Shown here: positions 1-64,000 of the stretch, piece after piece
Layout: each line of letters starts with the position of its first letter
Numbering within the stretch: the stretch's first letter is position 1
Assembly (NCBI GenBank): GCA_963768175.1
Contig: CAVYGQ010000001.1
Coordinates: forward strand, 638,305-702,304
DNA: 64,000 nucleotides
Direction: 5' to 3'
From: Candidatus Doudnabacteria bacterium
GTDB lineage: Bacteria > Patescibacteriota > Doudnabacteria > UBA920
The notes under the pieces: model-generated
Seen by the model: the letters and a program-made list of their open reading frames with translations, nothing else
What the model was told of the DNA's origin: nothing
Databases searched by the model: none
Translations under genes and position numbers: made by a program

Positions 1-558
1 ACCAACAATTACGTGGCACGGATTGAAGATACGGCGCGTTTGCAAGCCGCGATAACTACCGCCAAATCTGAATGCGATTTTACTGTAGCAACCATGCACG
101 CGGGGACAGAGTATACCCGCACGCCAAACCAGGCGCAAATAACTTTTGCCCACGCCGCGATTGACGACGGCGCGGATTTAGTAATCGGCAGCCACCCGCA
201 CTGGGTGCAGCCCGTAGAAAAATACAACAATAAATATATCTTTTACAGCCTTGGCAACTTTATATTTGACCAAGCCTGGAGCCAAGAAACACAGGAAGGC
301 TTAACCTTAAAAATGACAATCAGCAAAGCTGATTGTCATCCCGAACTTGTTTCGGGATCCAGAACAATAGATTCCGGCTCGGAGGCCGGAATGACATGTG
401 GTGATAGCCTACAAGGCACGCGCACACCCGCAAAACTGGAATCCATAGAACTTATCCCCATTATTATCGCCAACTCCCAGCCCCGCCCGGCTACGGCGGA
501 AGAAAGCGCAAACATCTTAAAAAAAATCAACCTTTTAAACCCTATACTTAAGCCTTAA
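1..558 (+). CDS. CapA/PgsA-family metallophosphatase-like protein, C-terminal part (5' end lies outside the window)
   Basis: The ORF is open to base 1 in the frame of 13..558. It contains a GADLVIGSHPHWVQP...YSLGNFIFDQ motif typical of the CapA poly-gamma-glutamate-synthesis family. TAA stop. Confidence 0.55.
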   Translation, partial: TNNYVARIEDTARLQAAITTAKSECDFTVATMHAGTEYTRTPNQAQITFAHAAIDDGADLVIGSHPHWVQPVEKYNNKYIFYSLGNFIFDQAWSQETQEGLTLKMTISKADCHPELVSGSRTIDSGSEAGMTCGDSLQGTRTPAKLESIELIPIIIANSQPRPATAEESANILKKINLLNPILKP

Positions 559-600
559 ATTGTGCTAAAATATAAGGGCAAAGTATTAAAGTAAAAGTAT

Positions 601-1194
601 ATGGAAAAGAAACAAAAAGGACCAGTCTTAAATCGACGGCCAAAAAGCGGGTTTACCCCCACACCAAATTTTGGTGTGAGTTCCGACTTTAAGTCGGAAC
701 GGGGGTTTACCCTTATTGAACTTTTGGTGGTTATTTCCATTATTGCCCTTTTGGCGTCCATAGTTTTGGTGGCCCTAAGCAATTCCCGGGCCAAAGCCAG
801 GGATGCCAGACGCATTGCCGACATTAAGCAGTTAAGCTCTGCTATGGAATTATTCTATGGCGATTTCTATTCCTATCCGACGACTACGTCTTTGGTTGCT
901 GCCGGCACTACCGGGGCTTTTTCCGCGGGCACGCCCTGTGCCAACGGCACGGCCGGCTGCGTAAACTATATGGTCCCAACTTATTTAACCAAAATTCCAG
1001 TTGCCCCACTGCCGGCAGACGGCATTTGCGGCCAAGCTTACGGCAGCGGCATCTCAACCGCCAACGATTACCAATTCCTGTCGACTAACGCAAATACTAC
1101 CACAAGCACTTACCAAATTACTTTCTGTTTGGGCGGACAAACCGGCTCTTATATCCCCGGCGTGCACACGTTAACCCCTACCGGTATACAATAG
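601..1194 (+). CDS. Type IV pilin-like protein with a prepilin N-terminal cleavage/methylation domain
   Basis: ERG|FTLIELLVVISIIALLASIVLVAL is a class III signal motif. The leader from the ATG is unusually long (about 34 aa), and an in-frame GTG about 9 codons before the G|F site is an alternative start. The candidate leader region contains two small hairpins (661-678, 683-697). Confidence 0.75.
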   Translation: MEKKQKGPVLNRRPKSGFTPTPNFGVSSDFKSERGFTLIELLVVISIIALLASIVLVALSNSRAKARDARRIADIKQLSSAMELFYGDFYSYPTTTSLVAAGTTGAFSAGTPCANGTAGCVNYMVPTYLTKIPVAPLPADGICGQAYGSGISTANDYQFLSTNANTTTSTYQITFCLGGQTGSYIPGVHTLTPTGIQ

Positions 1195-1204
1195 TATGCC
1201 AAAG

Positions 1205-1253
1205 GAAAAACGGGGCATTGCGGGAGACGGCCAATCTCCCTGCCCCGTTTTTT
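1205..1253. terminator. Bidirectional rho-independent terminator between convergent genes
   Basis: aaaacggggcattgcgggagacggccaatctccctgccccgttttttt: a GC stem flanked by an A-run on the 5' side and a T-run on the 3' side. Confidence 0.6.
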
Positions 1254-1298
1254 TGATGCACTGAGCGCCAATGCCCGGCCTTCGGCATTTGCGGTACT

Positions 1299-1955
1299 TC
1301 ATGGTCTTGCGCGGCGTTTGCGAAAGAAAATCGCAACGCCGATTCCGCCCGCCAGAAGTGGCAGCGTGGACGGTTCCGGGACTGGGGCAGTCGTCAACTG
1401 CATCTCCAGTTGGAAGTTGTCAATCGGCGGGTAGCCGACTATCAACCTCGCAGGGTTGGCAATGTTACTGCCAACGAAAGCCGACCACGGTGCAGATCCA
1501 GCCGCTCCGGTGACGGAAACGTAAACGACCAAGGTCTCCCCCGAATTGTTGCTAATGGCAAACGGCGGCACCGCAAACGAGAACTGGTTAAAATTGCCGC
1601 TTGCGACAGTTAGGTTAACGGCTTGGTCAAATACCGTCACCGCGCCCGCCCCGTTCGTTGCGAAATCCGAGTCGAACGTTCCGACAGGGATGAGCGACAG
1701 CATGATATCAACCGTACCCTGGTACGCTCCGACGAAAGCCCCCGCCGGCAGGAAAGCGATGTTGGTGATGTCGCAGGCTGTCGCCAACCCGCAGGCATCG
1801 GACGGAAGGTCATAGGCCAGTTGCACTGGCGCCAACCCGTTGAAAGGGACGCCATTGTTAGAGCCTCCGCTCCCCAACACAATAGTTCCGGCGCATGCCG
1901 GAACCGCCGAAACTGCTAAAAACAAAAGCAAAACCAATGCGCAAATTACGCGCAC
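1299..1955 (-). CDS. Secreted protein with a C-terminal PEP-CTERM sorting signal
   Basis: N-terminal signal peptide MRVICALVLLLFLAVSAVPACA. C-terminus VPEPSTLPLLAGGIGVAIFFRKRRARP (PEP motif, TM helix, Arg-rich tail). The segment is GC-rich (about 58-60%) relative to its neighbours. Confidence 0.6.
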   Translation of the reverse strand: MRVICALVLLLFLAVSAVPACAGTIVLGSGGSNNGVPFNGLAPVQLAYDLPSDACGLATACDITNIAFLPAGAFVGAYQGTVDIMLSLIPVGTFDSDFATNGAGAVTVFDQAVNLTVASGNFNQFSFAVPPFAISNNSGETLVVYVSVTGAAGSAPWSAFVGSNIANPARLIVGYPPIDNFQLEMQLTTAPVPEPSTLPLLAGGIGVAIFFRKRRARP

Positions 1956-2168
1956 GCTTCTTCCTCCTCCTGCTCCTTTTGCCCGTCCAAAACTTAGCCA
2001 AACTAAGCGCTCTCACATTACGAACAGCCTGGCTATTTCCAACGCTTCGGGCTTAAGCGTGGATGTATTAATGTATCATAAAACGGTCAGTTAGTAAAGG
2101 CAACGGACTGCGGGTATAATTTTGACAAAATTGTACCCCCATGCGATAATAAATTTGATTCTTAATGA

Positions 2169-3156
2169 TTGTCGAATTGTTTTATGTATCTTAATCAATG
2201 GCGCAAACAGGAAATTGCTAAGTTAAAAAAACTTTATCCTATTTTAAGGGTTAAAGCGCTTGTTCCTTACTTTCCCAAACGGAACAAGGCCACGATAGCA
2301 ATGAAAGCTTTAAACCTGGGTTTACCATCTGCCAAATTATGGCATTTCCAGGAGAATGTAACCTTAAGAAAAAAATTTATTTCCGCTTCAAGGGACGAAT
2401 TATTAAAACTGCTGCCGGGCAGAACCTGGCCGGCCATAATGGCCCAAGGTGAAAGGTTAAAACTCAAAAGGAACAGGAAAAAACCAAGACTGAATATAAA
2501 CGAAAATTATTTCAACACGTGGTCGCCGAATATGGCTTATATACTTGGTTTTATATCGGCGGACGGCTGCATTATCAGAGGCACTTACAAAGGTTATAGT
2601 GATTCTCTTAAGTTCGGGGTTCAGCTAAAAGACAAGGATATTTTAGAAAAAATAAAAATAGAATTGCATTCCGAACACGCCATATCAATTATAAGAAACG
2701 CCGCTCATTATTGCGTTACCAGCCAAAAAATAGTTGACAGCCTTAAGGCTTTAGGCATAACATATCAAAAGAGTTTAAAAGAAACTGTCCCCGATGTCCC
2801 TGATAAATACATAAAAGATTTTATTCGAGGATTAATTGACGGGGACGGCGGGATATCTATTGACTGAAAAAACTACCCGACTTTAAGATTATACGGGGGA
2901 ATTAATACTGTAAATTTTGTCCGCGACTACTTTTTTGAAAATTTTAAAGCTTACTCCAGCATCGGAAAAAAACAATCCAAACTTGCGCCAAACATTTATC
3001 TCTGCTATATTGCCTATCGTACTAATACTGCGATTAAATTAATTAACTTCCTATACGGTAACGCGAAAATATTTTTAGACAGAAAATATAAACTGGCAAT
3101 GCGATGTTCCCAAATCCAAATAAGAAAAAGAGGCGGTCAAGCAATAATATATGAGT
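2169..3156 (+). pseudogene. LAGLIDADG homing endonuclease gene interrupted by one in-frame TGA (2865-2867)
   Basis: Two LAGLIDADG motifs (YILGFISADGCI and FIRGLIDGDGGI). After the TGA the same frame continues for about 95 codons (KNYPTLRLYGGINTVNFVRDYFFENF...KIFLDRKY) and ends in a TAA that overlaps the topA ATG. TGA is a genuine stop elsewhere in this window. Confidence 0.6.
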
Positions 3157-5571
3157 AAAAATCTTATTATAGTAGAAAGTCCCACAAAATCTAGAACTAT
3201 CCAAAAATTTTTAGGGCCCGACTATCAAGTCGAGGCTAGTTTTGGTCATGTTAGAGATTTGCCTAAAAGCAAAATATCTATTGATGTAAAAAATAACTTT
3301 GAGCCTGTCTATATTATCCCTCCCAAAGCAAAGGAAATAGTAGCTAAACTTAAAATTCTGGCCAAAGACGCTCCCTCTATTATATTGGCGACTGATGAAG
3401 ACCGCGAAGGAGAGGCTATTTCCTGGCATTTGGTGCAGGCTTTGGGTTTGGGCGATGAAGCGCAAATCGCACACGGCCGGGAAGATAAGCGCATAAAAAG
3501 GATAGTTTTCCACGAAATCACCAAAAGCGCGATAGACGAGGCCATGAAAAATCCCCGCGACATAGACCTAAATCTGGTTGACGCCCAACAGGCGCGGCGC
3601 GTTTTGGACCGGCTGGTCGGCTACGAACTCTCGCCGTTTTTGTGGCGCAAAATCCGCTATGGCCTTAGTGCCGGGCGCGTGCAATCGGTCGCGGTCAGGC
3701 TGGTGGTGGAACGCGAAAGGGAAATCCAAAAATTTAAAACCGAAGAATACTGGAGCATAGAAGCCAAGCTATCAAAAAACTCCCCCGCCTCCGGCACCCC
3801 CTCTTTAATTAAAGAGGGGGACGGGGGGAGTTCAAAAACCTTCATCGCTAAATTAAACGCGATAGACGGCAAAAGCGTCGGCAAAATGGATATAAAGGCG
3901 GAAGCCGGCGCCAAAAAAATTGTCGCCGATTTAAACGGCGCCGAATATAAAGTTGCCGATATTGCCACCAAAGAAACCAGGCGCACGCCCGCTCCCCCGT
4001 TTACCACTTCCACGCTCCAGCAGGAAGCCGCGCGGAAATTTGGCATGTCCGCCAAACAAACAATGGTCATTGCCCAACAGCTTTATGAAGGTCTGGACAT
4101 TGGCGAGCAGGGCTTGACCGGTTTAATTACCTATATGCGAACCGACAGCTTGAACTTGGCGCAGTCGGCGCTTTCGGCCATTGCCGATGTCATAAAAAAC
4201 GAATTTGGCAAAGAATATGCTTTGGCTCAGCCGCGATTTTACGCCAACAAGAGCAAAGGCGCACAGGAAGCGCACGAGGCCATCCGCCCGAGCGACATTA
4301 CCCGCAAGCCCGCCGACATCAAGCAATTTTTAGACAGAGGCCAGTATAAAATTTACGATCTAATTTGGAAGCGCACCGTTGCCTGCCAAATGCAACAGGC
4401 GATTTTGGAACAGACATCGGTGGATATATCGGCTACCCACTACCCACTACCCACTACCCACTACCTTTTTCGTGCCAATGGCCAAACCATAAAATTTGAC
4501 GGCTTCATCCGCGCCTATACCGAAGGCCGGGACGAAAAGGCCGAAGATGAAATAGAAGGCGTGTTGCCGGAACTTTTACTTGACGAAAAGCTTAAGCTCC
4601 ACGAACTTCTGCCTCTGCAGCATTTTACGGAAGCCGCTCCCCGCTACACGGACGCAACGCTAATTAAAGCCCTGGAAGCCGCCGGCGTCGGACGCCCTTC
4701 CACTTACGCGCCGACGCTTTCCACCATCCAAGACCGTGGCTACGTCCATAAACTTGATAAAAAATATAGCCCCACGGAAGAAGGCTTTTTGGTCAACGAC
4801 ATGCTGGTGGAAAATTTCCCCGAGATTGTGGATATTAATTTTACCTCCCACATTGAAGAAGAATTTGACGACATAGCCGAAGGCAAAATCAAATGGGTAG
4901 AAGTCATGCGTGAATTTTACGGCCCATTCAAAAAACACCTGACGGAAAAAGAGGCCAGCGTGGAAAAACAAGTGGAAGTTTCCGCCACGCCGTGCCCGCA
5001 CTGCGGCAAAATGATGATTATAAAATACGGGCGCATGGGCAAATTTTTGGCCTGCCCCGACCCCGAAAGCAAAGTCACCATGCCCATGCCGGAAGAAGCG
5101 GCCAAAATTAAAGAGCTGGAAGAAAAAACCAAGGGCGAAGTTTGCCCGATTTGCGGCAAACCGATGAATGTGCGGCGCGGGCGGTTTGGCTTCTTTTTGG
5201 GCTGCAGTGATTATCCCAAATGCAAAGGCATCAGCAAAATTTGGAATAAGACCGGTTATAAATGCCCGGCGTGTCTTGCGAAGCAAGAGGGTGAGCGAAG
5301 TCGAACCCCTAACGATGAAACCCGTCCCTCAACTCCTTCGGCTGAAGCCGAAGTTCGCTCGGGACAATCAGCAAAGCTGATTGGCGACATTGTGGAAAAA
5401 AAAGCCCGCGGCCGCGGCAAGCCATTTTTTGCCTGCACCCGCTTCCCCGATTGCACGTTCGTGATGAATGTTAAACCCGAGTCGCAACAACAACTTGACG
5501 GAGCCTACGCTAACTGGAAGACTAATCCGCCAAAACCAAAAAAAGTTTACAAGAAAAAAACCTCGGAATAA
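3151..5571 (+). CDS. topA: DNA topoisomerase I with multiple C-terminal zinc-ribbon domains
   Basis: 806 aa. TOPRIM domain (LIIVESPTKSRTIQKFLG, ATDEDREGEAISWH), catalytic region (YMRTDS), and CxxC...CxxC ribbons (CPHCGK, CPICGK, CPAC...FACTRFPDC). Confidence 0.9.
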   Translation: MSKNLIIVESPTKSRTIQKFLGPDYQVEASFGHVRDLPKSKISIDVKNNFEPVYIIPPKAKEIVAKLKILAKDAPSIILATDEDREGEAISWHLVQALGLGDEAQIAHGREDKRIKRIVFHEITKSAIDEAMKNPRDIDLNLVDAQQARRVLDRLVGYELSPFLWRKIRYGLSAGRVQSVAVRLVVEREREIQKFKTEEYWSIEAKLSKNSPASGTPSLIKEGDGGSSKTFIAKLNAIDGKSVGKMDIKAEAGAKKIVADLNGAEYKVADIATKETRRTPAPPFTTSTLQQEAARKFGMSAKQTMVIAQQLYEGLDIGEQGLTGLITYMRTDSLNLAQSALSAIADVIKNEFGKEYALAQPRFYANKSKGAQEAHEAIRPSDITRKPADIKQFLDRGQYKIYDLIWKRTVACQMQQAILEQTSVDISATHYPLPTTHYLFRANGQTIKFDGFIRAYTEGRDEKAEDEIEGVLPELLLDEKLKLHELLPLQHFTEAAPRYTDATLIKALEAAGVGRPSTYAPTLSTIQDRGYVHKLDKKYSPTEEGFLVNDMLVENFPEIVDINFTSHIEEEFDDIAEGKIKWVEVMREFYGPFKKHLTEKEASVEKQVEVSATPCPHCGKMMIIKYGRMGKFLACPDPESKVTMPMPEEAAKIKELEEKTKGEVCPICGKPMNVRRGRFGFFLGCSDYPKCKGISKIWNKTGYKCPACLAKQEGERSRTPNDETRPSTPSAEAEVRSGQSAKLIGDIVEKKARGRGKPFFACTRFPDCTFVMNVKPESQQQLDGAYANWKTNPPKPKKVYKKKTSE
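4434..4465. repeat. Tandem 7-bp repeat (tacccac, about 4 copies) inside the topA coding sequence
   Basis: acccactacccactacccactacc encodes THYPLPTTHY. The unit length is not a multiple of 3. Confidence 0.5.
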
Positions 5572-5583
5572 TCCGAGGTTTTT
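5559..5583 (+). terminator. Rho-independent terminator of topA
   Basis: cctcggaataatccgagg followed by ttttt. The TAA stop sits in the loop. Confidence 0.6.
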
Positions 5584-5589
5584 AAATTC

Positions 5590-5865
5590 CTATTTTGTAC
5601 CTTGTGCCCGAATTTGTTCCGATCTTTCACGAATTTTACCAGCCTGCTTATTATGTTCCTCAACTTTTGGATCATTGTCTGGATTTGGTGCCTCAGACCA
5701 TCCAAATCCATCTGGGTTAAAATTATATAATACTTCTTCGTCGGTCATCTCTGACAGCGGTTTATTCCTTGCACCACTTAATCTAACGGCTCTCTGATCC
5801 AATTCACTTTGTCTCTGATCTTCTGCCGCCATGTCTATTATTGGTCCGTTACCAAAATCACTCAT
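5590..5865 (-). CDS. Hypothetical small acidic protein
   Basis: 91-aa ORF in an AT-rich segment. No recognisable motif. Confidence 0.3.
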   Translation of the reverse strand: MSDFGNGPIIDMAAEDQRQSELDQRAVRLSGARNKPLSEMTDEEVLYNFNPDGFGWSEAPNPDNDPKVEEHNKQAGKIRERSEQIRAQGTK

Positions 5866-5936
5866 AAATTTTCCTTTCAGAACTTAGTTTATTCTTGCCC
5901 TTATAATACCCATTCTTTCTGCGAGTGTCAATCACA

Positions 5937-6075
5937 ATAAACATGGCGTCATCCCTTCGCTACGCTCAGGGCAGGATCCGAGGCCGAACTAAGAATGTTC
6001 TAGGTGGCCGAGGGATCTCATCGTGGTTAGAGATTCTTCGCCCTCAGATGCATTCGGGCTCAGAATGACGCCGTT
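5937..6075. repeat. Imperfect inverted-repeat element of the 'gagggatc/cattcgggctcagaatgac' family
   Basis: Inverted ends ggcgtcat...atgacgcc. Related short motifs recur at 6440-6490 (inside a CDS), 39440-39510 and 42400-42480. Confidence 0.4.
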
Positions 6076-6088
6076 AGATTTATTTTAA

Positions 6089-7354
6089 TTAATCATTCCT
6101 GCCGTAAATTTCCATCTCAAAAATTACGCACTTTAGAGCTTTATAAAATCCTATCAACGAAGCGTAATACCGCAAGTGCGCCAGCTTGTCTATAAAATAA
6201 GCCAGCCAGCCGGTTAAGTATATCCCGTTATAACTCATTATCGCCCACTTGCCGCCCACGTTAACAATAAAACCGTGCTTAATATTTTTATACGGCAACG
6301 GCGGTTTTTGGTTTTTTATAATATACGGCAAAGCGTAAGCTAAATATTTGGCTTGATCTTGCGCGTCTTGGGCCGAAGCGGGAACCGGCCTGCCTTTGCC
6401 GTCTAACACGGCGGCCATGTCTCCCAAGGCAAAAACGGCACCAGTGCCGTCCCGAACAAAGTGAGGGATCTTTCCATTGCTCACGACCTGGAAAAATTCG
6501 TTTACCGGCAAACGGCCATTTTTATCCAGCCCGGCAACTTCCATATGGCAATCGCAAGCCTTAATGCCCGTGCTCCAAATCAGGACATCGTAAGCGATTC
6601 TGTCTCCGGACATTAGCCCGACAAAATGTTCGTCAACCTCCGAAATTCTGGACGACAAACGGACCCGGACGCCAAGTTCCTGCAAACGGCCGAGGGCATC
6701 CCGGCTTAAACGGCTGCTTAAACCCGGCATCAAAATATTTGCCGCCTCAATAATTTCTATTTCAATTTTTTCCCGCGGGTACTGGTTCTTCCAGGCCAAA
6801 AAATCCGCCAAACCCTTTAGCTCCCCCACCAGCTCCACGGCCGTGTATCCCCCGCCGGCCATTACCAGGCGGACAGTTTTTTTGCTGACGTCAAACTTAT
6901 GCGCCTGGATGGCAAATTCTATTTGGTTGCGGATCCTTAAGGCATCGGGCAAATCTTTTAGGGCCAGCGCGTATTTTTGCGCGCCTTCAATGTTAAAAAA
7001 ATTACTCTCCGAGCCCAAAGCTAAAATTAAATAATCGTAATTGATTTGTTTATGGTCAAGCTCCAACTGTTTTTTTGCCGGATCGATATGCTTTAAACAG
7101 CTTTTAAAAAATCTGACATTCTTGCCTCTTAAAATTTCCGCAAAAGGCAAGCTTATGCTTTTTTTCATCTGGCTGATTGTGGCAAGCTCTTCTTCCGCCG
7201 AAGCAACCTCAAATAAATTTGGCGTGAATAAATGGTAATCGCGCTTGTCTATTAAGGTTATAGCGATGTTTTTGTTGCCCTTGAATTTTTTTTCCAAACC
7301 CAAAGCCGCCCCCAGCCCGCCAAACCCGCCTCCCACGATAACAATATTTGTCAT
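6089..7354 (-). CDS. FAD-dependent pyridine-nucleotide-disulfide oxidoreductase (type II NADH dehydrogenase-like)
   Basis: N-terminal Rossmann motif MTNIVIVGGGFGGLGAALGL and a second dinucleotide-binding motif (RLVMAGGGYTAVELVGEL). 421 aa. Confidence 0.7.
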   Translation of the reverse strand: MTNIVIVGGGFGGLGAALGLEKKFKGNKNIAITLIDKRDYHLFTPNLFEVASAEEELATISQMKKSISLPFAEILRGKNVRFFKSCLKHIDPAKKQLELDHKQINYDYLILALGSESNFFNIEGAQKYALALKDLPDALRIRNQIEFAIQAHKFDVSKKTVRLVMAGGGYTAVELVGELKGLADFLAWKNQYPREKIEIEIIEAANILMPGLSSRLSRDALGRLQELGVRVRLSSRISEVDEHFVGLMSGDRIAYDVLIWSTGIKACDCHMEVAGLDKNGRLPVNEFFQVVSNGKIPHFVRDGTGAVFALGDMAAVLDGKGRPVPASAQDAQDQAKYLAYALPYIIKNQKPPLPYKNIKHGFIVNVGGKWAIMSYNGIYLTGWLAYFIDKLAHLRYYASLIGFYKALKCVIFEMEIYGRND

Positions 7355-7431
7355 TTTTGTTTCAATTGTCTAACTTGGACACTTAAATAATAACACCGAT
7401 AAATAAAATCACAAAATTAAACGGCCGTAAT

Positions 7432-7968
7432 TTAATGTGATTTTTGCAAGTTGAATTTTCTTAACAATTCTGCGTCACTATCCACCTCTTCGACTTTCAA
7501 AATTCTAACATAATCTCTCAAGCCACTTTGGTTAAGATAAATAATCGCCTCTTTGTTTAACGGATACGGGCTAATGTAAACGCTGGCTTGGAGCTTGCAA
7601 AATTGATTTTGTTTTAGGAGCTTTCTTAAAATATTGCGTTTTTCTTTACTGTTTTCCGGAATATCAAATATAAACAAACGCCACCTGCCATCCCACTGCA
7701 AGGGCTTTTTTAATATCGATTTGGACATCAGAACTTCCAACTGTCCTTTGCTTGTCAGTTTAATAAATTTCCTATTATTTTTTTCTGTGACAGCTAATAA
7801 TTTTCTTTCAGACAACCGCCCAATCGCCTGACCAAACTCCCTTGCTGATAACTCTCTTTGTTTTAAAGCCAGTTTATAAGAAATGGCATAGGGATTATTT
7901 AGTAAACCGCGCAGATCGAATAAATTTTCTAAAATTAAATCGCTAAGAGAATAAGTTTTGTTGGGCAT
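7432..7968 (-). CDS. PaaX-like winged-helix transcriptional regulator with a Cas2/VapD-like C-terminal domain
   Basis: 178 aa. N-terminal wHTH-like region followed by WDGRWRLFIFDIPE...KRNILRKLL...LQASVYISPY. Confidence 0.45.
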   Translation of the reverse strand: MPNKTYSLSDLILENLFDLRGLLNNPYAISYKLALKQRELSAREFGQAIGRLSERKLLAVTEKNNRKFIKLTSKGQLEVLMSKSILKKPLQWDGRWRLFIFDIPENSKEKRNILRKLLKQNQFCKLQASVYISPYPLNKEAIIYLNQSGLRDYVRILKVEEVDSDAELLRKFNLQKSH

Positions 7969-7979
7969 AAATAAACATT

Positions 7980-8013
7980 ATCACATTATTTGACGGCCGT
8001 CAAATAATGTGAT
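7980..8013. promoter_or_regulatory. Perfect 34-bp palindrome (candidate operator) just upstream of the PaaX-like gene
   Basis: ATCACATTATTTGACGGCCGTCAAATAATGTGAT. A related half-site, cggccgtaatttaatgtgat, lies at 7421-7440 immediately downstream of the gene. Confidence 0.5.
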
Positions 8014-8024
8014 TTTGATAAAAC

Positions 8025-9280
8025 CTATTCGTATCTCATCGCTTCTACCGGATCCAGCATGGAAGCCGAGCGGGCTGGAAGCACGCCAAAGGAAATGCCG
8101 ATGGCCGCCGATACTCCCACAGCGAGTAAAATGGCATACATCGGCACGGAAAATGTCCAAGCGAGCCCGGAGGAAACGGCGATTAAAGAAATTACCCAAC
8201 CCAAAAGCGCGCCAAACACAATGCCGATAACTCCTCCAATGACGGTAACCAAAATTGATTCAATTAAAAACTCGTTTAAGATGTCGGAGTTTTTGCGCCT
8301 AAAGCTTTTTTCAGCCCGATTTCCGCGGTGCGTTCGGTCACCACCACATACATAATATTCATAATGCCCACGCCGCCGACGATTAAAGAAATAGCGGCAA
8401 TGGCAATCAGTAAAATGGTAATACCGTTAAAAATTACATTAAAGGTAGCCAGTGCCTGGGCCTGAGACTCTACTATGAAGTCGTCTTTGACCGGATCGGT
8501 AATGTTATGGTTATACTCCATCAAATTTTTTATCTGGCTGACGGTTACATCGGACAAATTGATATTTTGCACCTGGACAACGCCGATGACCAAGTAGTCT
8601 ATACCGAGAAGTTTTTTTTGCGCGGTGCCCAAGGGAATGTATAAACTGTCATCGGCCGTGCCACCGCCGGCAAAACCCAAAGAATTGTAAACTCCTATGA
8701 CCTGAAAATTTAAAGTGCCCACGTGGATGAATTGGCCCACCGGATCGGTTTGGTTAAACAAATCCTGGGCCAAGCTTGTGCCTAAAATCGCCACCTGGGC
8801 CGCGCCGTCGTCTTCGGCCTTGGTGTAAAAACGGCCTTCCTTTAAAGTGTGCTCGTCAATCTGGAATTTGCTGGCAGAAGCGCCGTAGTACAGTGCATTT
8901 TTGTCTACATTGCCGTAGCTTACAACCGCCTGGCCAATGACCTCGCCGTATACGCCTACGACATTATTTAGTTTTGCGATATCATCCAAATCCCGTTGCT
9001 TAAAACTGGTAATCTTTATGCCGGAAAAAGCCGCGGTATTCGGGCCAGCAACAGAACTGGCCGCGCGGTTTTTGGTGGTCGGCGGCACGCGCGTCTCGAT
9101 AAATAAAGTGTTGCTGCCTAAAGCATTGACTTGCGCATTTATCAAACTTCTAAAACCCGCGCCGGCGGACAGCACTAAAATAACCGTGGAAATGCCGATC
9201 ATAATTCCTAAAGTCGTCAACACAGTCCGTACCAAGTTGGCGGACAGGGCTTTAATGGATTGTCGTAATGCTATCATCAT
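8025..9280 (-). pseudogene. MacB/FtsX-family ABC transporter permease split by a single-base frameshift
   Basis: ORFs 8276..9304 (N-terminal part) and 8025..8252 (C-terminal part ...LDPVEAMRYE) together match the intact paralog 9357..10628. The frame shifts at a T5/A5 homopolymer near 8287-8291, and adding one base restores ...GAKNSDILNEFLIESILVTVIGGVIGI. The likely true start is MIALRQ near 9280, because the upstream MFVCLNVYM is encoded by an intergenic repeat. Confidence 0.7.
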
Positions 9281-9293
9281 ATAAACATTTAAA

Positions 9294-9355
9294 CATACAA
9301 ACATTTAAACATCATAGACTTTACTTATATGTTTAAATGCTTAAATGCTTGTATG
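9294..9355. repeat. AT-rich palindromic repeat at a gene junction inside an operon (catttaaacat / atgtttaaatg family)
   Basis: catttaaacatacaaacatttaaacat...atgtttaaatgcttaaatgcttgtatg lies exactly between the two FtsX genes. Confidence 0.6.
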
Positions 9356-9356
9356 A

Positions 9357-10628
9357 TTATTCGTATCTCAGCGCTTCTATCGGATCTAAATTACTTGCCT
9401 TAAAAGCCGGGTATAGCCCAAATACCACGCCGGTTAATATGGAAACGCCGACAGCCAGAACTACCGAGGTTATGGAAACCACAAACGCCCAATCGTAGCC
9501 TAAAGAGTGCATTAACAATGAAATAAGATAGGAAACAACCACGCCGATAATAATCCCCACCACTCCGCCAAGGCTGGTTAAGGTTCCGGCTTCCAGTAAA
9601 AATTGGTTGCGGATGGCCCCGTTTGTCGCCCCCACGGCTTTGCGCAAACCAATTTCCCTGGTGCGCTCGCCGACCGTGGCCATCATAATATTTAAAATGC
9701 CAATCCCGCCGACAATTAAGGCGACTGCGGCCATGGCGGTTAAAAACAGCGTTAAGGCGTTGGTAATAGTGCTCAGAATGCTCACGGCGTCGGCAATGTT
9801 GCGCACGGTGAAATCAATATCCGCATCGGATTTTATATGGTGCGCTTCGGTTAAAACCGCAGTGACATCATTTACGGTCTGATTAACATTATCGGCAGAG
9901 TCAACTTTTATATTTATGGCCTGCAAATAATTTATCCCTAAAATTTGCTGCTGGCCAATGACCAACGGTAAAAATATTGCATCATCCTGGTCCTGGAAAA
10001 ATGAGCTGCCGCGCGGGGTGATTACGCCGATAACGCGCAAGGGTATGCCGCCGGGCTGGGTTTGGGAAGAGCTGCGGACTTTAACTACCTGGCCGATTGG
10101 GTCAACGCCGCTGCCCCCAAATAGCTCATTGGCCACGGTTGAGCCCAAAACCACAACGTTGGCGTTGCCCTGGTCCTGCTGCTGGCTAAAAAACTGGCCT
10201 TCCTGCATGGTAAAACTTATGACACTGGGATAGTTATAGTCGGTGCCCGTAAAGTTGGTATCCACGCTCTGGCTTTCCCAGGTTACGGTAACGCTGCCGC
10301 GCACCATGGTGTTGACGGCAGCGGCATGCGGCACCCTGGTGGAATCGCGCAAGGCTGCGGCGTCGTTGGCGGTCAGGGTTGTAACCACGATGCCAAACAG
10401 CTGGGCGGGCGGGCCTTTGTCGTTGCTCTTGCCCGGCTGCACGCTAAGTAAGTTAGATCCAAGTTTGGTAATCTGCCCTAAAACCAAAGACTGGGCGCCG
10501 GCACCCAGCGCTATTATGATTATGACTCCGGCCACACCGATAACAATTCCCAAGATAGTCAAAAACGACCGGCCTTTGCGGGCCTGCAGCGTGCGGAAGA
10601 TGAGTTTGAAGGTGGAAAGGAAATTCAT
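9357..10628 (-). CDS. MacB/FtsX-family ABC transporter permease
   Basis: 423 aa. N-terminal TM helix, large extracytoplasmic domain, C-terminal FtsX domain with three TM helices, ending ...LDPIEALRYE. Confidence 0.8.
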   Translation of the reverse strand: MNFLSTFKLIFRTLQARKGRSFLTILGIVIGVAGVIIIIALGAGAQSLVLGQITKLGSNLLSVQPGKSNDKGPPAQLFGIVVTTLTANDAAALRDSTRVPHAAAVNTMVRGSVTVTWESQSVDTNFTGTDYNYPSVISFTMQEGQFFSQQQDQGNANVVVLGSTVANELFGGSGVDPIGQVVKVRSSSQTQPGGIPLRVIGVITPRGSSFFQDQDDAIFLPLVIGQQQILGINYLQAINIKVDSADNVNQTVNDVTAVLTEAHHIKSDADIDFTVRNIADAVSILSTITNALTLFLTAMAAVALIVGGIGILNIMMATVGERTREIGLRKAVGATNGAIRNQFLLEAGTLTSLGGVVGIIIGVVVSYLISLLMHSLGYDWAFVVSITSVVLAVGVSILTGVVFGLYPAFKASNLDPIEALRYE

Positions 10629-10630
10629 AA

Positions 10631-10718
10631 ATCATTTTAACATTTTATCATATTATCATTTTAACAAAACAGCGGTATTACATGTTAAAATGATAAAATG
10701 TTAGTATGATAAAATGAC
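10631..10718. repeat. AT-rich palindromic repeat at a gene junction (cattttaacat variant with compensatory arms)
   Basis: atcattttaacattttatcatattatcattttaac...gttaaaatgataaaatgttagtatgataaaatg lies between the FtsX permease and the ABC ATPase. Confidence 0.6.
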
Positions 10719-11434
10719 TACTTTACCAGTTCCTTATCCGGTGTGGCAATGGTGCGCTTAACAACGGATTCATCGTCAATAATATTCCCGTCTTTAATGC
10801 GGATAATGCGCCTGGCGTGGTTGGCGGTATCCATTTCGTGCGTAACCAAAATAATGGTGTGCCCGTCGTTATTTAGCCTTTGCAGAATTTCCATGACAAT
10901 GTTTCCGGACCTGGAATCCAGGTTCCCGGTCGGTTCATCGGCAAAAATAACAGCCGGCTCGCAAACCAAGGCGCGGGCAATGGCCACGCGCTGTTTTTCC
11001 CCGCCGGAAATTTGGTTGGTAAAGTAGTCAAGGCGATGGGAAAGCCCCACGGACTCCAAGGCCTTTTTTGCCAATTCTTCCTGGTCTTTCTTCTTGCTGT
11101 AAATTAAAGGCAGTTTTACGTTATCCAAAACGCTGGTGCGCGCCAAGAGGTTAAACGACTGGAACACAAAACCAACGCGCTCATTCCTTAACTCCGCCAG
11201 ATAATCGTCGGAAAAGTCTTTGGTGTTACGGCCTTCAAATTCGTACAGACCGCTGGTCGGACGGTCCAAAAAACTTAAAATATGCATCAAGGTGGATTTG
11301 CCGGAGCCCGAGGGGCCCATAATCGCCACAAATTCGCCGGAGTCTATGGTAAAACTCAGACCGTGGAGAACGGGAGTGACAACACCTTCGTTGGTGTAAT
11401 CTTTTTTTAAGTTTTGGACTTTGATTAGGTTCAT
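10718..11434 (-). CDS. ABC transporter ATP-binding protein (MacB/LolD-type)
   Basis: Walker [10 protein letters not shown], signature [15 protein letters not shown], Walker [13 protein letters not shown]. The true start is probably [13 protein letters not shown] at 11434, because the 8 codons before it belong to the intergenic repeat. Confidence 0.9.
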
Positions 11435-11510
11435 GTAAACATTTAAGCATGTAAACATTTAAGCATATGGCAGCATGTTTAGATGCTTATATGCTTTAAT
11501 GTTTAAATGA
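11435..11510. repeat. AT-rich palindromic repeat at a gene junction
   Basis: catgtaaacatttaagcatgtaaacatttaagcat...atgtttagatgcttatatgctttaatgtttaaatg lies between the ABC ATPase and the HlyD-family gene. Confidence 0.6.
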
Positions 11511-13088
11511 TTATTGCTTAATATACGTCACCACTGTCTGGCCTTCGCTTAGGCCGGAGGTAATTTCTACCAATCCGCCGTCGGCGGAAAGGCCAGTCTG
11601 CACCTGAACCTGATGGTAAGTTCCCTTTTTTATATCATCGACGACCCTTACATATTGGTTGTTGTTTTGGTTTATAACGGCGCTGCTCGGCACGGCCAAA
11701 ACATTTGATTTTTTGGCGACCAAAATAGTCATATTCGCCGTCATGCCCGGCTTGATATCCGGGATGTTAGGCAAAGCGGCTTTAACAAGGTAGTTAACCA
11801 CGCCGGAGATAACCGTGGAAGCGGGGTTGATAGTCAAAACGCTGCCCGAAAAATGGCGGTCCGGGCCAAGCGCGTCAAAAGTATAATCAACCGATTGCCC
11901 GGGTTGGAGCGAGGCGATATCCGCTTCGGCTACGTCGGCTTCGGCGTGCAAATCGGCCACGTCCTGAAGAATCATAACTTCCTGAAGCGCCACAGCCTGC
12001 TCCCCAATTTTTATATCAACCTGGGTAATCGTGCCGTCTAACGGGGCTTTAAGCACCGTATTGTTTAAATTTACCTGGGCGGAATCCACCTGGCCTTGCG
12101 CGGAAAGAATCTGGGCCTTGGCCACGTCAATATCCGCGGAACTGGCCTGGGCAAGTTCGTTATCTAAAGTAGCCTGCGCCTGGGCCAGCGCGCTTTGCGC
12201 GCTTTGCACCTGGCCTTGCGCGGCCGAAACGGCGCTGGCCTGGGCCTGCAAAGCGGTCTGGTAAGCGTTATAATTGGCAACATAAGCGGGGGCATAAGTA
12301 TTGGGAATACTAACCGTCCAGGTATCGCCCACCGCAGGCGTGGTGTTAAATTGGATATAAAGCCCGAATGTCCCCATTTGGGTGGGCAGATTGCGCACAT
12401 TGCCGGAAACGGTTTCCAGACCAGAAACCTGGAACTGTAAACCGCTGCCGGTGGAGTATAAGCTTATATTATAGATGCCGACATTGGATCCGATATAGGT
12501 ACCGGTAATTATTGGGGTTACCGTGTCGCTATTGCCCGAAGACGCGACGGCGGTAATGGAAGTATTTAAAAGGGTATTATAGGCATTTTTTACCGCCGTC
12601 GCCTGCTGGGCCTGCGTGGTGGCCAGGCTTGTGGTCGCATTACCCAATGCCACTTGGGCGGTATAAACCGCTTGCTGGGTTACCGCAATTTGGGTGTCGG
12701 TGCTGCCCTGCAAGACCTTTTCATAATTTGCCTGCGCCTGCGCCAAACCTCCTTCGGCGGTAGTTAAAGCGGCCGCCGCCGAAGATTGATTTAAGGTAGC
12801 CAAAGTCTGCCCGGCTTTAACCATGTCCCCTTCTTTTACCAAAACTTGAGTTACCACGCCGCTTGACTGGAAACCCAGATTCAAATCGGTACTGCTGACA
12901 ACCTGTCCGGTGCTGAGCACGGTTTGCTGTAAATCCTGTTTTGTCGCGACGGCGGTTTGAATATTACCGGCAGTATTTTTACTTGCGTGGATGCGATAGC
13001 CAATAAACCCAACGACAAGCAAAATAATCACCGTCCAGATAATTTTCTTTTTTGTAAAAAATCCGCGAATTTTTACCCCGTTAGACAT
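11511..13088 (-). CDS. HlyD/MacA-family membrane-fusion (periplasmic adaptor) protein
   Basis: 525 aa. N-terminal TM helix (IIWTVIILLVVGFIGY), long Ala/Gln-rich coiled coil, C-terminal beta-barrel region. First gene of a four-gene exporter operon. The N-terminus MSNGVK is encoded by the TCTAACGGGG repeat. Confidence 0.7.
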   Translation of the reverse strand: MSNGVKIRGFFTKKKIIWTVIILLVVGFIGYRIHASKNTAGNIQTAVATKQDLQQTVLSTGQVVSSTDLNLGFQSSGVVTQVLVKEGDMVKAGQTLATLNQSSAAAALTTAEGGLAQAQANYEKVLQGSTDTQIAVTQQAVYTAQVALGNATTSLATTQAQQATAVKNAYNTLLNTSITAVASSGNSDTVTPIITGTYIGSNVGIYNISLYSTGSGLQFQVSGLETVSGNVRNLPTQMGTFGLYIQFNTTPAVGDTWTVSIPNTYAPAYVANYNAYQTALQAQASAVSAAQGQVQSAQSALAQAQATLDNELAQASSADIDVAKAQILSAQGQVDSAQVNLNNTVLKAPLDGTITQVDIKIGEQAVALQEVMILQDVADLHAEADVAEADIASLQPGQSVDYTFDALGPDRHFSGSVLTINPASTVISGVVNYLVKAALPNIPDIKPGMTANMTILVAKKSNVLAVPSSAVINQNNNQYVRVVDDIKKGTYHQVQVQTGLSADGGLVEITSGLSEGQTVVTYIKQ

Positions 13089-13175
13089 AATTTTGTACTC
13101 CTAAATTGTTAACTTATTAATTTTAATTGAATTTCCCGTCGGCATTAAATAATCAATAATGTCTAACGGGGTGAA
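13074..13175. promoter_or_regulatory. Inverted repeat of the TCTAACGGGG element spanning the HlyD start codon and its 5' leader
   Basis: taccccgttagacat (13074-13088, includes the start codon) and atgtctaacggggtgaa (13159-13175) are complementary. The AGGAG-like Shine-Dalgarno sequence lies in the roughly 70-nt loop. Confidence 0.55.
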
Positions 13176-13198
13176 TAGTAAATAATTTAGATTAATAA

Positions 13199-13534
13199 TT
13201 ACTTATTTTTAAATTGGGAAAACATTTTCCCCATATTTTTTTCAACATATTCCCTAACTTCTTTATTCGCGCCGCTGCCGGAAAAATTTTGCATAATTAT
13301 TTTGACAAAGCTCTCCATTTGGTCGGTCTTTATAAACCCAAGGACCTTGCCGAACTTGCCCATAACCATAAGCTGGTCGCCGGGACTGAGGCCAAGGTCT
13401 TTGCGGGCGTCGGCCGGGATAACCACCTGCCCCCTGGCCCCCATGGTCGTAGTTCCATAGAGCCTGTCCTGGCTGGTCATTTTTTTGTGGATTTTTAAAT
13501 GTAGATTGCTTTTCACCCCGTTAGAAGTAGCCAT
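13199..13534 (-). CDS. AbrB/MazE/SpoVT-family swapped-hairpin DNA-binding protein with an N-terminal extension
   Basis: MGARGQVVIPADARKDLGLSPGDQLMVM is the AbrB-type domain. The roughly 30-aa N-terminal extension MATSNGVK... is encoded by a TCTAACGGGG element. Confidence 0.65.
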   Translation of the reverse strand: MATSNGVKSNLHLKIHKKMTSQDRLYGTTTMGARGQVVIPADARKDLGLSPGDQLMVMGKFGKVLGFIKTDQMESFVKIIMQNFSGSGANKEVREYVEKNMGKMFSQFKNK

Positions 13535-13598
13535 TTTAAATGTCCTTTTAAAATTTTACCGACCCCTAGTTAGAAATACTGCTTCTAACGGGGTTCAT
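13512..13598. promoter_or_regulatory. Three copies of the CCCCGTTAGAA / TTCTAACGGGG motif around the AbrB-like start that can form alternative hairpins
   Basis: Start-region copy at 13512-13534, and upstream copies cccctagttagaa (13563-13575) and cttctaacgggg (13582-13593). A tiny upstream ORF (ATGAACCCCGTTAGAAGCAGTATTTCTAACTAG) overlaps the upstream hairpin. Confidence 0.45.
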
Positions 13599-13696
13599 AA
13601 AATTCCTTCCGGATTAAGGCTGATAAAAAAAGTATGATATTTCATACTTATCATATCATGGCTAAAAACTGTTGTCAATAGCCCGCTGGACCTAAT

Positions 13697-15238
13697 TTAG
13701 ACACTGAGGACGAATTTAATTTTTTCTGCCAAGCCATTATGGTTTAGGATATCGTTTTCGGTTATATCCAAAAATCTATTATCCCTGCCTTTGGCCGGAG
13801 TAATGACCTTATAAATCTCCGGCAAAGCAACGTCTATGCTCTCTCCCAACGTAATTTTAGAGGCCAGTTGCCGATATTTTTCGTAAATTCCCGGACCGCT
13901 TTGCAAAAACAAATCCAAAATAGTAGGTTTATAAATCTGCCCCTCTTGATTTAGGCCAAAAGCCAAACAGCTTTCCGCAAAATTTTCCGTCGGGATTGAG
14001 GCCACACGGGCGGCCATATCCGTTTCCCCCCACTCTTTCAATAAATTAACAAATATTTCTTTAATTCCGGCCAGCCAATTAACCTGATTAAAGCCGCCCA
14101 AGCAAGTTATACCATAATACAACAAAACCAAAAAACATACCAAAGAAGTGGGATAAAGGCTACCGTTTTGCAGACCATTAATAACAGTTTCTACGTTTGC
14201 GGCTATAACAAAATTGCCATTAGACAATTGGTCTTTTTGGCGCGCCAAACGTATTCTCTTTCCTTTGTCGCCAATCCCCCAAAATAAAAAACTGCCTTTA
14301 TGGCCACCGCTAAACCCAGCTCCATTTTTTTCACCATAATATCCGTTTGGTTTATTAATACCAAGCTTATTTTCCAAATGAGGCGCGTCGGTTGATTGTG
14401 AAAAATGGGGCTGGGTAAAGGCGCCAAGGCTGGCTTGAAAATGTTGTTCTATGCTGTCCCATCCAGGGAAAGTAAAAAATAACTTGTGTAAAATATGGCC
14501 TTTTCGTGGCGCAATTTCATTAATAATCAATTCATTGACCAATTTTTCCAGAGGCAAGTATAAAAGTTTAGGTGCCTCTGGAAAAGCCTTTCCCCAAAGC
14601 GCTGTTGAAATAATGGCAGCTTGTTCGGAAAAATCACTGAATGCAAAAAGCTTGGGATCCTGAAAAATTTCCCCCATAAGCCCAAGTAGCCGCTGCTTAT
14701 TATTTTTAGATAAAAAATCCGCGGTTTCAATACGGCTTTCAACGCGCGCTGCGTCTTCCGGACTAAACTCTTTGACCGCCAAGACTGTCTGGGTTTTAAT
14801 TTTATCGCGGAAAAAAGAGAACCGCTCTGTCCGGCCGTCCGGCCGGCTAAGCAGCAAGCAGCCCGGCCAGGAAGAATTGTTCAGGGACACGCCGGCGGTG
14901 GAAAGGCAGAGCAAATATTTTAACCCCTGGCGCTGGCTGTAAATTAAATTGGAATTAATGAAAAACGGATGATTTAAAATGCCGTGGTGATCTATGGTAG
15001 AGACCAGCGGGCTTTGGCCGGTTTGCTTTACAACATCGCCTGCCAAATCCGCCGGATAAACCCGCAAAAGCAACCTCTGGGCTTGGCTAAAAAAAGCCCG
15101 GGTGCCCTCCGAAGGACTGGAAACGGCCCAACCGCGGACATAACCAGACAGGCTTTGGGTTCCAGCCTGGGCATAAATCTTGGCTAAAGTTTTCTGCTTG
15201 GCAAAAATCTCATTTTTAAGCTCGGCAAAATTATTCAT
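13697..15238 (-). CDS. Hypothetical 513-aa protein, no recognisable family
   Basis: Long uninterrupted ORF. Sits between the pilin gene and the AbrB-like/exporter cluster. Confidence 0.45.
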   Translation of the reverse strand: MNNFAELKNEIFAKQKTLAKIYAQAGTQSLSGYVRGWAVSSPSEGTRAFFSQAQRLLLRVYPADLAGDVVKQTGQSPLVSTIDHHGILNHPFFINSNLIYSQRQGLKYLLCLSTAGVSLNNSSWPGCLLLSRPDGRTERFSFFRDKIKTQTVLAVKEFSPEDAARVESRIETADFLSKNNKQRLLGLMGEIFQDPKLFAFSDFSEQAAIISTALWGKAFPEAPKLLYLPLEKLVNELIINEIAPRKGHILHKLFFTFPGWDSIEQHFQASLGAFTQPHFSQSTDAPHLENKLGINKPNGYYGEKNGAGFSGGHKGSFLFWGIGDKGKRIRLARQKDQLSNGNFVIAANVETVINGLQNGSLYPTSLVCFLVLLYYGITCLGGFNQVNWLAGIKEIFVNLLKEWGETDMAARVASIPTENFAESCLAFGLNQEGQIYKPTILDLFLQSGPGIYEKYRQLASKITLGESIDVALPEIYKVITPAKGRDNRFLDITENDILNHNGLAEKIKFVLSV

Positions 15239-15308
15239 ATCCTATATTATAGCTGCCTCTGGACAAAATTAAAAACCCCCAATTGGTATCGGAGGCCTAA
15301 TTTAATGG

Positions 15309-15815
15309 TTACTTCACGCCTGTGGGGGTTAAAATGTGAGTCCCGGGAGAAAAAATACCAGTCTTGTTGCCTAAACAAAAATAATAACCGTAATCGGGAT
15401 AAACCGTGGTAGTACCGTCGGATCCCAAGAAAGCCGTGCCGCTTGGGTAATAATAATATCTACTTCCATAGGTATTGGCGGGAACCGGCGGACTATAGGT
15501 CATGACAGAACAGCTGCCGTCGGCCGGCAGGGGGGCGCTGGGTAAGCTGGAAGCGTAATTCGGAACCAAAGGCGACGGAATTCCGGAAGGACCTGAAGGA
15601 TAACCTCTATATGTGGCAAAATACAGCTCAAGCCCCGTATTCATCTGGGTCATATCCGCAAGACGTTTGACATCCCTGGCTTTTTGCCGCGCGGACATAA
15701 AAGCAATTAAAGCAATTGATGTTAATAAAGCAATAATAGCAATAACCACCATGAGCTCTATTAAGGTGAACCCGTTTTTATTACGGATTCTTAAATTTTG
15801 ATTTTTGTCTCTCAT
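15309..15815 (-). CDS. Type IV pilin-like protein
   Basis: MRDKNQNLRIRNKNG|FTLIELMVVIAIIALLTSIALIAF. 168 aa with a Tyr/Pro/Gly-rich C-terminal region. Confidence 0.8.
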   Translation of the reverse strand: MRDKNQNLRIRNKNGFTLIELMVVIAIIALLTSIALIAFMSARQKARDVKRLADMTQMNTGLELYFATYRGYPSGPSGIPSPLVPNYASSLPSAPLPADGSCSVMTYSPPVPANTYGSRYYYYPSGTAFLGSDGTTTVYPDYGYYFCLGNKTGIFSPGTHILTPTGVK

Positions 15816-15900
15816 TTTCTATTAAAACTTAGATAATTCATTCTAACACAAATTCTTACATCTTCAAAGTGGATAAAGTAAAAAACTTAAAAGCCCTTGA

Positions 15901-15964
15901 CCCCGCTAGAAGTCCGATGTCTGGCAAATCGGCAATGGCCTTTGGCTATTGACTTCTAACGGGG
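15901..15964. repeat. TCTAACGGGG-family inverted repeat in the 5' region of the pilin gene
   Basis: ccccgctagaagtc...(36 nt)...gacttctaacgggg. Confidence 0.5.
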
Positions 15965-16095
15965 TTGATAAAATCGGCAAAATGTTGTAAAATATCGTAG
16001 ATACTATCAAAACTATTAACGATTTACTATTAACAATTAACTAATCCGTGTTTGGGTTAATTGTCAATTGTTAATAGTTAATTGTAATTCTACCC

Positions 16096-16200
16096 GGGTC
16101 TGTAGCTCAGTTGGCCCCATCATTCGATGGGGCAGGTATCGCAGCGGCCTTTTAAGTTTACCCTATCGAATGATAGGGCCGTTTGATAAGGGTAATCCTT
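16096..16200 (+). other. Degenerate tRNA-Lys-like sequence with two hairpin insertions
   Basis: It starts gggtctgtagctcagttgg like the next copy and contains gcagcggccttttaag and gccgtttg. It is interrupted by ccccatcattcgatgggg and ccctatcgaatgataggg, which are mutually complementary. Confidence 0.3.
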
Positions 16201-16208
16201 AAGCCGGT

Positions 16209-16469
16209 ATGTTCTATATTTATATACTCCTACAAAATAACAACCTGCCATATACTGGTTTTACTGATAATTTAAAACGCAGATATAAACAACACACGGA
16301 CGGACTAGTAACATCAACAAAGCATAAAAGGCCATTAAAACTAATTCATTACGAAGCATATTTATTAAAAACAGATGCCGTGAGAAGAGAAAAATTTTTA
16401 AAAACCACCGAAGGAAAAAGGTTGTTAAAACAGCAAATTAGAGATATATTAATTAAGCTCAAAGTGTAA
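16209..16469 (+). CDS. GIY-YIG nuclease domain protein (homing-endonuclease-like)
   Basis: IYILLQNNNLPYTGFTDNLKRRYKQH is the GIY-YIG motif. 86 aa. Lies between tRNA-like sequences. Confidence 0.65.
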   Translation: MFYIYILLQNNNLPYTGFTDNLKRRYKQHTDGLVTSTKHKRPLKLIHYEAYLLKTDAVRREKFLKTTEGKRLLKQQIRDILIKLKV

Positions 16470-16481
16470 TTTAATCTTCGT

Positions 16482-16555
16482 GGGTCTGTAGCTCAGTTGG
16501 TAGAGCAGCGGCCTTTTAAGCCGTTTGTCGCGGGTTCGATCCCTACTCGCTACAT
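16482..16555 (+). pseudogene. Degenerate tRNA-Lys(UUU)-like copy: 5' two-thirds intact, T-stem and acceptor 3' strand do not pair
   Basis: GGGTCTG-TA-GCTC-AGTTGGTA-GAGC-A-GCGGC-CTTTTAA-GCCGT-TTGTC-GCGGG-TTCGATC, then CCTAC/TCGCTAC, which do not complement. Confidence 0.4.
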
Positions 16556-16584
16556 CTCGCCTTAAAAAAACTTAATAAATTTGA

Positions 16585-16660
16585 GGGACGGTAGCTCAGC
16601 TGGTAGAGCAGCGGCCTTTTAAGCCGTTTGTCCCGGGTTCGATCCCCGGCCGTCCCACCA
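16585..16660 (+). tRNA. tRNA-Lys (anticodon UUU), 76 nt with encoded CCA
   Basis: GGGACGG-TA-GCTC-AGCTGGTA-GAGC-A-GCGGC-CTTTTAA-GCCGT-TTGTC-CCGGG-TTCGATC-CCCGG-CCGTCCC-A-CCA. All stems pair. Confidence 0.85.
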
Positions 16661-16683
16661 AGTAAATTTTTCGGGAGTTACAC

Positions 16684-16722
16684 CCCGCTAGTCTGTTAAG
16701 ACTAGCGGGGTTTTCGTATGCC
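16684..16722 (+). terminator. Hairpin terminator after tRNA-Lys, a variant of the CCCCGYTAG palindrome family
   Basis: caccccgctagtctgttaagactagcgggg followed by ttttcg. Confidence 0.55.
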
Positions 16723-16839
16723 CAAATAAATATTTTATCCTGCGCGCCGGTGGGAACCGGAATCCGCCACGCCTGCCTGGGTCTCCCGGACAGGTCGCCG
16801 GCGCGGAGGACAAAATTAACAACTAACCAAGAAAGGAGT

Positions 16840-17139
16840 ATGAGGCCTATGAACGCCAAACTCAAAAAAGAAATAAAAAACCTTCTCGGCGCAAAGTTGC
16901 CGCAGACCGGGAAAAGCCGGATCTACCACGTAGTCGACGAACGGATCGTGGGAGGAGCCGTAGAGGACATAGCCGAACAGACGGGTGACCTGATGGGCAA
17001 GCTGACCACGCTTGACGTGGAGGTATCCCGCGACAACCCGCAGGCCAAAATCGACCAGAACATAAGCGGCGCGCATGACATGATTTTCAACGCTCTGGTC
17101 GACGAAACCATCAGACAATTAACCCAGGACAGAATATGA
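16840..17139 (+). CDS. Hypothetical protein (phage-like region); start placed at the ATG after the AAGGAG Shine-Dalgarno sequence
   Basis: gaaaggagtATGaggcctatg. The ORF track extends to 16750, but that stretch has no ribosome-binding site. Confidence 0.45.
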   Translation: MRPMNAKLKKEIKNLLGAKLPQTGKSRIYHVVDERIVGGAVEDIAEQTGDLMGKLTTLDVEVSRDNPQAKIDQNISGAHDMIFNALVDETIRQLTQDRI

Positions 17140-17378
17140 ACAAGAACATAAAAGCCATGGTGGAACAAAACTTTTTGGAGCTGAACATCAAAGTTTTTAT
17201 CAAGCGCGAGGAGGCGGCGAAAAATCCTAAAAGGACTTTCCGGCAGCTGTTGCATGAACTGGAAGATACGGCTAGGGAGGCAATATACGATCCGGACAGA
17301 TCAAAACAAAAAACCACAATTTACCTGGGGACCAGAAGCTCCCGGGAAATTAAAGACCTGCTAAAGATTAACCGATAA
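17136..17378 (+). CDS. Hypothetical protein
   Basis: 80 aa. Start overlaps the previous stop (ATGA), suggesting operon-like packing. Confidence 0.4.
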   Translation: MNKNIKAMVEQNFLELNIKVFIKREEAAKNPKRTFRQLLHELEDTAREAIYDPDRSKQKTTIYLGTRSSREIKDLLKINR

Positions 17379-17382
17379 GCAT

Positions 17383-17697
17383 ATGAAATTACTCAAACTT
17401 TTGACAGCCAACAAAACAAGCGAGAAGGACAGGATGGGCAGCAGTTACCTCGGGCTGATAACGATCAGGTACATCGACCTAACCGGCAAGCTCGGAAAAC
17501 CGCACAAGATCGGTAGCGGCGACAACAAGGTCGATGCCGAATGGGGCTACCGCCTGGACAAGGAAACGGTCGTAACGATTTACAACTACAAGAGCAAGGA
17601 TGAAGTCGCTTACGAAACCCGCTGGCACATCGGCGGCAAGGGAGACCGGGAATTAATCAGGGAATGGGTACAGGCGGTGTTCAGTCAAAAAATTTAA
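17383..17697 (+). CDS. Hypothetical protein
   Basis: 104-aa ORF tightly packed after the previous gene. Confidence 0.4.
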   Translation: MKLLKLLTANKTSEKDRMGSSYLGLITIRYIDLTGKLGKPHKIGSGDNKVDAEWGYRLDKETVVTIYNYKSKDEVAYETRWHIGGKGDRELIREWVQAVFSQKI

Positions 17698-17937
17698 AAG
17701 AAGTTCCAATCCCACTCAGCCTTCAAAACATTGAGGGCTGGACTGGGGACAAGAACCCCTAAAGGTCGGGGGCGCCGGCAGCCCAAATTAATTAAACCGG
17801 ACAAAGCCATGAAGTTATTAACGAGACAAAAATGTATACAATCCATTTAAAAAAAGTAACTCCCCGGAGGGAGTTACGAATCAAAGCAATAATATTCTTG
17901 CACACCCTCCGGGAACTGTCAAGGAAAGGACTGGAAC

Positions 17938-18180
17938 ATGGCCACCAAAGCTGGCCTGAACGAAGTCAGCCAGCTTCTTCAGGAGATTATCAGCCACAGC
18001 CTGCGCTATAAAGGCCGACTAGTTGAAAGTTACAGTCCTGAAAGCGAGGAGATTTTTAGCAAACTTTTCCCTGCTGACGAAGCGACCATCTCGGTAGGAA
18101 AATATAAATATTTTCTTTACCTGATTTATAGCAAACAGAATGAGCGCTTCGAAAAAGAGTTCCAAAGATTTCTCAATTAA
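17938..18180 (+). CDS. Hypothetical protein
   Basis: 80-aa ORF. Confidence 0.35.
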   Translation: MATKAGLNEVSQLLQEIISHSLRYKGRLVESYSPESEEIFSKLFPADEATISVGKYKYFLYLIYSKQNERFEKEFQRFLN

Positions 18181-18200
18181 TCCGATTAATCCGAACGAGT

Positions 18201-18995
18201 ATGACAAACAACAACATTGAGTTTATCAAAGCTGAACGCAGGCGGGCGAAAGCCAGAATCGCCCTGTGCGGACCAAGTGGTTCCGGCAAGACGCATTCAG
18301 CTTTAAGGGTAGCGGAGGGTCTGGCAAAGACAGGCAGGATAGCGGTAATTGATACGGAGAATAGCTCGGCTGAGATGGAAGCCGGCAAGCCGGGAATCCC
18401 TCCGTTCAACGTAGTCGTGATGCACGCGCCTTTTGATCCGCTGAAATACATCGCCGCGATCAAAGCGGCCGATGCGGCGGGCTACGAGGTGCTGATTATC
18501 GACTCCCTGTCCCACGCCTGGGCCGGTAGCGGCGGGCTGCTGGAAAAAAAAGACATCCTGGAAAAAATAAAAAAGAATTCTTTTACCGCATGGCGCGAAA
18601 TTACACCTCTCCACAATAGGCTGATAGAAACTATATTGCAAAGCAACATGCACATTATAGCCACTATCAGAACCAAAACCGGCATGGCGATGGACACGGA
18701 CGGCAACGGCAAAGTTACGGTTAAAAAAGTCGGTATGGATCTTGTGCAGCGCGACGGTATCGACTACGAATTCACCGTAGCCTTAGACCTTGACCAGGCC
18801 ACCCACATGGCCATGCCGAGTAAGGATCGCACCTCCATCTTCGACACGCCGGACGGAAAAAATGTAGTAATGCTTTCCAAAGAAACCGGCCTGGAGATTA
18901 GGGAATGGCTGGAAGGCGTGGAAGAAGAAAAACTTCCGGTTACGACGCACAGCCGCGCCATGTCCCCTGCCGCCAGACAGCCAGTGCTCGCCTAA
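18201..18995 (+). CDS. Phage-type RecA-fold ATPase (Sak4 / AAA_24-like)
   Basis: Walker A ALCGPSGSGKTH followed by IAVIDTENS and LIIDSLSHAW, as in RecA-like cores. Confidence 0.65.
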   Translation: MTNNNIEFIKAERRRAKARIALCGPSGSGKTHSALRVAEGLAKTGRIAVIDTENSSAEMEAGKPGIPPFNVVVMHAPFDPLKYIAAIKAADAAGYEVLIIDSLSHAWAGSGGLLEKKDILEKIKKNSFTAWREITPLHNRLIETILQSNMHIIATIRTKTGMAMDTDGNGKVTVKKVGMDLVQRDGIDYEFTVALDLDQATHMAMPSKDRTSIFDTPDGKNVVMLSKETGLEIREWLEGVEEEKLPVTTHSRAMSPAARQPVLA

Positions 18996-19072
18996 ACAAT
19001 CCTTTAATACTTCGCTCCCGACCCTGCACGCCTGCATCCAGGCAGGCAGGGATCGGGGGCTAAGTCAGTTCT

Positions 19073-19615
19073 ATGAAATTTTTTATAAACATAAACCAAG
19101 AAAAACTCATTGAACTGGCGCCGGAAGCGAGGCTCACTGACGGAGCAGTCATGGACTACGTTTATTGGCTATGTTCCAGCCCCAGTCAGGAAGTGGAAAA
19201 TTGCCGGATTATATTTAACGGCGAAAAGTATACCTGGGTAAATTACGACTGGCTGATTCAGGATATGCCTTTGTTAAAAGGGAAAAGCAAATCAACCCTG
19301 ACTCCGGTGTTCAAGCGGCTCGAAAAATGGGGCTTTATTAAAACCCATCAGATAGCCAGTGGAAGAAAGCATGTGCATCTTGTGGATAAGGCCGACCTAC
19401 TGTTCAGAAATCAGAACAGTCCCATTCGGAAAACAAAACAGGGCCGTTTCGCAAACGAAACTAATCATATTACTACTGACCAGACTACTAAATCCCTAGG
19501 GCAAATCCCAAAAAATTATGAAGGCATAAATAAACTAAATGCCATCAAACAAAAGTTTTTAGCAAAAAATTCAATGTCAATTAACCAGACTAATACAACG
19601 AAAGGAATAATATGA
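19073..19615 (+). CDS. Hypothetical protein (possible DNA-binding protein)
   Basis: 180-aa ORF whose stop overlaps the start of the HU gene. Confidence 0.4.
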   Translation: MKFFININQEKLIELAPEARLTDGAVMDYVYWLCSSPSQEVENCRIIFNGEKYTWVNYDWLIQDMPLLKGKSKSTLTPVFKRLEKWGFIKTHQIASGRKHVHLVDKADLLFRNQNSPIRKTKQGRFANETNHITTDQTTKSLGQIPKNYEGINKLNAIKQKFLAKNSMSINQTNTTKGII

Positions 19616-19911
19616 AGCGCTCAAATCAGATTAACAAGGCGGAATTCGTCGAGGAACTTGCGGCTGTGATTCGGCTTACCGCCAGCGAAACCGAACACAT
19701 TGTCAACACTTTTATAAAAATGATTTATACCCACCTGCACCAGGGTGAAATGGTCAACCTGTCCGGCTTTGGCAAGTTCAGCGTTTCCCATCGCGCATCC
19801 CGAATAGGCATCAACCCCCGTTCCCCCGAACAGAAAATAACCATCCCGGAACTTAATACGCCGAAGTTTAAGGCTGGCGAAGCCTTTAAAGAAGCGGTAA
19901 AATTAAGATAG
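19612..19911 (+). CDS. HU/IHF-family DNA-binding protein
   Basis: GFGKFSVSHRASRIGINPRSPEQKITIPELNTPKFKAGEAFKEAV is an HU arm motif. Confidence 0.75.
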   Translation: MKRSNQINKAEFVEELAAVIRLTASETEHIVNTFIKMIYTHLHQGEMVNLSGFGKFSVSHRASRIGINPRSPEQKITIPELNTPKFKAGEAFKEAVKLR

Positions 19912-19949
19912 CTTAACTTTTACATATGCCCAAACCCACGCATTAACAA

Positions 19950-20141
19950 ATGGCCGAATATGAAGAATGGCTAAAGCAGCACCCGGATGCAGCCCCCTCT
20001 TCCGAGGTCGCCAGAAGCGTAATTGACGACGACATGGCCGAAGCCGAAGAGCACGAGCGCAAACGCGCCAACTGGAGCAGGGAGTATAATGCCAAGGAAA
20101 TCAGTCCCGCCTCCAAGCCTAAATTGGCAGAAAAAGAATAA
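19950..20141 (+). CDS. Hypothetical acidic small protein
   Basis: 63-aa ORF. Confidence 0.3.
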   Translation: MAEYEEWLKQHPDAAPSSEVARSVIDDDMAEAEEHERKRANWSREYNAKEISPASKPKLAEKE

Positions 20142-20354
20142 ATACAATGCCCGAAAACCAAAGGGATTACAACCACTTACTTGTGACCCAGGCCTCTGGA
20201 CAAGACCGTAAACAGAGAGTAAAATGGGCAGTTATAGCCATGGCTGTGATAGCCTGTGTTATAATTTGGCTATTAATACATACAGTAACTCGGACGTAAA
20301 TGTTTGTGTCCGGTTTGCTGTATGTAATCCCATTCATGTAGGAGGAAGTAGATA

Positions 20355-20780
20355 GTGGCAACTGTCGAACAAGGGCTTAGTGATGTAATCACTAAATCAG
20401 TTGATCTGGGCTTACTTAGCGAGCCCGGATACCGCGCAGGCGTGATTCAAGGAGTGTGCCGTGTACGGGCATTCCTGAATAGCTCGCAAGATCATGCGAG
20501 CCTGACCCAAGCGCAGATAACCGCCAATCTTAAGGCGGAGAAAAGGAGATTCAACGAGGAAGTGCGGCAAATGACGGCAAACGATTCCGCTCTGGAACGC
20601 GCTGCCAACCATCGGCCGAGAGTATCAAAAGCCGTACTGGAGCCGGACATGGACGCCAATGCAATCTCGGTTCCTGATGACTGGACGCCGCCGGAAAAGA
20701 TGCCGGAACACTTGCGACTGCACTCGAGACAGCCGCAGGCCATCCCGGCCTTCGCCGTCAACGCCCTCGCCTGTTGCTAA
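20355..20780 (+). CDS. Hypothetical protein, GC-rich
   Basis: 141-aa ORF. The region 20.3-21.2 kb is GC-rich with overlapping alternative-frame ORFs, so calls here are uncertain. Confidence 0.35.
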   Translation: MATVEQGLSDVITKSVDLGLLSEPGYRAGVIQGVCRVRAFLNSSQDHASLTQAQITANLKAEKRRFNEEVRQMTANDSALERAANHRPRVSKAVLEPDMDANAISVPDDWTPPEKMPEHLRLHSRQPQAIPAFAVNALACC

Positions 20781-21200
20781 AGGAGACCAGATGAGTAGCG
20801 TTCCCCACTTACCGGATGTATTCGAAATCAGAACGCAACAAGGTTGCATGGGGCAGAAAGACTCGCTCGATACGCCAGCGGAATCGGACGAGTCGTACGA
20901 AGCCTCCGAAGCCTTGCTCAACGCCGTGCGTGCGCAAGCCAGCATCGGCCAACCGTCAACAGTCAAGAACTAAAAAGGAGCAGACGGTGCAGATTAGCCC
21001 CGAAGTCCTAAAAGACCGTTTCAAGGTTCCGCCCTCAGTGCCGGACGACCACGTGGTTGTTCAAGACCGATCGCAGTCTGGCTGGAGGCTAATGGCTCCG
21101 ACACGCAATCCGGGCGCACAGCCGGTTGCCAAGCTCCCTCTCCACAGTGGCAGGTCGCCGATGTACGGCCACCATCTCCACTAATCTACAACACGCATCA

Positions 21201-21255
21201 CGCGCCACAACGCAAACAGCGCAGGACCTGGAGGTACCCTGCGCTGTTTAATTTG
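21201..21255. repeat. Left copy of a roughly 50-bp repeat that forms a stem-loop with a GGAGG loop; it brackets the DGR
   Basis: cgcgccacaacgcaaacagcgcagg-acctggaggtacc-ctgcgctgttt. Paired with the copy at 24650-24712, with compensatory stem changes. Confidence 0.55.
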
Positions 21256-21843
21256 ATGTAAAACTTTCCTTAATAGCGGTTTTTTGGTAAAATAAAGGTA
21301 CAATCTGCGCCTAAACCTTGAGAATATCCGGGCATGGCAAAGCTACTCCGGTAGCAAACCAATACAGGTAAAGAAACCCTCGTCAGGGTTCCTGTATTGG
21401 TCGTGCGGGGAAACTCGCGCGTTCGGCCCGAAAGGGTCGAGCTCCTGGCGGGGGCTTTTTTGTATCCAAAATTAATTATTAGAAGCTATGCCCAAATATA
21501 AAATCGACATCTGGTTTGATCAAAAACCCAAAAAAATACACTTAGGGTCTGTTGCTGTTGAGGCGAAAAATGAAGAAGAGGCCTATAAAATTGCATGCCT
21601 AAAAACTGAGCACTGGATGGTAGGGAAAGTAGAAAAAGATCAATAAAAATGGGCGAAAACTCGTTCCTTGACAAACCAATAAAACTTTGATATAATGTAA
21701 GGTCTCAAAAATAACGAGACTTGCGCTTTACAATCCTTCACTAATCAAAGGATAATAAAGTGCTTGTCTTGTTTTGAAAAAGATGAGACCGTGTCCTTGC
21801 GGCCCAAGGATGTCTTACAGAACCTACACAATTCGAAAGGAGG

Positions 21844-22710
21844 ATGCTGACGATGACTACCTCATCGCTCCCATCCGATCTCAATGTTCCGGCATCCCCG
21901 GAGCAAATTCGCGACGTCCGTAACACAACCGAGGTTGCGCTGGAAAAAGGGAAGTTTTTCAAACCCGAACTCCACGCAATCCATTCGCACGGCGATCTGT
22001 ACATCCCGGCCTATCAGGAATTCGCCCACGCTTTCGCTCTGCGAATGATGACTCCGACGTTCGACCTCGCTGGTGCGCTCACTCTGCTCGGCCAGACCAA
22101 TCTGGTGACGCACGAGCAGAATTCGGCCACCTTCAGCCAGCCGTCCCCCAAAGGACAGATTGTGGCTTGCCCGAACATGGCGCAGATTCAGGAGTGCGCT
22201 GGCCAGAACAAGGCCGGAAAGCACAAGTGGATCCTCGCCTATGGGTCGACCCAGTCGTTCCGCAGCCAGCATTCCACGCTCGGCACCGACACCAATCACA
22301 AGCCGAACTACTACCCCGGCGTCGACTGGTTCCTGAAGCCCAACTATAAGGAAGTGGGCGACAGCAAGCCGGAAGCCGGGTACTACCTGCTCGACATGAC
22401 CCCGCGGTGGAATCTCACCAACTGGCAACAGCAGGAGGACAACATCGCCGCATTGGGTGAAGACTACGAGCGCGCCGACGAGCGCGTGTTTGCCCAAGCG
22501 GTGCTGGCGCACCAGAAGACTACCGGCCAGCGGCTGTTTAACGACAAGTGGCACTGGGGTCGCATTCTCGACTCCCGCGGGTTTCGCGTCTGCGTCGAGC
22601 TCCACTCGGTTGGGCTCCTCGTCTTCGACGTTCCTCCGTCCTACGGCGACCGCGACCTCTTGTACGTCTGCGTTGCCCGGAAGTCCCGCGATCGTGCCTT
22701 GATAGCTTGA
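21844..22710 (+). CDS. DGR target protein (C-type-lectin/FGE-like C-terminus carrying the variable region)
   Basis: 288 aa, GC-rich. The C-terminal ...ILDSRGFRVCVELHSVGLLVFDVPPSYGDRDLLYVCVARK is encoded by the VR. TGA stop. Confidence 0.8.
   Translation: MLTMTTSSLPSDLNVPASPEQIRDVRNTTEVALEKGKFFKPELHAIHSHGDLYIPAYQEFAHAFALRMMTPTFDLAGALTLLGQTNLVTHEQNSATFSQPSPKGQIVACPNMAQIQECAGQNKAGKHKWILAYGSTQSFRSQHSTLGTDTNHKPNYYPGVDWFLKPNYKEVGDSKPEAGYYLLDMTPRWNLTNWQQQEDNIAALGEDYERADERVFAQAVLAHQKTTGQRLFNDKWHWGRILDSRGFRVCVELHSVGLLVFDVPPSYGDRDLLYVCVARKSRDRALIA
22565..22685 (+). repeat. DGR variable repeat (VR)
   Basis: 121 bp. It matches the reverse complement of 24185-24305 with 18 mismatches, and every mismatch falls on a TR adenine. 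Confidence 0.85.
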
Positions 22711-22749
22711 GGACTAGAGGCTCTTGTATTTTGAGCCTTGAACCCTTGA

Positions 22750-22781
22750 GGGGAGGCTTCACGTCCTACGTGAAGCCTCCC
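22750..22781 (+). promoter_or_regulatory. GC-rich hairpin downstream of the VR (DGR target-recognition-type stem-loop and terminator)
   Basis: ggggaggcttcacg-tccta-cgtgaagcctccc followed by a T-rich run. Confidence 0.5.
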
Positions 22782-22788
22782 GAAATTT

Positions 22789-23808
22789 TTATTTTTTCGG
22801 CATTTCACTTTGCAACCAAAACTCATTCTTTAAACTTTCTCCAAAATCATGGGCATTGCAATGAGATAGCACCCCTAAATACGATTGTAGAGATTGCTCA
22901 TTAATCCCTTTAGCTGATTTATTAAAAATTCTTTGCTTAGTTTTGTTCCTCAAAATCCTGAATTTGGGAAACTGAATATAGCCAAGAAAATCAACTCCCT
23001 GATGGTATTTTCGTAACGTTAGTTTATGAGGGTGGATATCAAGCTTGAGCCGCTCCCGTAAAAACAGCTTTATCCATTCTAACAAGGACAAAAGTTTTTC
23101 AGGCGAATCTGAAACCAGAACAAAATCATCGGTATAGCGAACATAAAAAGGGACTTTCAGTTTGTGTTTAACAAATCTGTCCAGTTCATTCAAATAAATA
23201 TTGGCAAAGACCTGGCTAGTCAGATTGCCTATGGGTACGCCATAAGGAAAACTGTCCACGACTTCACGGATTAGCCACATGGCATCGACATCTTTAATTT
23301 TTTGGCCAATAATAGAAATCAAAATATCATGATCAACCGAACGAAAAAACTGTCTAACATCACACTTAAGCACAAAGCAGGGCTTAGTATTATTTTTGCT
23401 GGCTTTACGCAATATGCTTTTAAGCGCTTCCACGCCCTTGTGCGTGCCTTTGCCCTTTTGACAGGAAAAAGAATTGGGAATAAAGGTCTCTTCAAAAATG
23501 GGATTCAAAACAGCAAAAATGGCATGATGGATAAGCCGGTCGCGCACTCTGGCTTTGTGGATGTTCCTTTGTTTGGGATCCTGGATAAAAAAGGAAGAAT
23601 AAGGCGCATGCTTGTATCTTTTTGACTTTAATTCGTCACGCAAATCAAAAATGTTCTGCTCCAATGAAAACTCAAAAGCCATTACATCGCTGCGTTTGGT
23701 CTTTCCCTTGCGAAATGCCTGCCAGGAGTTAAACAGATTTTCCGCACTGGTTATTTTGCTAAAAATATCTTTATAGATTTTCATATATGAACGAATTCGA
23801 TGTTCCAA
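22789..23808 (-). CDS. DGR-type reverse transcriptase
   Basis: RT motifs appear in order, including PIGNLTSQVFANIYLNELD and YVRYTDDFVLV (YxDD). The SQ in motif 4 is the DGR hallmark. 339 aa. An alternative start MKIYKD at 23784 would remove the overlap with the Avd-like gene. Confidence 0.85.
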   Translation of the reverse strand: MEHRIRSYMKIYKDIFSKITSAENLFNSWQAFRKGKTKRSDVMAFEFSLEQNIFDLRDELKSKRYKHAPYSSFFIQDPKQRNIHKARVRDRLIHHAIFAVLNPIFEETFIPNSFSCQKGKGTHKGVEALKSILRKASKNNTKPCFVLKCDVRQFFRSVDHDILISIIGQKIKDVDAMWLIREVVDSFPYGVPIGNLTSQVFANIYLNELDRFVKHKLKVPFYVRYTDDFVLVSDSPEKLLSLLEWIKLFLRERLKLDIHPHKLTLRKYHQGVDFLGYIQFPKFRILRNKTKQRIFNKSAKGINEQSLQSYLGVLSHCNAHDFGESLKNEFWLQSEMPKK

Positions 23809-24164
23809 TTTTTAAAAAGTCGTATGATTTATACAAAGAGTTTTATATTTGTTTAAAAACTTTCCCAAAGCAGGACAGATATTCTTTAGGCCAGAAAAGT
23901 GAAACTGTTTTAACGGAAATTTTAGAGTGCTTGCTGACAGCCACCGGCCTGCCCAAAGCGGAAAAGTTACCTTACTTGGATAAGGCCAGTGGCAAGCTCA
24001 ATATTTTACGGATTTATATGCGTCTGGCCAAAGACATTAAGGCTATGGATAACAAAAGATATATTTTCTTTCAGGACTCGGTAGACGAAATAGGCAGGAT
24101 GCTGGGCGGCTGGAAAAAATCTGTTCAGGTTTTACAACAACCAGACCTACCTCTTAAGAGGTAG
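23787..24164 (+). CDS. Avd-like accessory variability determinant (four-helix-bundle family)
   Basis: 125 aa, basic. FKKSYDLYKEFYICLKTFPKQDRYSLGQKSETVLTEILECLL. Sits next to the RT and TR but diverges from the RT. Confidence 0.65.
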   Translation: MNEFDVPIFKKSYDLYKEFYICLKTFPKQDRYSLGQKSETVLTEILECLLTATGLPKAEKLPYLDKASGKLNILRIYMRLAKDIKAMDNKRYIFFQDSVDEIGRMLGGWKKSVQVLQQPDLPLKR

Positions 24165-24184
24165 GTCTGGTAAAAAAACGATGA

Positions 24185-24305
24185 GACTTCCGGGCAACGC
24201 AGACGTACAAGTTGTCGTTGTCGCCGTAGGACGGATGATCGTTGTTGACGTTGAGCCCATCCGAGTTGAGCTTGACGCAGACGCGATACCCGTTGGAGTT
24301 GAGAA
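24185..24305 (-). repeat. DGR template repeat (TR)
   Basis: The minus-strand sequence equals the VR except at 18 of its 28 adenines, mostly in AAC codons (TR-frame LNSNGYRVCVKLNSDGLNVNNDHPSYGDNDNLYVCVARK). Confidence 0.85.
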
Positions 24306-24649
24306 ATTGCCTGTTTCCGTCCGTGATCACTGGAAAATGTAAGGCTTACTGCCTTTTGAGGGGCCTATACCCTTTCCTTTCCTGTATTTAACTTGGGAGT
24401 AGCCCCAACCTAACGCCGGGGCATCTCCGCTAGAAACAGACAAGAAGTATCACCGCAATCAATATTCGCACGCTACTGCATCCCGTAAGATGCAATACTC
24501 TGGCGCTCCAAAGATTGGAAACCCCGCGAGTTTGAACTGTAGCTCAAACTGCATGAGCAGGATTAAGCTTATTTTAAAAATTCTAGGGCAATCTGTCAAT
24601 TAGTAGCGGTTCTAAAAAATAACATTGGCCGCTGCATAACCTGAATCTG

Positions 24650-24712
24650 CAACGCGCATTTTGCGCACAATGCGAACAGCGCGGGACATGGAGGACCCCG
24701 CGCTGTTTTTAT
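24650..24712. repeat. Right copy of the DGR-bracketing stem-loop repeat
   Basis: gcgcacaatgcgaacagcgcggg-acatggaggaccc-cgcgctgttttt. Confidence 0.55.
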
Positions 24713-24749
24713 TATCATCCATAATCATTGCCTTTCCGCCGGTTTATTA

Positions 24750-25604
24750 ATGTTTTATCATTCACTAAAAAATAAAATGCAACAGCAACTTGAAAAGTTT
24801 GGAATATACTTATTAGTGCAAAGAGGCCTGCAACCCTATACTATATTTGGCTACCAAGGAGGTGTTAGTAGGTTTTTGCGGCAAGTGACAACAATCAATC
24901 CCAATGTCAGCCAAGTCGAGGGTTATATCGCCCAAATGAGGCAGCAGGGCAGTTCCTACAGTCATGTGGTTAACACTTCGCTGGCCATAGAACGATATAT
25001 GGATTTTCTTGGGACTCCTTTTAAATTAGGCCGCCCCAAAAAACCCAAGCGTACCATTAAAGAAACTCTCAGCGAGGCTGAAATAGCCCGTTTAATCGGA
25101 ATGTGCAAAAATATTCGGGAGCGGGCTATTTTAGTGGTATTGGCCTATTCCGGCATCAGGAACAAGGAGTTATGTAATTTGACTGTTTCTGATATTAATT
25201 TTTCTAACCAAAGCATTTATATCAAAGGGGGCAAAGGCAGTAAGGATAGAATTGCTTGCATCCCTCCGGAGTGCTTAGCTATCCTAATGGAATATTTACA
25301 GGCTTACCCAAGGGCACAGACTGATCGCTTATTTACCACGCTAGTAAAACAAAAATTTTATGCCGCTGGTGATTTAAGAAAACTGGTCAAGGTAGTGGCC
25401 AAACGTATGAATTTTAGCAAGCGGGTCTATCCTCACCTGTTTCGGCATTCTTTGGCCACTAATATGCTGGATTGGGGCGCTGCCATTCACTCCATCCAAC
25501 AGCAACTTGGCCATGCTTACATGGAAACTACCATGATCTATTTGCATCCGTCTTTGAGACGATTACGTAATGAGTATTTGTTTTATGTGCCAAATTATGT
25601 TTGA
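24750..25604 (+). CDS. Tyrosine recombinase/integrase (XerC/D-like)
   Basis: C-terminal catalytic region HLFRHSLATNMLDWGAAIHSIQQQLGHAYMETTMIYLH (R...H-x-x-R...Y). Confidence 0.85.
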   Translation: MFYHSLKNKMQQQLEKFGIYLLVQRGLQPYTIFGYQGGVSRFLRQVTTINPNVSQVEGYIAQMRQQGSSYSHVVNTSLAIERYMDFLGTPFKLGRPKKPKRTIKETLSEAEIARLIGMCKNIRERAILVVLAYSGIRNKELCNLTVSDINFSNQSIYIKGGKGSKDRIACIPPECLAILMEYLQAYPRAQTDRLFTTLVKQKFYAAGDLRKLVKVVAKRMNFSKRVYPHLFRHSLATNMLDWGAAIHSIQQQLGHAYMETTMIYLHPSLRRLRNEYLFYVPNYV

Positions 25605-25866
25605 AAGGGATATGAGTTAATCTATGACGCCTGCCTAATTCGGATTCGGATCGGGTGGGCGTTTCTTTATTACAGAATGGTTTTTATTGTGCCTAAATGG
25701 TAATATGAAAATAGGGCTTTACATAGTAAAAACCTAAACTTTGCTTTTTTCTTACCTTTTCTTTGATTTAATTTTACCTGCTCTTGATATAATTCTTACA
25801 GGCACGATTTTGAAGGATCTAAGGTCGAGGAATCCGAAACAAAAATATCTACTACAGGAGAACGAA

Positions 25867-25989
25867 ATGACAAGAGGCTTAGAGAAAATTTTAGAAGAAT
25901 TGCTAACTGAAAAATCTTCTAGAAACAAAGCTAAAATTCAGTTGCTGGCTACCAACCAAGAAGCTTTTTTGGCTTGGGAGTCAGTTTAG
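25867..25989 (+). CDS. Possible small ORF (40 aa) upstream of the histidine kinase
   Basis: AGGAG Shine-Dalgarno sequence 8 nt upstream. MTRGLEKILEELLTEKSSRNKAKIQLLATNQEAFLAWESV. Confidence 0.25.
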   Translation: MTRGLEKILEELLTEKSSRNKAKIQLLATNQEAFLAWESV

Positions 25990-26002
25990 TTTTTGCGCAA
26001 AA

Positions 26003-27448
26003 ATGGACGCTCATTTAAACAATTGGTTTGGGAGCAAACTAGCCCCCGTTTATAACCTCTTTAAAAAGAGCGTCCATTTTTTGTTTGTCAAATTACTTGA
26101 ACCCAAAACGCGACATGAAGATTCCAAGCGCAGGGAGTTTATTTTAAATATCATATTGTTTGGCTCTGTTGTTATGCTGTTTGTTCTGGATGCTTTTGTA
26201 CTTTATTACAGGTTAAAATTGGGAAACCAGGATAAAGGAATTTCTTTTAGCGCTTTCTCTTTGATTTTGCTGGGTTTTATTACGCTTTATGCTTTGTCCC
26301 GTTTCGGAAAATTTATATTGGCCGCTTATCTGTTTATCGCGGTTTATTTTTTAGCCAATAGCTATGCCGCATACCATTGGGGAGTTGACTTGCAGGCAGT
26401 GCTGCTTGGCTACGCTCTGCTGATTGTAATATCCAGCGTACTGATTAGTACTCTTTTTGGATTCTTGCTAACCACGTTAATTAGCGCATATTGTATTCCT
26501 TTATGGTATCTGCAAATTACCAGCCAGGTAACCGCTAGCTGGTATTGGAAGACTGACTTTAAATTTATTCAGGTGATAACGTTCTGTGTTATTTTTTTCG
26601 TCATCATGATTGTCTCCTGGCTTTCCAACCGGGAGATAGAAAAGTCATTACACCGGGCGCGAAAGTCCGAAGCCGAGTTAAAAAAAGAAAGGGATTTACT
26701 GGAAGTCAAAGTGGAAGAGCGCACGCAGGAGCTTAAAAAAACGCAGGCTGAAAAAATGTCACAGCTTTATCGTTTTTCGGAATTTGGCCGACTGTCTTCC
26801 GGAATATTTCACGATTTGATAAATCCTTTAACGGCACTGGCCATTAGCTTTAAACAATTGCAGGACACTAAAAATCAGGACCTGGAACAGGCTGAGCAGA
26901 ATCTCGAAAATGGTTTGGTAGCGGCCAGACGGATGGAAAGTTTTATCCAGACTATCCGAAAACAACTTTCCCACCAGGAAACCAAAGTTTCTTTTTCGCT
27001 GAATGAAGAAGCCCACGGTGTTGTGCAACTGTTTGAATATAAAGCCCGCCACGCCAAAGTCACCTTGCATTTTGTCCGCCAGCATGACGTCCAGACTTTT
27101 GGCGATCCGTTAAAATTCCATCAGATCGTGTCCAATCTGGTTTCCAACGGCATCGACGCTTATGACGGCATCCCGCCGGAAACAAACAAGGAACATGTGG
27201 TGGAAATTCGCCTTGCCCAGCATCGGGACATTGCGCGTTTGGAAGTCCAGGATCGGGACAGGGCATCAAGCCTGAAATTTTAGGGAAAATCTTTGACCCG
27301 TTCTTTACCACTAAAGATACAGAAAAAGGCACAGGCATCGGCCTTACCACCACAAAAAATATTACGGAAAAAGATTTTGCCGGAACCATTACTGTGGCGA
27401 GCAAGCCCGGCTATGGATCTACGTTCATTGTGGAATTCGTTGTATAAA
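26003..27448 (+). pseudogene. Sensor histidine kinase with an apparent single-base frameshift between the N-box and the G-boxes
   Basis: Six TM helices, H-box FHDLINPLTALAISFKQLQD, N-box LVSNGIDAY. The frame breaks at about 27245, and the +2 frame continues SGQGIKPEILGKIFDPFFTTKDTEKGTGIGL...IVEFVV to a stop at 27448. Confidence 0.65.
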
Positions 27449-27452
27449 AAAC

Positions 27453-29405
27453 ATGCAAAACAAAATAGAAAAAACTACTTATCAGGCATTGTTATTCCTG
27501 GCCGGACAGCAAAAACGCAACGGCGGGTTTTTGAACTTAACATCGGCTGACAAAAACGGGTTCGGAAACGCCAAAACTTACCCAACCACTTTTTTTACGG
27601 CCAATATTTTAAATTGCTTAAACTCGCTGCCCGGTTCATCGCTTGCAGACTCGGTCAGGAAAAAAGCCGCCAGATTTTTGTTGTTTGAAAAAGGTAAGTT
27701 CTGGTCGTTCAATTACTGGCAACGCAATTCCGCGGAAGCAAAACTTATGCCTTATCCCGATGACCTGGACGATACCGCCTGCGCGCTGGCGGCTTTGGCG
27801 GACTTTAATCCAAAGCTCATTACAGGCAAAGCTCTGTCCAATGTTGTCAAAATTCTGACTGCTGCGGAAACAAAACCCGGCGGACCCTATAAGACCTGGC
27901 TGACGGATGGAAAAGCCAAAAAAGTCTGGCAGGACGTGGACCTTGCGGTAAACGCTAATATCGCGCATTTTCTGTCCATGCAAAAAACCGAACTGCCAAA
28001 TTTAACAGGACTTTTCGATAACGCGATCAAAGCTAACAAATTTGAATCTTCCTATTACCCCGATATTTTTCCGGTTGTTTATTTTATTTCACGTAACTAC
28101 AAAGGGTGTCAAAACAAAAGACTATCCAGTTATTTGCGATCCAGACGCCTGCCAAATTTTTCCTGGGGCAATCCGTTAAACACGGCGTTGGCTGTTTCTT
28201 CCCTAGTAAATTTAGGCTTCCATAAATCTCACGAGTTGGAAAAAAGTATCGGGTACCTGCTTGATAATTTTAATGGTAAATCCTGGCAAACCAACGCTTT
28301 CTGTCTTGACCCTGCCCGTAAAGGCCGGGCGCATTTTGCCGGTTCGCCAGCCCTGACAACGGCTTTCTGCCTTGAGGCAATGCATAAATATTTATTTTTA
28401 CAAAAACAATCTCATCGACAAGCAGTAACAGGGAGGGTGTTTAGCCCGCAGGAAGGCATACTTTATCGGAAAGTCGTCAGTCTGGCAAAAAATAGATTCT
28501 CCGCCCTATCGCCTGAAGTCAAAAATTCCGCGCTACAAATTTTTGAACAGACCATTGCAAAAGATACTGACCGACAGATTATACTTTTGCCTTTTTGGTT
28601 CAGGCAGGCTATGGGAGAAAATGGAAAACCCGTTACGGACGAACAAATCGCCGATTTAGGCCTGGCAAACTTATATGGCTGGATTGCTTACAGTATTTAT
28701 GACGATTTTTTTGATGGCGAGGGTAAAATAGAACTCCTGCCAGCAGCCAACATTAGCCTCAGGGAAGTGACAACTTTTTACTCGCAACTGCTGGGACATA
28801 ACAAAGATAACTATAAAATTGTCCAAAGAATTTTAGATAACATTGAAGCCGCAAACGCATGGGAAAGCCGCCATTGCAGGGGCGAGGCCGCAAATGGTCG
28901 GCTGGTGGTTCCCAAACATTTGCCGGATTTTAAGAACTTGCGGCAACTGGCGGACAAAAGTCTTGGCCACGCCTTGGGGCCAATCGCAATTTTAATACTG
29001 CTGAATTTTAAACACAACTCCCGGCAAATCAAAAACCTCATTTCATTTTTTACCCACTATCTCATTGCCCGCCAGCTGAATGACGATGCGCACGACTGGC
29101 TGGAAGATTTGCGTGCGGGCAGAATCAACAGCATTGGCGTGGAGGTGCTGGCGAACTTTGACAAAAAAACTTTTAATTTCCAGCGCGACGAACGAAAACT
29201 GCAAAAGCTGTTCTGGAATGAGGTACTGCCGCATGTTGCGCAAAACATTTTTAAACACACTAAATTAGCCAGGCTGGCATTAGCACATATTGGAATTATT
29301 GAGAAACCGGATTCGCTTTTGAACCTGCTGAACAGACCGGAAGCGGCCGCCAGACAGGCATTGGAAGAAGCTAAAAAGATGCGGGATTTTTTATCAAGCT
29401 ATTGA
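27453..29405 (+). CDS. Terpene-cyclase/prenyltransferase-like protein with two motif sets: class-II-like DxDDTA and class-I-like DDxxD plus NDxxHxxxE
   Basis: 650 aa. YPDDLDDTACALAAL resembles the class II terpene-cyclase DxDDTAxxxxAL motif. An N-terminal QW-like repeat is present (LAGQQKRNGGF). In the C-terminal half, DDFFD and NDDAHDWLE lie about 140 aa apart, as DDxxD and NSE/DTE do in class I terpene synthases or as FARM and SARM do in prenyl synthases. Assignment is by motif only. Confidence 0.4.
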   Translation: MQNKIEKTTYQALLFLAGQQKRNGGFLNLTSADKNGFGNAKTYPTTFFTANILNCLNSLPGSSLADSVRKKAARFLLFEKGKFWSFNYWQRNSAEAKLMPYPDDLDDTACALAALADFNPKLITGKALSNVVKILTAAETKPGGPYKTWLTDGKAKKVWQDVDLAVNANIAHFLSMQKTELPNLTGLFDNAIKANKFESSYYPDIFPVVYFISRNYKGCQNKRLSSYLRSRRLPNFSWGNPLNTALAVSSLVNLGFHKSHELEKSIGYLLDNFNGKSWQTNAFCLDPARKGRAHFAGSPALTTAFCLEAMHKYLFLQKQSHRQAVTGRVFSPQEGILYRKVVSLAKNRFSALSPEVKNSALQIFEQTIAKDTDRQIILLPFWFRQAMGENGKPVTDEQIADLGLANLYGWIAYSIYDDFFDGEGKIELLPAANISLREVTTFYSQLLGHNKDNYKIVQRILDNIEAANAWESRHCRGEAANGRLVVPKHLPDFKNLRQLADKSLGHALGPIAILILLNFKHNSRQIKNLISFFTHYLIARQLNDDAHDWLEDLRAGRINSIGVEVLANFDKKTFNFQRDERKLQKLFWNEVLPHVAQNIFKHTKLARLALAHIGIIEKPDSLLNLLNRPEAAARQALEEAKKMRDFLSSY

Positions 29406-29436
29406 CCACAGATTAAACAAAAAGGAGGAACAGGAG

Positions 29437-29553
29437 ATGAGATTGCTGTTATTCTTAATTCTCTTAGCCGGTGAAGGGTTGAGAAGCCTGTTCAGGCCAT
29501 ATCACCCTCCGCCAAAGCACCAGCGCCGCTGGGCATTCTTCGACATAGACTGA
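29437..29553 (+). CDS. Small ORF (38 aa) with a strong ribosome-binding site directly after the terpene-cyclase-like gene
   Basis: aaaggaggaacaggagATG. MRLLLFLILLAGEGLRSLFRPYHPPPKHQRRWAFFDID. Followed by the hairpin gccgcgggtaa...ttacccgcggc. Confidence 0.3.
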   Translation: MRLLLFLILLAGEGLRSLFRPYHPPPKHQRRWAFFDID

Positions 29554-29624
29554 AGAGCAACCAGAAAAGCCGCGGGTAATTGGTTTTTACCCGCGGCTGT
29601 CTTTCTATTGCCAAAATTTAATTT

Positions 29625-30575
29625 TTACAAAATCCAGTTAAACAGATAACCTGTGAACATAATGCCGAGTCCTACAATACCGGCAAAAATTAAGATGAGT
29701 TTGACTTTCATTACCTTCTTTAAAATCATAAACTCTGGCAGGGACAGGGCGGTAACTGACATCATAAAGGCCAGAGCGGTTCCCATGCTAACACCTTTTT
29801 CCGTCAAAACGCCGACTAAGGGAATAACGCCCGCGGCATTGGAATAAAGCGGGATACCCACCAGTACGGCCAAAGGCACGGCATACCAGCTGCCCCTGCC
29901 CGCGTATCGGGCTAACAGGTCAGTGGGAATATAGCCGTGGATAAAGGCTCCGATGCCTATACCAATTATAATATATAACCAAACTTTCTTTACAATGTCC
30001 CTGGTATAGCCCAAAGCGTAATCTATGCGATTCTGCCAGTCCATTTGCGGCAAGGCTGTTTGTTGTCCCTGCCCTGCCTGGAGCACGAATGGTTCAAGCA
30101 GGCTTTCAACGTTCATTTTGCCGATCACAATGCCGGACAGGATTGATATAACAAGACCGCTGAAAATGTAAATTAAGGCTATCTTCCAGCCAAACAAACC
30201 AAACAGTAATACTAAAGCAACCTCGTTAATCATCGGCGAAGCCACCAGAAAAGAAAAGGTTACTCCAAGCGGCACCCCGGCCTGGACAAAGCCCAGGAAT
30301 AATGGAACGGCGCTACAGGAACAAAAGGGGGTAATAATGCCCAGCAGCGAGGCCAGCACGTTGCCGGTATATTTTCCTTTGCCGGAAAGGATAAAGCGGA
30401 TCTTCTCCGGCGGTAGGAACGAGCGGATAATGGAAACGGCAAAGACAATCACCGTCAGTAGCAGTAATATTTTGACGGTATCGTAAATGAAAAAGTTGAC
30501 TGTACCGCCAAGTTTGGAATGTTGGTTTAAGTGAAATAAGCTAAAAGTCAGCCAGTCAATGAATTTGGAAAGCAT
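29625..30575 (-). CDS. Two-Cys-motif permease (YraQ/DUF318-like)
   Basis: 316 aa, multi-TM, CSCSAVPLF motif. Typically partnered with a thioredoxin-fold protein and ArsR. Confidence 0.65.
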   Translation of the reverse strand: MLSKFIDWLTFSLFHLNQHSKLGGTVNFFIYDTVKILLLLTVIVFAVSIIRSFLPPEKIRFILSGKGKYTGNVLASLLGIITPFCSCSAVPLFLGFVQAGVPLGVTFSFLVASPMINEVALVLLFGLFGWKIALIYIFSGLVISILSGIVIGKMNVESLLEPFVLQAGQGQQTALPQMDWQNRIDYALGYTRDIVKKVWLYIIIGIGIGAFIHGYIPTDLLARYAGRGSWYAVPLAVLVGIPLYSNAAGVIPLVGVLTEKGVSMGTALAFMMSVTALSLPEFMILKKVMKVKLILIFAGIVGLGIMFTGYLFNWIL

Positions 30576-30581
30576 ATTATT

Positions 30582-30836
30582 TTAAAGATTTTTACTGATG
30601 GCTTTTTTGATTTCTTCCACATTTGGCACGTAACCCACCAGGGCGACTTTGCCGTTTACGGTCAACACCGGACTGGACATAAGGCCCAGTTTTAAGATCT
30701 CATGCATGTCGGTTATATAGCCGACTTCGCCGCCAAGCCCCATCTCCTTTGCCGCGGTCTTGGTTATTTCCAAAAGTCTCTTGCAAGTGGGACAGCCCGC
30801 GCCTAAAACCTGCAACTTTGGTGCGTTATTCTCCAT
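30582..30836 (-). CDS. Thioredoxin-fold redox-active protein (CxxC)
   Basis: 84 aa with GCPTC. Confidence 0.65.
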   Translation of the reverse strand: MENNAPKLQVLGAGCPTCKRLLEITKTAAKEMGLGGEVGYITDMHEILKLGLMSSPVLTVNGKVALVGYVPNVEEIKKAISKNL

Positions 30837-31143
30837 AGGATCGTAAGAAGTTATTTAAAAGCAGATTAAACTTACCCATTCCTTTTTTATTGATGGAATA
30901 GAGAACATTCAGGCCTTCCTTGCGGGAGTTAAGTAGACCAGCGTCCTTGAGTACTTTAAGATGGTGGGAAGCCAGGTTCTGGGGAAGGCCGACATCCTGC
31001 CAGATGTCGCAGACGCAGCGTTCTCCCTTCTTAAGGATACAGAGAATCTTCAGGCGGTTGTCCTCGGCAATTACCTTTAAAAGGCCAGCTGTCTGGCCAA
31101 CTTGGCTTAGAATTTTATTGTCTATACAGCACTTGGGCTTCAT
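30826..31143 (-). CDS. ArsR/SmtB-family metalloregulatory transcriptional repressor
   Basis: CVCDIWQDVGLPQNLASHHLKVLKDAGLL is the HTH with a metal-binding Cys pair. Confidence 0.8.
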   Translation of the reverse strand: MKPKCCIDNKILSQVGQTAGLLKVIAEDNRLKILCILKKGERCVCDIWQDVGLPQNLASHHLKVLKDAGLLNSRKEGLNVLYSINKKGMGKFNLLLNNFLRSYGE

Positions 31144-31216
31144 ACTATATCAATTTATATTGATATAGTAGCAAAAAATTAAAAAGGTTGCAAGCAACCG
31201 CAACCTTTCCTATATG

Positions 31217-31882
31217 TTATATTTTATAGCCCCGTCCGGAGACTGTTTCTATCAATTTATTTTTCCCGTTTATGCTAATTTTGCGGCGTAAGCTCAAAAT
31301 ATGGGACTCAATGGTTTTGGAAAAAGGGTCGGCCTCGTTATCCCAAACGTGCTCGTTTATCATGCCGCGGGAGAGCACGTCTCCCTTGTAATGCATGAGG
31401 AGTTCAAGGAGCATAAACTCTTTTCTGGTTAAATGGATTTCCTTGCCGCCCCTGGCCACGACGTGGGTTTTTGTATTAAGTTTCAAATCATCTACGGAAA
31501 GAACTTCGGCTTCAATTTTATTCGGCCGACGGAGCAAAGCCCTAATGCGGGCCATTAACTCCTTGAATGAAAAAGGCTTGTTTAAATAATCATCAGCTCC
31601 GCCATCCAGAAGTTTAACCTTCAAATCAGTTTCCGACTCAATGGACAATATTAACACCGGAACGGTTTTGCCTTTGGCTCTGATGTCGGCTAAAACTTCC
31701 TGCCCATTCTTTTTTGGCAGGGACACGTCCAGGATTATCAAATCATAATCGTTACTGCGCGCCATAGAAGATCCTTCCTCTCCATCAGTCGCGACGTCCA
31801 CGGCAAAGAGCTCGGTCTCCAGACCGTTTTTAAGAACTTTTGATATGGACTCATCATCTTCTACCAGTAAAATTTTCATCAA
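31217..31882 (-). CDS. OmpR/PhoB-family response regulator
   Basis: Receiver domain (LLVEDDESI...ILDVSLP...K) followed by a winged-helix domain (LTRKEFMLLELL...SGRGYKI). Confidence 0.85.
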   Translation of the reverse strand: MMKILLVEDDESISKVLKNGLETELFAVDVATDGEEGSSMARSNDYDLIILDVSLPKKNGQEVLADIRAKGKTVPVLILSIESETDLKVKLLDGGADDYLNKPFSFKELMARIRALLRRPNKIEAEVLSVDDLKLNTKTHVVARGGKEIHLTRKEFMLLELLMHYKGDVLSRGMINEHVWDNEADPFSKTIESHILSLRRKISINGKNKLIETVSGRGYKI

Positions 31883-32357
31883 AAAAATATCCCTTCAGTT
31901 AAATTTTAACACAAAGCATCGCTTTTCACAATCTTTTATGGCTTATGTAAAGAAAAAACTTTGAAAAAATTTTACCAAATCTTTGACGAAAATTTAACAG
32001 CCCTGGTTTATAATGGAATCGGAAACAAAAAGAAAAATTCGCCTCTGCCGGCTTAAAGGCTTATAGGCGAATTTTTAAGTTATCCACTTCACCGCGTTTG
32101 ACTTCTTCCAGACGCCGCTCTAATGTAAGGTGAAATGTAAGGTTAAAACCGCATTATTACCTTGAAAACTTAAAGCTTACATCCGTTGCCCGCAAGGGTC
32201 ACCCATCAGGGTTGAGACAAACGACGGCTTTGTAGTATAATGGTGGCTGTGAGAGCTTCATGGCTCTTTCCACGCCCTATGTCCGCCGCAAGGCGGGCGC
32301 AGGAACGTACTCAAAACCTCCCGTTGATTTGTCTCGGCGGCGAGGTTTTGTGATTTT

Positions 32358-33455
32358 ATGGATCCAATTCAGACACATCATTATTTCAGACAAATCAGCC
32401 AGGAATTTCTGGTGTATTGCCAGTTTGGAAAAGAAACGCCGGTCGCTAAAACAACCCTGATAGGCTACGGGCGCGGGATGAAGTTGATGAATAAAATATT
32501 TGGCGACAAGCCGATAGAAGAACTGGATAGCAACGATGTACTACTTTTGAGAAAATCCATTTTGGAACGCGGCTGTACTTTAAGCTATCTGCATAGAATC
32601 CTGAGCATGCTTCGCTCCGTCCTCCGCTATTGCCGCGAAGAAAGGGATATGGAAATATTGCCACCGGAAAAAATCAAACTGCCTAAAATAAAATGGCGGG
32701 ACGTGGAGTTCTACAGCGTCAGCCAGGTGGAAAAAATTATTTCCGAGATTCAGACCATGACGATCCACGGCATCCGTCTGATGGCGGTAGTGGCCGGTTT
32801 CCTGGACAGCGGCATGCGCATCTCGGAGCTTCTTTCCCTGGACCGCGCCAGCATAGATTACGGGGACGGCAGCGCTTACATAATTGGCAAAGGCGGCAAA
32901 CAAAGGAAAGTCTTTTTCAGATCATGGTCAATGGACTGGATGCAAAAATATCTGGCACAGCGAACTGACAATAATCCAGCGATGTTCGTGGTTCACCACG
33001 CAGGCTACGAGTTAGTCAGATTAAGGCCGGAAGACGTCCGGAAAATGCTGCGGAGGATATCCAAAACCGTGGGCTTTGGGATAAGACCGCATGCCTTAAG
33101 AAGAACTTTTGCCACCCTCCTGCACGGCAATGGCGTGGACATAAGGTTTCTACAAGCCCTGCTTGGCCATTCTTCGGTACAGGTAACGGAGCGTTACGTA
33201 GGCGTCGACCAAGTCATGCTTAAGGCAATGGTTAACACCAGAATGAACTACGGCCTGGCTGAAGCGGTCACATCCAACCTGGCAGCTATCCGCTGGGCCA
33301 AGGGATATGATCAGTGCATAGAGTGTGGACAAACCAGGCGGCCCCACCTTGCCAGAGGCTATTGCGACAGCTGCTACATGAACGCTAGGAACCATCAGGA
33401 GCTCAATAAACACGGGGTTTTGACGCTACAGGGAGTTGCGTTACAGCCAGCCTAA
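32358..33455 (+). CDS. Tyrosine integrase with a C-terminal zinc-ribbon extension
   Basis: HALRRTFATLLHGNGVDIRFLQALLGHSSVQVTERYVGV (R, H-x-x-R, Y). C-terminal CIECG...CDSCY. Confidence 0.85.
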   Translation: MDPIQTHHYFRQISQEFLVYCQFGKETPVAKTTLIGYGRGMKLMNKIFGDKPIEELDSNDVLLLRKSILERGCTLSYLHRILSMLRSVLRYCREERDMEILPPEKIKLPKIKWRDVEFYSVSQVEKIISEIQTMTIHGIRLMAVVAGFLDSGMRISELLSLDRASIDYGDGSAYIIGKGGKQRKVFFRSWSMDWMQKYLAQRTDNNPAMFVVHHAGYELVRLRPEDVRKMLRRISKTVGFGIRPHALRRTFATLLHGNGVDIRFLQALLGHSSVQVTERYVGVDQVMLKAMVNTRMNYGLAEAVTSNLAAIRWAKGYDQCIECGQTRRPHLARGYCDSCYMNARNHQELNKHGVLTLQGVALQPA

Positions 33456-33479
33456 AATAAAACTTGCAATATTCGGGAC

Positions 33480-33752
33480 TTGGCGTATAATAGGTTTATG
33501 AACTACCCAAAGGAAATCAGAAACAAGGCTATAGTAATCCTTAGAAAACTTGATCCGGAAACCTACAAATACAAGATACTGGGCGAACTAATGCCAGCCA
33601 AAATAGGCTCAGAATACAGGCCTATGCACCCCTCTACTGTTGAGGAAATCTACAAACGCGACATGGATAAGTACGACTTATTACCGACTTCCAAAGCCCT
33701 AAAACAGGCCGATAAAGACATGGCTAGGGCAGGACGAAAGGCAAGACAGTAG
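33480..33752 (+). CDS. Hypothetical protein
   Basis: 90-aa ORF. Confidence 0.3.
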   Translation: MAYNRFMNYPKEIRNKAIVILRKLDPETYKYKILGELMPAKIGSEYRPMHPSTVEEIYKRDMDKYDLLPTSKALKQADKDMARAGRKARQ

Positions 33753-33905
33753 AATAATTTTCTGGAGTTGAAAGAAAATAACGCTTGACTTTTTTCGGGA
33801 GTTGGAATAAGATGACCTTGTAAGCTGTTTAACAACAAAAGTTTGAATAAGTTTTAACAGACTTTTACTTATCAGATTCATTGGGTTTTTATGGCAGATG
33901 TTCCA

Positions 33906-33930
33906 GAGTCCGATCCCCGCCGGACCCACC
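33906..33930 (+). other. Degenerate copy of the tRNA-Lys 3' end (candidate attR-like remnant)
   Basis: gtccgatccccgccggacccacca matches gttcgatccccggccgtcccacca at 20 of 24 positions. No matching 5' acceptor strand, so it is not a tRNA gene. Confidence 0.3.
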
Positions 33931-34131
33931 AAAATTAAAAGTCCAAGATGCTTGGACTTTTAATTTTGTCCCGACCTATTCGACTTCGCTCAAGGTCGCC
34001 CTGAGTTTTTGCCGAATGGGCGAGCGAGTTCTGCGCAGCAGAACGAGTCGAGGGGCATTTAAACTTCTAAAATTAAACTTTGGGCACTTTTTAAGATAGT
34101 GCTATAATTAAGGCAATTAACATAAACTCCA

Positions 34132-34482
34132 ATGAAAAAAATTTTGCTATTAGTGTCAGTTATCGCCCTTTTAGCCGCCGGATGCGGCTCGTCCCAACCG
34201 GCTCCGGCCAGCCAGCAGCCAACTAAAGTCCCGGCAAACAGTACAGGCAACTACGGCAGTTCGGCCCCAACACAAACGGCAAATCCTGCCGGCTCAACCT
34301 GGCAAGGCACATTGGAACTATCCGATAACGCCGCCAGCGGAAACTACACAATTATGGTAAGCGGACATAAAATCTATTTAAAAACCAACCGCGACTACAG
34401 CAGCCTTGTAGGCAAGCAGGTTAACGTAAGCTACACCGGCAGCCTGACAAGTTTCGTGCTTAATGATATAACGGCACAATAA
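34132..34482 (+). CDS. Small lipoprotein
   Basis: MKKILLLVSVIALLAAGCGSSQ is a lipobox. 116 aa. Confidence 0.5.
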   Translation: MKKILLLVSVIALLAAGCGSSQPAPASQQPTKVPANSTGNYGSSAPTQTANPAGSTWQGTLELSDNAASGNYTIMVSGHKIYLKTNRDYSSLVGKQVNVSYTGSLTSFVLNDITAQ

Positions 34483-34625
34483 ACTCGAAATTCTAATATC
34501 GAAATACGAAACAATATCTAAATTCAAATACTTAATATTGAAGCGGGGACGGCCTGAGTTTTGAATTTATAATTTAGATATTTAAATTTGTTTTGAATTT
34601 CGGGCTTCGTGTTTCGAATTTTTTT
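34480..34625. repeat. Long AT-rich imperfect inverted repeat containing cgaaatacgaaac motifs; a related copy lies at 38572-38640
   Basis: ctcgaaattctaatatcgaaatacgaaacaatatctaaattcaaatac...gttttgaatttataatttagatatt...gtttcgaatttt. Confidence 0.45.
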
Positions 34626-34630
34626 TATTT

Positions 34631-35584
34631 ATGCTTTTAGAAACTTTCGATAAATTTAACGACTTTGAATTACTTGACAGCGGCTTGGGGTACCGTCTGG
34701 AACGTTGGGGAAATGCCGTGCTGCAAAGGCCGGACCCGCAAATTATTTGGCAACGCTCCCTGCCTAACAAAGAATGGGAAAAAGCTGCTGCGATATTCAG
34801 CTCACCCTCAGGCAGCGACAAAGGCCGATGGGAAGTCCAAAAACCCCTTCCCAACCCTTGGATTATAAAATTTAGGGATGTTAACTTTCTGCTTAAGCTC
34901 TCCCCCTTTAAGCACACGGGGCTATTTGCCGAACAAGCGGCGCAATGGGAATGGATGTTGACTAGAATTTCGAATTCTGAATCTGGAATGTCTAATGGAA
35001 ACAAAATTCAAAATTCTAAATTCAAAATTCTAAATTTATTTGCCTACACCGGCGGAGCAACCATGGTTTTAGTCAAAGCCGGATGCCAGGTAACGCATGT
35101 GGATGCCAGCAAACCCGCCATTACCTGGGCCAATGAAAACTATAAATTGAATTTTGGAAACCAATCTCCGCCCCTCGACTATGCTCGGAGCGAACATTTC
35201 CCTAAGGGAAATGTTCGCTGGATTTTGGACGATGCGGCTAAATTTGTAAAGCGCGAGTTAAAAAGAGGCGCAAAATATGACGGCATAATAATGGATCCGC
35301 CGGCCTTTGGCCACTCCCCTACGGGCAAAACCTGGAAATTTAATGATGATTTGCCCGGATTGCTTGCCGATTGCGTCCAACTATTATCGGCTGGCGCAAA
35401 ATTCCTGGTTGTCAACGGCTACGCCACCAACTCTTCGGCTCTGGCGCTGAACAATTTATTGGAAGACGCCGTAAAATCCAACCCAGGATCCGCCAGCTGG
35501 CGGATTGAATTTGGGGAACTGTGCTTAAAACAAAAAAATAACCAACTCATTTCAACCGGCATATTTGCGCGCTGGTCTAACTAA
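34631..35584 (+). CDS. Class I SAM-dependent RNA methyltransferase (RlmI/RlmK-like)
   Basis: VLNLFAYTGGATMV is motif I and IIMDPPAFG is motif IV (DPPxF). An N-terminal PUA-like region is present. A low-complexity insertion (RISNSESGMSNGNKIQNSKFKI) is encoded by AT-rich repeats. Confidence 0.65.
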   Translation: MLLETFDKFNDFELLDSGLGYRLERWGNAVLQRPDPQIIWQRSLPNKEWEKAAAIFSSPSGSDKGRWEVQKPLPNPWIIKFRDVNFLLKLSPFKHTGLFAEQAAQWEWMLTRISNSESGMSNGNKIQNSKFKILNLFAYTGGATMVLVKAGCQVTHVDASKPAITWANENYKLNFGNQSPPLDYARSEHFPKGNVRWILDDAAKFVKRELKRGAKYDGIIMDPPAFGHSPTGKTWKFNDDLPGLLADCVQLLSAGAKFLVVNGYATNSSALALNNLLEDAVKSNPGSASWRIEFGELCLKQKNNQLISTGIFARWSN

Positions 35585-35620
35585 CTTTGGCGTCGGCTAT
35601 AATTCGGCTATAATATAGAC

Positions 35621-35662
35621 AAAGGGACTCTTTGCGCAGCGCAAAGAGTCCCTTTGTTGCTT
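35621..35662. terminator. Perfect 42-bp palindrome, a bidirectional terminator between convergent genes
   Basis: caaagggactctttgcgcagcgcaaagagtccctttg. Confidence 0.6.
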
Positions 35663-35747
35663 TCTAAAATCCGGCCCCGACCCGCATAGCGGCGTCGGCG
35701 CAGGCCGAATGATCTCCACCGGAATTTTTAGCAGATGGTCAAAATAA

Positions 35748-36137
35748 TCAATCCCGTTTGTTTGGCTCAAGATACTCCTGTACTTTTTTATAAAGATCAT
35801 CCAAAGTCATACTGCCTTTAACTAGATACTCTTTTATGCCCTGGCTTAAAAGCATTTGCTTAAGTTCCGGTTTGTCCAAATTTGTCAGCACCAGAATGGG
35901 AACATTTTGTAAATGCTTATGGCTTTTTATGTAATCCAGAATTCCGGTGGAGCCGTCTTCTTTTGTCAGCAGCAAATCCAATATGACAATTTCCGGGGTT
36001 ACTTTTGCCAAAATCTCCTTGGCTTGTTCGGGGGTTGCGGCGGTATAAACCTCGGTTTCCCAGGTGGCAAAACGTTCTTTTAAAGTATTTAAAATCAGCT
36101 GGTCATCATCTACCATTAAAATTGTATGTTTGAGCAT
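35748..36137 (-). CDS. Single-domain response regulator (CheY-like receiver)
   Basis: LMVDDDQLI...ILDLLL...K; 129 aa. Confidence 0.8.
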   Translation of the reverse strand: MLKHTILMVDDDQLILNTLKERFATWETEVYTAATPEQAKEILAKVTPEIVILDLLLTKEDGSTGILDYIKSHKHLQNVPILVLTNLDKPELKQMLLSQGIKEYLVKGSMTLDDLYKKVQEYLEPNKRD

Positions 36138-36140
36138 AGG

Positions 36141-36695
36141 TTAGACCTCCGTCGGGTCGGCAATTGAGCGGCCCAAAATTATTAAATAAAGCAAAGGCAA
36201 AATAAGCCAAATAAAATTAGCGGTAGTGGAAATAAATATCAGGCTAATAAGCGGGGAAAATGTCCCAGGACTAGGCGACCAATAACCTAAAATGGTGTTA
36301 ATCAACAGGCCGATTTGTAAAATCGCGAAGGCGAGCGTAAAAATAATGGAGCCAAAATGCCGGCCGTCAGCCGAGGTGCGAAAGGCGTAGCGCGAAAGCA
36401 GCACAAATAAAATTATAAAGATGATAAGGAAACTTACCAGTTGCTGCAGGCCGGAAAGCCCGCTGGGCAGCTGTTGATGGATTGCGGATGTCAGCCATGG
36501 CGCTTGCAGAACCAAAAGCTTGGTAATATACAAACTCATCAGCAGGGCAATAATTCTTCCCCGTCCGGCGGCAAAAGCGTAAAAAACCGAAGCTATAGCC
36601 CAAAACAAAAAAATAAACAAATCCCAGCTGGGGCTGTGCCAATTAAAATTATGCACTAAAATATTGGCTTGATTTATATCTATGCCGGCAAGCAT
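36141..36695 (-). CDS. Hypothetical polytopic membrane protein
   Basis: 184 aa with 4-5 predicted TM helices. Confidence 0.45.
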   Translation of the reverse strand: MLAGIDINQANILVHNFNWHSPSWDLFIFLFWAIASVFYAFAAGRGRIIALLMSLYITKLLVLQAPWLTSAIHQQLPSGLSGLQQLVSFLIIFIILFVLLSRYAFRTSADGRHFGSIIFTLAFAILQIGLLINTILGYWSPSPGTFSPLISLIFISTTANFIWLILPLLYLIILGRSIADPTEV

Positions 36696-36974
36696 TATCT
36701 TGAAGTTTTTTGTTTCAAAAGCAACACTCTTTATTACCTTCCCCCTCTGGGGGAAGGTGTCACCCGCAGGGTGACGGATGAGGGTTTAAAATTGCTATTC
36801 TTCTTATATTATAGCACAAAATCACTTTGCCATCAAAAAAAAGGACTGTCCTTTAACCAGAGAATTTTTAGACAAAGGACTTTCCTTACTTTTATTCTTC
36901 ATCAAATCCATCGCGCGGATCGATATTTCCCGCTCGCTCAACAAACTGCCCAAAGGACAGTCCTTTTCCTGGTA

Positions 36975-38168
36975 CTAAAAACTGCCTTTGATATTCTCCC
37001 ACAAACTTTCATCAACATTTACCGCTTCACCGCGCTCGGAAGCGAGCTGTTTTAGGAGTTCTTTTTCTTTTTTGGAAAGTCTTTGCGGCACGACAACGCG
37101 CACGGTGACCAAAAGATCGCCGCGGCGGGAGGGCTCGTTTATATGTGGCACGCCCTTGCCTTTAACTTTTAAGACTGTGCCGCTTTGGATACCGGACGGA
37201 ATTTTAAGTTCTATGTTGCCATCCAGAGTTTTTAAAATAATTTTTGCACCCAAAGCCGCTTGGGTAAAACTTACCGGCAATTCTTTAAGCAAAGTAGAGC
37301 CGTCGCGTCCAAACTCTTTGGAGGGCGAAACTTTAACCACTAAATATAAATCCCCGTGGCTACTGCCGCGGTAGCCGGCCTCGCCCTCGCCGGCAATCCG
37401 CACGCGCTGGCCGTTGTCTATACCGGCGGGGATTTTTACCATAATGGTTTTTTCCTGGCGCAACACGCCGTTGCCTCTACAAGTTGCACAGGGCACTTCG
37501 GGTATTTTGCCCATACCCTGGCAGCGGTCGCAACTGACAGAAGAAGCCACGGTGCCAAAAATGGTGCGCCGCTGCTGACGGATTTGCCCCTGGCCGTGGC
37601 ATTGGGGACAAGTAATAACTTTGCTTCCCGGAGCCGCGCCGTTGCCTCCGCAGGTTTTACAGGCATCTTGTTTTTCCAAAGTCAGAGTTTTTTCCACACC
37701 GAAAACCGCTTGCTCAAAGGTGATGTTGATGCCCATTTCCAAATCTATGCCGCGCATACGCCGGCTTTGTCTTTCGGCGGAACGGCTGCCGAACATGTCG
37801 CCAAAAATATCTCCCAAGTCTCCGCCGAAGGCGGATCCGCCTTCGGCGGAAAACCCACCAAAATCAAAACCGCCAAAATCAAACCCCCCAAAAGGATTCC
37901 CGCCATAGGCGGGTCCGCCTCCGGCGGAAAAACCTCCGCCGCCATTTCTGGCGGCGTCTTCAAAAGTCTGGCCGTACTGGTCGTACTGCTGGCGTTTTTG
38001 CGAATCCGAAAGCACCTGATAAGCCTGGTTGACTTCCTTAAATTTATCCGCGTTGCCGCTGCCTTTGTCGGGGTGGTATTCGTGCGCCTTTCTGCGGAAA
38101 GCCTTTTTTATTTCATCAGCCGAAGCGGACTTTGGGATTCCTAAAATGTCGTAGTAGTCTTTAGCCAT
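36975..38168 (-). CDS. dnaJ: Molecular chaperone DnaJ
   Basis: J-domain ([32 protein letters not shown]), G/F-rich linker, and four CxxCxGxG zinc-finger repeats. Confidence 0.9.
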
Positions 38169-38170
38169 AA

Positions 38171-38250
38171 ATCATTTAAACATACAAACATTTAAACATA
38201 TAAGCAATTCCAGCATGTTTAAATGCTTAGATGCTTCCATGTTTAAATGA
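38171..38250. repeat. AT-rich palindromic repeat at a gene junction (catttaaacat family)
   Basis: atcatttaaacatacaaacatttaaacat...atgtttaaatgcttagatgcttccatgtttaaatga. Lies between the DUF3467-like gene and dnaJ. Confidence 0.6.
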
Positions 38251-38252
38251 CC

Positions 38253-38552
38253 TTACTCTGTCCTAAACCCAATTTTGTGTTCCGGCTGGTCGGAGGATTT
38301 TATCGCGCCGTATTGTTGCTCAAAACTTTTTAAATTATCCTGCATGGCCGCAACCACGCGCTTCATATGAGAAGGCGACAGGATTACGCGCGCCGAAACA
38401 ATACCCGAAGGCGGAAATATATTCATAAAATCCAAGACAAATTCTTCCGGCCCGTGGCCAACCTGAACCATATTGGCATAAACACCTCTTAAGACGTCAT
38501 CGGGGATTTTAACTTGTATCTGTTGCCCTTGTGGGGCTTGTTCTTGAGCCAT
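38253..38552 (-). CDS. Small conserved hypothetical protein (DUF3467-like)
   Basis: 99 aa. YANMVQVGHGPEEFVLDF. Confidence 0.45.
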   Translation of the reverse strand: MAQEQAPQGQQIQVKIPDDVLRGVYANMVQVGHGPEEFVLDFMNIFPPSGIVSARVILSPSHMKRVVAAMQDNLKSFEQQYGAIKSSDQPEHKIGFRTE

Positions 38553-38646
38553 AAATTTTCCAAAAGCTTCTACGAAATACTAAATAAACGAAATACGAAA
38601 AATGCAGATTTGGTATTTAGTGACTTTCATATTTCGTAGAAATTAA

Positions 38647-39387
38647 TTATTGTAAGCTCGCTTTAATATTATTTATCTCATTAACTTCCGCCGGGCAAAA
38701 ATCCTGCGGCTCAAGGCGGCCAAAGCTCTCCAAAGGCTGGCCGTTAAGTCCGGCATGTAGGTTCATAATACAAGAAGTGTCGGTCCCCTGCTCGGGTAAG
38801 CCAATTTGATTGCCAAACTCATGAAGCAAGTCGGAAAGCAAATAATTATCCAAGTCTTGCGAATAGCTTGCCAAAAACTGCCGGTTGGCGTTTAAAGAAA
38901 CTACTATGGCTGTTTCACCGTGGGTGGTGGAAAGCTCCCCGCTGCCTTTCGGCTGATAATCGGTGGCAAATACCGCATAGATGACGCTTGATCCGGAAGG
39001 CGGGGACGATGCCTTAAAGGCTAAATTATTTACTGTGGCTAGTGGAATTACACCTTCCGAAACGGCAGCGCCAAAAATCACCTCAGTCGGCCTGCCGGTG
39101 TATTTGCCGGCCAAATCCGCAAATTTCTGAAGCACTGTACTGTCTACATTTTCGCTAACCGGCTGGAACCATTCAATAACCAAAGGTGAGGTGCCTTCCA
39201 AATATTCTGCCCTGGCATCGCCTTTATTGTGGAGGCCGAGCAATGTCCTTATAACAGGATGCCTGGCCAACACAAAACGCGTAGTCTGGTTAAAATGGCT
39301 GTTTGGGTCGCCACCGGCTTCCAGCTTCAAGTAAATGAAGACCCCGAGAAACAAAACCAAAACAATCAGGAAGATGGCTTTGAGAGA
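38647..39387 (-). CDS. Secreted/membrane-anchored hypothetical protein with a degenerate zincin-like HEFGN motif
   Basis: Start placed at MSLKAIFLIVLVLFLGVFIYL (TM/signal). The upstream part of the track ORF is built from intergenic repeats. LHEFGNQIG has N where HExxH would have H. Confidence 0.45.
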   Translation of the reverse strand, partial: SLKAIFLIVLVLFLGVFIYLKLEAGGDPNSHFNQTTRFVLARHPVIRTLLGLHNKGDARAEYLEGTSPLVIEWFQPVSENVDSTVLQKFADLAGKYTGRPTEVIFGAAVSEGVIPLATVNNLAFKASSPPSGSSVIYAVFATDYQPKGSGELSTTHGETAIVVSLNANRQFLASYSQDLDNYLLSDLLHEFGNQIGLPEQGTDTSCIMNLHAGLNGQPLESFGRLEPQDFCPAEVNEINNIKASLQ

Positions 39388-39400
39388 CATAAGAAGTAAT

Positions 39401-39439
39401 GAGCAAAAATGACAAAAATGAGCAAAAATGAGCAAAAAC
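39401..39439. repeat. Tandem 10-mer repeat (gagcaaaaat, 4 copies) next to a gagggatc-family hairpin element
   Basis: gagcaaaaatgacaaaaatgagcaaaaatgagcaaaaac. No spacers, so it is not a CRISPR array. Confidence 0.6.
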
Positions 39440-39618
39440 GGCAGGCTGCTGCCGTCCCGAACGAAGTGAGGGATCCCTCTCTCGGCTGCACTCGCTCGGG
39501 ATGACAACTATATTATAAACAGTCGTTTGTCATTTATGTCAATTTTGTCGTTTTTTTAATTTTTATCATTTATTTATCAGGGTGAACTTCCTTAAATTCC
39601 GCGTCCACCGGGCCTGGG

Positions 39619-41514
39619 TTAGACCCTGAACCTGCCGAAGGGTTGTCCGATGATGGGCCGGCCGCTCCGGCGTTCTGATTTTCTCCGCCAGAGGCGGATC
39701 CGCCTTCGGCGGACGACTTTCCGGACTCTGTACATTGCCGCGCCAACCTTTTGGATGGCTTCGGAAAGCGCGTCCATGGCTTTTTTAATGTCGTCTATAT
39801 CGTCTTTGTCTTTGACCTCTTTAAGCGCTTTAATTTTTTCTTCCACCGCGGTTTTGTCTTCCGCTTTGAGCTTTGAGCCGGTCGCAGACCCCGATCCTGC
39901 CGAGGCGGCATCTTTTAAAGTTTTTTCGGAAATCGAAATTAACGTGTCGGCCTGGTTCCTCATATCCACGGTTTCTTTGCGCTTGCGGTCTTCCTCGGCA
40001 TGGGCTTCGGCTTCTTTTTTCATGCGCTCAATCTCATCCTTCTTTAAATTAGAAGAGCCCTGGATGGTAATATGCTGTTCTTTACCCGTAGCTTTGTCCT
40101 TGGCTTTTACGGTCAAAATTCCGTTGGCATCTATATCAAAGGTCACTTCCACTTGCGGGATGCCGCGCGGCGCCGGCGGGATGCCGTCCAAAATAAACTG
40201 GCCCAAAGATTTATTGTCGCGCGCGAATTCCCGTTCGCCCTGCAAAATATGGATTTCCACCGATGTCTGGTTGTCGGCCGCGGTGGAAAAAGTCTGCGAC
40301 TTGGATGTTGGAATAGTGGTGTTGCGATCGATTAGTGGCGTGCGCACCCCGCCCAAAGTTTCAAGGCCCAAGGTCAAAGGCGTTACGTCCAAAAGCAAAA
40401 TTTCCTTGCTCTGGACATCGCCGCCCAAAATGCCGCCCTGGATAGCCGCGCCCTTGGCCACGGCTTCCATGGGGTCTATGCCGCCTTCCACCTGCTTGCC
40501 AATGTAAGTTTCCACAAACTTTCTCACGCTGGGCATTCTGGTCGGGCCGCCAATTAAAATAATTTTATCTATTTGCTGGGGCGTCAGTTTGGCATCGCTA
40601 AGTGCCTGCTCTAGCGGCTTCCGCATTTTTTCAATGAGCGGCTTAATCAGCTCTTCCAGTTTGGCGCGCGTCACTTTAAGCTGAAAATGTTTTGGTCCGT
40701 TGGCGTCCGCGGTTATAAAAGGAAGATTAATGTCGGTTTCCATTGTGGTGGACAGTTCAATTTTGGCTTTTTCCGCGGCTTCCCTGACGCGGTTTATGGC
40801 CATTTTGTCTTTGGTGATGTCCACGCCGCTTTCGTTTTTAAAAGCCGCGACCAAATAATCTATCAAAACTTTGTCCATATCTTTGCCGCCCAAAGCCGTG
40901 TCGCCGGAAGTGGATTTAACTTCAAAAGTCGCCTGATTGTCCACTTCGGAAAAATCCATAATCGTAACGTCCAGCGTGCCGCCGCCCAAATCAAACACTA
41001 AAATTTTCTGATCTTTAGCCGATGTCTTATCAAGGCCGTAAGCAAAAGCCGCAGCCGTGGGCTCATTAATTACGCGCACAACTTCCAGACCGGCAATTTC
41101 CCCGGCATTTTTGGTAGCTTGCCTTTGCGCGTCGTCAAAATAAGCCGGCACGGTGACCACGGCTTTGGTTACCGGAGCGCCCAAAAAGGTTTCCGCGTCT
41201 TTTTTGATTTTTTGCAAAATAAACGCGCTAATTTGCTCCGGAGTGTATTCCTTGCCGTTAACGTTATATTTAAAACTGGTTCCCATTTTTCTTTTGGCTT
41301 CAAACACCGTGCCGTCCGGATTGGTCACGGCCTGCCTTCTGGCCGGCTCGCCAACCAAAAGCTGGCCTTCCTTGGTAAAAGCCACATACGATGGAAAAGC
41401 TTTCCCGCCCACAGACGCGCCCTCGGCCGAAGGAATAATTACCGGTTTGCCGGCTTCCATAACACTAGCCGCGCTGTTGCTTGTCCCTAAGTCTATCCCT
41501 ATAATTTTTGACAT
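39619..41514 (-). CDS. dnaK: Molecular chaperone DnaK (Hsp70) with an apparent +1 frameshift in the C-terminal tail
   Basis: Canonical Hsp70 motifs throughout ([29 protein letters not shown]). After ...KVGAAMY the listed frame gives an Arg-rich tail ([16 protein letters not shown]...). The adjacent frame encodes [52 protein letters not shown], a typical DnaK C-terminus, ending near 39573. Confidence 0.9.
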
Positions 41515-41637
41515 ATATTTCTCCTTGTCGCCTGCAGCCCTCCTCTCCCTACTTGTCCGCCATAGCTTTGAGCTTCGGCGGATGGGAGAGGATTAAGGCG
41601 AGGGTAAATGATTCTTGATAATTAAATTAGAAATAAA

Positions 41638-41877
41638 TTATAAATTATTTTTTTCAAAATCAACATAAACATAATTTGGACTATGTAATGCTCCGGACGC
41701 AATATTACTTGATATGTTCGCAATAGGGCATCCTTGATCGGAAACTTTTATTATTAATACTGGAGAATTATTTTTTTCTGGGATATGTTCTAAAAAAATA
41801 CTATTACTACCTAAAACGGTCACCAACAAAATAATAAATATGAAACTGATAATTTTTTTATTATAATACTTTTTCAT
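41638..41877 (-). CDS. Small secreted hypothetical protein
   Basis: 79 aa with a signal-like N-terminus (IISFIFIILLVTVLG). Confidence 0.4.
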   Translation of the reverse strand: MKKYYNKKIISFIFIILLVTVLGSNSIFLEHIPEKNNSPVLIIKVSDQGCPIANISSNIASGALHSPNYVYVDFEKNNL

Positions 41878-41915
41878 ATATTCTGTAATTCCCTTAAAAG
41901 CGGCGATCCGTTCTA

Positions 41916-42035
41916 TTACTTATTTTCTAATTCTTTAATTCTTTCTTCTAATTTATCAACTCTGTTATCTGTTCTTATACCATCCCATATTATTCCAACC
42001 ACAGCCCCAATAAGCGTAATAATGATTATCCACAT
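41916..42035 (-). CDS. Small single-TM protein (39 aa), paralog of the 70-aa gene upstream
   Basis: MWIIIITLIGAVVGIIWDGIRTDNRVDKLEERIKELENK has the same TM-plus-EERI(K/R)xLEN(K/R) C-terminal layout as the 42087..42299 product. Not in the ORF track because it is under 60 aa. Confidence 0.4.
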   Translation of the reverse strand: MWIIIITLIGAVVGIIWDGIRTDNRVDKLEERIKELENK

Positions 42036-42058
42036 AACTTTATTTTTTAATTATTTAT

Positions 42059-42080
42059 CATTCCCGCGAAAGCGGGAATC
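42059..42080. repeat. GNRA-tetraloop hairpin element (cattcccgc-GAAA-gcgggaatc) in the 5' region of a small gene
   Basis: A longer variant lies at 42311-42353 and a degenerate copy at about 41885-41912. Each precedes one of three tandem small genes. Confidence 0.5.
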
Positions 42081-42086
42081 TTTTAA

Positions 42087-42299
42087 TTATCTATTTTCTA
42101 ATTGTCTTATTTTTTCTTCTAGATCTTCCCTTTCATCATCCTTATCCATATCGGCAACAATCATCCCTACAAAAAATCCTACTATATATTGAGTGCCACC
42201 ATATCCTATATGAAAAATCGCGCCAAAAATTGCTCCCACAATAATCGCCACAACCGCTATAGATAATCCAATTAAAAATTGCTTAATAAAATGCCACAT
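42087..42299 (-). CDS. Small membrane protein (70 aa), probably two TM helices
   Basis: MWHFIKQFLIGLSIAVVAIIVGAIFGAIF...FFVGMIVADMDKDDEREDLEEKIRQLENR. Confidence 0.45.
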   Translation of the reverse strand: MWHFIKQFLIGLSIAVVAIIVGAIFGAIFHIGYGGTQYIVGFFVGMIVADMDKDDEREDLEEKIRQLENR

Positions 42300-42310
42300 A
42301 AATTTATTTT

Positions 42311-42353
42311 GTCATTCCCGCGCCTACCTGCGGTAGGCAGGAAAGCGGGAATC
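42311..42353. repeat. Nested hairpin element of the cattcccgc...gcgggaatc family
   Basis: gtcattcccgcgcctacctgcggtaggcaggaaagcgggaatc. Confidence 0.5.
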
Positions 42354-42481
42354 TTATTACCATTTCGACCGGAGGGAGAAATCTATTCATTAACAGATCT
42401 CTCGCTGCGCTCGAGATGGCGCTTAGGTTGATTTTTTCTTACTAATTAAAGATCCCTCGGATGCACTCGGGATGATTACTA

Positions 42482-43051
42482 TTATTCGCCACCTTTGGTG
42501 GCTTTCTTACTGATAATCACTTGGCTTGGCCTAATAACTTTCCCGTTCAGTTCAAACCCTGTTTGCAATTCATCGATAATAATTCCGTCATCTTTTTCCG
42601 TTTCAACCTCGCGCACGGCTTCGTGAAAATGCGGGTCGAATTTTTTTCCGATGGATTCGATTTTTTTGACGCCTAAATCTTCCAAAGTTTTATCCAGTTG
42701 CTTCAACAAAACATTGATGCCGTCTTGCCAGTTTTGGTATTGCTTGGCAAATTCTCGATAGGGAAGAGGTGTCCCCTCTTCCAGAGGGGACACCTCTTCC
42801 AAAACCGGCATATGCCTTAGCGCCAGCTCCAGGCTGTCTATTGTCGGTAAAAGTTTAATCACCGTGACTTCGCGCGCGAACTCCACCAATTCCTTATTCT
42901 CCCCTTCCTTGCGGCGCTTGTAATTTTCAAAATCCGCGGCCGTGCGCTTCCATCCCGCCATGGCGCTTTCAAAATCGGTTTGGAGCTTTTCCAGCGTTAT
43001 TTCGCCGTTCTGGTTTTGGTCGTCTTGTTGTTGTTCGTCAGACATAATCAT
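42482..43051 (-). CDS. grpE: Nucleotide exchange factor GrpE
   Basis: 189 aa. Coiled-coil N-terminal part and C-terminal GrpE domain (KLLPTIDSLELAL...FDPHFHEAV). Confidence 0.85.
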   Translation of the reverse strand: MIMSDEQQQDDQNQNGEITLEKLQTDFESAMAGWKRTAADFENYKRRKEGENKELVEFAREVTVIKLLPTIDSLELALRHMPVLEEVSPLEEGTPLPYREFAKQYQNWQDGINVLLKQLDKTLEDLGVKKIESIGKKFDPHFHEAVREVETEKDDGIIIDELQTGFELNGKVIRPSQVIISKKATKGGE

Positions 43052-43123
43052 TTAAACATTTAAGCATCTAAGCATGTAAACATACTCGGATTGTTTAAAT
43101 GTTTGTATGTTTAAATGCTTAAA
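43047..43123. repeat. AT-rich palindromic repeat at a gene junction (catttaaacat family)
   Basis: atcatttaaacatttaagcatctaagcatgtaaacat...tttaaatgtttgtatgtttaaatgcttaaat. Lies between hrcA and grpE. Confidence 0.6.
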
Positions 43124-43879
43124 TTATCTGATGATATAAACTAGCATTACCGCCGCTCCCCCGCCCAACAGTTTGGCTATATATTCCATCAACGTTAAAT
43201 TCTTTTCGTACTTCATGCTCTTGGGGCCGACAAGTCCGATAACGCCTTTTTTGCCGCTGGGCAATTGCAGACCGCTTACGATCATCGAATAATCTGATTT
43301 TTTGGAAAGCGGGATTTCTTTGCCGATAAACGTTTGCGGCCCGCCCTTGCCGCCGTAATCGCTCATTATTTGTTCCGCGTGCTCGTCTATATTGTCAAAA
43401 AACTGGGCAATTTCTTTGGCGTCCTCGGCCGGCAGGGCGGGATTATTTAATATGTGGGAAAGCCCGACAGTGGAAACTTCTTCCGGAAATATCGCAAAGC
43501 TGGCTTGATTTGAGTATTCTGATAATAACTTGGCCAAACGCCTGCTCATTTCCACGTGCGCCATTTGCAGTTTCAGCAGTTCCCTTTTCAAAAAATCCTG
43601 CTCCTTTACCGAAAGTTTGACGCGGTCCATAAGCTGGTTGACAAAATACCGAAAGCCCTTGTCGGTTGGCACGCGGCCGGCCGAAGTGTGCGGCTGGGAA
43701 ATATAGCCCATTTTTTCCAGCGCCTGCATTTCGTTGCGGATGGTCGGGCTGCTTACGTTAAAATTGTACTTTTCCGCCAAATCCCCGCTGGCCACGGGCT
43801 GGCCGTTTTCGCAATTCTCTTTGACAATCGCGGCCAGTATTTTGGCTTGTCTTGGGGTTATTTCCGATGTTTGGTCCAT
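43124..43879 (-). CDS. hrcA: Heat-inducible transcription repressor HrcA (short form)
   Basis: N-terminal wHTH (RQAKILAAIVKENCENGQPVASGDLAEKYNFNVSSPTIRNEMQALEKMGYISQPHTSAGRVPT). Sits upstream of grpE-dnaK-dnaJ. Confidence 0.8.
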   Translation of the reverse strand: MDQTSEITPRQAKILAAIVKENCENGQPVASGDLAEKYNFNVSSPTIRNEMQALEKMGYISQPHTSAGRVPTDKGFRYFVNQLMDRVKLSVKEQDFLKRELLKLQMAHVEMSRRLAKLLSEYSNQASFAIFPEEVSTVGLSHILNNPALPAEDAKEIAQFFDNIDEHAEQIMSDYGGKGGPQTFIGKEIPLSKKSDYSMIVSGLQLPSGKKGVIGLVGPKSMKYEKNLTLMEYIAKLLGGGAAVMLVYIIR

Positions 43880-43918
43880 ATCTGCTTTATCACTTAAAGA
43901 TATGTATTGATAATACTA

Positions 43919-43945
43919 TTATCACTCTGCCTTGTCAAGTGATAA
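43919..43945. promoter_or_regulatory. CIRCE-like operator variant (9-bp inverted repeat with a 9-bp spacer) upstream of hrcA
   Basis: TTATCACTC-tgccttgtc-AAGTGATAA versus the consensus TTAGCACTC-N9-GAGTGCTAA. A second nested palindrome, TGATAATACTATTATCA, lies just upstream. Confidence 0.5.
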
Positions 43946-44015
43946 TCTATGGCTTAAAAAAACCTTTCCTTTTTGCTATAATATGATAGCAATAAAAACA
44001 TTAACCATAACTTCT

Positions 44016-45269
44016 ATGAAACCCAAACACACACAACTGACGGCAGGCCTAAGCATTTTGGCCCTGTTGTTCTCTTTTTCGGCCTGGCCCGCGGCAAGCT
44101 CGGCCCAAAACGGCCATAATTATTTCTGGCAGCCGGATTTCCAACACCCGGTCAGCCACCAGCGGGTTTGCAATCGCGACAATAACAATCCAAACGCCGC
44201 GGCCTGCGACGCTCATGTAGTCGTAGACCAAAACGGGAAACCCCGAACTCTCACTTCTCCGGCCGGCTACGGGCCAAGCCAATTTCAAGCGGCTTACAAT
44301 CATAACGGTGTCACCGGTAGTCCCAGCCAGATTATTGCCGTCGTAGACGCTTACGATAACCCGAAAGTTTATAGCGATCTTTCGGTATATGACAACCAAT
44401 TTGGTTTGGCCGATCTATCGCTATGTACTGCCGGTTCTTCCGCCACAGTTCCTTGCTTTCAAAAAATCTATCAAACCGGCAGCGCTCCGGCCGTTAATAG
44501 CGGCTGGGCTTTGGAAAGTTCGTTGGATGTCCAGATAGCGCATGCCGTGTGCCCGCAGTGCAGCATCTTGCTGGTGGAAGCCAAATCCAGCAGTTATTCC
44601 GATTTGATGGCCGCGGTTGACTTGGCGGTCCACAGCGGAGCCTATGTGGTTTCTAATTCTTACGGCAGCGGGGAGTTCTCCGGCGAAACCGCTTATGACA
44701 GCCATTTTAACCATCCCGGCACGGCGTTTACTTTTAGCAGCGGTGACAGCGGCTATGGGGTTGCGTATCCGGCGGCCTCGCCTTATGTTACGGCCGTAGG
44801 CGGAACTACCCTAAAAATGTCAAGCGGCGCCTATAACGGCGAAACTGCTTGGAGCGAAGGTGGCAGCGGCTGCAGCGCCTATGAATCGAAAAAACCCGCA
44901 AACCAGCCAAACATTGGATGCAATAAAAGAATGGTGGTTGATGTTTCGGCCGATGCCGACCCCAACACCGGCGCCGCAATTTATGACAGTACTCCTTATT
45001 CCGGCCAATCCGGCTGGTTCCAAGTTGGCGGCACCAGCTTAGCCTCGCCGATTGTTGCCGCCACCTATGCGCTGGCTGGCGACATCCCGGCTTCTGTCCA
45101 AGCCAATACCATCCCGTACGCTCAATACATTATATCCAAATCTTATTTTCACGACGTGACTTTCGGCAGCAATGGCCGTTGCCGCAGCACCCCGCTGTTT
45201 TGCAGCGCCGCCGCCGGCTATGACGGGCCCACCGGCCTTGGCACGCCCAATGGCACCGGAGCATTCTAA
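44016..45269 (+). CDS. Secreted S8/S53-family serine peptidase (sedolisin/kumamolisin-like), paralog 1
   Basis: Start placed at MKPKHTQLTAGLSILALLFSFSAWPAASSA (signal peptide). IIAVVDAYDNP...FGL..., GTSLASPIVAA. The track ORF begins at 43932. Confidence 0.6.
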   Translation: MKPKHTQLTAGLSILALLFSFSAWPAASSAQNGHNYFWQPDFQHPVSHQRVCNRDNNNPNAAACDAHVVVDQNGKPRTLTSPAGYGPSQFQAAYNHNGVTGSPSQIIAVVDAYDNPKVYSDLSVYDNQFGLADLSLCTAGSSATVPCFQKIYQTGSAPAVNSGWALESSLDVQIAHAVCPQCSILLVEAKSSSYSDLMAAVDLAVHSGAYVVSNSYGSGEFSGETAYDSHFNHPGTAFTFSSGDSGYGVAYPAASPYVTAVGGTTLKMSSGAYNGETAWSEGGSGCSAYESKKPANQPNIGCNKRMVVDVSADADPNTGAAIYDSTPYSGQSGWFQVGGTSLASPIVAATYALAGDIPASVQANTIPYAQYIISKSYFHDVTFGSNGRCRSTPLFCSAAAGYDGPTGLGTPNGTGAF

Positions 45270-45280
45270 AATCGTTGATT

Positions 45281-45318
45281 AAACCCCGCCCCTCGACTTC
45301 GCTCGGGGCGGGGTTTTA
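45281..45318 (+). terminator. Rho-independent terminator
   Basis: aaccccgcccctcgacttcgctcggggcggggtttt. Confidence 0.6.
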
Positions 45319-45443
45319 ATAATGGCTGTGGAAAACTTTTCTAAAGACCCGCACAAACATAGTAAATATGGGCTTTTTTAACTAAATTGACATTAGGTGA
45401 ACGATTGTTTACTATATAAATAAATTACTGCTTTACTATCTTT

Positions 45444-45989
45444 ATGACACAAAAATCAAAATCCGTTTCCGCCAATTTGCCATTGCCGCCGGAGCTAATT
45501 AAACGCCGAATCTATATTATCCGCGGACAGGAAGTTATGCTGGACAGCGATTTGGCGGAGCTATATCAGGTTCCAACAAAGTCTTTAAATTTGGCTGTTA
45601 AAAGAAATTCTGAACGTTTTCCACAAGATTTTATGTTTCAATTAACGGCTGATGAAGTCAAAAACTTGAGGTTTCAATTTGAAACCTCAAGTTTGACATC
45701 TCAAATTGCAAGTTCAAGTTTGAGATTCCAATCTGGAATATCAAGTTATGGGGGACGCCGCTACCTTCCCCACGCCTTTACCGAACATGGGGTGGCAATG
45801 CTATCTTCCGTCCTTAAAAGCAAACGGGCAATCCAAATGAACATTTTTATCATTCGCGCATTTATCCAGTTCCGTAAAATACTAATTGAACAAAAAGAAC
45901 TTTCCAAAAGATTACAAAGAGCCGAAAAAGTTATAAGGTTCCATGACCAAGTTTTGTCTGCCGTTGTTGAAGGTGTTAAAAAAATTTAA
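45444..45989 (+). CDS. ORF6N-domain (KilA-N/antirepressor-like) DNA-binding protein
   Basis: RIYIIRGQEVMLDSDLAELYQVPTKSLNLAVKRNSERFPQDFMFQLTADE. Contains a perfect 27-bp palindrome within the coding sequence (cttgaggtttcaatttgaaacctcaag). Confidence 0.6.
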   Translation: MTQKSKSVSANLPLPPELIKRRIYIIRGQEVMLDSDLAELYQVPTKSLNLAVKRNSERFPQDFMFQLTADEVKNLRFQFETSSLTSQIASSSLRFQSGISSYGGRRYLPHAFTEHGVAMLSSVLKSKRAIQMNIFIIRAFIQFRKILIEQKELSKRLQRAEKVIRFHDQVLSAVVEGVKKI

Positions 45990-46043
45990 AAATCCTCCAA
46001 AAATTAATCTCATCGGTTTCCACTGGAAACCAAAATCAAGAAT

Positions 46044-46148
46044 ATGGCCCCGTTAGACATTTAACTTAAAATTACATTTTTATAGAATTAACCACGGTCA
46101 AAATTATGAAAAATCTAAAAACAAAAAATATGTCTAACGGGGTGAAAA
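46044..46148. promoter_or_regulatory. TCTAACGGGG inverted repeat bracketing the peptidase-2 start region
   Basis: atggccccgttagacat (46044-46060) and atgtctaacggggtgaaaat (46129-46148). Confidence 0.5.
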
Positions 46149-47323
46149 TAAAAATATTTGTTCTCGCGGCGGCAATGCTTATTCTGCCGCTAATATCCAA
46201 AGCCGACACCACCCATAACGGCCGCGTCTGCACCATGACTAAAAAGCAGGGGCTGGCGAGCTGCAGCGCCCACGTGCTGACCGATGCCAAAGGCCATTTT
46301 CTGGTCAGCCAATCACCCGCCGGTTTTAGCCCGAATGATTTAAAAACTGCCTATAATTTACCCGGGCGCGCTTCGGGAAATCCGATAGTGGCGATCGTGG
46401 ATTCCTACGACGACCCAACTATAAAAAACGACCTTGACGTTTTTAGCAAACAGTTTGGCTTGCCAATGTTGCCGGCGTGCAAAAGTAATGTCGCTAAATC
46501 ATCAGCCCCCTGCTTTGCCAAACTCAACCAGCGTGGCAGTTCGGCCTTGCCCAAAGCAAACGGCGGCTGGTCAGTGGAAATTGCTTTAGATGTAGAAACT
46601 GTGCACGGCATTTGCCAAAACTGCTCTATCTTATTAGTGGAAGCAACTTCACCCAATATGAAAAATTTGATGATGTCCGTGGATACAGCGGTAAAAAATG
46701 GAGCCGCTGCGGTTTCCAATTCTTACGGCGGGCCGGAATTTTCCGGAGAAGCGGCTTTTGATTCCCATTTCAACCATCCGGGCGTTGCCTTTACCGTAAG
46801 CAGCGGCGACAGCGGCTATGGCGTGGAGTATCCGGCGGCTTCGCCTTATGTTACTGCCGTGGGCGGGACCTCGCTGTATTTGGGCAACGGCGGCAAATAC
46901 AAAAACGAAGACGCCTGGAGCGGCGCCGGCTCCGGCTGCAGCCAATTTGAAGCAAAACCTTCCTGGCAAACAGATGTTAAATGCGGCGGAAGGACCGTGG
47001 CCGATGTCTCCGCGGTCGCCGATCCGGCCACAGGCGTAGCCATATACACTACAACCAGCTCCAAAGGACAAAAAGGCTGGTTCACCGTGGGCGGAACTTC
47101 TTTATCCTCACCGCTGCTTGCGGCGGTGTACGCGCTGTCGGGGAATTTACCGGCTAATGCCAACGCCAATTCCCTGCCCTATAATTTAGGCTCACGCTCA
47201 AATTTGCACGACGTGGTCGGCGGCAGCAACGGTGACTGCTCACCTGCTTATTTATGCGCCGGCAAAACCAAATACGACGGCCCCACAGGTTTGGGCAGCC
47301 CCAACGGCACCGGAGCATTTTAA
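46106..47323 (+). CDS. Secreted S8/S53-family serine peptidase, paralog 2
   Basis: Homologous to 44016..45269 (IVAIVDSYDDP..., GTSLSSPLLAA). The second ATG at 46129 gives MSNGVKIKIFVLAAAMLILPLISKA, a signal peptide, and is the more likely start. Confidence 0.6.
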   Translation: MKNLKTKNMSNGVKIKIFVLAAAMLILPLISKADTTHNGRVCTMTKKQGLASCSAHVLTDAKGHFLVSQSPAGFSPNDLKTAYNLPGRASGNPIVAIVDSYDDPTIKNDLDVFSKQFGLPMLPACKSNVAKSSAPCFAKLNQRGSSALPKANGGWSVEIALDVETVHGICQNCSILLVEATSPNMKNLMMSVDTAVKNGAAAVSNSYGGPEFSGEAAFDSHFNHPGVAFTVSSGDSGYGVEYPAASPYVTAVGGTSLYLGNGGKYKNEDAWSGAGSGCSQFEAKPSWQTDVKCGGRTVADVSAVADPATGVAIYTTTSSKGQKGWFTVGGTSLSSPLLAAVYALSGNLPANANANSLPYNLGSRSNLHDVVGGSNGDCSPAYLCAGKTKYDGPTGLGSPNGTGAF

Positions 47324-47335
47324 AAAATCACGCTT

Positions 47336-48001
47336 ATGAAAAATCGAGATTATAAAATCTTTGCCCCTAACACATTCCATCACGTTTACAATCGTGGCAA
47401 TGGTAAAATGGATATTTTTAAAGATGAGCAGGATTTTTTTAATTTTTACAAACGCCTAAATTTAGTTCTTGGAACCCAACAAGAACAAGGGGCATCCTTT
47501 TGTTGCAAAAGGATGCCCCTTGTTGGGAATTCATTGCACATTCATCCGCTGCCAAAAAAAGCCTTTAGCATACTTTGCCATTGTTTAATGCCAAACCACT
47601 TCCACTTCCTAATCCGGCAAAACTCTGACACCCCGATCAGTAGCCTGATTTCAAAATTGTGCACAAGTTATAGCATGTATTTTAACAAAAAATACGACCA
47701 TGTTGGTGGGTTATTTCAAGACCAATTTAAGTCTATTCTTATAGATAACGATCAATACCTCTTGTGGCTGTCGGCCTATATTCATCAAAACCCCGCTGTA
47801 GCCGGTTTAGTTAAGGATATAAAAGATTACCCTTACAGCAGTTATCCGGACTACCTAGGTTTACGCGTAGGAAATATTACGGACACTTTTTTAATTTTAA
47901 GCATGGCGAGCAACGACCGCAAAAACTATGAGCAATTTGTATTAGGAAATTATGAAAAAATTAAACAGCGCAAGGATTTAAGCCATCTTTTTCTTGATTA
48001 G
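47336..48001 (+). CDS. IS200/IS605-type Y1 (HUH) transposase, REP-associated (RAYT-like), with an in-frame REP-hairpin insertion
   Basis: HUH motif CLMPNHFHFLI and Tyr region YIHQNP. A roughly 54-bp perfect hairpin at 47475-47528 is translated as GTQQEQGASFCCKRMPLVGNS. Confidence 0.6.
   Translation: MKNRDYKIFAPNTFHHVYNRGNGKMDIFKDEQDFFNFYKRLNLVLGTQQEQGASFCCKRMPLVGNSLHIHPLPKKAFSILCHCLMPNHFHFLIRQNSDTPISSLISKLCTSYSMYFNKKYDHVGGLFQDQFKSILIDNDQYLLWLSAYIHQNPAVAGLVKDIKDYPYSSYPDYLGLRVGNITDTFLILSMASNDRKNYEQFVLGNYEKIKQRKDLSHLFLD
47475..47528. repeat. REP-like hairpin (ggggcatccttttgttgcaaaaggatgcccc core) inside the transposase ORF
   Basis: cccaacaagaacaaggggcatccttttgttgcaaaaggatgccccttgttggg has a stem of about 20 bp. 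Confidence 0.7.
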
Positions 48002-48006
48002 CTTAA

Positions 48007-48050
48007 TAAAAAGGGGCATCCTTTTGTTGCAAAAGGATGCCCCTTTTTAT
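48007..48050. repeat. Second copy of the REP-like hairpin directly downstream of the transposase stop
   Basis: aaaaaggggcatccttttgttgcaaaaggatgcccctttttat has the same core as 47475-47528. Confidence 0.7.
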
Positions 48051-48054
48051 CTTT

Positions 48055-48657
48055 TTATTTTATTTCCGCTACCACCACCCACCTAGCCAAAGCCGTGCCT
48101 ACGGGATAAGAAGTCTGCAAAGTCAGTAATTTTTTAGCAAAGCCGGCCTGATCCAAAACCGAAGTGTCGTTAGCCGCGACTTTATAGCTGCCGGTTACTA
48201 CATAGGTAAACTTGTTGCCTTGCCAGTCACTGATTACAATTTCCGCCCCGATGCTGATTTTTGGCAAAACCGCGAATACATTTTTATAATGCCCCTTGCT
48301 CCAAATATAGTCGGAGCTGTGGCCAAAAATATAACAATTGCCAAATTGCCCTGGGTCGGCCGTGCCGGGATAGTGGGCCACGCCGTTTATTAATGCCGCC
48401 TGAAAAGCGGTTTCGCCCGTCGTGGTAGGATACTGGATTGGCACCTGTATGCCAAGGCTGTCTACAATCAACAAATTCGGCTGCATTTTCGGATTGGCGG
48501 CAGGGACACCAACTAAATGGGTTGGCGTGACGGACGGGCGATGGAAATAAAATTTAACATTTGCCCATAAATAGCCAAAATCCAAAATCAAAAACACCGC
48601 CAGCAAGGCACCGACGACAATCAAGACTTTTTTGGGAGTAGATAACGGCATATTCAC
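48055..48657 (-). CDS. Sortase-family transpeptidase with Ser in place of the catalytic Cys
   Basis: N-terminal TM anchor. His motif GNCYIFGHSSDY. Active-site motif LTLQTSYPVG (TLxTC normally), where the codon is TCT. Conserved Arg (ALARWVV). Confidence 0.65.
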   Translation of the reverse strand: MNMPLSTPKKVLIVVGALLAVFLILDFGYLWANVKFYFHRPSVTPTHLVGVPAANPKMQPNLLIVDSLGIQVPIQYPTTTGETAFQAALINGVAHYPGTADPGQFGNCYIFGHSSDYIWSKGHYKNVFAVLPKISIGAEIVISDWQGNKFTYVVTGSYKVAANDTSVLDQAGFAKKLLTLQTSYPVGTALARWVVVAEIK

Positions 48658-48732
48658 ATTATAACATTTAAAAAGCCCGTCCTTTGTTCCAATAAAATCG
48701 CGGGATAAGAATCGGGCTTTTTAAATTTCTGG

Positions 48733-51258
48733 TTAAACCAGTTTAAACTTTTTATCCAGCAAGGCTAAGACTGCCCCAAAAATCAGGAAGGTAAAGCCAA
48801 TTGGCATTCCCGTGCGGGGTAAATGAGTGCTTGCGCCTAAAACTTTGGGCATTTGCAAATTAGAAGCGCTCGTACTGGTGCTCAAAACCTGTCCTTGAGG
48901 AACTCCGCCGCCAGATGAACTTCCGCCTCCACCGCCTCCACCACCGCCGGAGTTAGTATCGGCTGGGTTGTTATTTTGTCCGCCTGTGTTTCCCGAATCT
49001 CCGGAATTGGGATTGTCGCCCGCTAAACCAGTTGAATCCGGCGTATTTGTGGCTGTCAAAACAGTTAAAGTATTTTGATTATTATCCAGATTGGTTTCCG
49101 GCCCGTTGCCAAAGATATGAGCAAAAAAGTTGTCCGGCGTACCGCCGTTTTGATCCTGCAAAGTCGTCAGTTGGAGATCCACATTGCCGGCCGCGTTTGG
49201 CGCGAGCTTGCCTAAATAAAACTCAATGTCTCCGGGAGCAAGCGTTTGATAAGTGGAAGTCGCCTGCGAACCGTCCGACAGAGAAGCCTGCGCGGCATTT
49301 AAAGCAAACAGCGTGGGGTCATATTTCCATTCCAGCCGGGAGTCGGCCATGGAAGCCTGCCCCTGGTTGGCAAAACCGGCATTAATATTTACCGGCGAAT
49401 TGGCCGCGTCCGGAATAGGATTCTGGTCTACGGTTTGGCTGATCGACAAGTCGGGATAGCCAAACACAATGTTGCCCTGCCAGTCCCCGTAAATATTAAC
49501 CAGCCCCACATACAAATCGGAGTTTACTAAATTGGCATTGGCAAAATTCAACACGTTGGCTAAGGCCGTGGCATTGCCGGTGGTAATGCTATCATACTTA
49601 ATGTCGCCCCCAGCCGAGGTAATACCGTTTTGGCCGGTAGTGGCATTAACCGTAATATTATTATTTATGGTAGCCTGATTGCTATTATTTATATCCACCG
49701 TGGTTATGTCGGTGCTGGAAGCGGAAGCGCCGCCGCCATCCGACGAAGATCCCGGGTCTGTCGAGGTGGGCGCGGTTATATTTTGCTGATTTTGCGAATC
49801 AGCCGGCGCAGTATCTGCGGGGGTTGACGTGGGCGAATCAACTGGTGTCTGTAATTGAGACATCAGCTGGGATTGCAACGCGGGGTCGGAACTGGACACA
49901 AATGTAAAGCCTGTCGGTTCATAGTTTAAGGTCACGGATGAAGGCAAAGAATAAATATGCCCTGACCAGTTACCCATAATATTTATCAATCCCAAAAACC
50001 ATTCGCTGTTATACACCGTAAGATTGGTTACGTTTTGGACATTGGATACGGCTGAACTGGCGCCGGTGTTGACGGCTACGTTTTTCACGTCGCCCGAAGT
50101 TCCCCTGGCGTCCGGCACGGCTTGTACGATATTATCGCCTGTGTCGGTCTGCACTACGACATTGTTGCTAATGCTGGAATCATTGCTGTTGTTAATATTT
50201 AATATGACTTTTTCTACCTGGCTGACGTCGCTGTTGCCATTCGCGCCCAGGGACATAACGTCGGTAAAATACAGCTCCGAAGGCATGATTAAATCGCCGG
50301 TCCAGCCGCCAAAAACGTTAAAAGTCACAATCGTCCAGGTGGAATTGACCGCGTTCGCGTTTACAATGTTCAGCACGTTGACCACGGCATTCACATTGCC
50401 AGTGGTGATTGAATCGTTCTTTATGTCGCCGCCATTGGAGTTCATCTGGTTGCCGCCGGTGTTGCCGTTTAAAGCCACGTCGTTATCAATATTGGCGATA
50501 TTCTGGTTGGTCAGCTTAAAAGTGGTAATACTCTGGCAGCTCACGTTGCCGCTACTGCAGATGGGGCTGACCAAGTCCTGCGTACGCTCCCCGGCGCTTA
50601 ATTCCGGCTGGTTCATATAGAGGTCGGCCGCCAGCTTGTTAAAGGTGTCATTCATCTCCACGATCTGGGAATTAACCAGATTGATGTTGGCCACGGTTAG
50701 CACGTTGGCGTAAACATTTACATCCCCCGTGGTGGTGGTCGCGTTTTTAATATCGCCGTCGGTTTGGGTAAGATTTAAACCAGTATTGGCCGTGGAAGTA
50801 GCGGTGGTTGTTGCGTTAAGATTATTAATATTGAGAATCTCAAGAGTGGTAGTGCTGTCGCTGGTTGAGGAGGCATTCGACGGATCGGTTGGCGGCAGAA
50901 CTGACGTGTCAGGGGTGCTGGTGGAGGTGGTATCCGGAGTGGATGAGGCGTCGGTTAAACTAGGATCGGTGGAGGTGGCAGATGGGTCTGGCGTTTGGGT
51001 GGTAGCATCAGGGGTGCTGGTGGAGTAAGCGGCTTGGGTATCCACAGGCACTGAATTGTCAGGACTGCCGCCGGTGGCTTGCTGCTCGGCGGGATTATTG
51101 GTGTTGTTGGCGTCGTTGATTATTGTCGGATCATCCGCCAAAGCTGCCAGAGGCCGGACCAGCATAACGGACAAAACCGCAATCGCGGCAAGCTTAAAAA
51201 CGGGCAAATTAAATTTGTGCGATGGTTTTGATGAAATTTTAATTACGGTTTCGGGCAT
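48733..51258 (-). CDS. LPXTG-anchored surface protein with internal beta-rich repeats
   Basis: 841 aa. Signal/TM at the N-terminus. Thr/Ser/Asp-rich. Repeats GDIKN(A/D)(T/S)ITTG(D/N)VN...NVLN..N.N.VNS occur at least three times. C-terminal LPRTG followed by a hydrophobic stretch and KKFK. Confidence 0.75.
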   Translation of the reverse strand: MPETVIKISSKPSHKFNLPVFKLAAIAVLSVMLVRPLAALADDPTIINDANNTNNPAEQQATGGSPDNSVPVDTQAAYSTSTPDATTQTPDPSATSTDPSLTDASSTPDTTSTSTPDTSVLPPTDPSNASSTSDSTTTLEILNINNLNATTTATSTANTGLNLTQTDGDIKNATTTTGDVNVYANVLTVANINLVNSQIVEMNDTFNKLAADLYMNQPELSAGERTQDLVSPICSSGNVSCQSITTFKLTNQNIANIDNDVALNGNTGGNQMNSNGGDIKNDSITTGNVNAVVNVLNIVNANAVNSTWTIVTFNVFGGWTGDLIMPSELYFTDVMSLGANGNSDVSQVEKVILNINNSNDSSISNNVVVQTDTGDNIVQAVPDARGTSGDVKNVAVNTGASSAVSNVQNVTNLTVYNSEWFLGLINIMGNWSGHIYSLPSSVTLNYEPTGFTFVSSSDPALQSQLMSQLQTPVDSPTSTPADTAPADSQNQQNITAPTSTDPGSSSDGGGASASSTDITTVDINNSNQATINNNITVNATTGQNGITSAGGDIKYDSITTGNATALANVLNFANANLVNSDLYVGLVNIYGDWQGNIVFGYPDLSISQTVDQNPIPDAANSPVNINAGFANQGQASMADSRLEWKYDPTLFALNAAQASLSDGSQATSTYQTLAPGDIEFYLGKLAPNAAGNVDLQLTTLQDQNGGTPDNFFAHIFGNGPETNLDNNQNTLTVLTATNTPDSTGLAGDNPNSGDSGNTGGQNNNPADTNSGGGGGGGGGSSSGGGVPQGQVLSTSTSASNLQMPKVLGASTHLPRTGMPIGFTFLIFGAVLALLDKKFKLV

Positions 51259-51494
51259 ATAAATAACGATTTGTTAATAAACCTAAATTCGCTCCCATCC
51301 GCCAAAATACGGCGGACAAAAGTGGATTTATGTTGATCTCCTTCCCAAACGCCAAAATTTGATCCCTGAGCTTGTCGAACGGGTCAAATTTTGTCCTAAA
51401 TTTATGGCCTTCTAACAGATTCAGTCAACAACTATTTAGTTTTGAAATACACTCGTGTAGTTTTTTAAGAGGACAGGCATCACTAAAGCTCTTT

Positions 51495-51530
51495 GCGATG
51501 GGCATCCCGATATATCGGGATGCCCATCGC
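51495..51530. repeat. Perfect 36-bp palindrome
   Basis: GCGATGGGCATCCCGATATATCGGGATGCCCATCGC. Confidence 0.6.
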
Positions 51531-51577
51531 CCATTTATTTGGCAAAAAACTAACTTTTTTCCAAATATTCTAACTAG

Positions 51578-51826
51578 CTAGCGCAAAACAGTAGTCATAA
51601 TAGTATTGCCGGTAGTGGCTACTGTGCTATTGGCAACAGTCGCGCCGGCAATAATGCCAGTGTGACTAACGTCGCCCATCATTGAGCCGGCATGGTTGAG
51701 GCCGGTAGAGGAGCCTGCAACAACACCATTAAGCACCTCAGAACCGTTAGCATTGGAAACACCAGCAAAGTTCTTGCTGACGGCTAGGGCAGAAGATGTA
51801 CCACCGCGGTCTGAACCAACGGTCAC
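51578..51826 (-). CDS. Gly/Ser/Thr/Ala-rich low-complexity small protein with an uncertain 5' end that abuts the IS3 end
   Basis: The track ORF starts at a GTG. The frame stays open upstream into the IS3 terminal repeat (...KKWVPYTSSVTAPSGAAEATDPEV...). Confidence 0.3.
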   Translation of the reverse strand: MTVGSDRGGTSSALAVSKNFAGVSNANGSEVLNGVVAGSSTGLNHAGSMMGDVSHTGIIAGATVANSTVATTGNTIMTTVLR

Positions 51827-51923
51827 TTCCGGATCCGTGGCTTCAGCTGCTCCGGACGGAGCGGTAACTGAAGAAGTGTAAGGTACCCATTTCTTTAGGC
51901 ACCTTCTCTGCGGTTTTTTAAGG

Positions 51924-52763
51924 TTAAGTTAATGATACTTGATTCCGCTGCCGGTCGGCAAATGCTGACGGCGGCATTTTTAATGATGTATGGATTCTGT
52001 CGTGGTTGTAGCTGTAGATGAGGAGGTAAATTTCGGCCGTTAGCTCTCCCAAGGTCTTAAACCTCCCCGGATCACCTAAGTCAGTCTTGAGCTTGCCATA
52101 AAAGGATTCTTGGTAGCCGTTCTCCCACGGTGATGATTTGTGGCTCATGGAAATTGTAATACCGGCCTGTTCGGCCAGCCTACAGTAGGTTCGGGATTTG
52201 TATTCTTGCCCCTGGTCGGAATGGAGATATTTGGCCGCCGGATGTTTTTCCAGTGCGTCAATTAAAGCCAGTAGAACTAGCTGGCTGCTATGCGCGGTCC
52301 AGACTGACCAGCCGACAACCTCCCTGGTGAATAAATCTATTATCGTCGCCAGGTAAACAAACCGGCCGTGGAATGATATGTAGGTAAAGTCACTGACCCA
52401 GACAATTCCCGGCTCTTCTGGAAACGGAATCAGCATCAGCCAGTTTTGGTAAGGAGCGGAAATTTGTCCCAAATCCCTTGCTTTTCTTAGCTTTCTGCCT
52501 GTCCTGCGGTAAGGCTTAATACCAAACAGCCTCATGGTGCGCCGGATTCTTTTCTTGTTAACATGTAGCGCCGGAGCCAGCCGTTTGTGGCCGTAGCTGG
52601 GGTGGTCATGCAGGGTTTGTTCAATGCGGATTTTAAGGAGCCAGTCTTTTTGCGGCAGGGTAGGTTCGTAATACAGACTGGCTCTGCTGACTCCCAAGCT
52701 CCTGGCCAACTCGGTCTTAGTCGGATTTTCAAGGTGCATAGCGGCGGACAGGTCTTCAACCAA
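51924..52763 (-). CDS. IS3-family transposase OrfB (DDE/rve integrase domain)
   Basis: 279 aa. rve-type catalytic region. Confidence 0.75.
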   Translation of the reverse strand: MVEDLSAAMHLENPTKTELARSLGVSRASLYYEPTLPQKDWLLKIRIEQTLHDHPSYGHKRLAPALHVNKKRIRRTMRLFGIKPYRRTGRKLRKARDLGQISAPYQNWLMLIPFPEEPGIVWVSDFTYISFHGRFVYLATIIDLFTREVVGWSVWTAHSSQLVLLALIDALEKHPAAKYLHSDQGQEYKSRTYCRLAEQAGITISMSHKSSPWENGYQESFYGKLKTDLGDPGRFKTLGELTAEIYLLIYSYNHDRIHTSLKMPPSAFADRQRNQVSLT

Positions 52764-53022
52764 TGTCCTTTTTTTCCGCCAATGACAGTTTGACTGTCAG
52801 CCGGCCGATAATCTCGTGGAGGGTTTGATTTTCCCGCTTCAGGCGGGAGAGTTCAAGCACGGACGGCGGAGCTGTAACCCCTTTGGCTATCCAGCCGTAA
52901 ATGGTTTGGGTGGACAGGCCGTGCTCCTCGGCCGCCTGGGTGACGCTGACACCTTCTTCCTTAATTCGTTTTAGAATTTGAGTTTTAACTTCCGGACTGA
53001 CTTTGTATTTGCCTTTGGGCAT
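52756..53022 (-). CDS. IS3-family transposase OrfA (HTH)
   Basis: 88 aa with an HTH (LSTQTIYGWIAK) and a leucine-zipper-like C-terminus. Confidence 0.7.
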   Translation of the reverse strand: MPKGKYKVSPEVKTQILKRIKEEGVSVTQAAEEHGLSTQTIYGWIAKGVTAPPSVLELSRLKRENQTLHEIIGRLTVKLSLAEKKDIG

Positions 53023-53122
53023 AAAGTTAGATTCCTTTCTAGCCTTATTATACCTCAGACTAAGTGTCTAGAATTTGGGGTACCTGTCATTCATCTATTT
53101 AAATATAACACTTATTTGAGCA

Positions 53123-53383
53123 CTAGTAAACAAATTCCCCTTTATTTCTCCACCATCTATCAACAAACATGTAACGGACTCTTCCCCGAATTCCTTTTCT
53201 GGCGACTACAAAAATCCAAAAAAAAGAGGCAGGCCCGAATCTCCGGCCAACAAAAGCGACCGCCTGCTCCGGCGACTCAGCTTTAGTGTAAGCGACGAAC
53301 TTTCTTTTCTTCCCGTTAGTATCAAAAACTGCGTACAACTCTTTCTCTTTCTCTTGCTTCTCACTCGGCCTCATAAACGACAT
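53123..53383 (-). CDS. Hypothetical protein
   Basis: 86-aa ORF next to the IS. Confidence 0.25.
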   Translation of the reverse strand: MSFMRPSEKQEKEKELYAVFDTNGKKRKFVAYTKAESPEQAVAFVGRRFGPASFFWIFVVARKGIRGRVRYMFVDRWWRNKGEFVY

Positions 53384-53628
53384 TCGTACCTGCCTGGCAT
53401 AAATAAGAAAAAGCTTACATTATCTCATTACTCCGACGCCAGAAAGCCCCGGGCTCCTGCCCGGGGATGAATGGCTTTCTGGGTCGGAGTGCCGACCTCG
53501 CGAAGCGAGCGTCGGAGCCCCCGAGAGGCCCCGGCCTCCCGGCCGGGGAGCATCACTACAATCTTGAACGGTCTTATTGACATATCCAGAATTAATACAT
53601 ACAATTTACAAACCAAAGGAGGAGAAAG

Positions 53629-54630
53629 GTGTCAAACTGTAAGCCCGGAAACGGGAAGGTTTTGCAGTTGGAACAGACTTTAGCTATCAAGCTCACCCTC
53701 CCGTTGAGGACAATCCACCACCATCTCACACAGATGATGCTGGAAGTCCAGCGGGAGATTAACGGCTGCGGCTACAGAAGGATTTCCACCAAAGAACTTC
53801 GGCCTGTGAAGCGGATGGCCGAGTTTGAGGCAGAGCTGCGGGCGAGCGAAGATGCGCCGCGGCGTGAGTATGTGCTCCGGCGAATTGCGAAATTCTACAA
53901 AATCCACCGGCTGCTTCAGGCGGGCCTTAGCGAGAGCTACGAATCGCTCGTCTATTACGCGGCCGAACTTCGTCGGCAAGCTGAGTGTGCGCGAGAAGCT
54001 CGCCAAGAAACCAAACGGGATGGCGCCCGTGACCAAAACAGCATCTCGGTGGCCGAAGAAATCACCGCCGACTTTGGCTTCTTGAGGATGGAAGAGGTGG
54101 CGTTGGGCGGCCTCGGCGCAGGCGGTTACAAACACCCCAAGGTTGAAGCTCTAATCACGCAGTGCCGGAATCTCGCGCTTCTTAAGCGCCGCTGTTTGGT
54201 GTTTGTGGGTAATAAGCTGCTGGGGGAAACGCTGGCAGACAAGCTTTGGGCGAGCGGAATCCGCGCAGTAACACTCATGGGTGCGCGCTCAGGAAACCAG
54301 CGTAGGCACGAACAGGCGGTGCAGAAGTTTCTAGGCGGCCAGGCGGATGTCCTTATCTGCACTTCTGTGCTGGAATCGGAAAAAGCCTTCCCTGAATTAG
54401 AAGCAGGGGGGATAATCTGCTACACCCTCCCGCACACGAAGGGTTCCAAAGAGGCCCGCAGTGCCCGCGGCCCCAGCGACGAAATGAGCTTTATCACCAA
54501 CCTGGTGGCTAGCCAGAGCCCGGATTGCACGTTCTGGTTGCTCAGGCGCGAACTTCAAAAAGAGGCCGCCGAACAGGCGATCCAAGGAACACAGCCTCCA
54601 GTCCAAATGGATTTGGGTTTGACATCGTAG
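53629..54630 (+). CDS. Protein containing only a superfamily-2 helicase C-terminal domain, in a GC-rich island
   Basis: VFVGNKLLGETLADKLWASGIRAVTLMGARSGNQRRHEQAVQKFLGGQADVLICTSVLESEKAFPELEAGGIICYTLPHTKGSKEARSARG corresponds to helicase motifs IV-VI. No DEAD/Walker N-terminal domain. GC about 58-60%. Confidence 0.45.
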   Translation: MSNCKPGNGKVLQLEQTLAIKLTLPLRTIHHHLTQMMLEVQREINGCGYRRISTKELRPVKRMAEFEAELRASEDAPRREYVLRRIAKFYKIHRLLQAGLSESYESLVYYAAELRRQAECAREARQETKRDGARDQNSISVAEEITADFGFLRMEEVALGGLGAGGYKHPKVEALITQCRNLALLKRRCLVFVGNKLLGETLADKLWASGIRAVTLMGARSGNQRRHEQAVQKFLGGQADVLICTSVLESEKAFPELEAGGIICYTLPHTKGSKEARSARGPSDEMSFITNLVASQSPDCTFWLLRRELQKEAAEQAIQGTQPPVQMDLGLTS

Positions 54631-54996
54631 CCTTTACAGTGGGTTTCCCGGCCAACCGTTGGGAAATCCACTTCTTTTTTTATTGCCAAAACCCCGGAAA
54701 AGTCCAGACAGGTTCGAATATCCCATCTCCCTGTAACAAAAAAATCCTTAATTAAAAGGATCTTTTTTGGCTCGACATCGGTAACTGCCTCCTTGGATTT
54801 GGTGTGAATATTTTAGCATAAAACCCAGCGGCATGGTACTGTAAAACAATCTCCCTTGCCGTCTTATTGATTGGACGGTTTTTTAGAAACAAAACTTAAA
54901 AGCCTAAAATATAATAATTATGGCTAACCGGCTTGCAATCCCCCGCCCAAACGTTATACTATAACCAACAGGAACAATAAAATTAAGCTTATTTTT

Positions 54997-55191
54997 ATGC
55001 CGGAACTAGAAAATAGGGAAAAAATTTTTAATTTGCCGGTCGCGGAAGCCGACCACCACGGGCACCACCACTGCCCGAAATGTCAAACAGATAAAGGGAC
55101 TTTGCCTGCCGGCACATATACCTGTGAGGTTGAAAATTGCGGCACAAAATTTGTAGTAAAAGATTTGGAATTGAAGGAGAAAAAAGAATAG
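54997..55191 (+). CDS. Small zinc-ribbon protein
   Basis: CPKC...(17)...CEVENC. 64 aa. Terminator hairpin follows (ccgctcgtaaaagagcgggtttttt). Confidence 0.45.
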   Translation: MPELENREKIFNLPVAEADHHGHHHCPKCQTDKGTLPAGTYTCEVENCGTKFVVKDLELKEKKE

Positions 55192-55319
55192 GATAGCCAA
55201 ATGAGTTCCAACTTTTACCCGCTCGTAAAAGAGCGGGTTTTTTGTTACAGACTCCCCCCGGCGGAATCCTTTCAACACAAAACCCCATTTTTGCCAAAAG
55301 TTGCTATAATTATATTGCA

Positions 55320-55844
55320 ATGACAAAAAAACCAACTACCGGATTTACATGGCACCATTTATTAAAATTAAATTTAAAAAGTAGCGCGGGGTTTACGCTA
55401 ATTGAGCTGTTGGTGGTAATTTCTATAATCGGGCTCATGGCTTCCATTGTCCTGGTCGCTTTAAATAACTCCAGACTGCAGGCCAGAAACGCCAAAAGAA
55501 AAGCCGATATCAGGGAAGTCCGCACGGCTTTGGAACTGTACTACAGCGACAACCAGGATACTTACCCCCATAGCGGCGCGCTCGGCACCGCCAACAACGA
55601 GAGCGACATCCAAAAATTGTCCGGCTTTTTGGCACCCAAATATGTGTTGTTTTTACCCAATGACCCCAAAAACAACCCATACAACTACCAATATGTCTGG
55701 AAAAACGGAGGCAAAGACTACGGCATTTTTGTGCCGTTTTCCGACGACGGCAGCAGCAGCTGCCAATTCCAGACCGCGGGCGGATCAAAAAACTGGTTTA
55801 AAAAAGGTTCAAAGCAAACGCCGCTGTGTAATTACCAAAACTAA
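55320..55844 (+). CDS. Type IV pilin-like protein
   Basis: MTKKPTTGFTWHHLLKLNLKSSAG|FTLIELLVVISIIGLMASIVLVAL. The track ORF begins at 55242. A TATAAT box sits about 9 nt before the ATG. Confidence 0.75.
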   Translation: MTKKPTTGFTWHHLLKLNLKSSAGFTLIELLVVISIIGLMASIVLVALNNSRLQARNAKRKADIREVRTALELYYSDNQDTYPHSGALGTANNESDIQKLSGFLAPKYVLFLPNDPKNNPYNYQYVWKNGGKDYGIFVPFSDDGSSSCQFQTAGGSKNWFKKGSKQTPLCNYQN

Positions 55845-55902
55845 AAACTCCTAAACCCCAGCGTAAATAATTATGGCAAAAAACAAAAAACTCCCGTTTT
55901 TA

Positions 55903-55949
55903 GGGAGTTTTTTAAATCTGGATTTTTTTAGCGGGTGACGGAAATAGGT
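55903..55949. repeat. 45-bp direct repeat, copy 1, containing a truncated duplicate of a pilin-gene 3' end (...PISVTR*)
   Basis: gggagttttttaaatctggatttttttagcgggtgacggaaatagg versus 56691-56734. Confidence 0.55.
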
Positions 55950-55980
55950 TGACTAAGTTCGGCGTATATTTTTAAAGCTT

Positions 55981-56298
55981 TTAAGCCAGCTGTTTTAATA
56001 AAAGCGGCACCTCGTTAACAGCTACATCAAAAACAATGGCCAAATCAACGTCCATGTAATCATGAACCAGGCGATTGCGCATGGCCATGGCTTTGTTCCA
56101 GTCAATGGAGGAAAAACGCTGACGGGTTTCCGGGGAAAGCCGCTTGGAAGCTTCGCCGATATTTTCTATGAGCTTAACCACGGCCAATTGCAATTTTTCG
56201 TCAGCGGCAAAATCTTCGTATTTTTGGCTTTGGGTAAACTCAATAACCTTTTGGCAAAATTCCTTAATCTCTGCCAAATATATTTGGTCTTTTTCCAT
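55981..56298 (-). CDS. HEPN-domain toxin (HepT/DUF86 family)
   Basis: RNRLVHDY carries the HEPN Rx4-6H motif. 105 aa. Confidence 0.75.
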   Translation of the reverse strand: MEKDQIYLAEIKEFCQKVIEFTQSQKYEDFAADEKLQLAVVKLIENIGEASKRLSPETRQRFSSIDWNKAMAMRNRLVHDYMDVDLAIVFDVAVNEVPLLLKQLA

Positions 56299-56575
56299 AA
56301 ATCAGTTTTAAATCCCGCTCAATCTGCGGGCGTAAAAATTTGTTAACCGCGCCTTCGGTGACCAGATCAATGTCCCGGCCTAAAGATTGGCGCAAACTTT
56401 TGTCAAGATTAAGATAGGCCGCAAAAGTCGCCGGTCCCGTAAACTTTACCAAAATATCCACGTCGCTGTCCGGCCTGGCCTGGCCTCTGGCCACACTGCC
56501 AAAAACGCCGATGTATTCCACCGGATTTTCTTTGATAACCGGCATGATTTTTTCCTTGGCTTCTTCAAAGGTCAT
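56264..56575 (-). CDS. Minimal nucleotidyltransferase antitoxin (MntA family)
   Basis: GVFGSVARGQARPDSDVDIL (GS...DxD). 103 aa. Overlaps the HepT gene by about 35 nt. Confidence 0.75.
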   Translation of the reverse strand: MTFEEAKEKIMPVIKENPVEYIGVFGSVARGQARPDSDVDILVKFTGPATFAAYLNLDKSLRQSLGRDIDLVTEGAVNKFLRPQIERDLKLIYGKRPNIFGRD

Positions 56576-56690
56576 ACAAATATGTTATCATTTTTTAAAA
56601 GCGGGGTCAAAGCAACATAAAAAACTCCCCTATTACCCTCACCCTGCCCTCTCCCGCTTTGCGGGAGAGGGAAAAATGAAAAGCTATAAA

Positions 56691-56734
56691 GGGAGTTTTT
56701 TGATTTTGGATTTTTTAGCGGGTGACACAAATGG
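56691..56734. repeat. 45-bp direct repeat, copy 2, overlapping the real 3' end of the pilin gene 56715..57212
   Basis: gggagttttttgattttggattttttagcgggtgacacaaatgg. Confidence 0.55.
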
Positions 56735-57212
56735 CAGTGCTACCAGGGATAGCGCCCTCAACACCATTAGGAGCACAAACCGTTACGCGCCCATTTGCAT
56801 CAACCGCAACAGTATACTTAGTATCATAAGAAGATGAGCAATTAGTAACGGCCCCACTGGTTATGCTGGGATCAACCGGCAGTGAAGGAAGATAGGTAGG
56901 TACTAAGGAGGAACAAAGATCGGCATTACCACTTGCAATATCCTCAGCAGTCATGGAAAGTGATAAGGCTGGCGGCATGGTACCTTTATTATCAGCAAGA
57001 TATTGACCAACGCCATTTAATATTGCGTTAACGTTGCTGGTGCGCTGGGTATTTCTGCCTTGCGCAAACTGGCGGGCAGGGTTGATGGCAATAATCACAA
57101 TTGCCGCCAAAATGGCAATCAAACCAATAACCACCAAAATTTCAATAAGGGTAAACCCGCCTTGTCTTGCGATATTCGAGGCAAGCCCTTTTTGATTCTC
57201 ATTTTTAATCAT
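56715..57212 (-). CDS. Type IV pilin-like protein
   Basis: MIKNENQKGLASNIARQG|GFTLIEILVVIGLIAILAAIVIIAI. Confidence 0.8.
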   Translation of the reverse strand: MIKNENQKGLASNIARQGGFTLIEILVVIGLIAILAAIVIIAINPARQFAQGRNTQRTSNVNAILNGVGQYLADNKGTMPPALSLSMTAEDIASGNADLCSSLVPTYLPSLPVDPSITSGAVTNCSSSYDTKYTVAVDANGRVTVCAPNGVEGAIPGSTAICVTR

Positions 57213-57224
57213 AAATTTGTTTAC

Positions 57225-57300
57225 CCTGTTAAATTTTACCCCGTTAAATTATCCGCCCCTAGCGGAGACTATTTAACTGGGGATTTAACAGGGTGAATTA
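57225..57300. promoter_or_regulatory. Nested palindromes in the pilin 5' region (CCCCGTTAAAT-type arms)
   Basis: caccctgttaaattttaccccgttaaattatccgcccctagcggagactatttaactggggatttaacagggtgaa. Confidence 0.45.
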
Positions 57301-57441
57301 ATAATTAATATTGCAATTTTTTATTTAGTTATTTTTAGCATAATCGACCAGTATTGCTAAATATTTGTTTTATTAATAACTCATTTTAGCAGGAAAGCTT
57401 TTTCCAGTCAATATGAAAATTTGACAAAAAAATGGCTTATC

Positions 57442-60400
57442 TTAAGGATTTTCCTGCCAAGAGCCGACGGTAATTGACGGCGGCGGGGGCGGCGGCGGGG
57501 GCGGCGGCGGGGGCGGCGGCGGCAAATCGTCATTAATAATTGTGCAAGTTATGGTCTGGCCGGCGCTGATGGTGCCGTTTTGGCAAAGCGAGCCAAAACT
57601 TTCGGAGTAACTGGCGTTGCTGCTTTCGGTAACGTTATATTGGCTGCTCACGCTCGGCGTAACCGTAAAAGTTACCCCGCTTTCCGAGCCTAAGGCGCTG
57701 GCCGGGGAAGGGTTCCCGCCGGTTACGTAAATGGTAAAGCTGGAAGCCGCGGCGCTGGCGCCGTTATCGTTTATGACGTGGGTAATAACCACCACGCCAG
57801 CAGTGGTCGGAGTCGGCGGCGGCGGAGTGACCGCGGCCGGACAGACCGTGGCGCCAATGGTCTGGAACACGTTGGACATCTGGCTGGACGGGGGAGAATT
57901 AAAATAATCCCCGCTGGCGCTGGCTATGTTCTTGAGCAAAGTTATGGCGGCGGAATTGCTGTCTGAACTATAGCGCACGGTAAAAATAACTGCCCCGCTG
58001 GCCTTGGCGGTACTGGCCGCGGACAAGGCGTCGTTGGTATCTGTGGTTAGGTTACCGGTCGGCTTGGTGGGTTCACCGTCGGAAACCAGAATTAAAACCT
58101 TCGGGTTGCTGGCTGTATGCCTGGAGCTATTGAGTTCCGCGCTCCCGACGGTTATGGCGCTTTGCAAGTTAGTGCCCACGTCGCTGTTGGAGCCGGTAAT
58201 GGTGTTAATGGCGGCGTACAAACCAGTGGCCGGCGCGGTATAATAAACTTTTATGGTGACGTAATTTACGTACGTGGTTAAGGTGCTGGCGGAATTGTTT
58301 TGCAGGCGCAAAATAAAATTCGTATCGGAAAAATCCCCTATCGCCCAAGTCCTGCCCCAAGTGTCCGTAGAGCCTCCCATAGTGTAAGCCGTTTCGGTGG
58401 TAGTTAAGGTTTGGGTTTTGGCGGAAGTCCAGCTGCTGCCGTTGTTCCAGGAAAGATTCAAACCAACCTGCCCGTTGCTTGCGGCCGGAGTATAGGTATA
58501 GCTGACGGTTAAATAGACTTCAGAAACTCTGGCAGTACCCGAGGTGTTGGTTTTGATAACGCCAAGACCCCAGGAATTCAGTTCAGCTATGGTCCATTGC
58601 GCGTTGGTAAAAGGATCCACAGTTAGCGCCCCGGTATTGTAAGTGGCAAAGGAGCTGCCCAAACTGGAAATCGCATAATCTTTTTGGTTGCCGGTACCGG
58701 TACCTTTTTCTATGCGCATGGAAAGGGTTGGCGTGCTGGCGCCGCTTTTTTCGGCAACCACATACAAAGTTACCGAATTGATAGTAGCCCCCGCAGGAAT
58801 TGCGGAAGTATCTACTTTATAAGTTTCCGCGGCGCTTGTTGTGTTGGTAATGTAAGTATTGTTGTTGGAATCGTTCACGGCGCTAATTTTATTGCCGTTG
58901 CTGGTTGAACCGGTGTTGGTAGCCCAGGAAGTTGGATTATAATCCGCCACATTATTTGGAACCAAATTTAAGCTGGAAGTTTGCGGATTGGCGGTAACCT
59001 TGCCGTCCACCACAACTTCTACGCCACTGACGGTTGCGCCGGAGGGGATGCCGGATAAGCTAAATTTGGAATAACCCTGCTGCTGGTTTAAGGTCGCGCT
59101 GGTGGTAAACGTAGTGTCCTTGGTAAAAGCATTGCCCGGATTTGACCACTGGCCGTTCGGCGATGCGGTGCTGGCCGGAAGGTTGGGCCCTATTGTAGCG
59201 CTGGAGCTGTCGCTCCCATAAACTGTAGTCAGCTGGCCGTTGGTCGGCACCGAGCCGCTGCTGCCGTCCAAACCGCCAAAGCTTCCCATACCGACTTTGG
59301 ACGGTATGGCAACCTGGCCGTATAACGCAAGCAGGGCTTTGGCCGCCGAGTTTTCATTGGCAAGGTCGGTGGAACTCATACTGCCCGTGCGGTCAAAAAT
59401 CATCACCGTATCGGCGCAGGCCGGAGTTGGCGGCGCGTTTTGAGCCACGTTAATGACGCAGGTTTTGCTGTCGCCGGCGCTTAAGCTCACGGTGCCGCCG
59501 GACGAACAATCCTGCCCCCACACCGAAGCCGTGTAGCCGGCCGGAACGCCGGAAATGCTGGCGGTATGAGAACCCACAGTCAGCCCGCTTTTGGGTACGC
59601 CGGAAGTCACCGTATTGCCGTCAAGTTTTAAAGTAACTCCGCTTGGGGCAAGACTGCCGCCGTAACCGTTGGTAATGTTGGCGGTAACCGTGAGGGTAGC
59701 CGTAGTGGGCTGGTCAATATTGGTTATGGTACAAACGTAATCCTGGCCTGAAGCCGCGGAAGAAAAATTGCAACCGGTAGAATTGATTACCACACCATTG
59801 AGGGACAAAGAATAGACAGGCGTTTGATAACCGCTGCTCGGGCAAGGGCCGCTGGGCGTGCATTCGGTAACATTAAAGTTGCTGCCCGGCGTAATTTGCA
59901 TGGCGGTGCCCGTTGCCGCCAGATCCGGGAACGGGGTTACGGCAGGACTTGCCGTAACGTTGACCGTAAAATTGTTGGCGCTGGCCGTACCGCCGTGGCT
60001 GTTGCTGACCACAACCACCACGGTTAAATATGCCGGCTGGGTTTGGGTCACCGCCGGGTTCTGCACCGTGGAAGAAACATTAATATTGGTAAACGAGCCC
60101 TGGTAGCTGGCCTGGGTGGAAATTGCCACGACCGTGGAATTTCCCGAGCGTGGCGCAGACGGCGTAAGGGCGGCAATGCTGCAGGTCTCCAGCCGCCCTT
60201 GGGCATCTGTGCCTATGGTTATGGGTGGTCCGCCTCCGGTATAATTGTAATTTTGGCCTAATTTAAGCAAAGCAATGTTGGAGCAGGATTCCGCCAAACC
60301 CAAAGACACGCGCTTGTATTCCCCGCTGGAGGAGGCGGCGCGGACAAAATAGCCGCCGCTGGAAAGCAAAAACACCAAACCCAATAAAATCAAAGAAATG

Positions 60401-60477
60401 ACAATCGCGGAAATCAGGGCAATAAACCCGGCTTCGTCTTGGCTTGCGGTGGGCAATTTGTTGTTTAAATGCTTCAT
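57442..60477 (-). CDS. Giant pilin-like adhesin with a von Willebrand factor A domain and a polyproline tail
   Basis: 1011 aa. N-terminal pseudopilin-like hydrophobic segment (AGFIALISAIVISLILLGLVFLL). VWA MIDAS motif DTVMIFDRTGSMSS. C-terminal P15 run encoded by a GC-rich trinucleotide repeat (57476-57530). Confidence 0.75.
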   Translation of the reverse strand: MKHLNNKLPTASQDEAGFIALISAIVISLILLGLVFLLSSGGYFVRAASSSGEYKRVSLGLAESCSNIALLKLGQNYNYTGGGPPITIGTDAQGRLETCSIAALTPSAPRSGNSTVVAISTQASYQGSFTNINVSSTVQNPAVTQTQPAYLTVVVVVSNSHGGTASANNFTVNVTASPAVTPFPDLAATGTAMQITPGSNFNVTECTPSGPCPSSGYQTPVYSLSLNGVVINSTGCNFSSAASGQDYVCTITNIDQPTTATLTVTANITNGYGGSLAPSGVTLKLDGNTVTSGVPKSGLTVGSHTASISGVPAGYTASVWGQDCSSGGTVSLSAGDSKTCVINVAQNAPPTPACADTVMIFDRTGSMSSTDLANENSAAKALLALYGQVAIPSKVGMGSFGGLDGSSGSVPTNGQLTTVYGSDSSSATIGPNLPASTASPNGQWSNPGNAFTKDTTFTTSATLNQQQGYSKFSLSGIPSGATVSGVEVVVDGKVTANPQTSSLNLVPNNVADYNPTSWATNTGSTSNGNKISAVNDSNNNTYITNTTSAAETYKVDTSAIPAGATINSVTLYVVAEKSGASTPTLSMRIEKGTGTGNQKDYAISSLGSSFATYNTGALTVDPFTNAQWTIAELNSWGLGVIKTNTSGTARVSEVYLTVSYTYTPAASNGQVGLNLSWNNGSSWTSAKTQTLTTTETAYTMGGSTDTWGRTWAIGDFSDTNFILRLQNNSASTLTTYVNYVTIKVYYTAPATGLYAAINTITGSNSDVGTNLQSAITVGSAELNSSRHTASNPKVLILVSDGEPTKPTGNLTTDTNDALSAASTAKASGAVIFTVRYSSDSNSAAITLLKNIASASGDYFNSPPSSQMSNVFQTIGATVCPAAVTPPPPTPTTAGVVVITHVINDNGASAAASSFTIYVTGGNPSPASALGSESGVTFTVTPSVSSQYNVTESSNASYSESFGSLCQNGTISAGQTITCTIINDDLPPPPPPPPPPPPPPPSITVGSWQENP

Positions 60478-61058
60478 TTTCTTAAGTACTTGGTAATGGA
60501 AAAAGTTGATGACAACAGCATACCGTTGTCCGTCCGGTCGGTCAAGGAAAAACTGGCCGAAACGCTTTCCGGCTCAATGCTAGTGCCGGAAGCCGCGGTA
60601 TGGGTAAACTGTAAGTTGCTGATTTGGACATTGGAAGTATTTACGGGGACCGGGCAGGCCGTCCCGTACCACAGCAATAAACTGCCGTTATAACTTTGCA
60701 AGCAGGAACTTGGCGCGACCAGGCTTAGGTTGACGACGGTGGAATTATATTTGGTCACGGAAAGGCACAGCGGCCGGTTTAAATCGCAGGCGCGGGCAAC
60801 CCCGTCGGCCGGCAAGGAAACCGCGTCTATATACGAAGCTCCGGACAGCACCCAGTCAATTTTACCTTCCAAAAAATCGCCTTCCTGCTGCAGTGTTGCC
60901 CTGGCCTGGTTGCGGCCGGCGGACTCAAACACGCTGTAAGCGGTAACAATCGCTCCGGTCATCAAAATGGCAAACAGCGCCAGATAAACTATAACTTCAA
61001 TCAAGGTAAAACCTGCGCTATTTTGTATCCCATTTTTTTTATTGTTGGTTAATGCCAT
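60474..61058 (-). CDS. Type IV pilin-like protein
   Basis: MALTNNKKNGIQNSAG|FTLIEVIVYLALFAILMTG. TGA stop. Confidence 0.75.
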   Translation of the reverse strand: MALTNNKKNGIQNSAGFTLIEVIVYLALFAILMTGAIVTAYSVFESAGRNQARATLQQEGDFLEGKIDWVLSGASYIDAVSLPADGVARACDLNRPLCLSVTKYNSTVVNLSLVAPSSCLQSYNGSLLLWYGTACPVPVNTSNVQISNLQFTHTAASGTSIEPESVSASFSLTDRTDNGMLLSSTFSITKYLRK

Positions 61059-61063
61059 AATTT

Positions 61064-62713
61064 TTACGGGGAGATAACCGACAAGTAACCGTTATTGCCG
61101 CTGTCGTTGGAACCGACATAAAAATAATTTCCTTCGCAATCAAAACTCGGCTCTTCTAAACCGCCGCTGGCCGGCAAATTCACAGGCAAGCCCCAGGCGG
61201 AGACGGACAATGGATTGGAAGCGTCCCAAACCTGAAATTGGGTTTTGGTGAGCAAAAAAGCCAGAGTGTGAAAAGCCTTGGAGCTATCCAAACCAAACCG
61301 GACCGACACCCCCTCCACCGTGCTGCTGATTTTCGCGCCGGGAGGCTGGAGGCTGTTGGGATTATTGGCGGCGAGTCCGGAAGGCGAACTATCATTTAAA
61401 ATATAAAATTCGTAGGTTGGAGGGTTAGTAGTGGTAACGGTTCTGCCTAAATACAGCGTGTTGCCGACTAAATCCAAGCTCTTGCCGTTGCCCTGGTTAT
61501 CCGGCGCGTGGTAATCCCCGATTCTCTTGGGCGAAGAAGGAGTGCTGACATCCAAAACCGTAACCTGTTCCTGATTGGAAGCGCTGCTGTCGGTCGGATG
61601 GGCCAAATAAGCGTAACCGTTACTTACGTAAATGGCATTAATATTATAACCAACCTGATAGCTGCCCACCCATTGCGGGTTAAGCGGATTATGCACGTCT
61701 ATAATATTGAACTCCGGCCCGCTGCTGGTTTTGGTAAGGCCTAAATAGACATAACCGTTACTGTAAAAAATACTGTTGCCGACGGCGCTGCCGCTGGAGC
61801 CAACCACGCCGGAAGCCACGGGCATTTCAAAAGTGTATTTGACCTGCGGCGTGGGACCGCTGACATCAATAACCTGCAGCTGGCCGCAAGCCAAATTGGC
61901 GCCATTATTGTTGCTGCAAGCGCCAGTTGCGGTATTAAAACTTGCGCCATAAGCGCTGGCAACATAGGCATAATTTTGGGAAGTGGAGGTGGCAACGGCT
62001 ACCGCGGCCAGACCGCCCGTACCGACACTGCTGCCATTATTATCCAAACTGCCAATTAAAGAATTAGCCAAATTATTAATCAGCTTATTAGTGTCAAACA
62101 CAAAAAAAGTCGGGTCGGTTTTGTTGGCCGTGCTCCCCACTGCGACATAAAGCCTGCCCTGATAAGCGTCCAAATCGTTAATCGGATATGTCCCGCTTAT
62201 ATTGGCCAAAGAGGCCAGGCTGGTAACGGAATTCTTTATTTGCGGATTTTTCCAGGCGTCGGCGCTGGGCGTTAACACCGAATCGCAGGTGTCCCCGCCC
62301 ACCGCGTTGTTGAAGTTGGTGACTACGGCGGACAATGCAGTGGTCTCAACGCGGTTATGGTCGCCGGACCAGGTTATTGTGGCCTTAACATTTTTGGTAA
62401 AATAGTCGGGCTGGGTCTGCACGGAAACATTTTCCGTATAGGTAAGGGGACCGAGCGTAACGGTAGTGGAAGTCGGCACAACCAGTTTAAAATCCTGCCG
62501 CGCCAACGCTTGCTCGTTTTCCAAAAGTCCTTGCGCCAAACTTAAGGCTTCGGCGCTGGTCTGGCTGTCGGAAAGCAAGGACTGGTTGCCGAAAGACACC
62601 AGCATTACCGCCGTTAAAGCGGTAATCAATATTGCCATGGCAATAAGCATCTCCAGCGTGGAAAATCCGTTTTGTTGGATTTCTCTATTCATAATTCCTG
62701 ATTTACGATTCAT
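61064..62713 (-). CDS. Minor-pilin-like protein with LVIVD-type beta-propeller repeats
   Basis: MNRKSGIMNREIQQNG|FSTLEMLIAMAILITAL. Repeated blocks Y(A/V)YL...(V/I)(I/L)DVS.P..P. Confidence 0.65.
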   Translation of the reverse strand: MNRKSGIMNREIQQNGFSTLEMLIAMAILITALTAVMLVSFGNQSLLSDSQTSAEALSLAQGLLENEQALARQDFKLVVPTSTTVTLGPLTYTENVSVQTQPDYFTKNVKATITWSGDHNRVETTALSAVVTNFNNAVGGDTCDSVLTPSADAWKNPQIKNSVTSLASLANISGTYPINDLDAYQGRLYVAVGSTANKTDPTFFVFDTNKLINNLANSLIGSLDNNGSSVGTGGLAAVAVATSTSQNYAYVASAYGASFNTATGACSNNNGANLACGQLQVIDVSGPTPQVKYTFEMPVASGVVGSSGSAVGNSIFYSNGYVYLGLTKTSSGPEFNIIDVHNPLNPQWVGSYQVGYNINAIYVSNGYAYLAHPTDSSASNQEQVTVLDVSTPSSPKRIGDYHAPDNQGNGKSLDLVGNTLYLGRTVTTTNPPTYEFYILNDSSPSGLAANNPNSLQPPGAKISSTVEGVSVRFGLDSSKAFHTLAFLLTKTQFQVWDASNPLSVSAWGLPVNLPASGGLEEPSFDCEGNYFYVGSNDSGNNGYLSVISP

Positions 62714-62745
62714 GCTTCAAGCTTCATGCTTCATGATTCTAGTTC

Positions 62746-63234
62746 CTACCAGTCTATGCGCCCCTCGCTGTTAACGGTAATGGTGTCGGAATGTGTGCCG
62801 TCGGAAAGCGCAATGCTTTGGGCCGTGCTGGTACCGCTTAACCGGGTAAAATCAACTTCTGTAGCGCCGGAATGGGTTACTAGGCTGGTGGCCGGAAATG
62901 CCTGATTTAAAGGATCGTTTTGATTATAAGGCGAACCCTGAAAAATCACGTATTGACTGGGCTGGATTTCCACGCCGTGCGGCTTGCCGTCACTGCAGCC
63001 GGAGCCCAAACAGACATTGTTGATTGCCTGGCTGCGCGCAACCTGTAAAACCATAACCAGCGTATTGCGTTCCGTGCGGAAAACAAAACTGCGGTAGGCA
63101 TCCAACCCTACTATTATTGACAGGCTGCTGATTATGACAATCATCGCCATAACAGTAACAATTTCAATAAGGGTAAATCCTTTTTGAGATTTCAGATTTA
63201 TGATTTCAGATTTATGATTCCGGAGAACGTTCAT
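62746..63234 (-). CDS. Type IV pilin-like protein
   Basis: ...NLKSQKG|FTLIEIVTVMAMIVIISSL. Confidence 0.75.
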   Translation of the reverse strand: MNVLRNHKSEIINLKSQKGFTLIEIVTVMAMIVIISSLSIIVGLDAYRSFVFRTERNTLVMVLQVARSQAINNVCLGSGCSDGKPHGVEIQPSQYVIFQGSPYNQNDPLNQAFPATSLVTHSGATEVDFTRLSGTSTAQSIALSDGTHSDTITVNSEGRIDW

Positions 63235-63236
63235 AG

Positions 63237-64000
63237 CTAATGGATGCTGTTGCTAAGGCTTTGCGTGAGGGAATAAATCGGGGTGATTATGGACAGCGCA
63301 ATGAAGCCCACGAGCACGCCCATAAAAATCATCAACACCGGCTCAATCAGGCTGGACATATTTTTGGTGATTTCCTCCAGTTCGGCCTCGTACATTTCCG
63401 CCAAAAACAGCAGCGTGTCGCTTAAATTGCCCGCCGTCTCGCCCACGCTTATCATTTGGGTAAACGCGGGCGGAAACAGCTTCGGATTAGTGGCCAAATG
63501 CTCGGAAAGTTTCTCCCCGTGGGTCAATTTTTCGCTCATGATGTTAAACTCGCGCCGATAAACCGTGCTGGTGGAAGTATCGGCCGTGATTCTTACCGCT
63601 TCCACTATCAGCGCCTCGCCCTTAAGCAGTATCCCCAAAGTCCTGGTAAAACTGACCAAATGGTAACTCAAAAACATCTGGCCAAAAAGCGGCAGGCGCA
63701 AAATTTGCCTGTCTACCCACAGCCGGATTTTCGGCTGGCGCATGGCAACAAACACGGCGAAAACCAAAACCACAAGCGCTAAAAGAATCGCCAAACCGTG
63801 GTTGAGCATAAAACTGCTGACAAAAATAAGGACGCGCGTAGTCCAGGGCAGTTGGAATTTGAAACTCTGGAACACCGGCAAGATTTTCGGAAAGACATAA
63901 AAAGTCAGCATACCGGTAATGCCAAAAGTCGCGAAGACTATAAAAATCGGGTAAACCAGGGCGCCGATGACTTTGCGGCGCAGAGCCTGCTGCTTTTGCA
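63237..64000 (-). CDS. pilC: Type IV pilus/T2SS platform protein PilC/GspF, C-terminal part (5' end lies outside the window)
   Basis: T2SSF-domain C-terminus (...MIFMGVLVGFIALSIITPIYSLTQSLSNSIH). The ORF remains open to the window edge. Confidence 0.7.
   Translation of the reverse strand, partial: QKQQALRRKVIGALVYPIFIVFATFGITGMLTFYVFPKILPVFQSFKFQLPWTTRVLIFVSSFMLNHGLAILLALVVLVFAVFVAMRQPKIRLWVDRQILRLPLFGQMFLSYHLVSFTRTLGILLKGEALIVEAVRITADTSTSTVYRREFNIMSEKLTHGEKLSEHLATNPKLFPPAFTQMISVGETAGNLSDTLLFLAEMYEAELEEITKNMSSLIEPVLMIFMGVLVGFIALSIITPIYSLTQSLSNSIH

Follow-up and report, generated by a model that had tools for sequence, protein, structure and literature searches.

Within the window, that is, the whole 64,000-nucleotide stretch of DNA analysed here, which comes from a Doudnabacteria-like member of the candidate phyla radiation (CPR), two minus-strand operons carry the repeats considered below. 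The exporter operon (8025..13088) encodes HlyD (11511-13088), an ABC ATPase (10718-11434), MacB-FtsX 1 (9357-10628) and MacB-FtsX 2 (8276-9280, continued in 8025-8252), as judged from the Pfam matches HlyD_D23/HlyD_3, ABC_tran and MacB_PCD+FtsX, and its synteny is kept in the relatives L219-L228. The chaperone cluster (36975..43879, likewise assigned with Pfam) includes hrcA (43124-43879), grpE (42482-43051), dnaK (39619-41514), a 286-aa gene (38647-39507), a DUF3467 gene (38253-38552) and dnaJ (36975-38168), and is syntenic by tblastn with L107 and L119-L145. A promoter-like site at 13678-13650 on the minus strand (TTGACA-17-TATGAT plus a TG extension, 11 of 12 consensus positions, called by consensus match alone) lies upstream of the MazE-like/HlyD operon. 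In a scan of 8000-13800, the three repeat elements of the exporter operon contain neither promoter nor terminator consensus, the counts being those expected from shuffled sequence; an intrinsic terminator or sigma-70 promoter was accordingly rejected for these elements, which are internal to their operon as the first-pass annotation had it. The stems of the two chaperone-cluster elements, which lie outside that scan, have 21-22% G+C. No element reaches the gathering score of any Rfam family, the matches in the window being two tRNAs and LOOT RNA only, and the window and all fetched loci alike are free of rRNA.

That annotation had described five AT-rich palindromes, each set exactly between the stop of one gene and the start of the next. 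All five are present, measure 78-86 bp, and each fills one stop-to-start spacer. A copy runs from about four tandem octamers CATNTAAR through a loop of 8-16 nt to about four inverted octamers YTTANATG, and the ends read TCAT...ATGA; the loops of the five copies have no mutual similarity. Chance does not account for the family, given that the 11-mer CATTTAAACAT occurs 26 times with at most one mismatch against 2.6 expected, a count reached in 0 of 100 shuffles, and that 22 of the 26 matches lie inside the five elements. Copies 1 and 4 have an identical 27-mer, CATTTAAACATACAAACATTTAAACAT, in common, a longer match than would be expected from the degenerate consensus of the units. The flanks of the five copies have no target-site duplications, no two copies are near-identical, and recent transposition is not visible in the sequences of the window copies, all of which weighs against a mobile element. 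Between the upstream stop and the base of the stem there are 0-6 nt; on the other side, the downstream ATG either follows at 2-3 nt or falls within the last unit.

All copies are on the minus strand. Copy 1 (9276..9357), at the MacB-FtsX 1/MacB-FtsX 2 junction, has arms at 9276-9308 and 9325-9357 that are 82% complementary around a 16-nt loop, a predicted sense RNA fold of -25.2 kcal/mol (z -4.9), an upstream stop at 9357-9359, and a downstream ATG at 9280 or 9277, inside or adjoining the last unit. Copy 2 (10632..10717), between the ABC ATPase and MacB-FtsX 1, carries the variant unit CATTTTAW in both arms (10632-10666 and 10683-10717, 86% complementary; -25.5 kcal/mol, z -6.0), with the stop at 10718-10720 and the ATG at 10626-10628. 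At the HlyD/ABC ATPase junction, copy 3 (11431..11510; arms 11431-11466 and 11475-11510, 83% complementary; -25.7 kcal/mol, z -6.6) follows a stop at 11511-11513, and the ATG of the ABC ATPase (11432-11434) is the ATG of the last unit. Copy 4 (38172..38250; arms 38172-38203 and 38219-38250; -30.8 kcal/mol, z -6.3) separates the DUF3467 stop (38253-38255) from the dnaJ ATG (38166-38168). Copy 5 (43047..43124), at the hrcA/grpE junction, has a refined stem at 43050-43124, the longest inverted-repeat call beginning at 43047, with arms at 43050-43082 and 43092-43124; its predicted fold is -18.9 kcal/mol in the sense and -24.1 in the antisense orientation, the stop (43124-43126) shares 1 nt with the stem base, and the grpE ATG is at 43049-43051. 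Each downstream ORF had been thought to gain eight artificial codons, MF(T/V)CLNVYM, which holds for copies 1 and 3 (ORF starts 9304 and 11458 against 9280 and 11434). ATG-rich arms mislead gene callers: two ORFs of the window are called with extended starts, and in relatives the starts called at several junctions with hairpins look misplaced.

The elements would fold as long hairpins in polycistronic RNA, each of the five having a fold z between -4.5 and -6.7 against dinucleotide shuffles. The stronger claim, that stem-loops are maintained in the RNA, finds no support in a comparison of the two strands. Mean fold energy is similar in both (-25.2 against -24.5 kcal/mol antisense), and sense-orientation mismatches comprise 42 G.U and 49 A.C (p=0.53), that is, no G.U bias. 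Paired stem cells amount to 85.2%, compared with 81.6% with shuffled partners, and in 41-59% of sequences the N4 column does not pair. The complementarity of the arms arises for the most part from the unit consensus; copy 2, as had been observed, has its variant unit in both arms, but at the variable unit positions the arms agree only weakly above chance. The absence of a strand-specific RNA signature and the weakness of the covariation count in favour of a mobile element.

Comparison with orthologous operons likewise speaks against a conserved RNA role: junctions in relatives hold unrelated hairpins or none, and the repeats are therefore not a conserved regulatory RNA. Relatives with 89-93% MacB1 identity have other-family hairpins at all three exporter junctions; fourfold-site identity is 0.61-0.66 for L219, L220 and L222, and 0.45 for L224, where 13 tandem 9-mers form very unequal arms. 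Unit families are shuffled among junctions and genomes in these exporter relatives, and the chaperone junctions have the same turnover pattern. For example, the copy 2 variant also occurs at the HlyD/ABC junction of L220, and a second-family hairpin of the same class in the window (38568..38641, minus strand; an inverted repeat of CTACGAAATAC/TAAATAC units, fold -21 to -26 kcal/mol), at the junction between the 286-aa gene and DUF3467, has family members in L143 and L122, where the junction is the same, and in L222, at HlyD/ABC. In L226 and L228, which are more distant relatives, the junctions are tight (1-19 nt) and hairpin-free, from which it follows that the hairpins are insertions, and the sequence comparison as a whole indicates that they are derived and turn over fast. 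Tight, hairpin-free ancestral junctions are found in L226, L228, L130-L135 and L138-L145, and the dnaJ junction of the close relative L119 is also free of a hairpin. Within the hairpin-bearing subclade, all 18 exporter junctions sampled (three in each of six genomes) are occupied, and the hrcA/grpE junction has a hairpin in at least ten close relatives. Full occupancy of the exporter junctions could mean that a hairpin is now needed, which counts against the mobile reading.

Beyond this lineage, the 27-nt three-unit pattern is strongly concentrated in Patescibacteria/CPR, in many lineages and often at several loci per genome. Twenty-seven such CPR elements have the CAT-arm, loop, ATG-arm layout of the window copies, and the polarity is strict, with the CAT arm 5' on both strands at about 31 to 1. 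In co-directional junction hairpins of other families, the 5' arm tends to have fewer NTG triplets; together with the polarity, this hints at selection at the RNA or translation level and so weighs against the mobile reading. The annotation had associated copies beyond operon junctions and a lack of arm co-variation with a simple MITE. This is borne out in part, other CPR genomes containing one-sided CATNTAAR arrays (13 pattern hits over about 120 bp in L046, 17 in L070) and gene-flanking arms. The covariation, although small, exceeds all 500 shuffles and is likewise counted against mobility.

In three other CPR lineages, CATNTAAR arms flank a gene for PF05635, the protein of 23S rRNA intervening sequences, an Avd-like four-helix bundle. 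In L011, L046, L079 and L069, a PF05635/TIGR02436 ORF (E 1e-22 to 1e-27) takes up the loop that separates a CATNTAAR arm from the inverted one; the full 27-nt probe matches both arms in L011, L046 and L079 and the right arm only in L069, whose left arm is built of CAT-type units in degenerate form. One genome contains both L046 and L079, as copies with different unit numbers, and two ORF-bearing copies that are 97% identical lie at different loci of one genome. Each of the ten PF05635 genes at the fetched loci is enclosed by inverted arrays of short tandem units, and seven of the ten point the same way as the nearest called gene on either side. The PF05635 protein of L068, closely related at 61% identity, is flanked by a different unit, TTAGCAAN.

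Several known systems invite comparison. The early genes of phage T7 have imperfect RNase III hairpins exactly between cistrons, cleavage of which yields separate mRNAs. The placement is that of the present elements, but T7 hairpins are unique, conserved, functional signals and not a repeated, mobile, fast-replaced family. Correia/NEMIS elements of Neisseria and ERIC of enterobacteria are short, non-autonomous palindromic repeats, often inside operons, co-transcribed and hairpin-folding; Correia elements are reported to be cleaved by RNase III, and such elements are also reported to alter flanking mRNA stability. They resemble the present family as short hairpin-forming palindromes inside operons, but their terminal inverted repeats are defined, their interior is conserved and they have a TA target duplication, whereas here the arms are tandem octamers, the loops unrelated and no duplication is present. 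A MITE of the Correia/NEMIS type was therefore rejected. Organelle hairpin elements and palindromic microsatellites, as presented in excerpts of two papers (PMC2800124, PMC7218506), similarly comprise hairpin families that invade the spacers of compact genomes and turn over quickly; they belong to eukaryotic organelles, have in those excerpts no PF05635 link, and offer a likeness without demonstrated kinship. TIGR arrays consist of two alternating 8-12 nt repeats with 9-nt spacers, in 36-nt units present 5-15 times, with an adjoining Nop-domain Tas gene (PMC12045711). They were rejected, since the units here are contiguous, spacer-free octamers in dispersed single palindromes; no Nop-domain protein came up when essentially every called ORF of 80 aa or more, apart from dnaK, was scanned against Pfam.

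The closest resemblance is to the intervening sequences (IVS) of 23S rRNA in Coxiella and Leptospira (PMC4990558). In Coxiella, terminal inverted repeats make up a stem of 28 bp with an S23p ORF in the loop, RNase III cuts mid-stem, and the number of tandem heptamers varies among strains (PMC4990558); PF05635 ORFs have also been found in CPR rRNA insertions (PMC11270868). Terminal inverted repeats, a long stem around the whole insertion (32-36 bp here, with the z values given above), a loop with little in it or a sense-oriented PF05635 ORF, short tandem repeats of variable number (octamers in place of heptamers), a site where RNA cutting is harmless, and being regarded as selfish are features in common. 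The loops in the window, at 8-16 nt, are ORF-less. Unlike rRNA intervening sequences, the five copies lie between protein-coding cistrons and not in helix 25 or 45 of 23S rRNA, their arms are wholly tandem units, many copies and several unit families occur per genome, and RNase III cleavage is proposed for them by analogy.

The explanation that we consider probable is that a mobile palindromic element resembling the ribosomal intervening sequence is present here in five copies that have no ORF, and that it belongs to a class in which two inverted short-unit arrays enclose either an arbitrary short loop or a PF05635 gene. It must contend with the fact that neither a PF05635 gene with CAT arms nor a plausible mobilising enzyme is found in the 64-kb window, and with an alternative, in our estimation unlikely, in which the hairpins are selected intercistronic RNA elements kept to punctuate polycistronic mRNA, whether because RNase III or another processing activity acts on them, because they stabilise the RNA on the 3' or 5' side, or because they mask the downstream start until an upstream ribosome melts the stem base. 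Stems flush with both stop and start, the occupancy of all three exporter junctions in six of six subclade genomes despite sequence turnover and of hrcA/grpE in at least ten relatives, the strict 5'/3' polarity and the small but significant covariation all accord with such selection, and so does the lack of Shine-Dalgarno sequences in the genes downstream of hairpins, unlike dnaK (AAGGAG) and HlyD (UAGGAG). The tight, hairpin-free ancestral junctions, whose genes likewise lack such sequences, the equal folding of both strands, sense G.U not above A.C, N4 positions unpaired in about half of cells, the hairpin-free L119 dnaJ junction and the presence of the same arms around a selfish-looking ORF elsewhere all tell against such selection. 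The annotation's RNA punctuation reading is only partly supported.

Palindromic minisatellites might have arisen in place, by slippage of a junction octamer and then template switching to yield the inverted arm, and the unit TTTAAATG, a TAA stop abutting an ATG start, indeed mimics ancestral junctions such as gaaTAAatATG and aaaTAAtctATG; very unequal unit numbers in L224, L046 and L070, unrelated loops and the lack of target-site duplications fit as well. We nonetheless hold this to be improbable, given that one unit family, with 27-mers in common, occupies five junctions here and recurs in distant CPR lineages, that the units of other families are unrelated to stop or start codons, that families recur at different junctions in different genomes, and that the 97%-identical ORF-bearing pair lies at different loci of one genome. 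Very improbable, in turn, is that the octamers are DNA-level binding sites for a PF05635/Avd-like or nucleoid protein with hairpin potential as a by-product of their inverted arrangement. Complementarity that comes mainly from the unit consensus, equivalent strands, the existence of non-palindromic CATNTAAR arrays and the physical linkage of arms to a gene of nucleic-acid-binding, four-helix-bundle type would suit this, but an 8-bp spacing places successive DNA sites on different helix faces, no PF05635 gene lies near the window copies, and, given the different unit beside the L068 protein, proteins and units are not strictly paired. REP/REPIN elements, with a Y1 transposase of RAYT type to mobilise them, come to mind because a Y1_Tnp (IS200-like) ORF is present in the window (47336-48001) and because REP/BIME, in excerpts of PMC3333891 and PMC3733652, are species-specific extragenic palindromes frequent between operon genes and proposed to stabilise mRNA. 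This reading is scarcely credible. The REPs of those excerpts are 20-40 nt long, have a GTAG or CGTC head and flank a cognate RAYT gene, whereas the CAT elements have none of these, being 78-86 bp (2-3 times REP length) with TCAT...ATGA ends; the hairpin with which the Y1 ORF is associated, on its flanks or as an interruption, is another one, rich in GC (GGGGCATCCTTTTG..CAAAAGGATGCCCC, 47484-47524 and 48006-48050; GGGGCATCC...), and the ORF was rejected as a cognate RAYT.

If the repeats are indeed mobile and IVS-like, a plausible course can be outlined at both the DNA and the RNA level. Elements would insert into tightly coupled operons, at the 1-6 nt between stop and start, and thereafter persist, be replaced by other unit families, or grow and shrink by whole-unit slippage. 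Insertion would be nearly harmless, since the element supplies UAA in all three frames of both arms and AUG in all three frames of the 3' arm. Their position suggests co-transcription with the operon, and the RNA would then form a predicted AU-rich stem of 32-36 bp, mismatched about every 8 bp, whose base juxtaposes the upstream stop and the downstream AUG. By likeness to 23S stems cut by that enzyme (PMC4990558), RNase III processing is plausible and the stems are probably cut; cleavage would part the cistrons, and the downstream gene would be left with an AU-rich leader, short and unstructured. Any regulatory effect would be secondary.

A wider conjecture, possible but doubtful when all its parts are taken jointly, is that there exists in CPR bacteria a large, undescribed class of "messenger-RNA intervening sequences", mobile tandem-octamer hairpins whose specific targets of colonisation are the few nucleotides that part stop from start in operons with translational coupling; that PF05635 (S23p/Avd-like) proteins are the trans-acting partner binding the octamer arrays; that RNase III excises the elements from polycistronic RNA, so that operon punctuation in such minimal genomes is both created and constantly rewritten by a selfish element; and that the same system explains the origin of the classical rRNA intervening sequences. 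No published description of these elements was found in the literature searched, and the Coxiella study calls IVS/S23p function and origin unclear (PMC4990558). Knowledge of intervening sequences in 23S rRNA, and of their S23p/PF05635 proteins, goes back decades. The present data tie the architecture (stem, tandem short repeats, optional PF05635 loop ORF) to protein-coding operons of ultra-small CPR genomes, where the same junctions are contested by several unit families. If the stems are indeed cut by RNase III, gene expression in these organisms would be shaped by a fast-moving selfish element, and the PF05635 family would gain a testable nucleic-acid target.

The five AT-rich palindromes reported by the first-pass annotation are all present where it placed them, and Pfam bears out the minus-strand genes on either side. 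In the exporter operon, copies 3 (11431-11510), 2 (10632-10717) and 1 (9276-9357) occupy, in that order, the junctions between HlyD, ABC ATPase, MacB-FtsX 1 (MacB1) and MacB-FtsX 2 (MacB2), and in the chaperone cluster copy 5 (43047-43124) lies between hrcA and grpE and copy 4 (38172-38250) between DUF3467 and dnaJ. Each is built from about four tandem octamers CATNTAAR (the variant unit CATTTTAW in copy 2), a loop of 8-16 nt without similarity among the five copies, and about four inverted octamers YTTANATG. That they constitute a repeat family is established, as CATTTAAACAT, allowing at most one mismatch, has 26 matches in the window against 2.6 expected, a count reached by none of 100 shuffles, and 22 of the 26 fall inside the palindromes. 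So is their hairpin potential: the sense RNA of each folds into a single long AU-rich hairpin (-19 to -31 kcal/mol, z -4.5 to -6.7), with predicted stems of 6-7 bp helices separated by a single mismatch about every 8 nt. So, too, is their junction position, the upstream stop lying 0-6 nt from the stem base and the downstream ATG either following that base by 2-3 nt or being that of the last unit. Given the octamer period, TAA turns up in each of the three frames of both arms, and ATG in each frame of the 3' arm, which explains the 8-codon ORF extensions noticed earlier, real at 9304 and 11458. No Rfam family matches any of the five palindromes.

Beyond the window, a 27-nt pattern of three such units, searched over one genome per species, finds at least 118 loci, heavily concentrated in Patescibacteria; the groups represented among the matches listed are Saccharibacteria, Moraniibacteriota, Magasanikbacteria, Kuenen-, Nealson-, Portnoy-, Doudna- and Paceibacterota. 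Among these same matches, several genomes hold multiple loci, 27 elements have the layout CAT arm, loop, ATG arm, and the opposite polarity (ATG arm first) is almost absent; most of the elements separate co-directional genes, with 0-10 nt between the upstream stop and the first unit, and in some the unit's own TAA serves as that stop. Long one-sided arrays of CATNTAAR units occur in L046, L009, L042 and L070 (L numbers denote loci fetched from other genomes), and in 20 loci on viral contigs the units are arrayed in tandem or interleaved, with no CAT-arm, loop, ATG-arm palindrome among them.

Comparison of orthologous operons for presence or absence, a check proposed by the first-pass annotation, did not find the elements kept in place: the same junctions hold unrelated hairpins or none. 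Relatives with 89-93% MacB1 identity have hairpins at 3/3 exporter junctions, all of other unit families; L227 (77% identity) has them at 3/3 as well, and in L226 (80%) and L228 (75%, Staskawiczbacteria) the junctions measure 1-19 nt and are without hairpins. These occupied, differently filled and empty junctions establish the hairpins as derived, replaceable insertions into tiny stop-start spacers. In L219, L220 and L222 they are unrelated to those of the window, yet each pairs at about 80-90%, and since these three relatives have a fourfold-site identity of 0.61-0.66 to the window (L224: 0.45), replacement of their hairpins outpaces the divergence of neutral sites. The pairs L220/L221, L222/L223 and L224/L225 are 100% identical, each from the same population in two samples. 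Unit families are shuffled among junctions and genomes: CATTTTAW lies at ABC|MacB1 in the window and at HlyD|ABC in L220, the CTACGAAATAC family at 286-aa gene|DUF3467 in the window, L143 and L122 and at HlyD|ABC in L222, while TAATTATTC is found in L219, L222 and L125, and TTGACAAGA in L224 (where one arm is 13 tandem 9-mers) and L120. The window's MacB2 is split (8025-9304), with MacB_PCD and just the beginning of the FtsX domain in 8276-9304 and the remainder in 8025-8252; the cause is a frameshift, pseudogenisation or misassembly, and relatives have a single intact gene of 416-440 aa.

The chaperone junctions hrcA|grpE and DUF3467|dnaJ of syntenic relatives likewise hold hairpins of unrelated sequence, again made of short tandem units: ACGCTGAA in L120, CGCAGATA in L122, GTGACAAG in L123, CAGATACG in L126, AGTACTAA in L132, AAATCCAA in L121 and CTAATTAAC in L125, with GC-rich palindromes in L119 and L120. 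The dnaJ junction of L119 lacks a hairpin, and chaperone-junction spacers of 6-10 nt without insertion occur in L130-L135 and L138-L145. Another widespread repeat class sits at the same chaperone junctions, GC-rich palindromes of GTCATTGCGAG and GTCATTCCGGGC types which, together with a small GIY-YIG-like ORF, occupy the grpE-dnaK and hrcA-grpE spacers of relatives (L107, 560-1330; L120, 7865-7946). The window's dnaK and hrcA have nucleotide similarity to L107, a Candidatus Doudnabacteria locus, which indicates a CPR bacterium, as do protein hits named Doudnabacteria or Patescibacteria. A palindrome of a further unit family (ATTAAC/AATTAAC octamers) in a divergent intergenic region of the window (16012-16085) resembles the L107 hairpin at hrcA|grpE. 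Upstream of hrcA in L125 (7053-7118) lies a CIRCE-type operator, TTAGCACTC-N9-GAGTGCTAA.

Some hairpins of this kind carry a gene. A PF05635 gene (S23p, the protein family of 23S-rRNA intervening sequences, Avd-like) lies in the loop of junction hairpins in L143 (DUF3467|dnaJ) and L220/L221 (MacB1|MacB2), and in the CATNTAAR-armed elements of L011, L046, L079 and L069 (the last with only its right arm matching the full 27-nt probe) tblastn places a PF05635/TIGR02436 ORF occupying the loop exactly, its AUG supplied by the 5' arm's last CAU together with a G. One genome contains both L046 and L079, copies whose proteins are 97% identical and whose unit numbers differ; the L068 protein, a PF05635 relative 61% identical, has arms that differ from CATNTAAR. 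Inverted arrays of short tandem units flank the PF05635 genes in 10/10 cases in fetched loci, and 7/10 of these genes are co-oriented with both nearest called neighbours. The family's link to PF05635-bearing elements is established. In Coxiella, the ribosomal intervening sequence (IVS) is described as a selfish element whose terminal inverted repeats pair into a 28-bp stem with an S23p ORF in the loop, cut mid-stem by RNase III, and whose tandem heptamers vary in number between strains (PMC4990558); CPR rRNA insertions are reported to hold PF05635 ORFs (PMC11270868). From this likeness and the PF05635-bearing hairpins, the window copies look like an ORF-less form of the same IVS-like class. 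No rRNA gene occurs in any fetched locus. PF05635 genes with CAT arms are absent from the window; the one relative there is a bAvd-like four-helix-bundle ORF (23787-24164, plus strand) divergent from the adjoining RVT_1 reverse transcriptase (22789-23808, minus strand); this locus (22789-24164) looks like a diversity-generating retroelement, but a search of 19500-25000 for template/variable repeats found no pair reaching 40 bp.

Whether the hairpins bear the mark of selection on RNA is a separate matter. The proposal that stem-loops are maintained in the transcript finds no support, since both strands fold alike (mean -25.2 kcal/mol sense, -24.5 antisense) and G.U mismatches, which selection for RNA pairing is expected to favour, are not in excess of A.C. 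In 49 gapless junction hairpins between co-directional genes, read in sense orientation, G.U-type mismatches number 42 and A.C-type mismatches 49 (p=0.53, with limited power at 91 informative), besides 132 transversions, and the window copies alone give 8 and 9; neither measure gives a signal of sense-strand selection. The claimed co-variation of the arms survives in part: across 22 aligned stems, 85.2% of cells are paired, which exceeds all 500 shuffles, but the effect is small (81.6% with partners shuffled), and in 41-59% of sequences the N4 columns do not pair. Between-arm agreement at variable unit positions, inflated by the choice of best register, is 47% against 31% by chance at N4 and 66% against 50% at R8. 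The small excess and the unpaired N4 indicate that the arms are complementary mostly because each is an array of the same consensus unit. Other identities were considered and rejected. A promoter or terminator would call for a consensus site, and a scan of 8000-13800 found none in copies 1-3; a good promoter-like match lies upstream of the exporter operon (13678-13650). No Shine-Dalgarno motif that the hairpin might carry to the AUG precedes the upstream stops. TIGR-Tas arrays are ruled out, those consisting of spacer-containing 36-nt units beside a Nop-domain gene, as is a REP/RAYT system, the window's Y1_Tnp ORF being associated with a different hairpin. That IS200-like, RAYT-like Y1 transposase region (47336-48050) has a 41-nt GC-rich hairpin, AACAAGGGGCATCCTTTTG..CAAAAGGATGCCCCTTGTT, inside its reading frame (47484-47524) and a near-identical copy directly after its stop (48006-48050).

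The window holds a second hairpin family (13072-13175, 13515-13594, 46048-46142), in which an upstream CACCCCGUUAGAC pairs with GUCUAACGGGGUG, a sequence including the start and first codons (M-S-N-G-V or M-A-T-S-N-G-V) of HlyD, a MazE/AbrB-like gene and a subtilase-like gene. With a stem spanning the entire 5' UTR, HlyD's UAGGAG included, and predicted folds of -27 kcal/mol (z -3.7 to -4.6), it looks like a putative start-codon-sequestering element common to the three genes. Mobile or selfish genes are abundant in 16000-35600, which contains a GIY-YIG gene (16209-16469), two tRNAs (16489-16657), AAA_24 and HU genes, a LOOT RNA (21308-21439) and two tyrosine integrases (24750-25604, 32358-33455); outside it lie a LAGLIDADG-like ORF (2169-2867), an IS3-type transposase (51924-53022) and a HepT/MNT toxin-antitoxin pair (55981-56575).

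The literature searched contains no description of these elements, and nothing relevant on the sequence or on CPR/Saccharibacteria palindromes. They are rated as IVS-like or REP/MITE-like hairpin repeats with tandem-octamer arms at CPR operon junctions. Such palindromes would be co-transcribed with the host operon, and RNase III would cut the stem, separating the cistrons and leaving a short AU-rich leader; insertion would be tolerated since stops and starts come with the element and its stem holds stop and start adjacent, and arm length may vary by unit slippage. A purely selfish model leaves unexplained the near-strict polarity and the full occupancy of exporter junctions in the subclade, which keep alive the reading that these hairpins may be functional.

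Follow-up and report, generated by a model that had tools for sequence, protein, structure and literature searches.

The inverted repeats that recur in the 64-kb stretch of DNA analysed here (the window) are very probably the terminal inverted repeats of small, non-autonomous, MITE-like mobile hairpins. Their insertion into start codons gives the peptide SNGV at the N-termini of unrelated proteins, and the most likely relative of these hairpins is an element made of a GIY-YIG nuclease gene and hairpin repeats. Two readings had been proposed in the preliminary description of this DNA: a mobile palindrome from which genes obtain their start codons, or an RNA switch shared by export-related genes. 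Empty and filled syntenic sites, 4-bp duplications and orthologs lacking SNGV all bear out the first of these proposals.

We found the motif CCCCGYTAG 11 times in the window against 1.0 expected, a count equalled by 0/100 shuffles. The copies were nearly always arranged as facing pairs, so that the recurrence in pairs initially reported is real. Allowing up to one mismatch, TCTAACGGGG occurred 11 times (3.5 expected), and the paired pattern CCCCGTTAGA-N50-80-TCTAACGGGG was found 3 times (0 expected). The window contains four canonical element copies together with variants, which are listed here along with a promoter-like site.

13076..13171, 96 bp: element copy 1, between the AbrB-like and HlyD-family genes
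13516..13593, 78 bp: element copy 2, within the AbrB/MazE-like start codon
13650..13678, minus strand: promoter-like site, TTGACA-17-TATGAT (11/12), upstream of the AbrB-like gene
15901..15964, 64 bp: element copy 3, intergenic, upstream of the pilin promoter-like site
16682..16711, plus strand: terminator-like mini-hairpin, directly 3' of tRNA-Lys
46048..46142, 95 bp: element copy 4, at the S8 peptidase gene start
57224..57293: nested variant copies, 11 nt 5' of the ATG (57212) of a minus-strand gene

A lone 10-mer at 12037-12046, within the HlyD ORF, codes for A-P-L-D-G and has no partner.

The perfect inverted repeat of the elements had a median length of 13 bp, with the core CCCCGTTAGA/TCTAACGGGG. 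Element size ranged from 28 to 150 bp (median 91 bp) and loop length from 7 to about 120 nt, and the paired arms surveyed were always <200 bp apart. The interiors of the four window copies resembled each other no more than shuffled sequences did (z -1.9 to 1.1), and they had only the arms in common. This is unusual for one MITE family; some families elsewhere, unlike the window copies, do have common interiors.

Exact 4-bp direct repeats flanked 74/144 copies, with a mean mismatch of 1.18 as compared to 2.13 +/- 0.07 for shuffled flanks. In an independent metagenome set the duplications were exact in 91/159 copies (mean mismatch 0.85 versus 2.24 +/- 0.08). The consensus of the duplicated target was TNNA, with a preference for (G)TNNA(C), and within one family both flanks co-varied (TAAA..TAAA versus TGAA..TGAA). 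The duplications of copies 2 and 3 in the window were exact, while those of copies 1 and 4 were degenerate. We also observed both empty and filled sites among orthologs, with borders at exactly CCCC/GGGG, for the AbrB-like, HlyD and peptidase genes and upstream of the pilin. The elements therefore show what is expected of MITEs: terminal inverted repeats, target duplications, empty and filled sites, small size without a transposase gene, and several copies. The 'identical copies' of DX4.bin27 were not taken as independent evidence, as they are nested within a larger 330-bp MITE flanked by TTAA.

The same arms were present in a dozen phyla, mostly uncultivated, the hosts being chiefly Patescibacteria, Planctomycetota, Thermodesulfobacteriota and Omnitrophota. 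Viral contigs gave a single match to the element, and a literature search with the 10-mers returned primers only. Neighbouring gene ends were 5' ends in 108 cases and 3' ends in 106, with many copies lying at gene 3' ends or between convergent genes. The placement relative to genes was thus random, which the preliminary description had regarded as the mark of an inert MITE, except for an excess in ATGAA start codons. The two other marks named there, orthologs without the shared N-terminus and pairing that is not conserved, were both observed without such a reservation. In other genomes, the genes with an element at their start included MurC, ProS, NusA, ScpA and flavodoxin.

Copy 2 lies between two exact 4-bp target copies, at 13512-13515 and 13594-13597, which read TTCA on the plus strand and TGAA on the gene strand. 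A relic ATG at 13598-13596 (minus strand), preceded by the SD GGAAGGA, opens a 10-codon ORF (13598->13566, minus strand) reading MNPVRSSISN and then a stop. Translation may now begin at ATG 13534 or at the junction GTG (13516-13514). Excision of copy 2 together with one TGAA gives back ggaaggaattttATGAAAAGCAATCTACAT, in agreement with the empty sites of loci L121, L123 and L124. The pair at 13516-13593 and the 10-codon upstream ORF were as first described; of the additional copies claimed there, the internal right arm at about 13563-13577 proved degenerate (CCCCTAGTTAGAA). The surroundings of the promoter-like site at 13650-13678 were conserved in the aligned orthologs L121 and L123 (the L124 alignment ends before there). 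As this site (13678-13650) lies upstream of the AbrB-like gene, copies 1 and 2 are predicted to lie inside an AbrB-HlyD-ABC-FtsX transcript.

Copy 1 has the arms CCCCGTTAGACAT (13076-13088) and ATGTCTAACGGGG (13159-13171). On the minus strand, its gene-facing arm contains the annotated HlyD ATG (13088) and the codons S-N-G-V, and its loop carries AGGAG at 13098-13102 (plus-strand coordinates), 8 nt upstream of that ATG. The start codon and SD thus fall within the stem and loop of the pair at 13076-13171, as had been noted. The flanks (TTCA/TAAA, gene strand) have no intact duplication. The syntenic HlyD sites of L121 and L123 lack the element, and the HlyD proteins there begin MNI..., while the site is filled in L124 with the same flanks as in the window. 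The HlyD ortholog of L129 (60% identical) carries an independent insertion in its start codon, and the TGAA duplication there is perfect. Between the window and L124 the arms were identical at 26/26 positions and the interior was 71% identical; such identical arms around a diverged interior hint at some constraint on the arms, which counts against a reading of pure mobility. The patchy distribution of the filled state in the HlyD tree also counts against the mobile hairpins as an explanation.

At copy 4, a relic ATG (46044-46046) opens a 6-codon ORF at 46044-46064 reading MAPLDI and then a stop. The in-frame candidate starts are ATG 46106, ATG 46130 (in the right arm) and the junction GTG at 46142-46144, followed by KIKIFVLAAAML... 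The flanks ATGG/TGAA form a degenerate duplication. Both the pair, at 46048-46142, and the 6-codon upstream ORF claimed for this gene were found. The peptidase site was filled in L126, L127 and L131 (ATATGAA/CCCC..GGGG/TGAA), the copy being positioned at ATGA(A/G), and was empty in L125 and L128. At the syntenic empty locus of L128, the stop codon of an upstream ORF6N gene overlaps the peptidase start at the site of the element. Most peptidase orthologs were 392-394 aa long and began with MK... (e.g. P0155, MKIKIFII...).

Copy 3 has an exact TTGA duplication (plus strand, 15897-15900 and 15965-15968), and its left arm is the variant CCCCGCTAGAAGT (the CCCCGCTAGA variant). The element was absent from the homologous ATCAAGG site upstream of the pilin in L121. 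The pair at 15901-15964 stood as reported for the pilin 5' region; it lies upstream of the promoter-like site at 15867-15840, however, and hence outside the pilin leader. The palindrome said to double as a tRNA terminator was also present. It is a CCCCGCTAG hairpin with a T-run, ACCCCGCTAGTC-TGTTAA-GACTAGCGGGGT and then TTTTCG, at 16682-16711 after tRNA-Lys (16585-16660). Its flanks (TACA/TTTT) show no duplication. This mini-hairpin is possibly a minimal family member, though its membership is uncertain; forms of 28-41 bp occur elsewhere. At 57224-57293 an outer pair, CCCTGTTAAAT...ATTTAACAGGG, encloses an inner pair, CCCCAGTTAAAT...AATTTAACGGGG (57239-57282), with the flanks TTCA/TAAA, the same as those of the HlyD copy.

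Three unrelated proteins had been described as sharing an MSNGVK N-terminus, and insertion at or in start codons explains this. Since the target TGAA is part of ATGAA, the most frequent gene start, a fraction of insertions fall in start codons. Insertion into A/TGAA juxtaposes ...TCTAACGGG-G and TGAA, creating an in-frame GTG and a reading of S-N-G-V-K. The left TGAA copy retains the old SD and ATG, which then open a short ORF (MNPVR...) running into the left arm, while the right copy, together with the terminal G of the element, supplies the in-frame GTG AAx. The arm, having no stop in that frame, is read as S-N-G-V, and since it is open in this way any internal ATG (in the GACAT/ATGTC arm variant or in the loop) yields M..SNGVK. 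The 10-codon and 6-codon upstream ORFs are relics of the original start codons running into the left arm.

At 42/318 arms the SNGV frame ran without a stop for 100 codons or more; the corresponding numbers for the two remaining frames were 16 and 0. A junction GTG was seen in 25/49 gene-facing arms versus 38/222 in the comparison set, and an in-frame internal ATG in 20/49 versus 33/222 (p=1e-4). In 15 cases (e.g. MurC, ProS, NusA and flavodoxin), excising the element with one copy of the duplication gave back an SD-ATG-ORF arrangement. In L044, L065 and L083 the entire element is read in frame from the old ATG (MNPVR...ISNGV...). Orthologs without the insertion had no MSNGVK N-terminus and started with MK... 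or MN... Proteins beginning M..SNGV.. or MNPVR.. in Patescibacteria and several other phyla thus have a transposon-derived N-terminus or a mis-called start, and taking out the element and one 4-bp repeat recovers the native start. The element also illustrates how a transposon can be tolerated inside the start codons of essential genes (murC, proS, nusA).

We further looked for the enzyme that may move these elements. The 64-kb window contained no arm-flanked GIY-YIG gene; its one GIY-YIG ORF (16209-16469) is unflanked, belongs to another clade and lies in a tRNA context. Elsewhere, one protein alone recurred between these arms: a single-domain GIY-YIG nuclease, 84-94 aa long, whose units measure 277-340 bp. 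We surveyed 1.5 Mb of metagenome contigs selected for clustered arms, and of the 25 GIY-YIG-like loci there 12 had arms on either side at a distance of no more than about 120 nt. These 12 represent seven distinct flanking contexts (L142, L175, L188, L192, L197, L200 and L205). The duplications were exact in 4/7 contexts, one of them in an ATGAA start (L205), and in L197 the gene lies between two complete mini-hairpins of the family, of 30 and 34 nt. All the arm-flanked proteins matched PF01541 (51-62 bits) and formed one clade, apart from the unflanked GIY-YIG genes. The nearest solved relative was UPF0213 BH0048 (1ZG2), with a 38-bit match. A tblastn search of plasmids with the arm-associated GIY-YIG gave no match.

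Since the GIY-YIG nuclease is the only protein repeatedly seen between the arms, the window copies most likely belong to a GIY-YIG/hairpin element akin to Ssn/SRM, either as derivatives without the ORF or as its cognate repeats. GIY-YIG nucleases are hydrolytic, which counts against one as the mover, and no enzyme of known strand-transfer chemistry was found. The arrangement suggests that the nuclease may be linked to mobility. A bolder proposal, which we offer tentatively and consider rather doubtful, is that the arms and the GIY-YIG gene (277-340 bp) form an autonomous transposable element of a mechanistic class undescribed in bacteria. A nuclease of ~90 aa, Ssn-like, would act on its own terminal hairpin and generate 4-bp duplications, and the window copies would be its ORF-less derivatives. 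Its ends (...GGGG, with two open outward frames) would be adapted so that insertion in A/TGAA, or between SD and ATG, regenerates a GTG start or an SD-like GGGG. Were this the case, such start-regenerating ends would allow the element to colonise the tiny intergenic space of reduced genomes in a dozen phyla.

The alternative that survives best, though we think it unlikely, is a classical MITE of a DDE transposon (e.g. IS1380/piggyBac-like), with the GIY-YIG genes as passengers or secondary invaders and with the transposase missed since multicopy IS break metagenome assemblies. The ends of the present elements start with CCCC, and the 4-bp duplications of the form T..A (TTTA, TAAA, TCAA, TATG) resemble those of piggyBac, which has CCC ends and a TTAA target with the same variants, and whose prokaryotic relatives are IS1380 (PMC10813416). 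The ISEcp1 ends CCTAGATTCTACGT have CC..TAGA in common with the arms, a likeness confined to CC..TAGA. The MAGs that carry the element also contain a 330-bp MITE whose ends are CCCGAAAAATGC and whose flanks are TTAA. The arms bracket other cargo too, e.g. a 130-aa membrane ORF in L149 with the duplication CTCA, and IS fragments do occur on very short contigs, so that assemblies may lose multicopy IS. Against this, we found no arm pair >520 bp without inner arms in the 1.5 Mb, and when the ORFs of 200 aa or more in 120 loci were clustered all against all, no transposase recurred. The arm-flanked GIY-YIG ORFs, moreover, take up the whole unit, overlap with its two arms and group in one clade. 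A tblastn search of the 1.5 Mb with the ISEcp1 transposase gave nothing real, the sole match being a spurious antisense one in L090.

Two other candidates were examined and set aside. The single transposase fragment seen between arms is the N-terminus of an IS30-like transposase (HTH_38, NF033563) in a 519-bp copy in L180; in L214/L215, where the element is complete, it ends in sequences of its own and lacks CCCC arms, which makes it a nested IS. The long arm pairs in L007 and L001 are not autonomous copies, as ordinary genes lie between the arms.

We also evaluated the second proposal of the preliminary description, i.e. a conserved cis-regulatory RNA (riboswitch, thermometer or protein-binding leader) that occludes the starts of export-related genes. 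As an origin of the repeats this is largely refuted, and we regard it as very improbable. Folding of the four leaders did give stable hairpins (-27 to -34 kcal/mol, z-scores -2.6 to -4.2) that take in the start codon or first codons. The AbrB leader permits two alternative pairings, both operon copies (1 and 2) would be transcribed from the 13678-13650 promoter, and the arms of the window and L124 copies are fully conserved around a diverged loop. However, the interiors are unrelated, the loop varies from 7 to about 120 nt, and the pairing was not conserved: arm changes were uncompensated in L126, L129 and L131, and the left arm of L130 has decayed. The element is also missing from close orthologs, its host genes have no functional relation, and a leader motif would not account for the target duplications. 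Many copies lie at gene 3' ends or between convergent genes, with overall counts of 108 and 106 for 5' and 3' gene ends. A search of Rfam gave no family at gathering thresholds, and at permissive thresholds only a sub-threshold plant miRNA hairpin. The hairpins form because both ends of the element are transcribed; as RNA they probably lower or modulate initiation as a side effect.

Still less probable are REP/REPIN repeats moved by a Y1 HUH transposase (RAYT) or invertons flipped by a recombinase: a Y1_Tnp (IS200-like) ORF does lie at 47336-48001, 1.2 kb from copy 4, yet the palindrome on its two sides is another one (AAGGGGCATCCTTTTG), just 1/120 element loci has a homolog nearby, and HUH transposition leaves no duplication whereas both flanks co-vary here; and, although a tyrosine recombinase at 32358-33455 and conserved inverted repeats around variable content including the SD fit an inverton family, inversion accounts for neither duplications nor empty sites and is physically implausible with spacers of 7-40 bp.

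When compared with known systems, the mobile hairpins resemble MITEs such as Nezha and Correia/NEMIS (Delihas 2011, PMC3184786) in their terminal inverted repeats, duplications, lack of a transposase, long RNA stem-loops, empty and filled sites in relatives and host reading-frame fusions. They differ in that copies within a genome have only the 13-bp ends in common, in that the 10-bp core spans a dozen phyla, and in that no DDE parent was found. With piggyBac/IS1380 they share CC(C) ends and a 4-bp T..A duplication; the target here is not confined to TTAA, however, and no matching transposase was found in the 1.5 Mb, so that we treat this resemblance as a lead only. Mycobacterial MIRUs (PMC3184786), of 40-100 bp, likewise have tetranucleotide direct repeats and an intra-operon location, and their ends overlap the stop codon or the start codon of adjacent genes; the peptidase copy at ATGA(A/G) in L126/L127/L131 occupies the site of such a stop-start overlap in the empty locus L128. 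In Neisseria REP2 (PMC3184786), ORFs downstream are fused to a promoter, an RBS and an ATG that the repeat carries. The sequences of both differ from the present ones, and MIRU is a tandem-repeat locus, whereas the junction of the present element regenerates a start (G+TG) and gene 3' ends are also occupied. Rickettsia palindromic elements (RPE; PMC3184786) are also palindromic mobile repeats that are tolerated in coding sequence and translated as extra peptide; unlike the present elements, which lie at N-termini and in intergenic DNA, RPEs insert inside genes.

A close architectural parallel is Ssn/SRM (NTS/dRS3 of Neisseria). According to Chenal et al. 2025 (PMC11893778), the arrangement is SRM-ssn-SRM, and NTS-ssnA-NTS is said to look like an insertion sequence. 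As here, a ~90-aa single-domain GIY-YIG gene is bracketed by hairpin-forming inverted repeats, which are also scattered as many ORF-less copies around other genes. The consensus drawn from that text, HGTCWY..YYVSBRH..WNVSBRG..RNCYNB, matched neither the window (0 hits) nor any of the elements. Compared with the repeats as portrayed there, the present elements are mostly long-looped (median 91 bp), with the gene often inside one hairpin rather than between two, and they have target duplications and empty and filled sites, neither of which the sections consulted describe for NTS. The mobility of nuclease and hairpin-repeat units is left open in the same text. What is found here is an Ssn-related architecture accompanied by duplications and empty sites, with one and the same start codon hit repeatedly and independently, which makes the question of Ssn-type mobility directly testable with the L175, L200 and L205 units.

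We observed 11 matches to the repeat motif TCTAACGGGG or its complement (at most one mismatch) in the window, which has a G+C content of 46.8%, against 3.5 expected. The shorter CCCCGYTAG was likewise found 11 times against 1.0 expected, and no shuffle reached 11. The matches face each other in pairs, as the arms of small hairpins, at all window positions except one.

Copies of the repeat in the window
13076-13171: facing arm pair, HlyD-family gene (copy 1)
13516-13593: facing arm pair, MazE/AbrB-like gene (copy 2)
15901-15964: facing arm pair, type IV pilin region (copy 3)
46048-46142: facing arm pair, subtilase (S8 peptidase) gene (copy 4)
16682-16711: short hairpin of facing arms
57224-57293: nested pair of variant arms
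12037-12046: unpaired copy within the HlyD ORF, coding for A-P-L-D-G, no partner

RNA folding of the four regions associated with these HlyD-family, MazE/AbrB-like, type IV pilin and subtilase proteins gave -27 to -34 kcal/mol (z-scores -2.6 to -4.2). The preliminary description was thus correct except for small details. A composite-like layout is also seen at 13076-13593 (518 bp), where the entire AbrB-like gene is enclosed by the left arm of copy 1 and the right one of copy 2.

When we examined relatives (L-numbers denote loci from other genomes or metagenome contigs, P-numbers orthologous proteins), both empty and filled sites were found. HlyD orthologs at 86-90% identity are 521 aa long, starting MNIRGFF or MKISGFF; the window protein has 525 aa and starts MSNGVKIRGFF. 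L121, L122 and L123 are syntenic (pilin, 479-aa gene, MazE-like, HlyD, ABC, FtsX), have 15 and 18 nt between the MazE-like stop and the HlyD ATG, and carry neither the HlyD nor the AbrB element; L124 has the former and lacks the latter. Removal of 13516-13593 and one TGAA from the window gives ggaaggaattttATGAAAAGCAATCTACAT, the empty-site sequence. The pilin element is absent from L121, at ATCAAGG. Peptidase orthologs are mostly 392-394 aa and begin MK (e.g. P0155, MKIKIFII, against GTG-KIKIFVL in the window), and SNGV is present in P0122, P0124 and P0125; the site is empty in L125 and L128 and filled in L126, L127 and L131 (ATATGAA-CCCC...GGGG-TGAA). The filled state is patchy across the HlyD tree. 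In L129, whose HlyD gene is 60% identical, that codon was hit by an insertion of its own, flanked by a perfect TGAA duplication.

An exact 4-base direct repeat was seen outside CCCC...GGGG in 74 of 144 copies, most commonly TTTA, TAAA, TTCA, TTGA or TGAA. Repeats that are not of the T..A form, among them CGAG and CAAG, show that the duplication is 4 bp. Across all 144 copies the mean flank mismatch was 1.18, against 2.13 ± 0.07 with partners shuffled; an independent set from metagenome contigs gave exact repeats in 91/159 and a mismatch of 0.85 against 2.24 ± 0.08. In the first set, G and C are preferred at the next positions outward, so that the target is palindromic (G-TNNA-C). One family present in four different MAGs has co-varying flanks (TAAA/TAAA and TGAA/TGAA), which argues against an IS200-type fixed end.

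Among the matches listed, removing the element restored a canonical SD-ATG-ORF in 15 perfect-duplication cases, including MurC, ProS, NusA, flavodoxin, response regulator and glycosyltransferase genes. The ATG begins one base before the duplication in 13 of these and one base inside it (TATG) in the other 2. Insertion leaves a right junction of TCT AAC GGG GTG AAx with the gene frame kept, its GTG made from the terminal G of the element and the TG of the duplication. Because this junction keeps the gene frame, an S-N-G-V frame of at least 100 open codons is present at 42 of 318 arms (the other two frames reach 16 and 0, and the third contains TAA), and usable starts are enriched: a junction GTG occurs at 25/49 gene-facing arms against 38/222, and an in-frame loop ATG at 20/49 against 33/222 (p=1e-4). 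The original ATG, kept as a relic left of the element, has become the start of a frame that enters the left arm as MNPVR; its ORF stops after 5-32 codons in 10 of the 13 canonical cases and runs through the entire element in three (L044, L065, L083). All start variants are represented in the window. In the AbrB-like gene the relic ATG opens a 10-codon ORF, and the other starts are a new ATG (13534) and the junction GTG; the peptidase gene has a relic ATG with a 6-codon ORF followed by ATG 46106, ATG 46130 and GTG 46142, all in frame; and the HlyD ATG lies within an arm variant, ATGTC, with a loop AGGAG that is kept in L124. The empty sites, the duplications and the orthologous proteins that lack SNGV support one of the two readings in the preliminary description, that of a start-supplying mobile palindrome. 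The feature is real and non-random. It consists of small mobile hairpin elements of one family; three of the copies in the window lie in or at start codons, which fully accounts for the MSNGVK N-termini held in common.

We also evaluated whether start codons are targeted. TGAA/TTCA-type insertions lay in ATGAA starts in 10 of 15 cases; the same test was passed by 6.6% of all TGAA sites (p=4e-9) and by about 32% of those outside long ORFs (p=0.009). Overall, elements adjoin the 5' end of a gene 108 times and the 3' end 106 times. The start-codon excess is therefore largely the expected result of the TNNA target together with the loss of insertions after which no start is usable. There may be a modest additional preference.

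The preliminary description had also offered a shared regulatory RNA switch occluding the starts of export-related genes. Between the window and L124 the HlyD arms are conserved beyond the loop (26/26 positions against 71% of the interior), for which P would be about 1.5e-4 if the arms changed as fast as the interior. Half of the arm positions concerned are coding, and this is the one orthologous pair with such conservation. Against a switch, the four window copies have interiors that resemble one another no better than shuffles do, an Rfam search gave no match, and arm changes in orthologous copies are uncompensated.

Arm changes in orthologous copies
L129: left arm intact; right arm TCTATTGGGG
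L131: left arm CCCCGTTAAATAT; right arm ATATCTAACGGGG
L126: left arm GACAT; right arm ATATC
L130: left arm decayed; right arm kept, one mismatch (TCTAATGGGG)

The feature is not a riboswitch and is not tied to export. Judging by a promoter-like site at 13678-13650, copies 1 and 2 lie within the operon transcript, so that an incidental effect of these mobile elements on translation is likely. Just 3' of this site (TTGACA-17-TATGAT, AbrB/MazE-like gene) lies a palindrome, AAGTATGAAATATCATACTT (13610-13650), fully conserved in L123; the aligned stretch of L121 ends within it. It is likely an operator for AbrB/MazE-like autoregulation.

A one-genome-per-species scan for CCCCGTTAGA-N50-80-TCTAACGGGG gave at least 120 loci. 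About 17 matches are expected by chance in 596 Gb, and the list of phyla is therefore based on copies with duplications or several per genome. Hosts among the matches listed are Patescibacteria (many lineages), Planctomycetota, Thermodesulfobacteriota/'Deltaproteobacteria', Omnitrophota, Nitrospirota, Cloacimonadota, Elusimicrobiota, KSB1, WOR-3 and others. Interiors are wholly different from genome to genome. Among these matches, left-to-right adjacent arm pairs all span <200 bp, with a median element length of 91 bp (range 28-146) and a median perfect inverted repeat of 13 bp. Some loci had unusual arrangements. In a Saccharibacteria MAG (L026:4971-5127) the arms exactly enclose a tRNA-Thr(CGU) gene, lengthening its acceptor stem, followed by a partial duplicate of the tRNA and by a third arm. 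Tandem copies of one family at L009:2942-3105 and L072:7-223 have a spacer of exactly 4 nt (CTCA), with a simple duplication at neither copy. The small element is nested within a ~330-bp MITE with TTAA flanks, ends CCCGAAAAATGC and piggyBac-like features (L007:2046-2369 and 4832-5155, L019, L004, L035), two inverted copies of which enclose a gene for a 686-aa secreted protein.

All-against-all ORF clustering showed no transposase recurring near the elements among the matches listed, and an ISEcp1 transposase search found none of the ISEcp1 type. The window Y1_Tnp gene was rejected as the mover, being surrounded by other palindromes. Scanning metagenomes for arms spaced 470-500 nt from each other yielded 80 loci with 82 matches, 79 of which are merely neighbouring elements around small genes. 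One 519-bp copy (L180) contains an IS30-like N-terminus; the intact IS has its own ends (L214/L215), so this is a nested insertion. That ~1.1-kb IS30-family element (L214:465-1564 and L215; ends AGTTTKAGNCTAGAATCTAACGCAACAG) has its transposase split into HTH_38 and rve ORFs, and its relatives lie almost only on very short contigs, suggesting that multicopy ISs are lost from these assemblies.

The recurrent cargo was instead a unit of 277-340 bp consisting of the arms and one 84-94-aa ORF with a GIY-YIG domain (51-62 bits). It occurs in seven distinct contexts (L142, L175, L188, L192, L197, L200, L205; L154, L182 and L212 show the L142 locus again, which is counted once), four of them with exact duplications (TAAA, TTTA, CCAG and TGAA, the last in an ATGAA start). 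The ORF begins just within one arm and extends into the other, which encodes the C-termini (RLKRFLSLTG); in L197, two complete mini-hairpins enclose the gene. The proteins group in a single clade (tail REKYLKxGxGKRYxKxRLK), with UPF0213 BH0048 as nearest solved relative, separate from unflanked GIY-YIG genes including window ORF 16209-16469. The miniature nuclease is the candidate cognate enzyme of the elements, a link that, like the mechanism, we infer. At L192:211-686 an arm-flanked gene is broken by a further element copy reading PVLSNGV in frame.

Other features were also seen. The unflanked window ORF (86 aa) lies between a partial and a complete-looking tRNA-Lys-like copy (16090-16560). 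The partial 5' half ends GCAGCGGCCTTTTAAG and is broken by a CCCCATC..GATGGGG hairpin; the complete-looking copy is at 16483-16555 (Rfam partial tRNA, 16489-16546). This looks like an anticodon-loop insertion with duplication of the tRNA 5' half, and arms bracket a similar cluster at L146:4343-4861. In the region 47336-48050, the Y1_Tnp (IS200-like) ORF contains an in-frame perfect 41-nt palindrome (47484-47524, AACAAGGGGCATCCTTTTG/CAAAAGGATGCCCCTTGTT) near-identical to a hairpin at 48006-48050 just past its stop codon, a second palindromic family also within coding sequence. A LOOT RNA match (21308-21439; RF03000) scores 50 bits, above its gathering threshold, and is 1.3 kb away from an ORF for a reverse transcriptase (22789-23808, minus strand, RVT_1, 339 aa). 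A further inverted-repeat family, CATTTAAACAT-like with 30-37-nt arms, occupies intergenic spacers, one of which separates the ABC ATPase gene from the FtsX gene in the AbrB-HlyD operon.

CATTTAAACAT-like inverted repeats in the window
9266-9360
10632-10717
38172-38250
43047-43135

Repeats fused to starts have precedents in MIRU, Neisseria REP2 and RPE (PMC3184786). The CC(C) ends and 4-bp T..A duplication recall piggyBac/IS1380 elements (PMC10813416), whose transposase was not found for the present elements in the ISEcp1 transposase search. According to Chenal et al. 2025 (PMC11893778), Ssn proteins are ~94 aa long, consist of a single GIY-YIG domain and cleave single-stranded DNA beside hairpin repeats (NTS/SRM). 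These repeats are scattered in hundreds of copies, and in 42% of homologs they lie on either side of ssn; the authors liken NTS-ssnA-NTS to an IS. The present family has the same architecture of nuclease and hairpin repeats. It differs from the SRM, as described there, in that its repeat does not fit the consensus, its loops are often long, and it has target duplications and empty sites. The candidate GIY-YIG enzyme, together with the regeneration of starts by the element ends, makes this family more than a routine MITE.

Follow-up and report, generated by a model that had tools for sequence, protein, structure and literature searches.

The DGR of the Bordetella phage BPP-1 (mtd-avd-TR-brt), the prototype of these systems, has all of its genes on one strand and, 3' of the TR, a structured spacer RNA of ~140 nt that primes cDNA synthesis. 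"Avd-binding stem-loops" have been predicted across DGRs (bioRxiv 10.1101/2023.10.23.563531). In the CPR, the order TR-(avd)-RT, designated architecture B3, accounts for 90% of the DGR set (Wu et al. 2018, PMC5758913). In these CPR B3 DGRs (DGR clade 2 of Roux et al. 2021, PMC8144416), avd adjoins the RT gene on the opposite strand, the TR lies past avd on the RT strand, mismatches are adenine specific, and an orphan protein serves as the target, encoded in most loci upstream of the TR on the RT strand.

The stretch of 64,000 nt from a Candidatus Doudnabacteria bacterium that was analyzed here (the window) contains, at positions 21667 to 24576, a complete DGR with architecture B3, of the kind typical of Patescibacteria (CPR). 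The layout is already known as typical for Patescibacteria and is not new. The preliminary description had presented it as noncanonical; it does differ from the Bordetella phage prototype, yet it is the published B3 arrangement and is seen in 48 related loci. Taken as a whole, the locus is probably explained by a complete B3 DGR accompanied by two terminator-like repeats that lie outside the conserved DGR unit, are not components of the DGR, and were duplicated or recombined locally at a module junction. With a layout that is the published standard of CPR DGRs and repeats that represent a local trait of a single population, the finding as it was first stated is an ordinary one.

Components and strand order of the DGR

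The strand order initially proposed, namely, target (+), RT (−), avd (+), and TR (−), is correct, as the VR/TR alignment, the strand of the RT open reading frame, and the Pfam and NCBIfam matches of avd show. The window coordinates likewise place the TR on the RT strand, parted from the RT gene by the opposite-strand avd. The same four components make up the DGR of BPP-1.

The RT gene (positions 22789 to 23784, minus strand) encodes a protein of 331 amino acids that matches Pfam RVT_1 with 78 bits and contains the motifs IGNLTSQ and YTDD. Both are invariant in an alignment of 20 RT homologs and fit the [ILV]GxxxSQ and YxDD motifs of the DGR clade. The close homologs all lie within DGR cassettes, and the protein shares its RT clade with the CPR B3 DGRs, the best matches coming from Parcubacteria/Patescibacteria MAGs; an exact look-up of the window RT retrieved no record. 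The avd gene (positions 23787 to 24164, plus strand) matches Pfam bAvd with 68.7 bits (cut-off of 40) and NCBIfam DivGenRetAVD with 88.4 bits (cut-off of 80). The start codons of RT and avd diverge and are 2 bp apart (0 to 2 bp by gene calls in relatives). The 20-bp overlap of the two starts reported earlier hinges on an upstream TTG at position 23808; since the RT homologs are all approximately 331 amino acids long and start at MKIYK, the RT start is placed at position 23784.

The B3 layout was found in 48 of the 83 loci of RT homologs examined, which are essentially all of those from Patescibacteria. An assembly artifact, in which the avd segment would have been inverted around 23.8 to 24.2 kb, could draw on the unusual orientation itself and on the 2-bp gap between the start codons only. 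Because B3 is published for the CPR and an inverted avd adjoins the RT gene in 48 loci from independent NCBI, ENA, JGI, and Logan assemblies, this explanation is refuted and retains practically no likelihood.

The VR (positions 22565 to 22685, plus strand) stops 25 nt short of the target stop codon and matches the TR (positions 24305 to 24185, minus strand) over 121 nt without gaps. The pair has 18 mismatches, all 18 at adenines of the TR, in agreement with the adenine-specific mismatches of CPR B3 DGRs and the adenine mutagenesis of BPP-1. Beyond the last mismatch, at position 22658, the two share their final 27 nt (CTTGTACGTCTGCGTTGCCCGGAAGTC) exactly, after which identity is lost. This GC-rich 3' end, common to the VR and the TR, is IMH-like, as in BPP-1. 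Comparison with L087, a relative of 89% identity, showed that the TRs are identical at 120 of 121 positions and that the VRs differ at positions of TR adenines, a result obtained from two assemblies and not from reads. Judged by these sequences, the DGR appears to be active.

The target gene (positions 21853 to 22710, plus strand) starts with an ATG 9 nt after a GGAGG motif and encodes a protein of 285 amino acids that belongs to a small orphan family, again as in other CPR B3 DGRs. An AF2 model (pLDDT of 74) examined with Foldseek suggests that its C-terminal part is weakly similar to C-type lectin folds. The top PDB matches of the model are CLec-like (8oks, rhodocetin, and BDCA2), with a best E value of 0.085 and none at or below 0.001, and a search of the target sequence against the PDB gave no match. 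The target gene differs from that of most B3 loci in being convergent with the RT gene and downstream of it, an arrangement that also occurs in the related loci L001 to L004, L006, L094, and L095. Between the two convergent genes, a 14-bp hairpin with T-runs (positions 22751 to 22781) is predicted to be a bidirectional terminator.

Comparison with relatives showed that the conserved DGR unit (21667 to 24576) spans from promoter to promoter. Its left edge is the predicted target-gene promoter (positions 21668 to 21696, plus strand), with TTGACA and TATAAT boxes 17 nt apart and a TG extension (12 of 12 consensus matches). This promoter is kept in L001, L003, L094, and L095, with unrelated sequence upstream in each. 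The right edge is the predicted promoter of the leader-TR RNA (positions 24571 to 24599, minus strand; TTGACA, 17 nt, TAAAAT; 11 of 12 consensus matches), and −10-like boxes are found at the same place in relatives. At 82 to 91% identity, the unit occurs in four other gene neighborhoods without the repeats that flank it in the window, its neighbors in L001 to L004, L094, and L095 being uvrA/uvrC, rpsF-ssb-rpsR/ychF, and ruvB/MNT-HEPN. No terminal repeats of any kind were found around it in L001, L002, L004, L094, and L095. The presence of this 2.9-kb unit in five neighborhoods without terminal repeats indicates that the unit moves between sites without leaving obvious scars.

The predicted leader-TR RNA

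From the sequence, we infer the following roles for the promoters, the leader, and the hairpin next to the TR. Two inward-facing sigma-70 promoters would bound the DGR unit. The promoter on the plus strand would drive transcription of the target gene, with the VR at its 3' end, and that on the minus strand would produce a noncoding RNA composed of a structured leader of ~260 nt, the 121-nt TR, and a 14-bp stem-loop adjoining the 3' end of the opposite-strand avd. By analogy with the Bordetella phage system, RT and Avd would copy the TR to an adenine-mutagenized cDNA, which would replace the VR. Translation of RT would require either that transcription read through the stem-loop, in antisense across avd, or that a promoter lie within avd.

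The leader (positions 24306 to 24564, minus strand) was recognized by nhmmer conservation directly 5' of the TR. Its predicted structure has seven helices, of which helix 5 (positions 24443 to 24432 with 24318 to 24307) ends 1 to 2 nt before the TR. Of the 56 pairs, 43 display compensatory changes, which amounts to strong covariation, and 93.6% of cells are paired, compared with 37 to 51% in slid controls. The leader was found in 38 of the 48 B3 loci. It had no Rfam match in a permissive-threshold scan of positions 20900 to 25000, and no earlier description of it was found in the literature searched. Located upstream of the TR in most B3 loci, the leader is a candidate for the basis on which these very abundant but unstudied DGRs are assembled and reverse transcription is primed, and it also provides a sequence and structure marker for finding TRs.

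A perfect hairpin of 14 bp (positions 24140 to 24171) is located 13 nt 3' of the TR and overlaps the avd stop codon. It may serve as a stem-loop or as a weak terminator that ends the TR RNA; hairpins of 9 to 14 bp, with differing sequences, follow the TR at 7 to 23 nt in 23 of 29 B3 loci. Such a stem-loop just 3' of the TR, like the "Avd-binding stem-loops" predicted across DGRs, is a point of similarity with BPP-1. In contrast to BPP-1, where the structured spacer RNA is on the 3' side, only ~45 nt lie here between the TR and the inverted avd, and the conserved structured domain of ~260 nt is 5' of the TR. A tentative proposal, somewhat short of probable, is that the DGR RNA of Patescibacteria is organized differently, as a discrete noncoding RNA that has its large structured domain 5' and not 3' of the TR and ends at a stem-loop adjoining the inverted avd, and that avd is inverted because the RNA domain that engages RT and Avd moved upstream of the TR.

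A primer-template pairing between GAACTTC in the leader and GGAAGTC at the 3' end of the TR, looked for by eye, was dropped: both motifs are almost invariant, and the TR of two loci ends with GGAACTTC, so that covariation is uninformative.

The flanking repeats

The DGR unit is bracketed by two direct repeats that are ~80% identical over ~67 nt. The left repeat, R_L (positions 21183 to 21249, plus strand), starts at the stop codon of an open reading frame (positions 20816 to 21184) and consists of a small 5' hairpin, a GC-rich hairpin of 11 bp (arms at 21215 to 21225 and 21238 to 21248), and TTTAATTT. The right repeat, R_R (positions 24644 to 24710, plus strand), lies 45 nt beyond the TR promoter, with 67 nt between its end and the start of an integrase gene; it consists of a 5-bp hairpin, an 11-bp hairpin (arms at 24675 to 24685 and 24697 to 24707), and TTTTTATTAT. 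The 11-bp arms (AACAGCGCRGG and CCYGCGCTGTT) enclose a loop that contains GGAGG, and a T-run follows the stem. The hairpins have folding energies of −25.8 and −26.7 kcal/mol (z = −4.5 and −3.5), and none of 200 shuffles folds as well. Searched within the window, a 44-nt core of the repeat gave a blastn E value of 0.002; neither short-word blastn nor a degenerate pattern retrieved a third copy in the 64 kb. The similarity of the pair is more than chance. The preliminary description was right about the pair, its hairpins, and the GGAGG-containing loops; the extents it gave for the repeats, of roughly 50 bp, are replaced by those above, and the compensatory stem substitutions it reported come down to one pair (A-U to G-C). 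Other pairs of related hairpins occur in the window around non-DGR genes, at positions 7405 to 7444 and 7980 to 8016 around a PaaX-like gene and at positions 47481 and 48005 with a Y1 transposase.

The repeats had also been proposed to be structured RNA elements or to delimit a mobile DGR module. Against this, the conserved block stops inside the repeats, at 21667 and 24576, and none of 95 fetched loci outside the population of the window (L084 to L087) carries the repeat. In a metagenome scan, it was confined to three contigs of 94 to 96% identity, one of them without an adjoining DGR, and the repeat hairpin gave no matches in viral contigs. Structured RNAs tied to the DGR, whether processing or protein-binding elements or sRNAs with an anti-Shine-Dalgarno-like GGAGG loop, would agree with hairpins that are stable on both strands, with the one compensatory pair, and with the conserved loop. 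They are very improbable, however: the repeats lie outside both inward-facing DGR promoters and are missing from every other DGR locus examined outside their own population, including L001 to L004, L094, and L095, which carry the DGR unit at 82 to 91% identity. Furthermore, no plus-strand promoter was found upstream of R_R, no Rfam family rose above noise for the repeats (permissive threshold, positions 20900 to 25000), and a single covarying pair between two copies is no evidence of selection for structure.

The repeats are read here as duplicated terminator or insulator hairpins at a module junction. Each would be a two-hairpin element in which the large hairpin and its T-run resemble a Rho-independent, probably bidirectional, terminator. 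As in such terminators, a GC-rich 11-bp stem is preceded by an A-rich sequence and followed by a T-run, and the hairpins sit at a gene end (R_L) and between transcription units (R_R). R_L would close the upstream plus-strand operon ahead of the LOOT sRNA gene, R_R would act as an insulator between the DGR locus and the integrase gene, and the similarity of the two would reflect local duplication or recombination at the junction between genome modules. Unlike in typical terminators, the loops are large (11 to 12 nt), ~30 nt upstream of the hairpin are also conserved between the repeats, which a plain terminator does not need, and mosaic breakpoints occur at one copy. A consensus terminator scan with a loop limit of 8 nt listed neither repeat because the loops, or a bulged stem, are beyond its limits, and the terminator assignment is therefore based on folding energy and T-runs.

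The adjoining integrase

A gene for a Xer-like tyrosine recombinase (positions 24777 to 25604, plus strand; Pfam Phage_integrase, 105 bits; start inferred from homologs) is situated just outside the repeat bracket and is not part of the DGR. Its best NCBIfam match is XerA-type, at 187 bits and below the cut-off of 220. This island-like stretch beside an integrase distinguishes the locus from the published B3 DGRs.

Islands that exploit Xer are flanked by two dif-like sites, and single-recombinase Xer systems have a site beside the recombinase gene. The window is similar in that direct repeats with 11-bp inverted arms bracket a gene block, with one of them just upstream of a Xer-like gene. The repeats could then be att- or dif-like sites for this recombinase, and the LOOT RNA, a 52-amino-acid open reading frame, and the DGR would form an excisable or inserted cassette. 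Direct orientation, a neighboring tyrosine recombinase, and homology breaks speak against the repeats being terminators only, and a recombination site predicts all three. The breaks occur at the edge of the left repeat in two relatives. In L085, identity ends exactly after ...GCGCTGTTT (position 21249), and the repeat is followed by unrelated DNA and, at 450 nt, by a 65%-identical integrase paralog. In L087, where the order LOOT-DGR-R_R-integrase is kept, identity breaks at about position 21261, and the terminal 47 nt left of LOOT are unrelated, with no match in the window or other loci. R_R itself is present in L084 and L087. In L088 and L089, moreover, a 77%-identical integrase with type IV secretion genes as neighbors lies <5 kb from a DGR, and the sequence adjoining this integrase occurs in three copies. 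The differing neighborhoods of the DGR unit among related genomes would also be consistent with such a cassette.

Several observations nevertheless make recombination sites unlikely. Characterized tyrosine recombinase sites have crossover regions of 6 to 8 bp, shorter than the spacers between the repeat arms, which measure 11 and 12 nt in the two copies. The integrase lies outside the bracket, and the repeat is missing beside integrase homologs of 68 to 77% identity; homology with L088 to L092 is limited to the integrase gene, and a different 68-nt motif precedes the integrases of those loci. L087 has no left repeat in the 47 nt available, and elsewhere no repeats at all flank the same DGR unit. 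The metagenome scan yielded neither a clean empty site nor a circular junction, and no excision product was seen; the left repeat is joined differently in L085, where the paralog is in the opposite orientation, and in L087, and neither junction is a clean empty site. In further searches, no att-type repeats were found between the tRNA-Lys region (16.1 to 16.7 kb) and the DNA past the integrase, the tRNA 3' end being found only at tRNA genes, and searches of viral contigs with an AAA_24 protein and the integrase yielded nothing useful.

Elements between the left repeat and the DGR unit

A conserved open reading frame of 52 amino acids (positions 21488 to 21646, plus strand) lies between LOOT and the target promoter. 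A homolog occupies the corresponding position in L003 (phmmer E value of 1.3e-23), and the open reading frame has no match in Pfam, PHROG, or NCBIfam. The LOOT RNA (Rfam RF03000; positions 21308 to 21439, plus strand) exceeds the gathering score of 46.4 with 50.0 bits in a full-length match (1 to 121) and is directly followed by a predicted terminator hairpin with a T-run (positions 21439 to 21457, plus strand). Copies of LOOT were taken from Rfam scans, as the MAFFT alignment was too poor for a model of our own. Besides the present locus, four other CPR DGR loci have a LOOT RNA at the edge of the cassette.

Composition and layout of the DGR

The diversity-generating retroelement (DGR) comprises a target gene (21853-22710, + strand) with the variable repeat (VR; 22565-22685, +) at its 3′ end and a template repeat (TR; 24305-24185, − strand), which align to each other without gaps. 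All 18 mismatches between VR and TR fall on TR adenines (18/18), and the final 27 nt of both repeats (…GTCTGCGTTGCCCGGAAGTC) are identical, similarity being gone beyond that end. Between VR and TR lie a reverse transcriptase (RT) gene on the − strand, with an RVT_1 match and the motifs IGNLTSQ and YTDD, and an avd gene on the + strand, the product of which matches the NCBIfam model DivGenRetAVD with 88.4 bits (cutoff, 80). These coordinates and matches bear out the strand order target(+), RT(−), Avd(+), TR(−) of the preliminary description. Between the window and L087, a contig from the window's own population, the VRs differ at TR-adenine positions and TR is constant. The target protein is a member of an orphan family with about 20 proteins, and its structure model (pLDDT 74) weakly resembles C-type-lectin-like domains. 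In 1-kb windows across 21001-24000, the target stretch has a G+C content of about 55%, whereas that of the RT and avd stretch is about 39%; the open reading frames (ORFs) to the left of the left flanking repeat (20-21 kb) are GC rich too (about 53%).

RT homologues are about 331 amino acids long with the first residues MKIYK. On this basis, RT starts at 23784 and avd at 23787, with 2 bp between them, and the overlap of about 20 bp previously reported for the two starts was therefore wrong. In the gene calls of relatives, the start codons likewise stand back to back with a spacing of 0 to 2 bp. The ribosome-binding site and promoter of each gene must consequently fall inside the other gene, from which it follows that the mRNAs of RT and avd would have to overlap in antisense.

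Avd, TR, and VR were located in 80 loci of RT homologues from genome assemblies and in contigs of close relatives, the RT homologues being overwhelmingly from Patescibacteria/Parcubacteria MAGs. In 48 loci, avd abuts the RT start on the opposite strand, with TR on the same strand as RT, 40 to 60 nt past the 3′ end of avd; in the non-Patescibacteria loci of the same set, avd is on the RT strand. This architecture was named B3, TR-(avd)-RT, by Wu et al. 2018 (PMC5758913). By this comparison, the layout, earlier regarded as noncanonical, is an established one that typifies the clade, and the DGR belongs to a known kind. Misassembly (an inversion) as the source of the layout is excluded by the many independent assemblies with the same arrangement. 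The sole peculiarity, at the level of a subclade, is a target gene that is convergent with and downstream of RT, common to loci L001 to L004, L006, L094, and L095.

Limits of the conserved unit

Comparison of the window with its relatives by blastn revealed one conserved block, matched at 21667-24559 by L001 (83% identity), 21692-24564 by L094 (86%), 21667-24576 by L095 (91%), and 21457-24577 by L003 (70%), and up to 24565 by L002/L004 (82%). The ends of this block coincide with two strong promoter-like sites, both facing inward: a predicted target promoter, TTGACA-17-TATAAT (21668-21696, +; 12/12 consensus), and a predicted TR promoter, TTGACA-17-TAAAAT (24599-24571, −; 11/12 consensus). Homology stops sharply beyond both promoters, where each locus compared has unrelated sequence, and no terminal direct or inverted repeats were found at the ends of the unit in the relatives' loci compared. 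The promoter-to-promoter unit (21667-24576; 82 to 91% nucleotide identity) occupies five different gene neighborhoods, as follows: uvrA/uvrC in L001, rpsF-ssb-rpsR/ychF in L094, ychF in L002, ruvB/MNT-HEPN in L095, and a mobile-looking stretch and an integrase gene in the window.

A predicted structured leader RNA upstream of TR

A predicted structured leader RNA of about 260 nt (24564-24306, −; 259 nt between promoter and TR) lies directly 5′ of TR. It is conserved at the nucleotide level in loci whose RTs share just 50 to 60% identity, and in relatives (L001 to L022 and others), it is located directly upstream of each TR. The leader profile matches 38 of the 48 B3 loci as well as L024, L034, and L052, the match always ending at the TR start, and has no match in the other 32 loci without the B3 layout. 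The fold obtained with RNAalifold has 56 pairs in 7 helices, with compensatory changes in 43 of the 56 pairs. Paired cells amount to 93.6%, versus 37 to 51% with slid partners, and the covariation score of 0.655, versus 0.09 to 0.20 in controls, is reached by none of 500 shuffles. Helix 5 pairs the center of the leader with the 12 nt immediately before TR. The leader has its own −10 and −35 boxes and corresponds to no Rfam family. On the other side of TR, 23 of 29 B3 loci present a hairpin of 9 to 14 bp and varying sequence 7 to 23 nt past TR, with a U-rich tail in about half; that of the window (24140-24171) overlaps the avd stop codon.

In the DGR of Bordetella phage, the RNA around TR enfolds bRT-Avd and also primes the synthesis of cDNA (bioRxiv 10.1101/2023.10.23.563531); the upstream and downstream sequences of TR analyzed in that study were limited to 40 and 100 nt, respectively. 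The promoter at 24599-24571 may produce a discrete leader-TR-hairpin RNA that, by analogy with the phage system, RT-Avd would bind and from which it would copy TR. RT itself would be expressed by read-through antisense to avd or from an internal promoter. No description of a long 5′ leader was found in the literature that could be searched.

The flanking repeats

Two related repeats, R_L (21183-21249) and R_R (24644-24710, separated by 45 nt from the −35 box of the TR promoter), flank the cassette. They share about 80% identity across about 67 nt, and the window has no further copy. In each, a small hairpin on the 5′ side precedes a GC-rich hairpin with an 11-bp stem, after which comes a T-run; the two related hairpin copies reported before are thus present, and the compensatory stem substitutions come down to one pair. 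Both repeats fall outside the conserved DGR unit, and the repeat is absent from all DGR loci fetched from outside the window's own population; that they are DGR-linked RNAs is very improbable.

A scan across metagenomes, based on a tolerant pattern, recovered the repeat in three contigs of the window's own population, each 94 to 96% identical to the window. L086 reproduces the left side of the window and L084 the right side. L085 keeps the left flank and R_L and diverges exactly after …GCGCTGTTT; R_L is followed there by unrelated DNA (450 nt), then by an integrase paralogue (65% identity) encoded on the opposite strand and by a GC-rich gene that is likewise unrelated. L087 (89% identity) is syntenic with the window from 21261 past 33.9 kb, in the order LOOT-DGR-R_R-integrase, and the 47 nt that precede its LOOT promoter show no relationship to R_L. 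The divergence points of L085 and L087 place a mosaic junction at 21250-21260. As judged from these contigs, the repeat need not be accompanied by a DGR, nor the DGR by the left repeat, so that consistent travel of the repeat with DGR cassettes, raised in the preliminary description, is contradicted by both L085 and the repeat-free DGR loci. The repeats are probably population specific and terminator-like, and situated at a mosaic junction.

The reading that we favor is that R_L and R_R are terminator-like module borders, acting as bidirectional intrinsic terminators or insulators. The hairpin with its T-run fits a terminator, as do the positions of R_L at the end of an ORF (20816-21184) and of R_R between the DGR and the gene of a Xer-like tyrosine recombinase (integrase; 24777-25604, +). 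A simple terminator scan listed neither repeat; its loop limit was 8 nt, and the repeat loops are larger. Elsewhere in the window, a hairpin pair (7405-7444 and 7980-8016; 78% identical, with compensatory differences) flanks a PaaX/Cas2-like gene (7432-7968, −). A Y1/IS200-like transposase ORF within 47336-48048 (Pfam Y1_Tnp, 40 bits) contains a 16- to 20-bp perfect hairpin in its reading frame (47481-47524); a second hairpin, 93% identical to it, is found just past the stop (48005-48048) and a third relative at 35615-35658, an arrangement resembling REP elements with their REP-associated transposase. Such pairs around unrelated genes indicate that this genome tends to have related hairpins where modules meet.

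Alternatively, the repeats could be recombination sites for the adjoining integrase, the best NCBIfam match of which is XerA-type, under the cutoff. The direct orientation of the copies, the adjacency of R_R to the integrase gene, the homology breakpoints at the left repeat, and the coupling of the repeat with an integrase paralogue in L085 are consistent with this, as is a 77%-identical integrase (loci L088/L089) within 5 kb of a DGR, beside type IV secretion genes and with its own upstream motif in three copies. However, the spacer is unequal between the copies (11 or 12 nt), the integrase lies outside the stretch between the repeats, homologous integrases occur without the site beside them, and neither an empty site nor a circle junction was found, which makes this role unlikely. 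What had been observed earlier stands except for the start overlap, and its interpretation holds only in part.

LOOT RNA and a putative surrounding island

R_L precedes a LOOT RNA (RF03000), an orphan sRNA motif predicted at 21308-21439 (+; 50 bits versus a gathering threshold of 46.4) with its own terminator, to 21457. Of about 46 Patescibacteria DGR loci scanned, 5 (the window and four others) have LOOT bordering the cassette, about 90 to 420 nt from the target gene or TR promoter. Two copies bracket the whole DGR in L003 (517-634 and 3878-4007), two are found in L009 (566-683 and 1240-1360), and one each is found in L014 (1709-1838) and L042 (3742-3871). The position of this predicted RNA is repeatedly at the cassette border. 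It is absent from L001, L002, L004, and most DGR loci scanned and is therefore not a core DGR component. Between LOOT and the target promoter lies a conserved 52-amino-acid ORF (MPKYKIDIWFDQKP...; 21488-21646, +), seen solely in the window lineage and L003 (3690-3854, −) and without a match to any known family.

Three tRNA-Lys(UUU)-related sequences stand in a row at 16093-16660. The first is tRNA-like, is split by the insertion of two hairpins (about 16093-16200), and has a GIY-YIG ORF after it (16209-16469; Pfam, 50.9 bits); the second is a degenerate copy (16477-16546), and the third is an intact gene (16585-16660). The predicted phage-like genes to their right, encoding a Sak4-like AAA_24 protein (18201-18995) and HU (19612-19911), suggest an island, at the far end of which no att repeat was found. 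A second tyrosine recombinase (32358-33455) is found 7 kb to the right of the integrase next to R_R, with which it shares 29% identity, and the ArsP-type permease stretch between them (about 29.6 to 31.2 kb) is missing from L087; the whole of 16.6 to 33.5 kb thus looks like a variable island.

In L088/L089 (region 4718-10828), the 77%-identical integrase homologue accompanies a different DGR (RT, 4718-5725, −; bAvd, 7245-7766, −), alongside type IV secretion genes (TraC/VirB4-like, PrgI-like, and M23 peptidase). Upstream of this integrase, a segment of about 700 nt that includes a 68-nt motif is duplicated, and the motif also precedes the integrases of L090 to L092.

Five intergenic sites (9265-9364, 10628-10717, 11427-11510, 38160-38253, and 43036-43142) each present TTAAACAT-like units arrayed with an 8-nt period and, after them, the inverted array (ATGTTTAA); these may be regulator binding-site arrays at divergent promoters.
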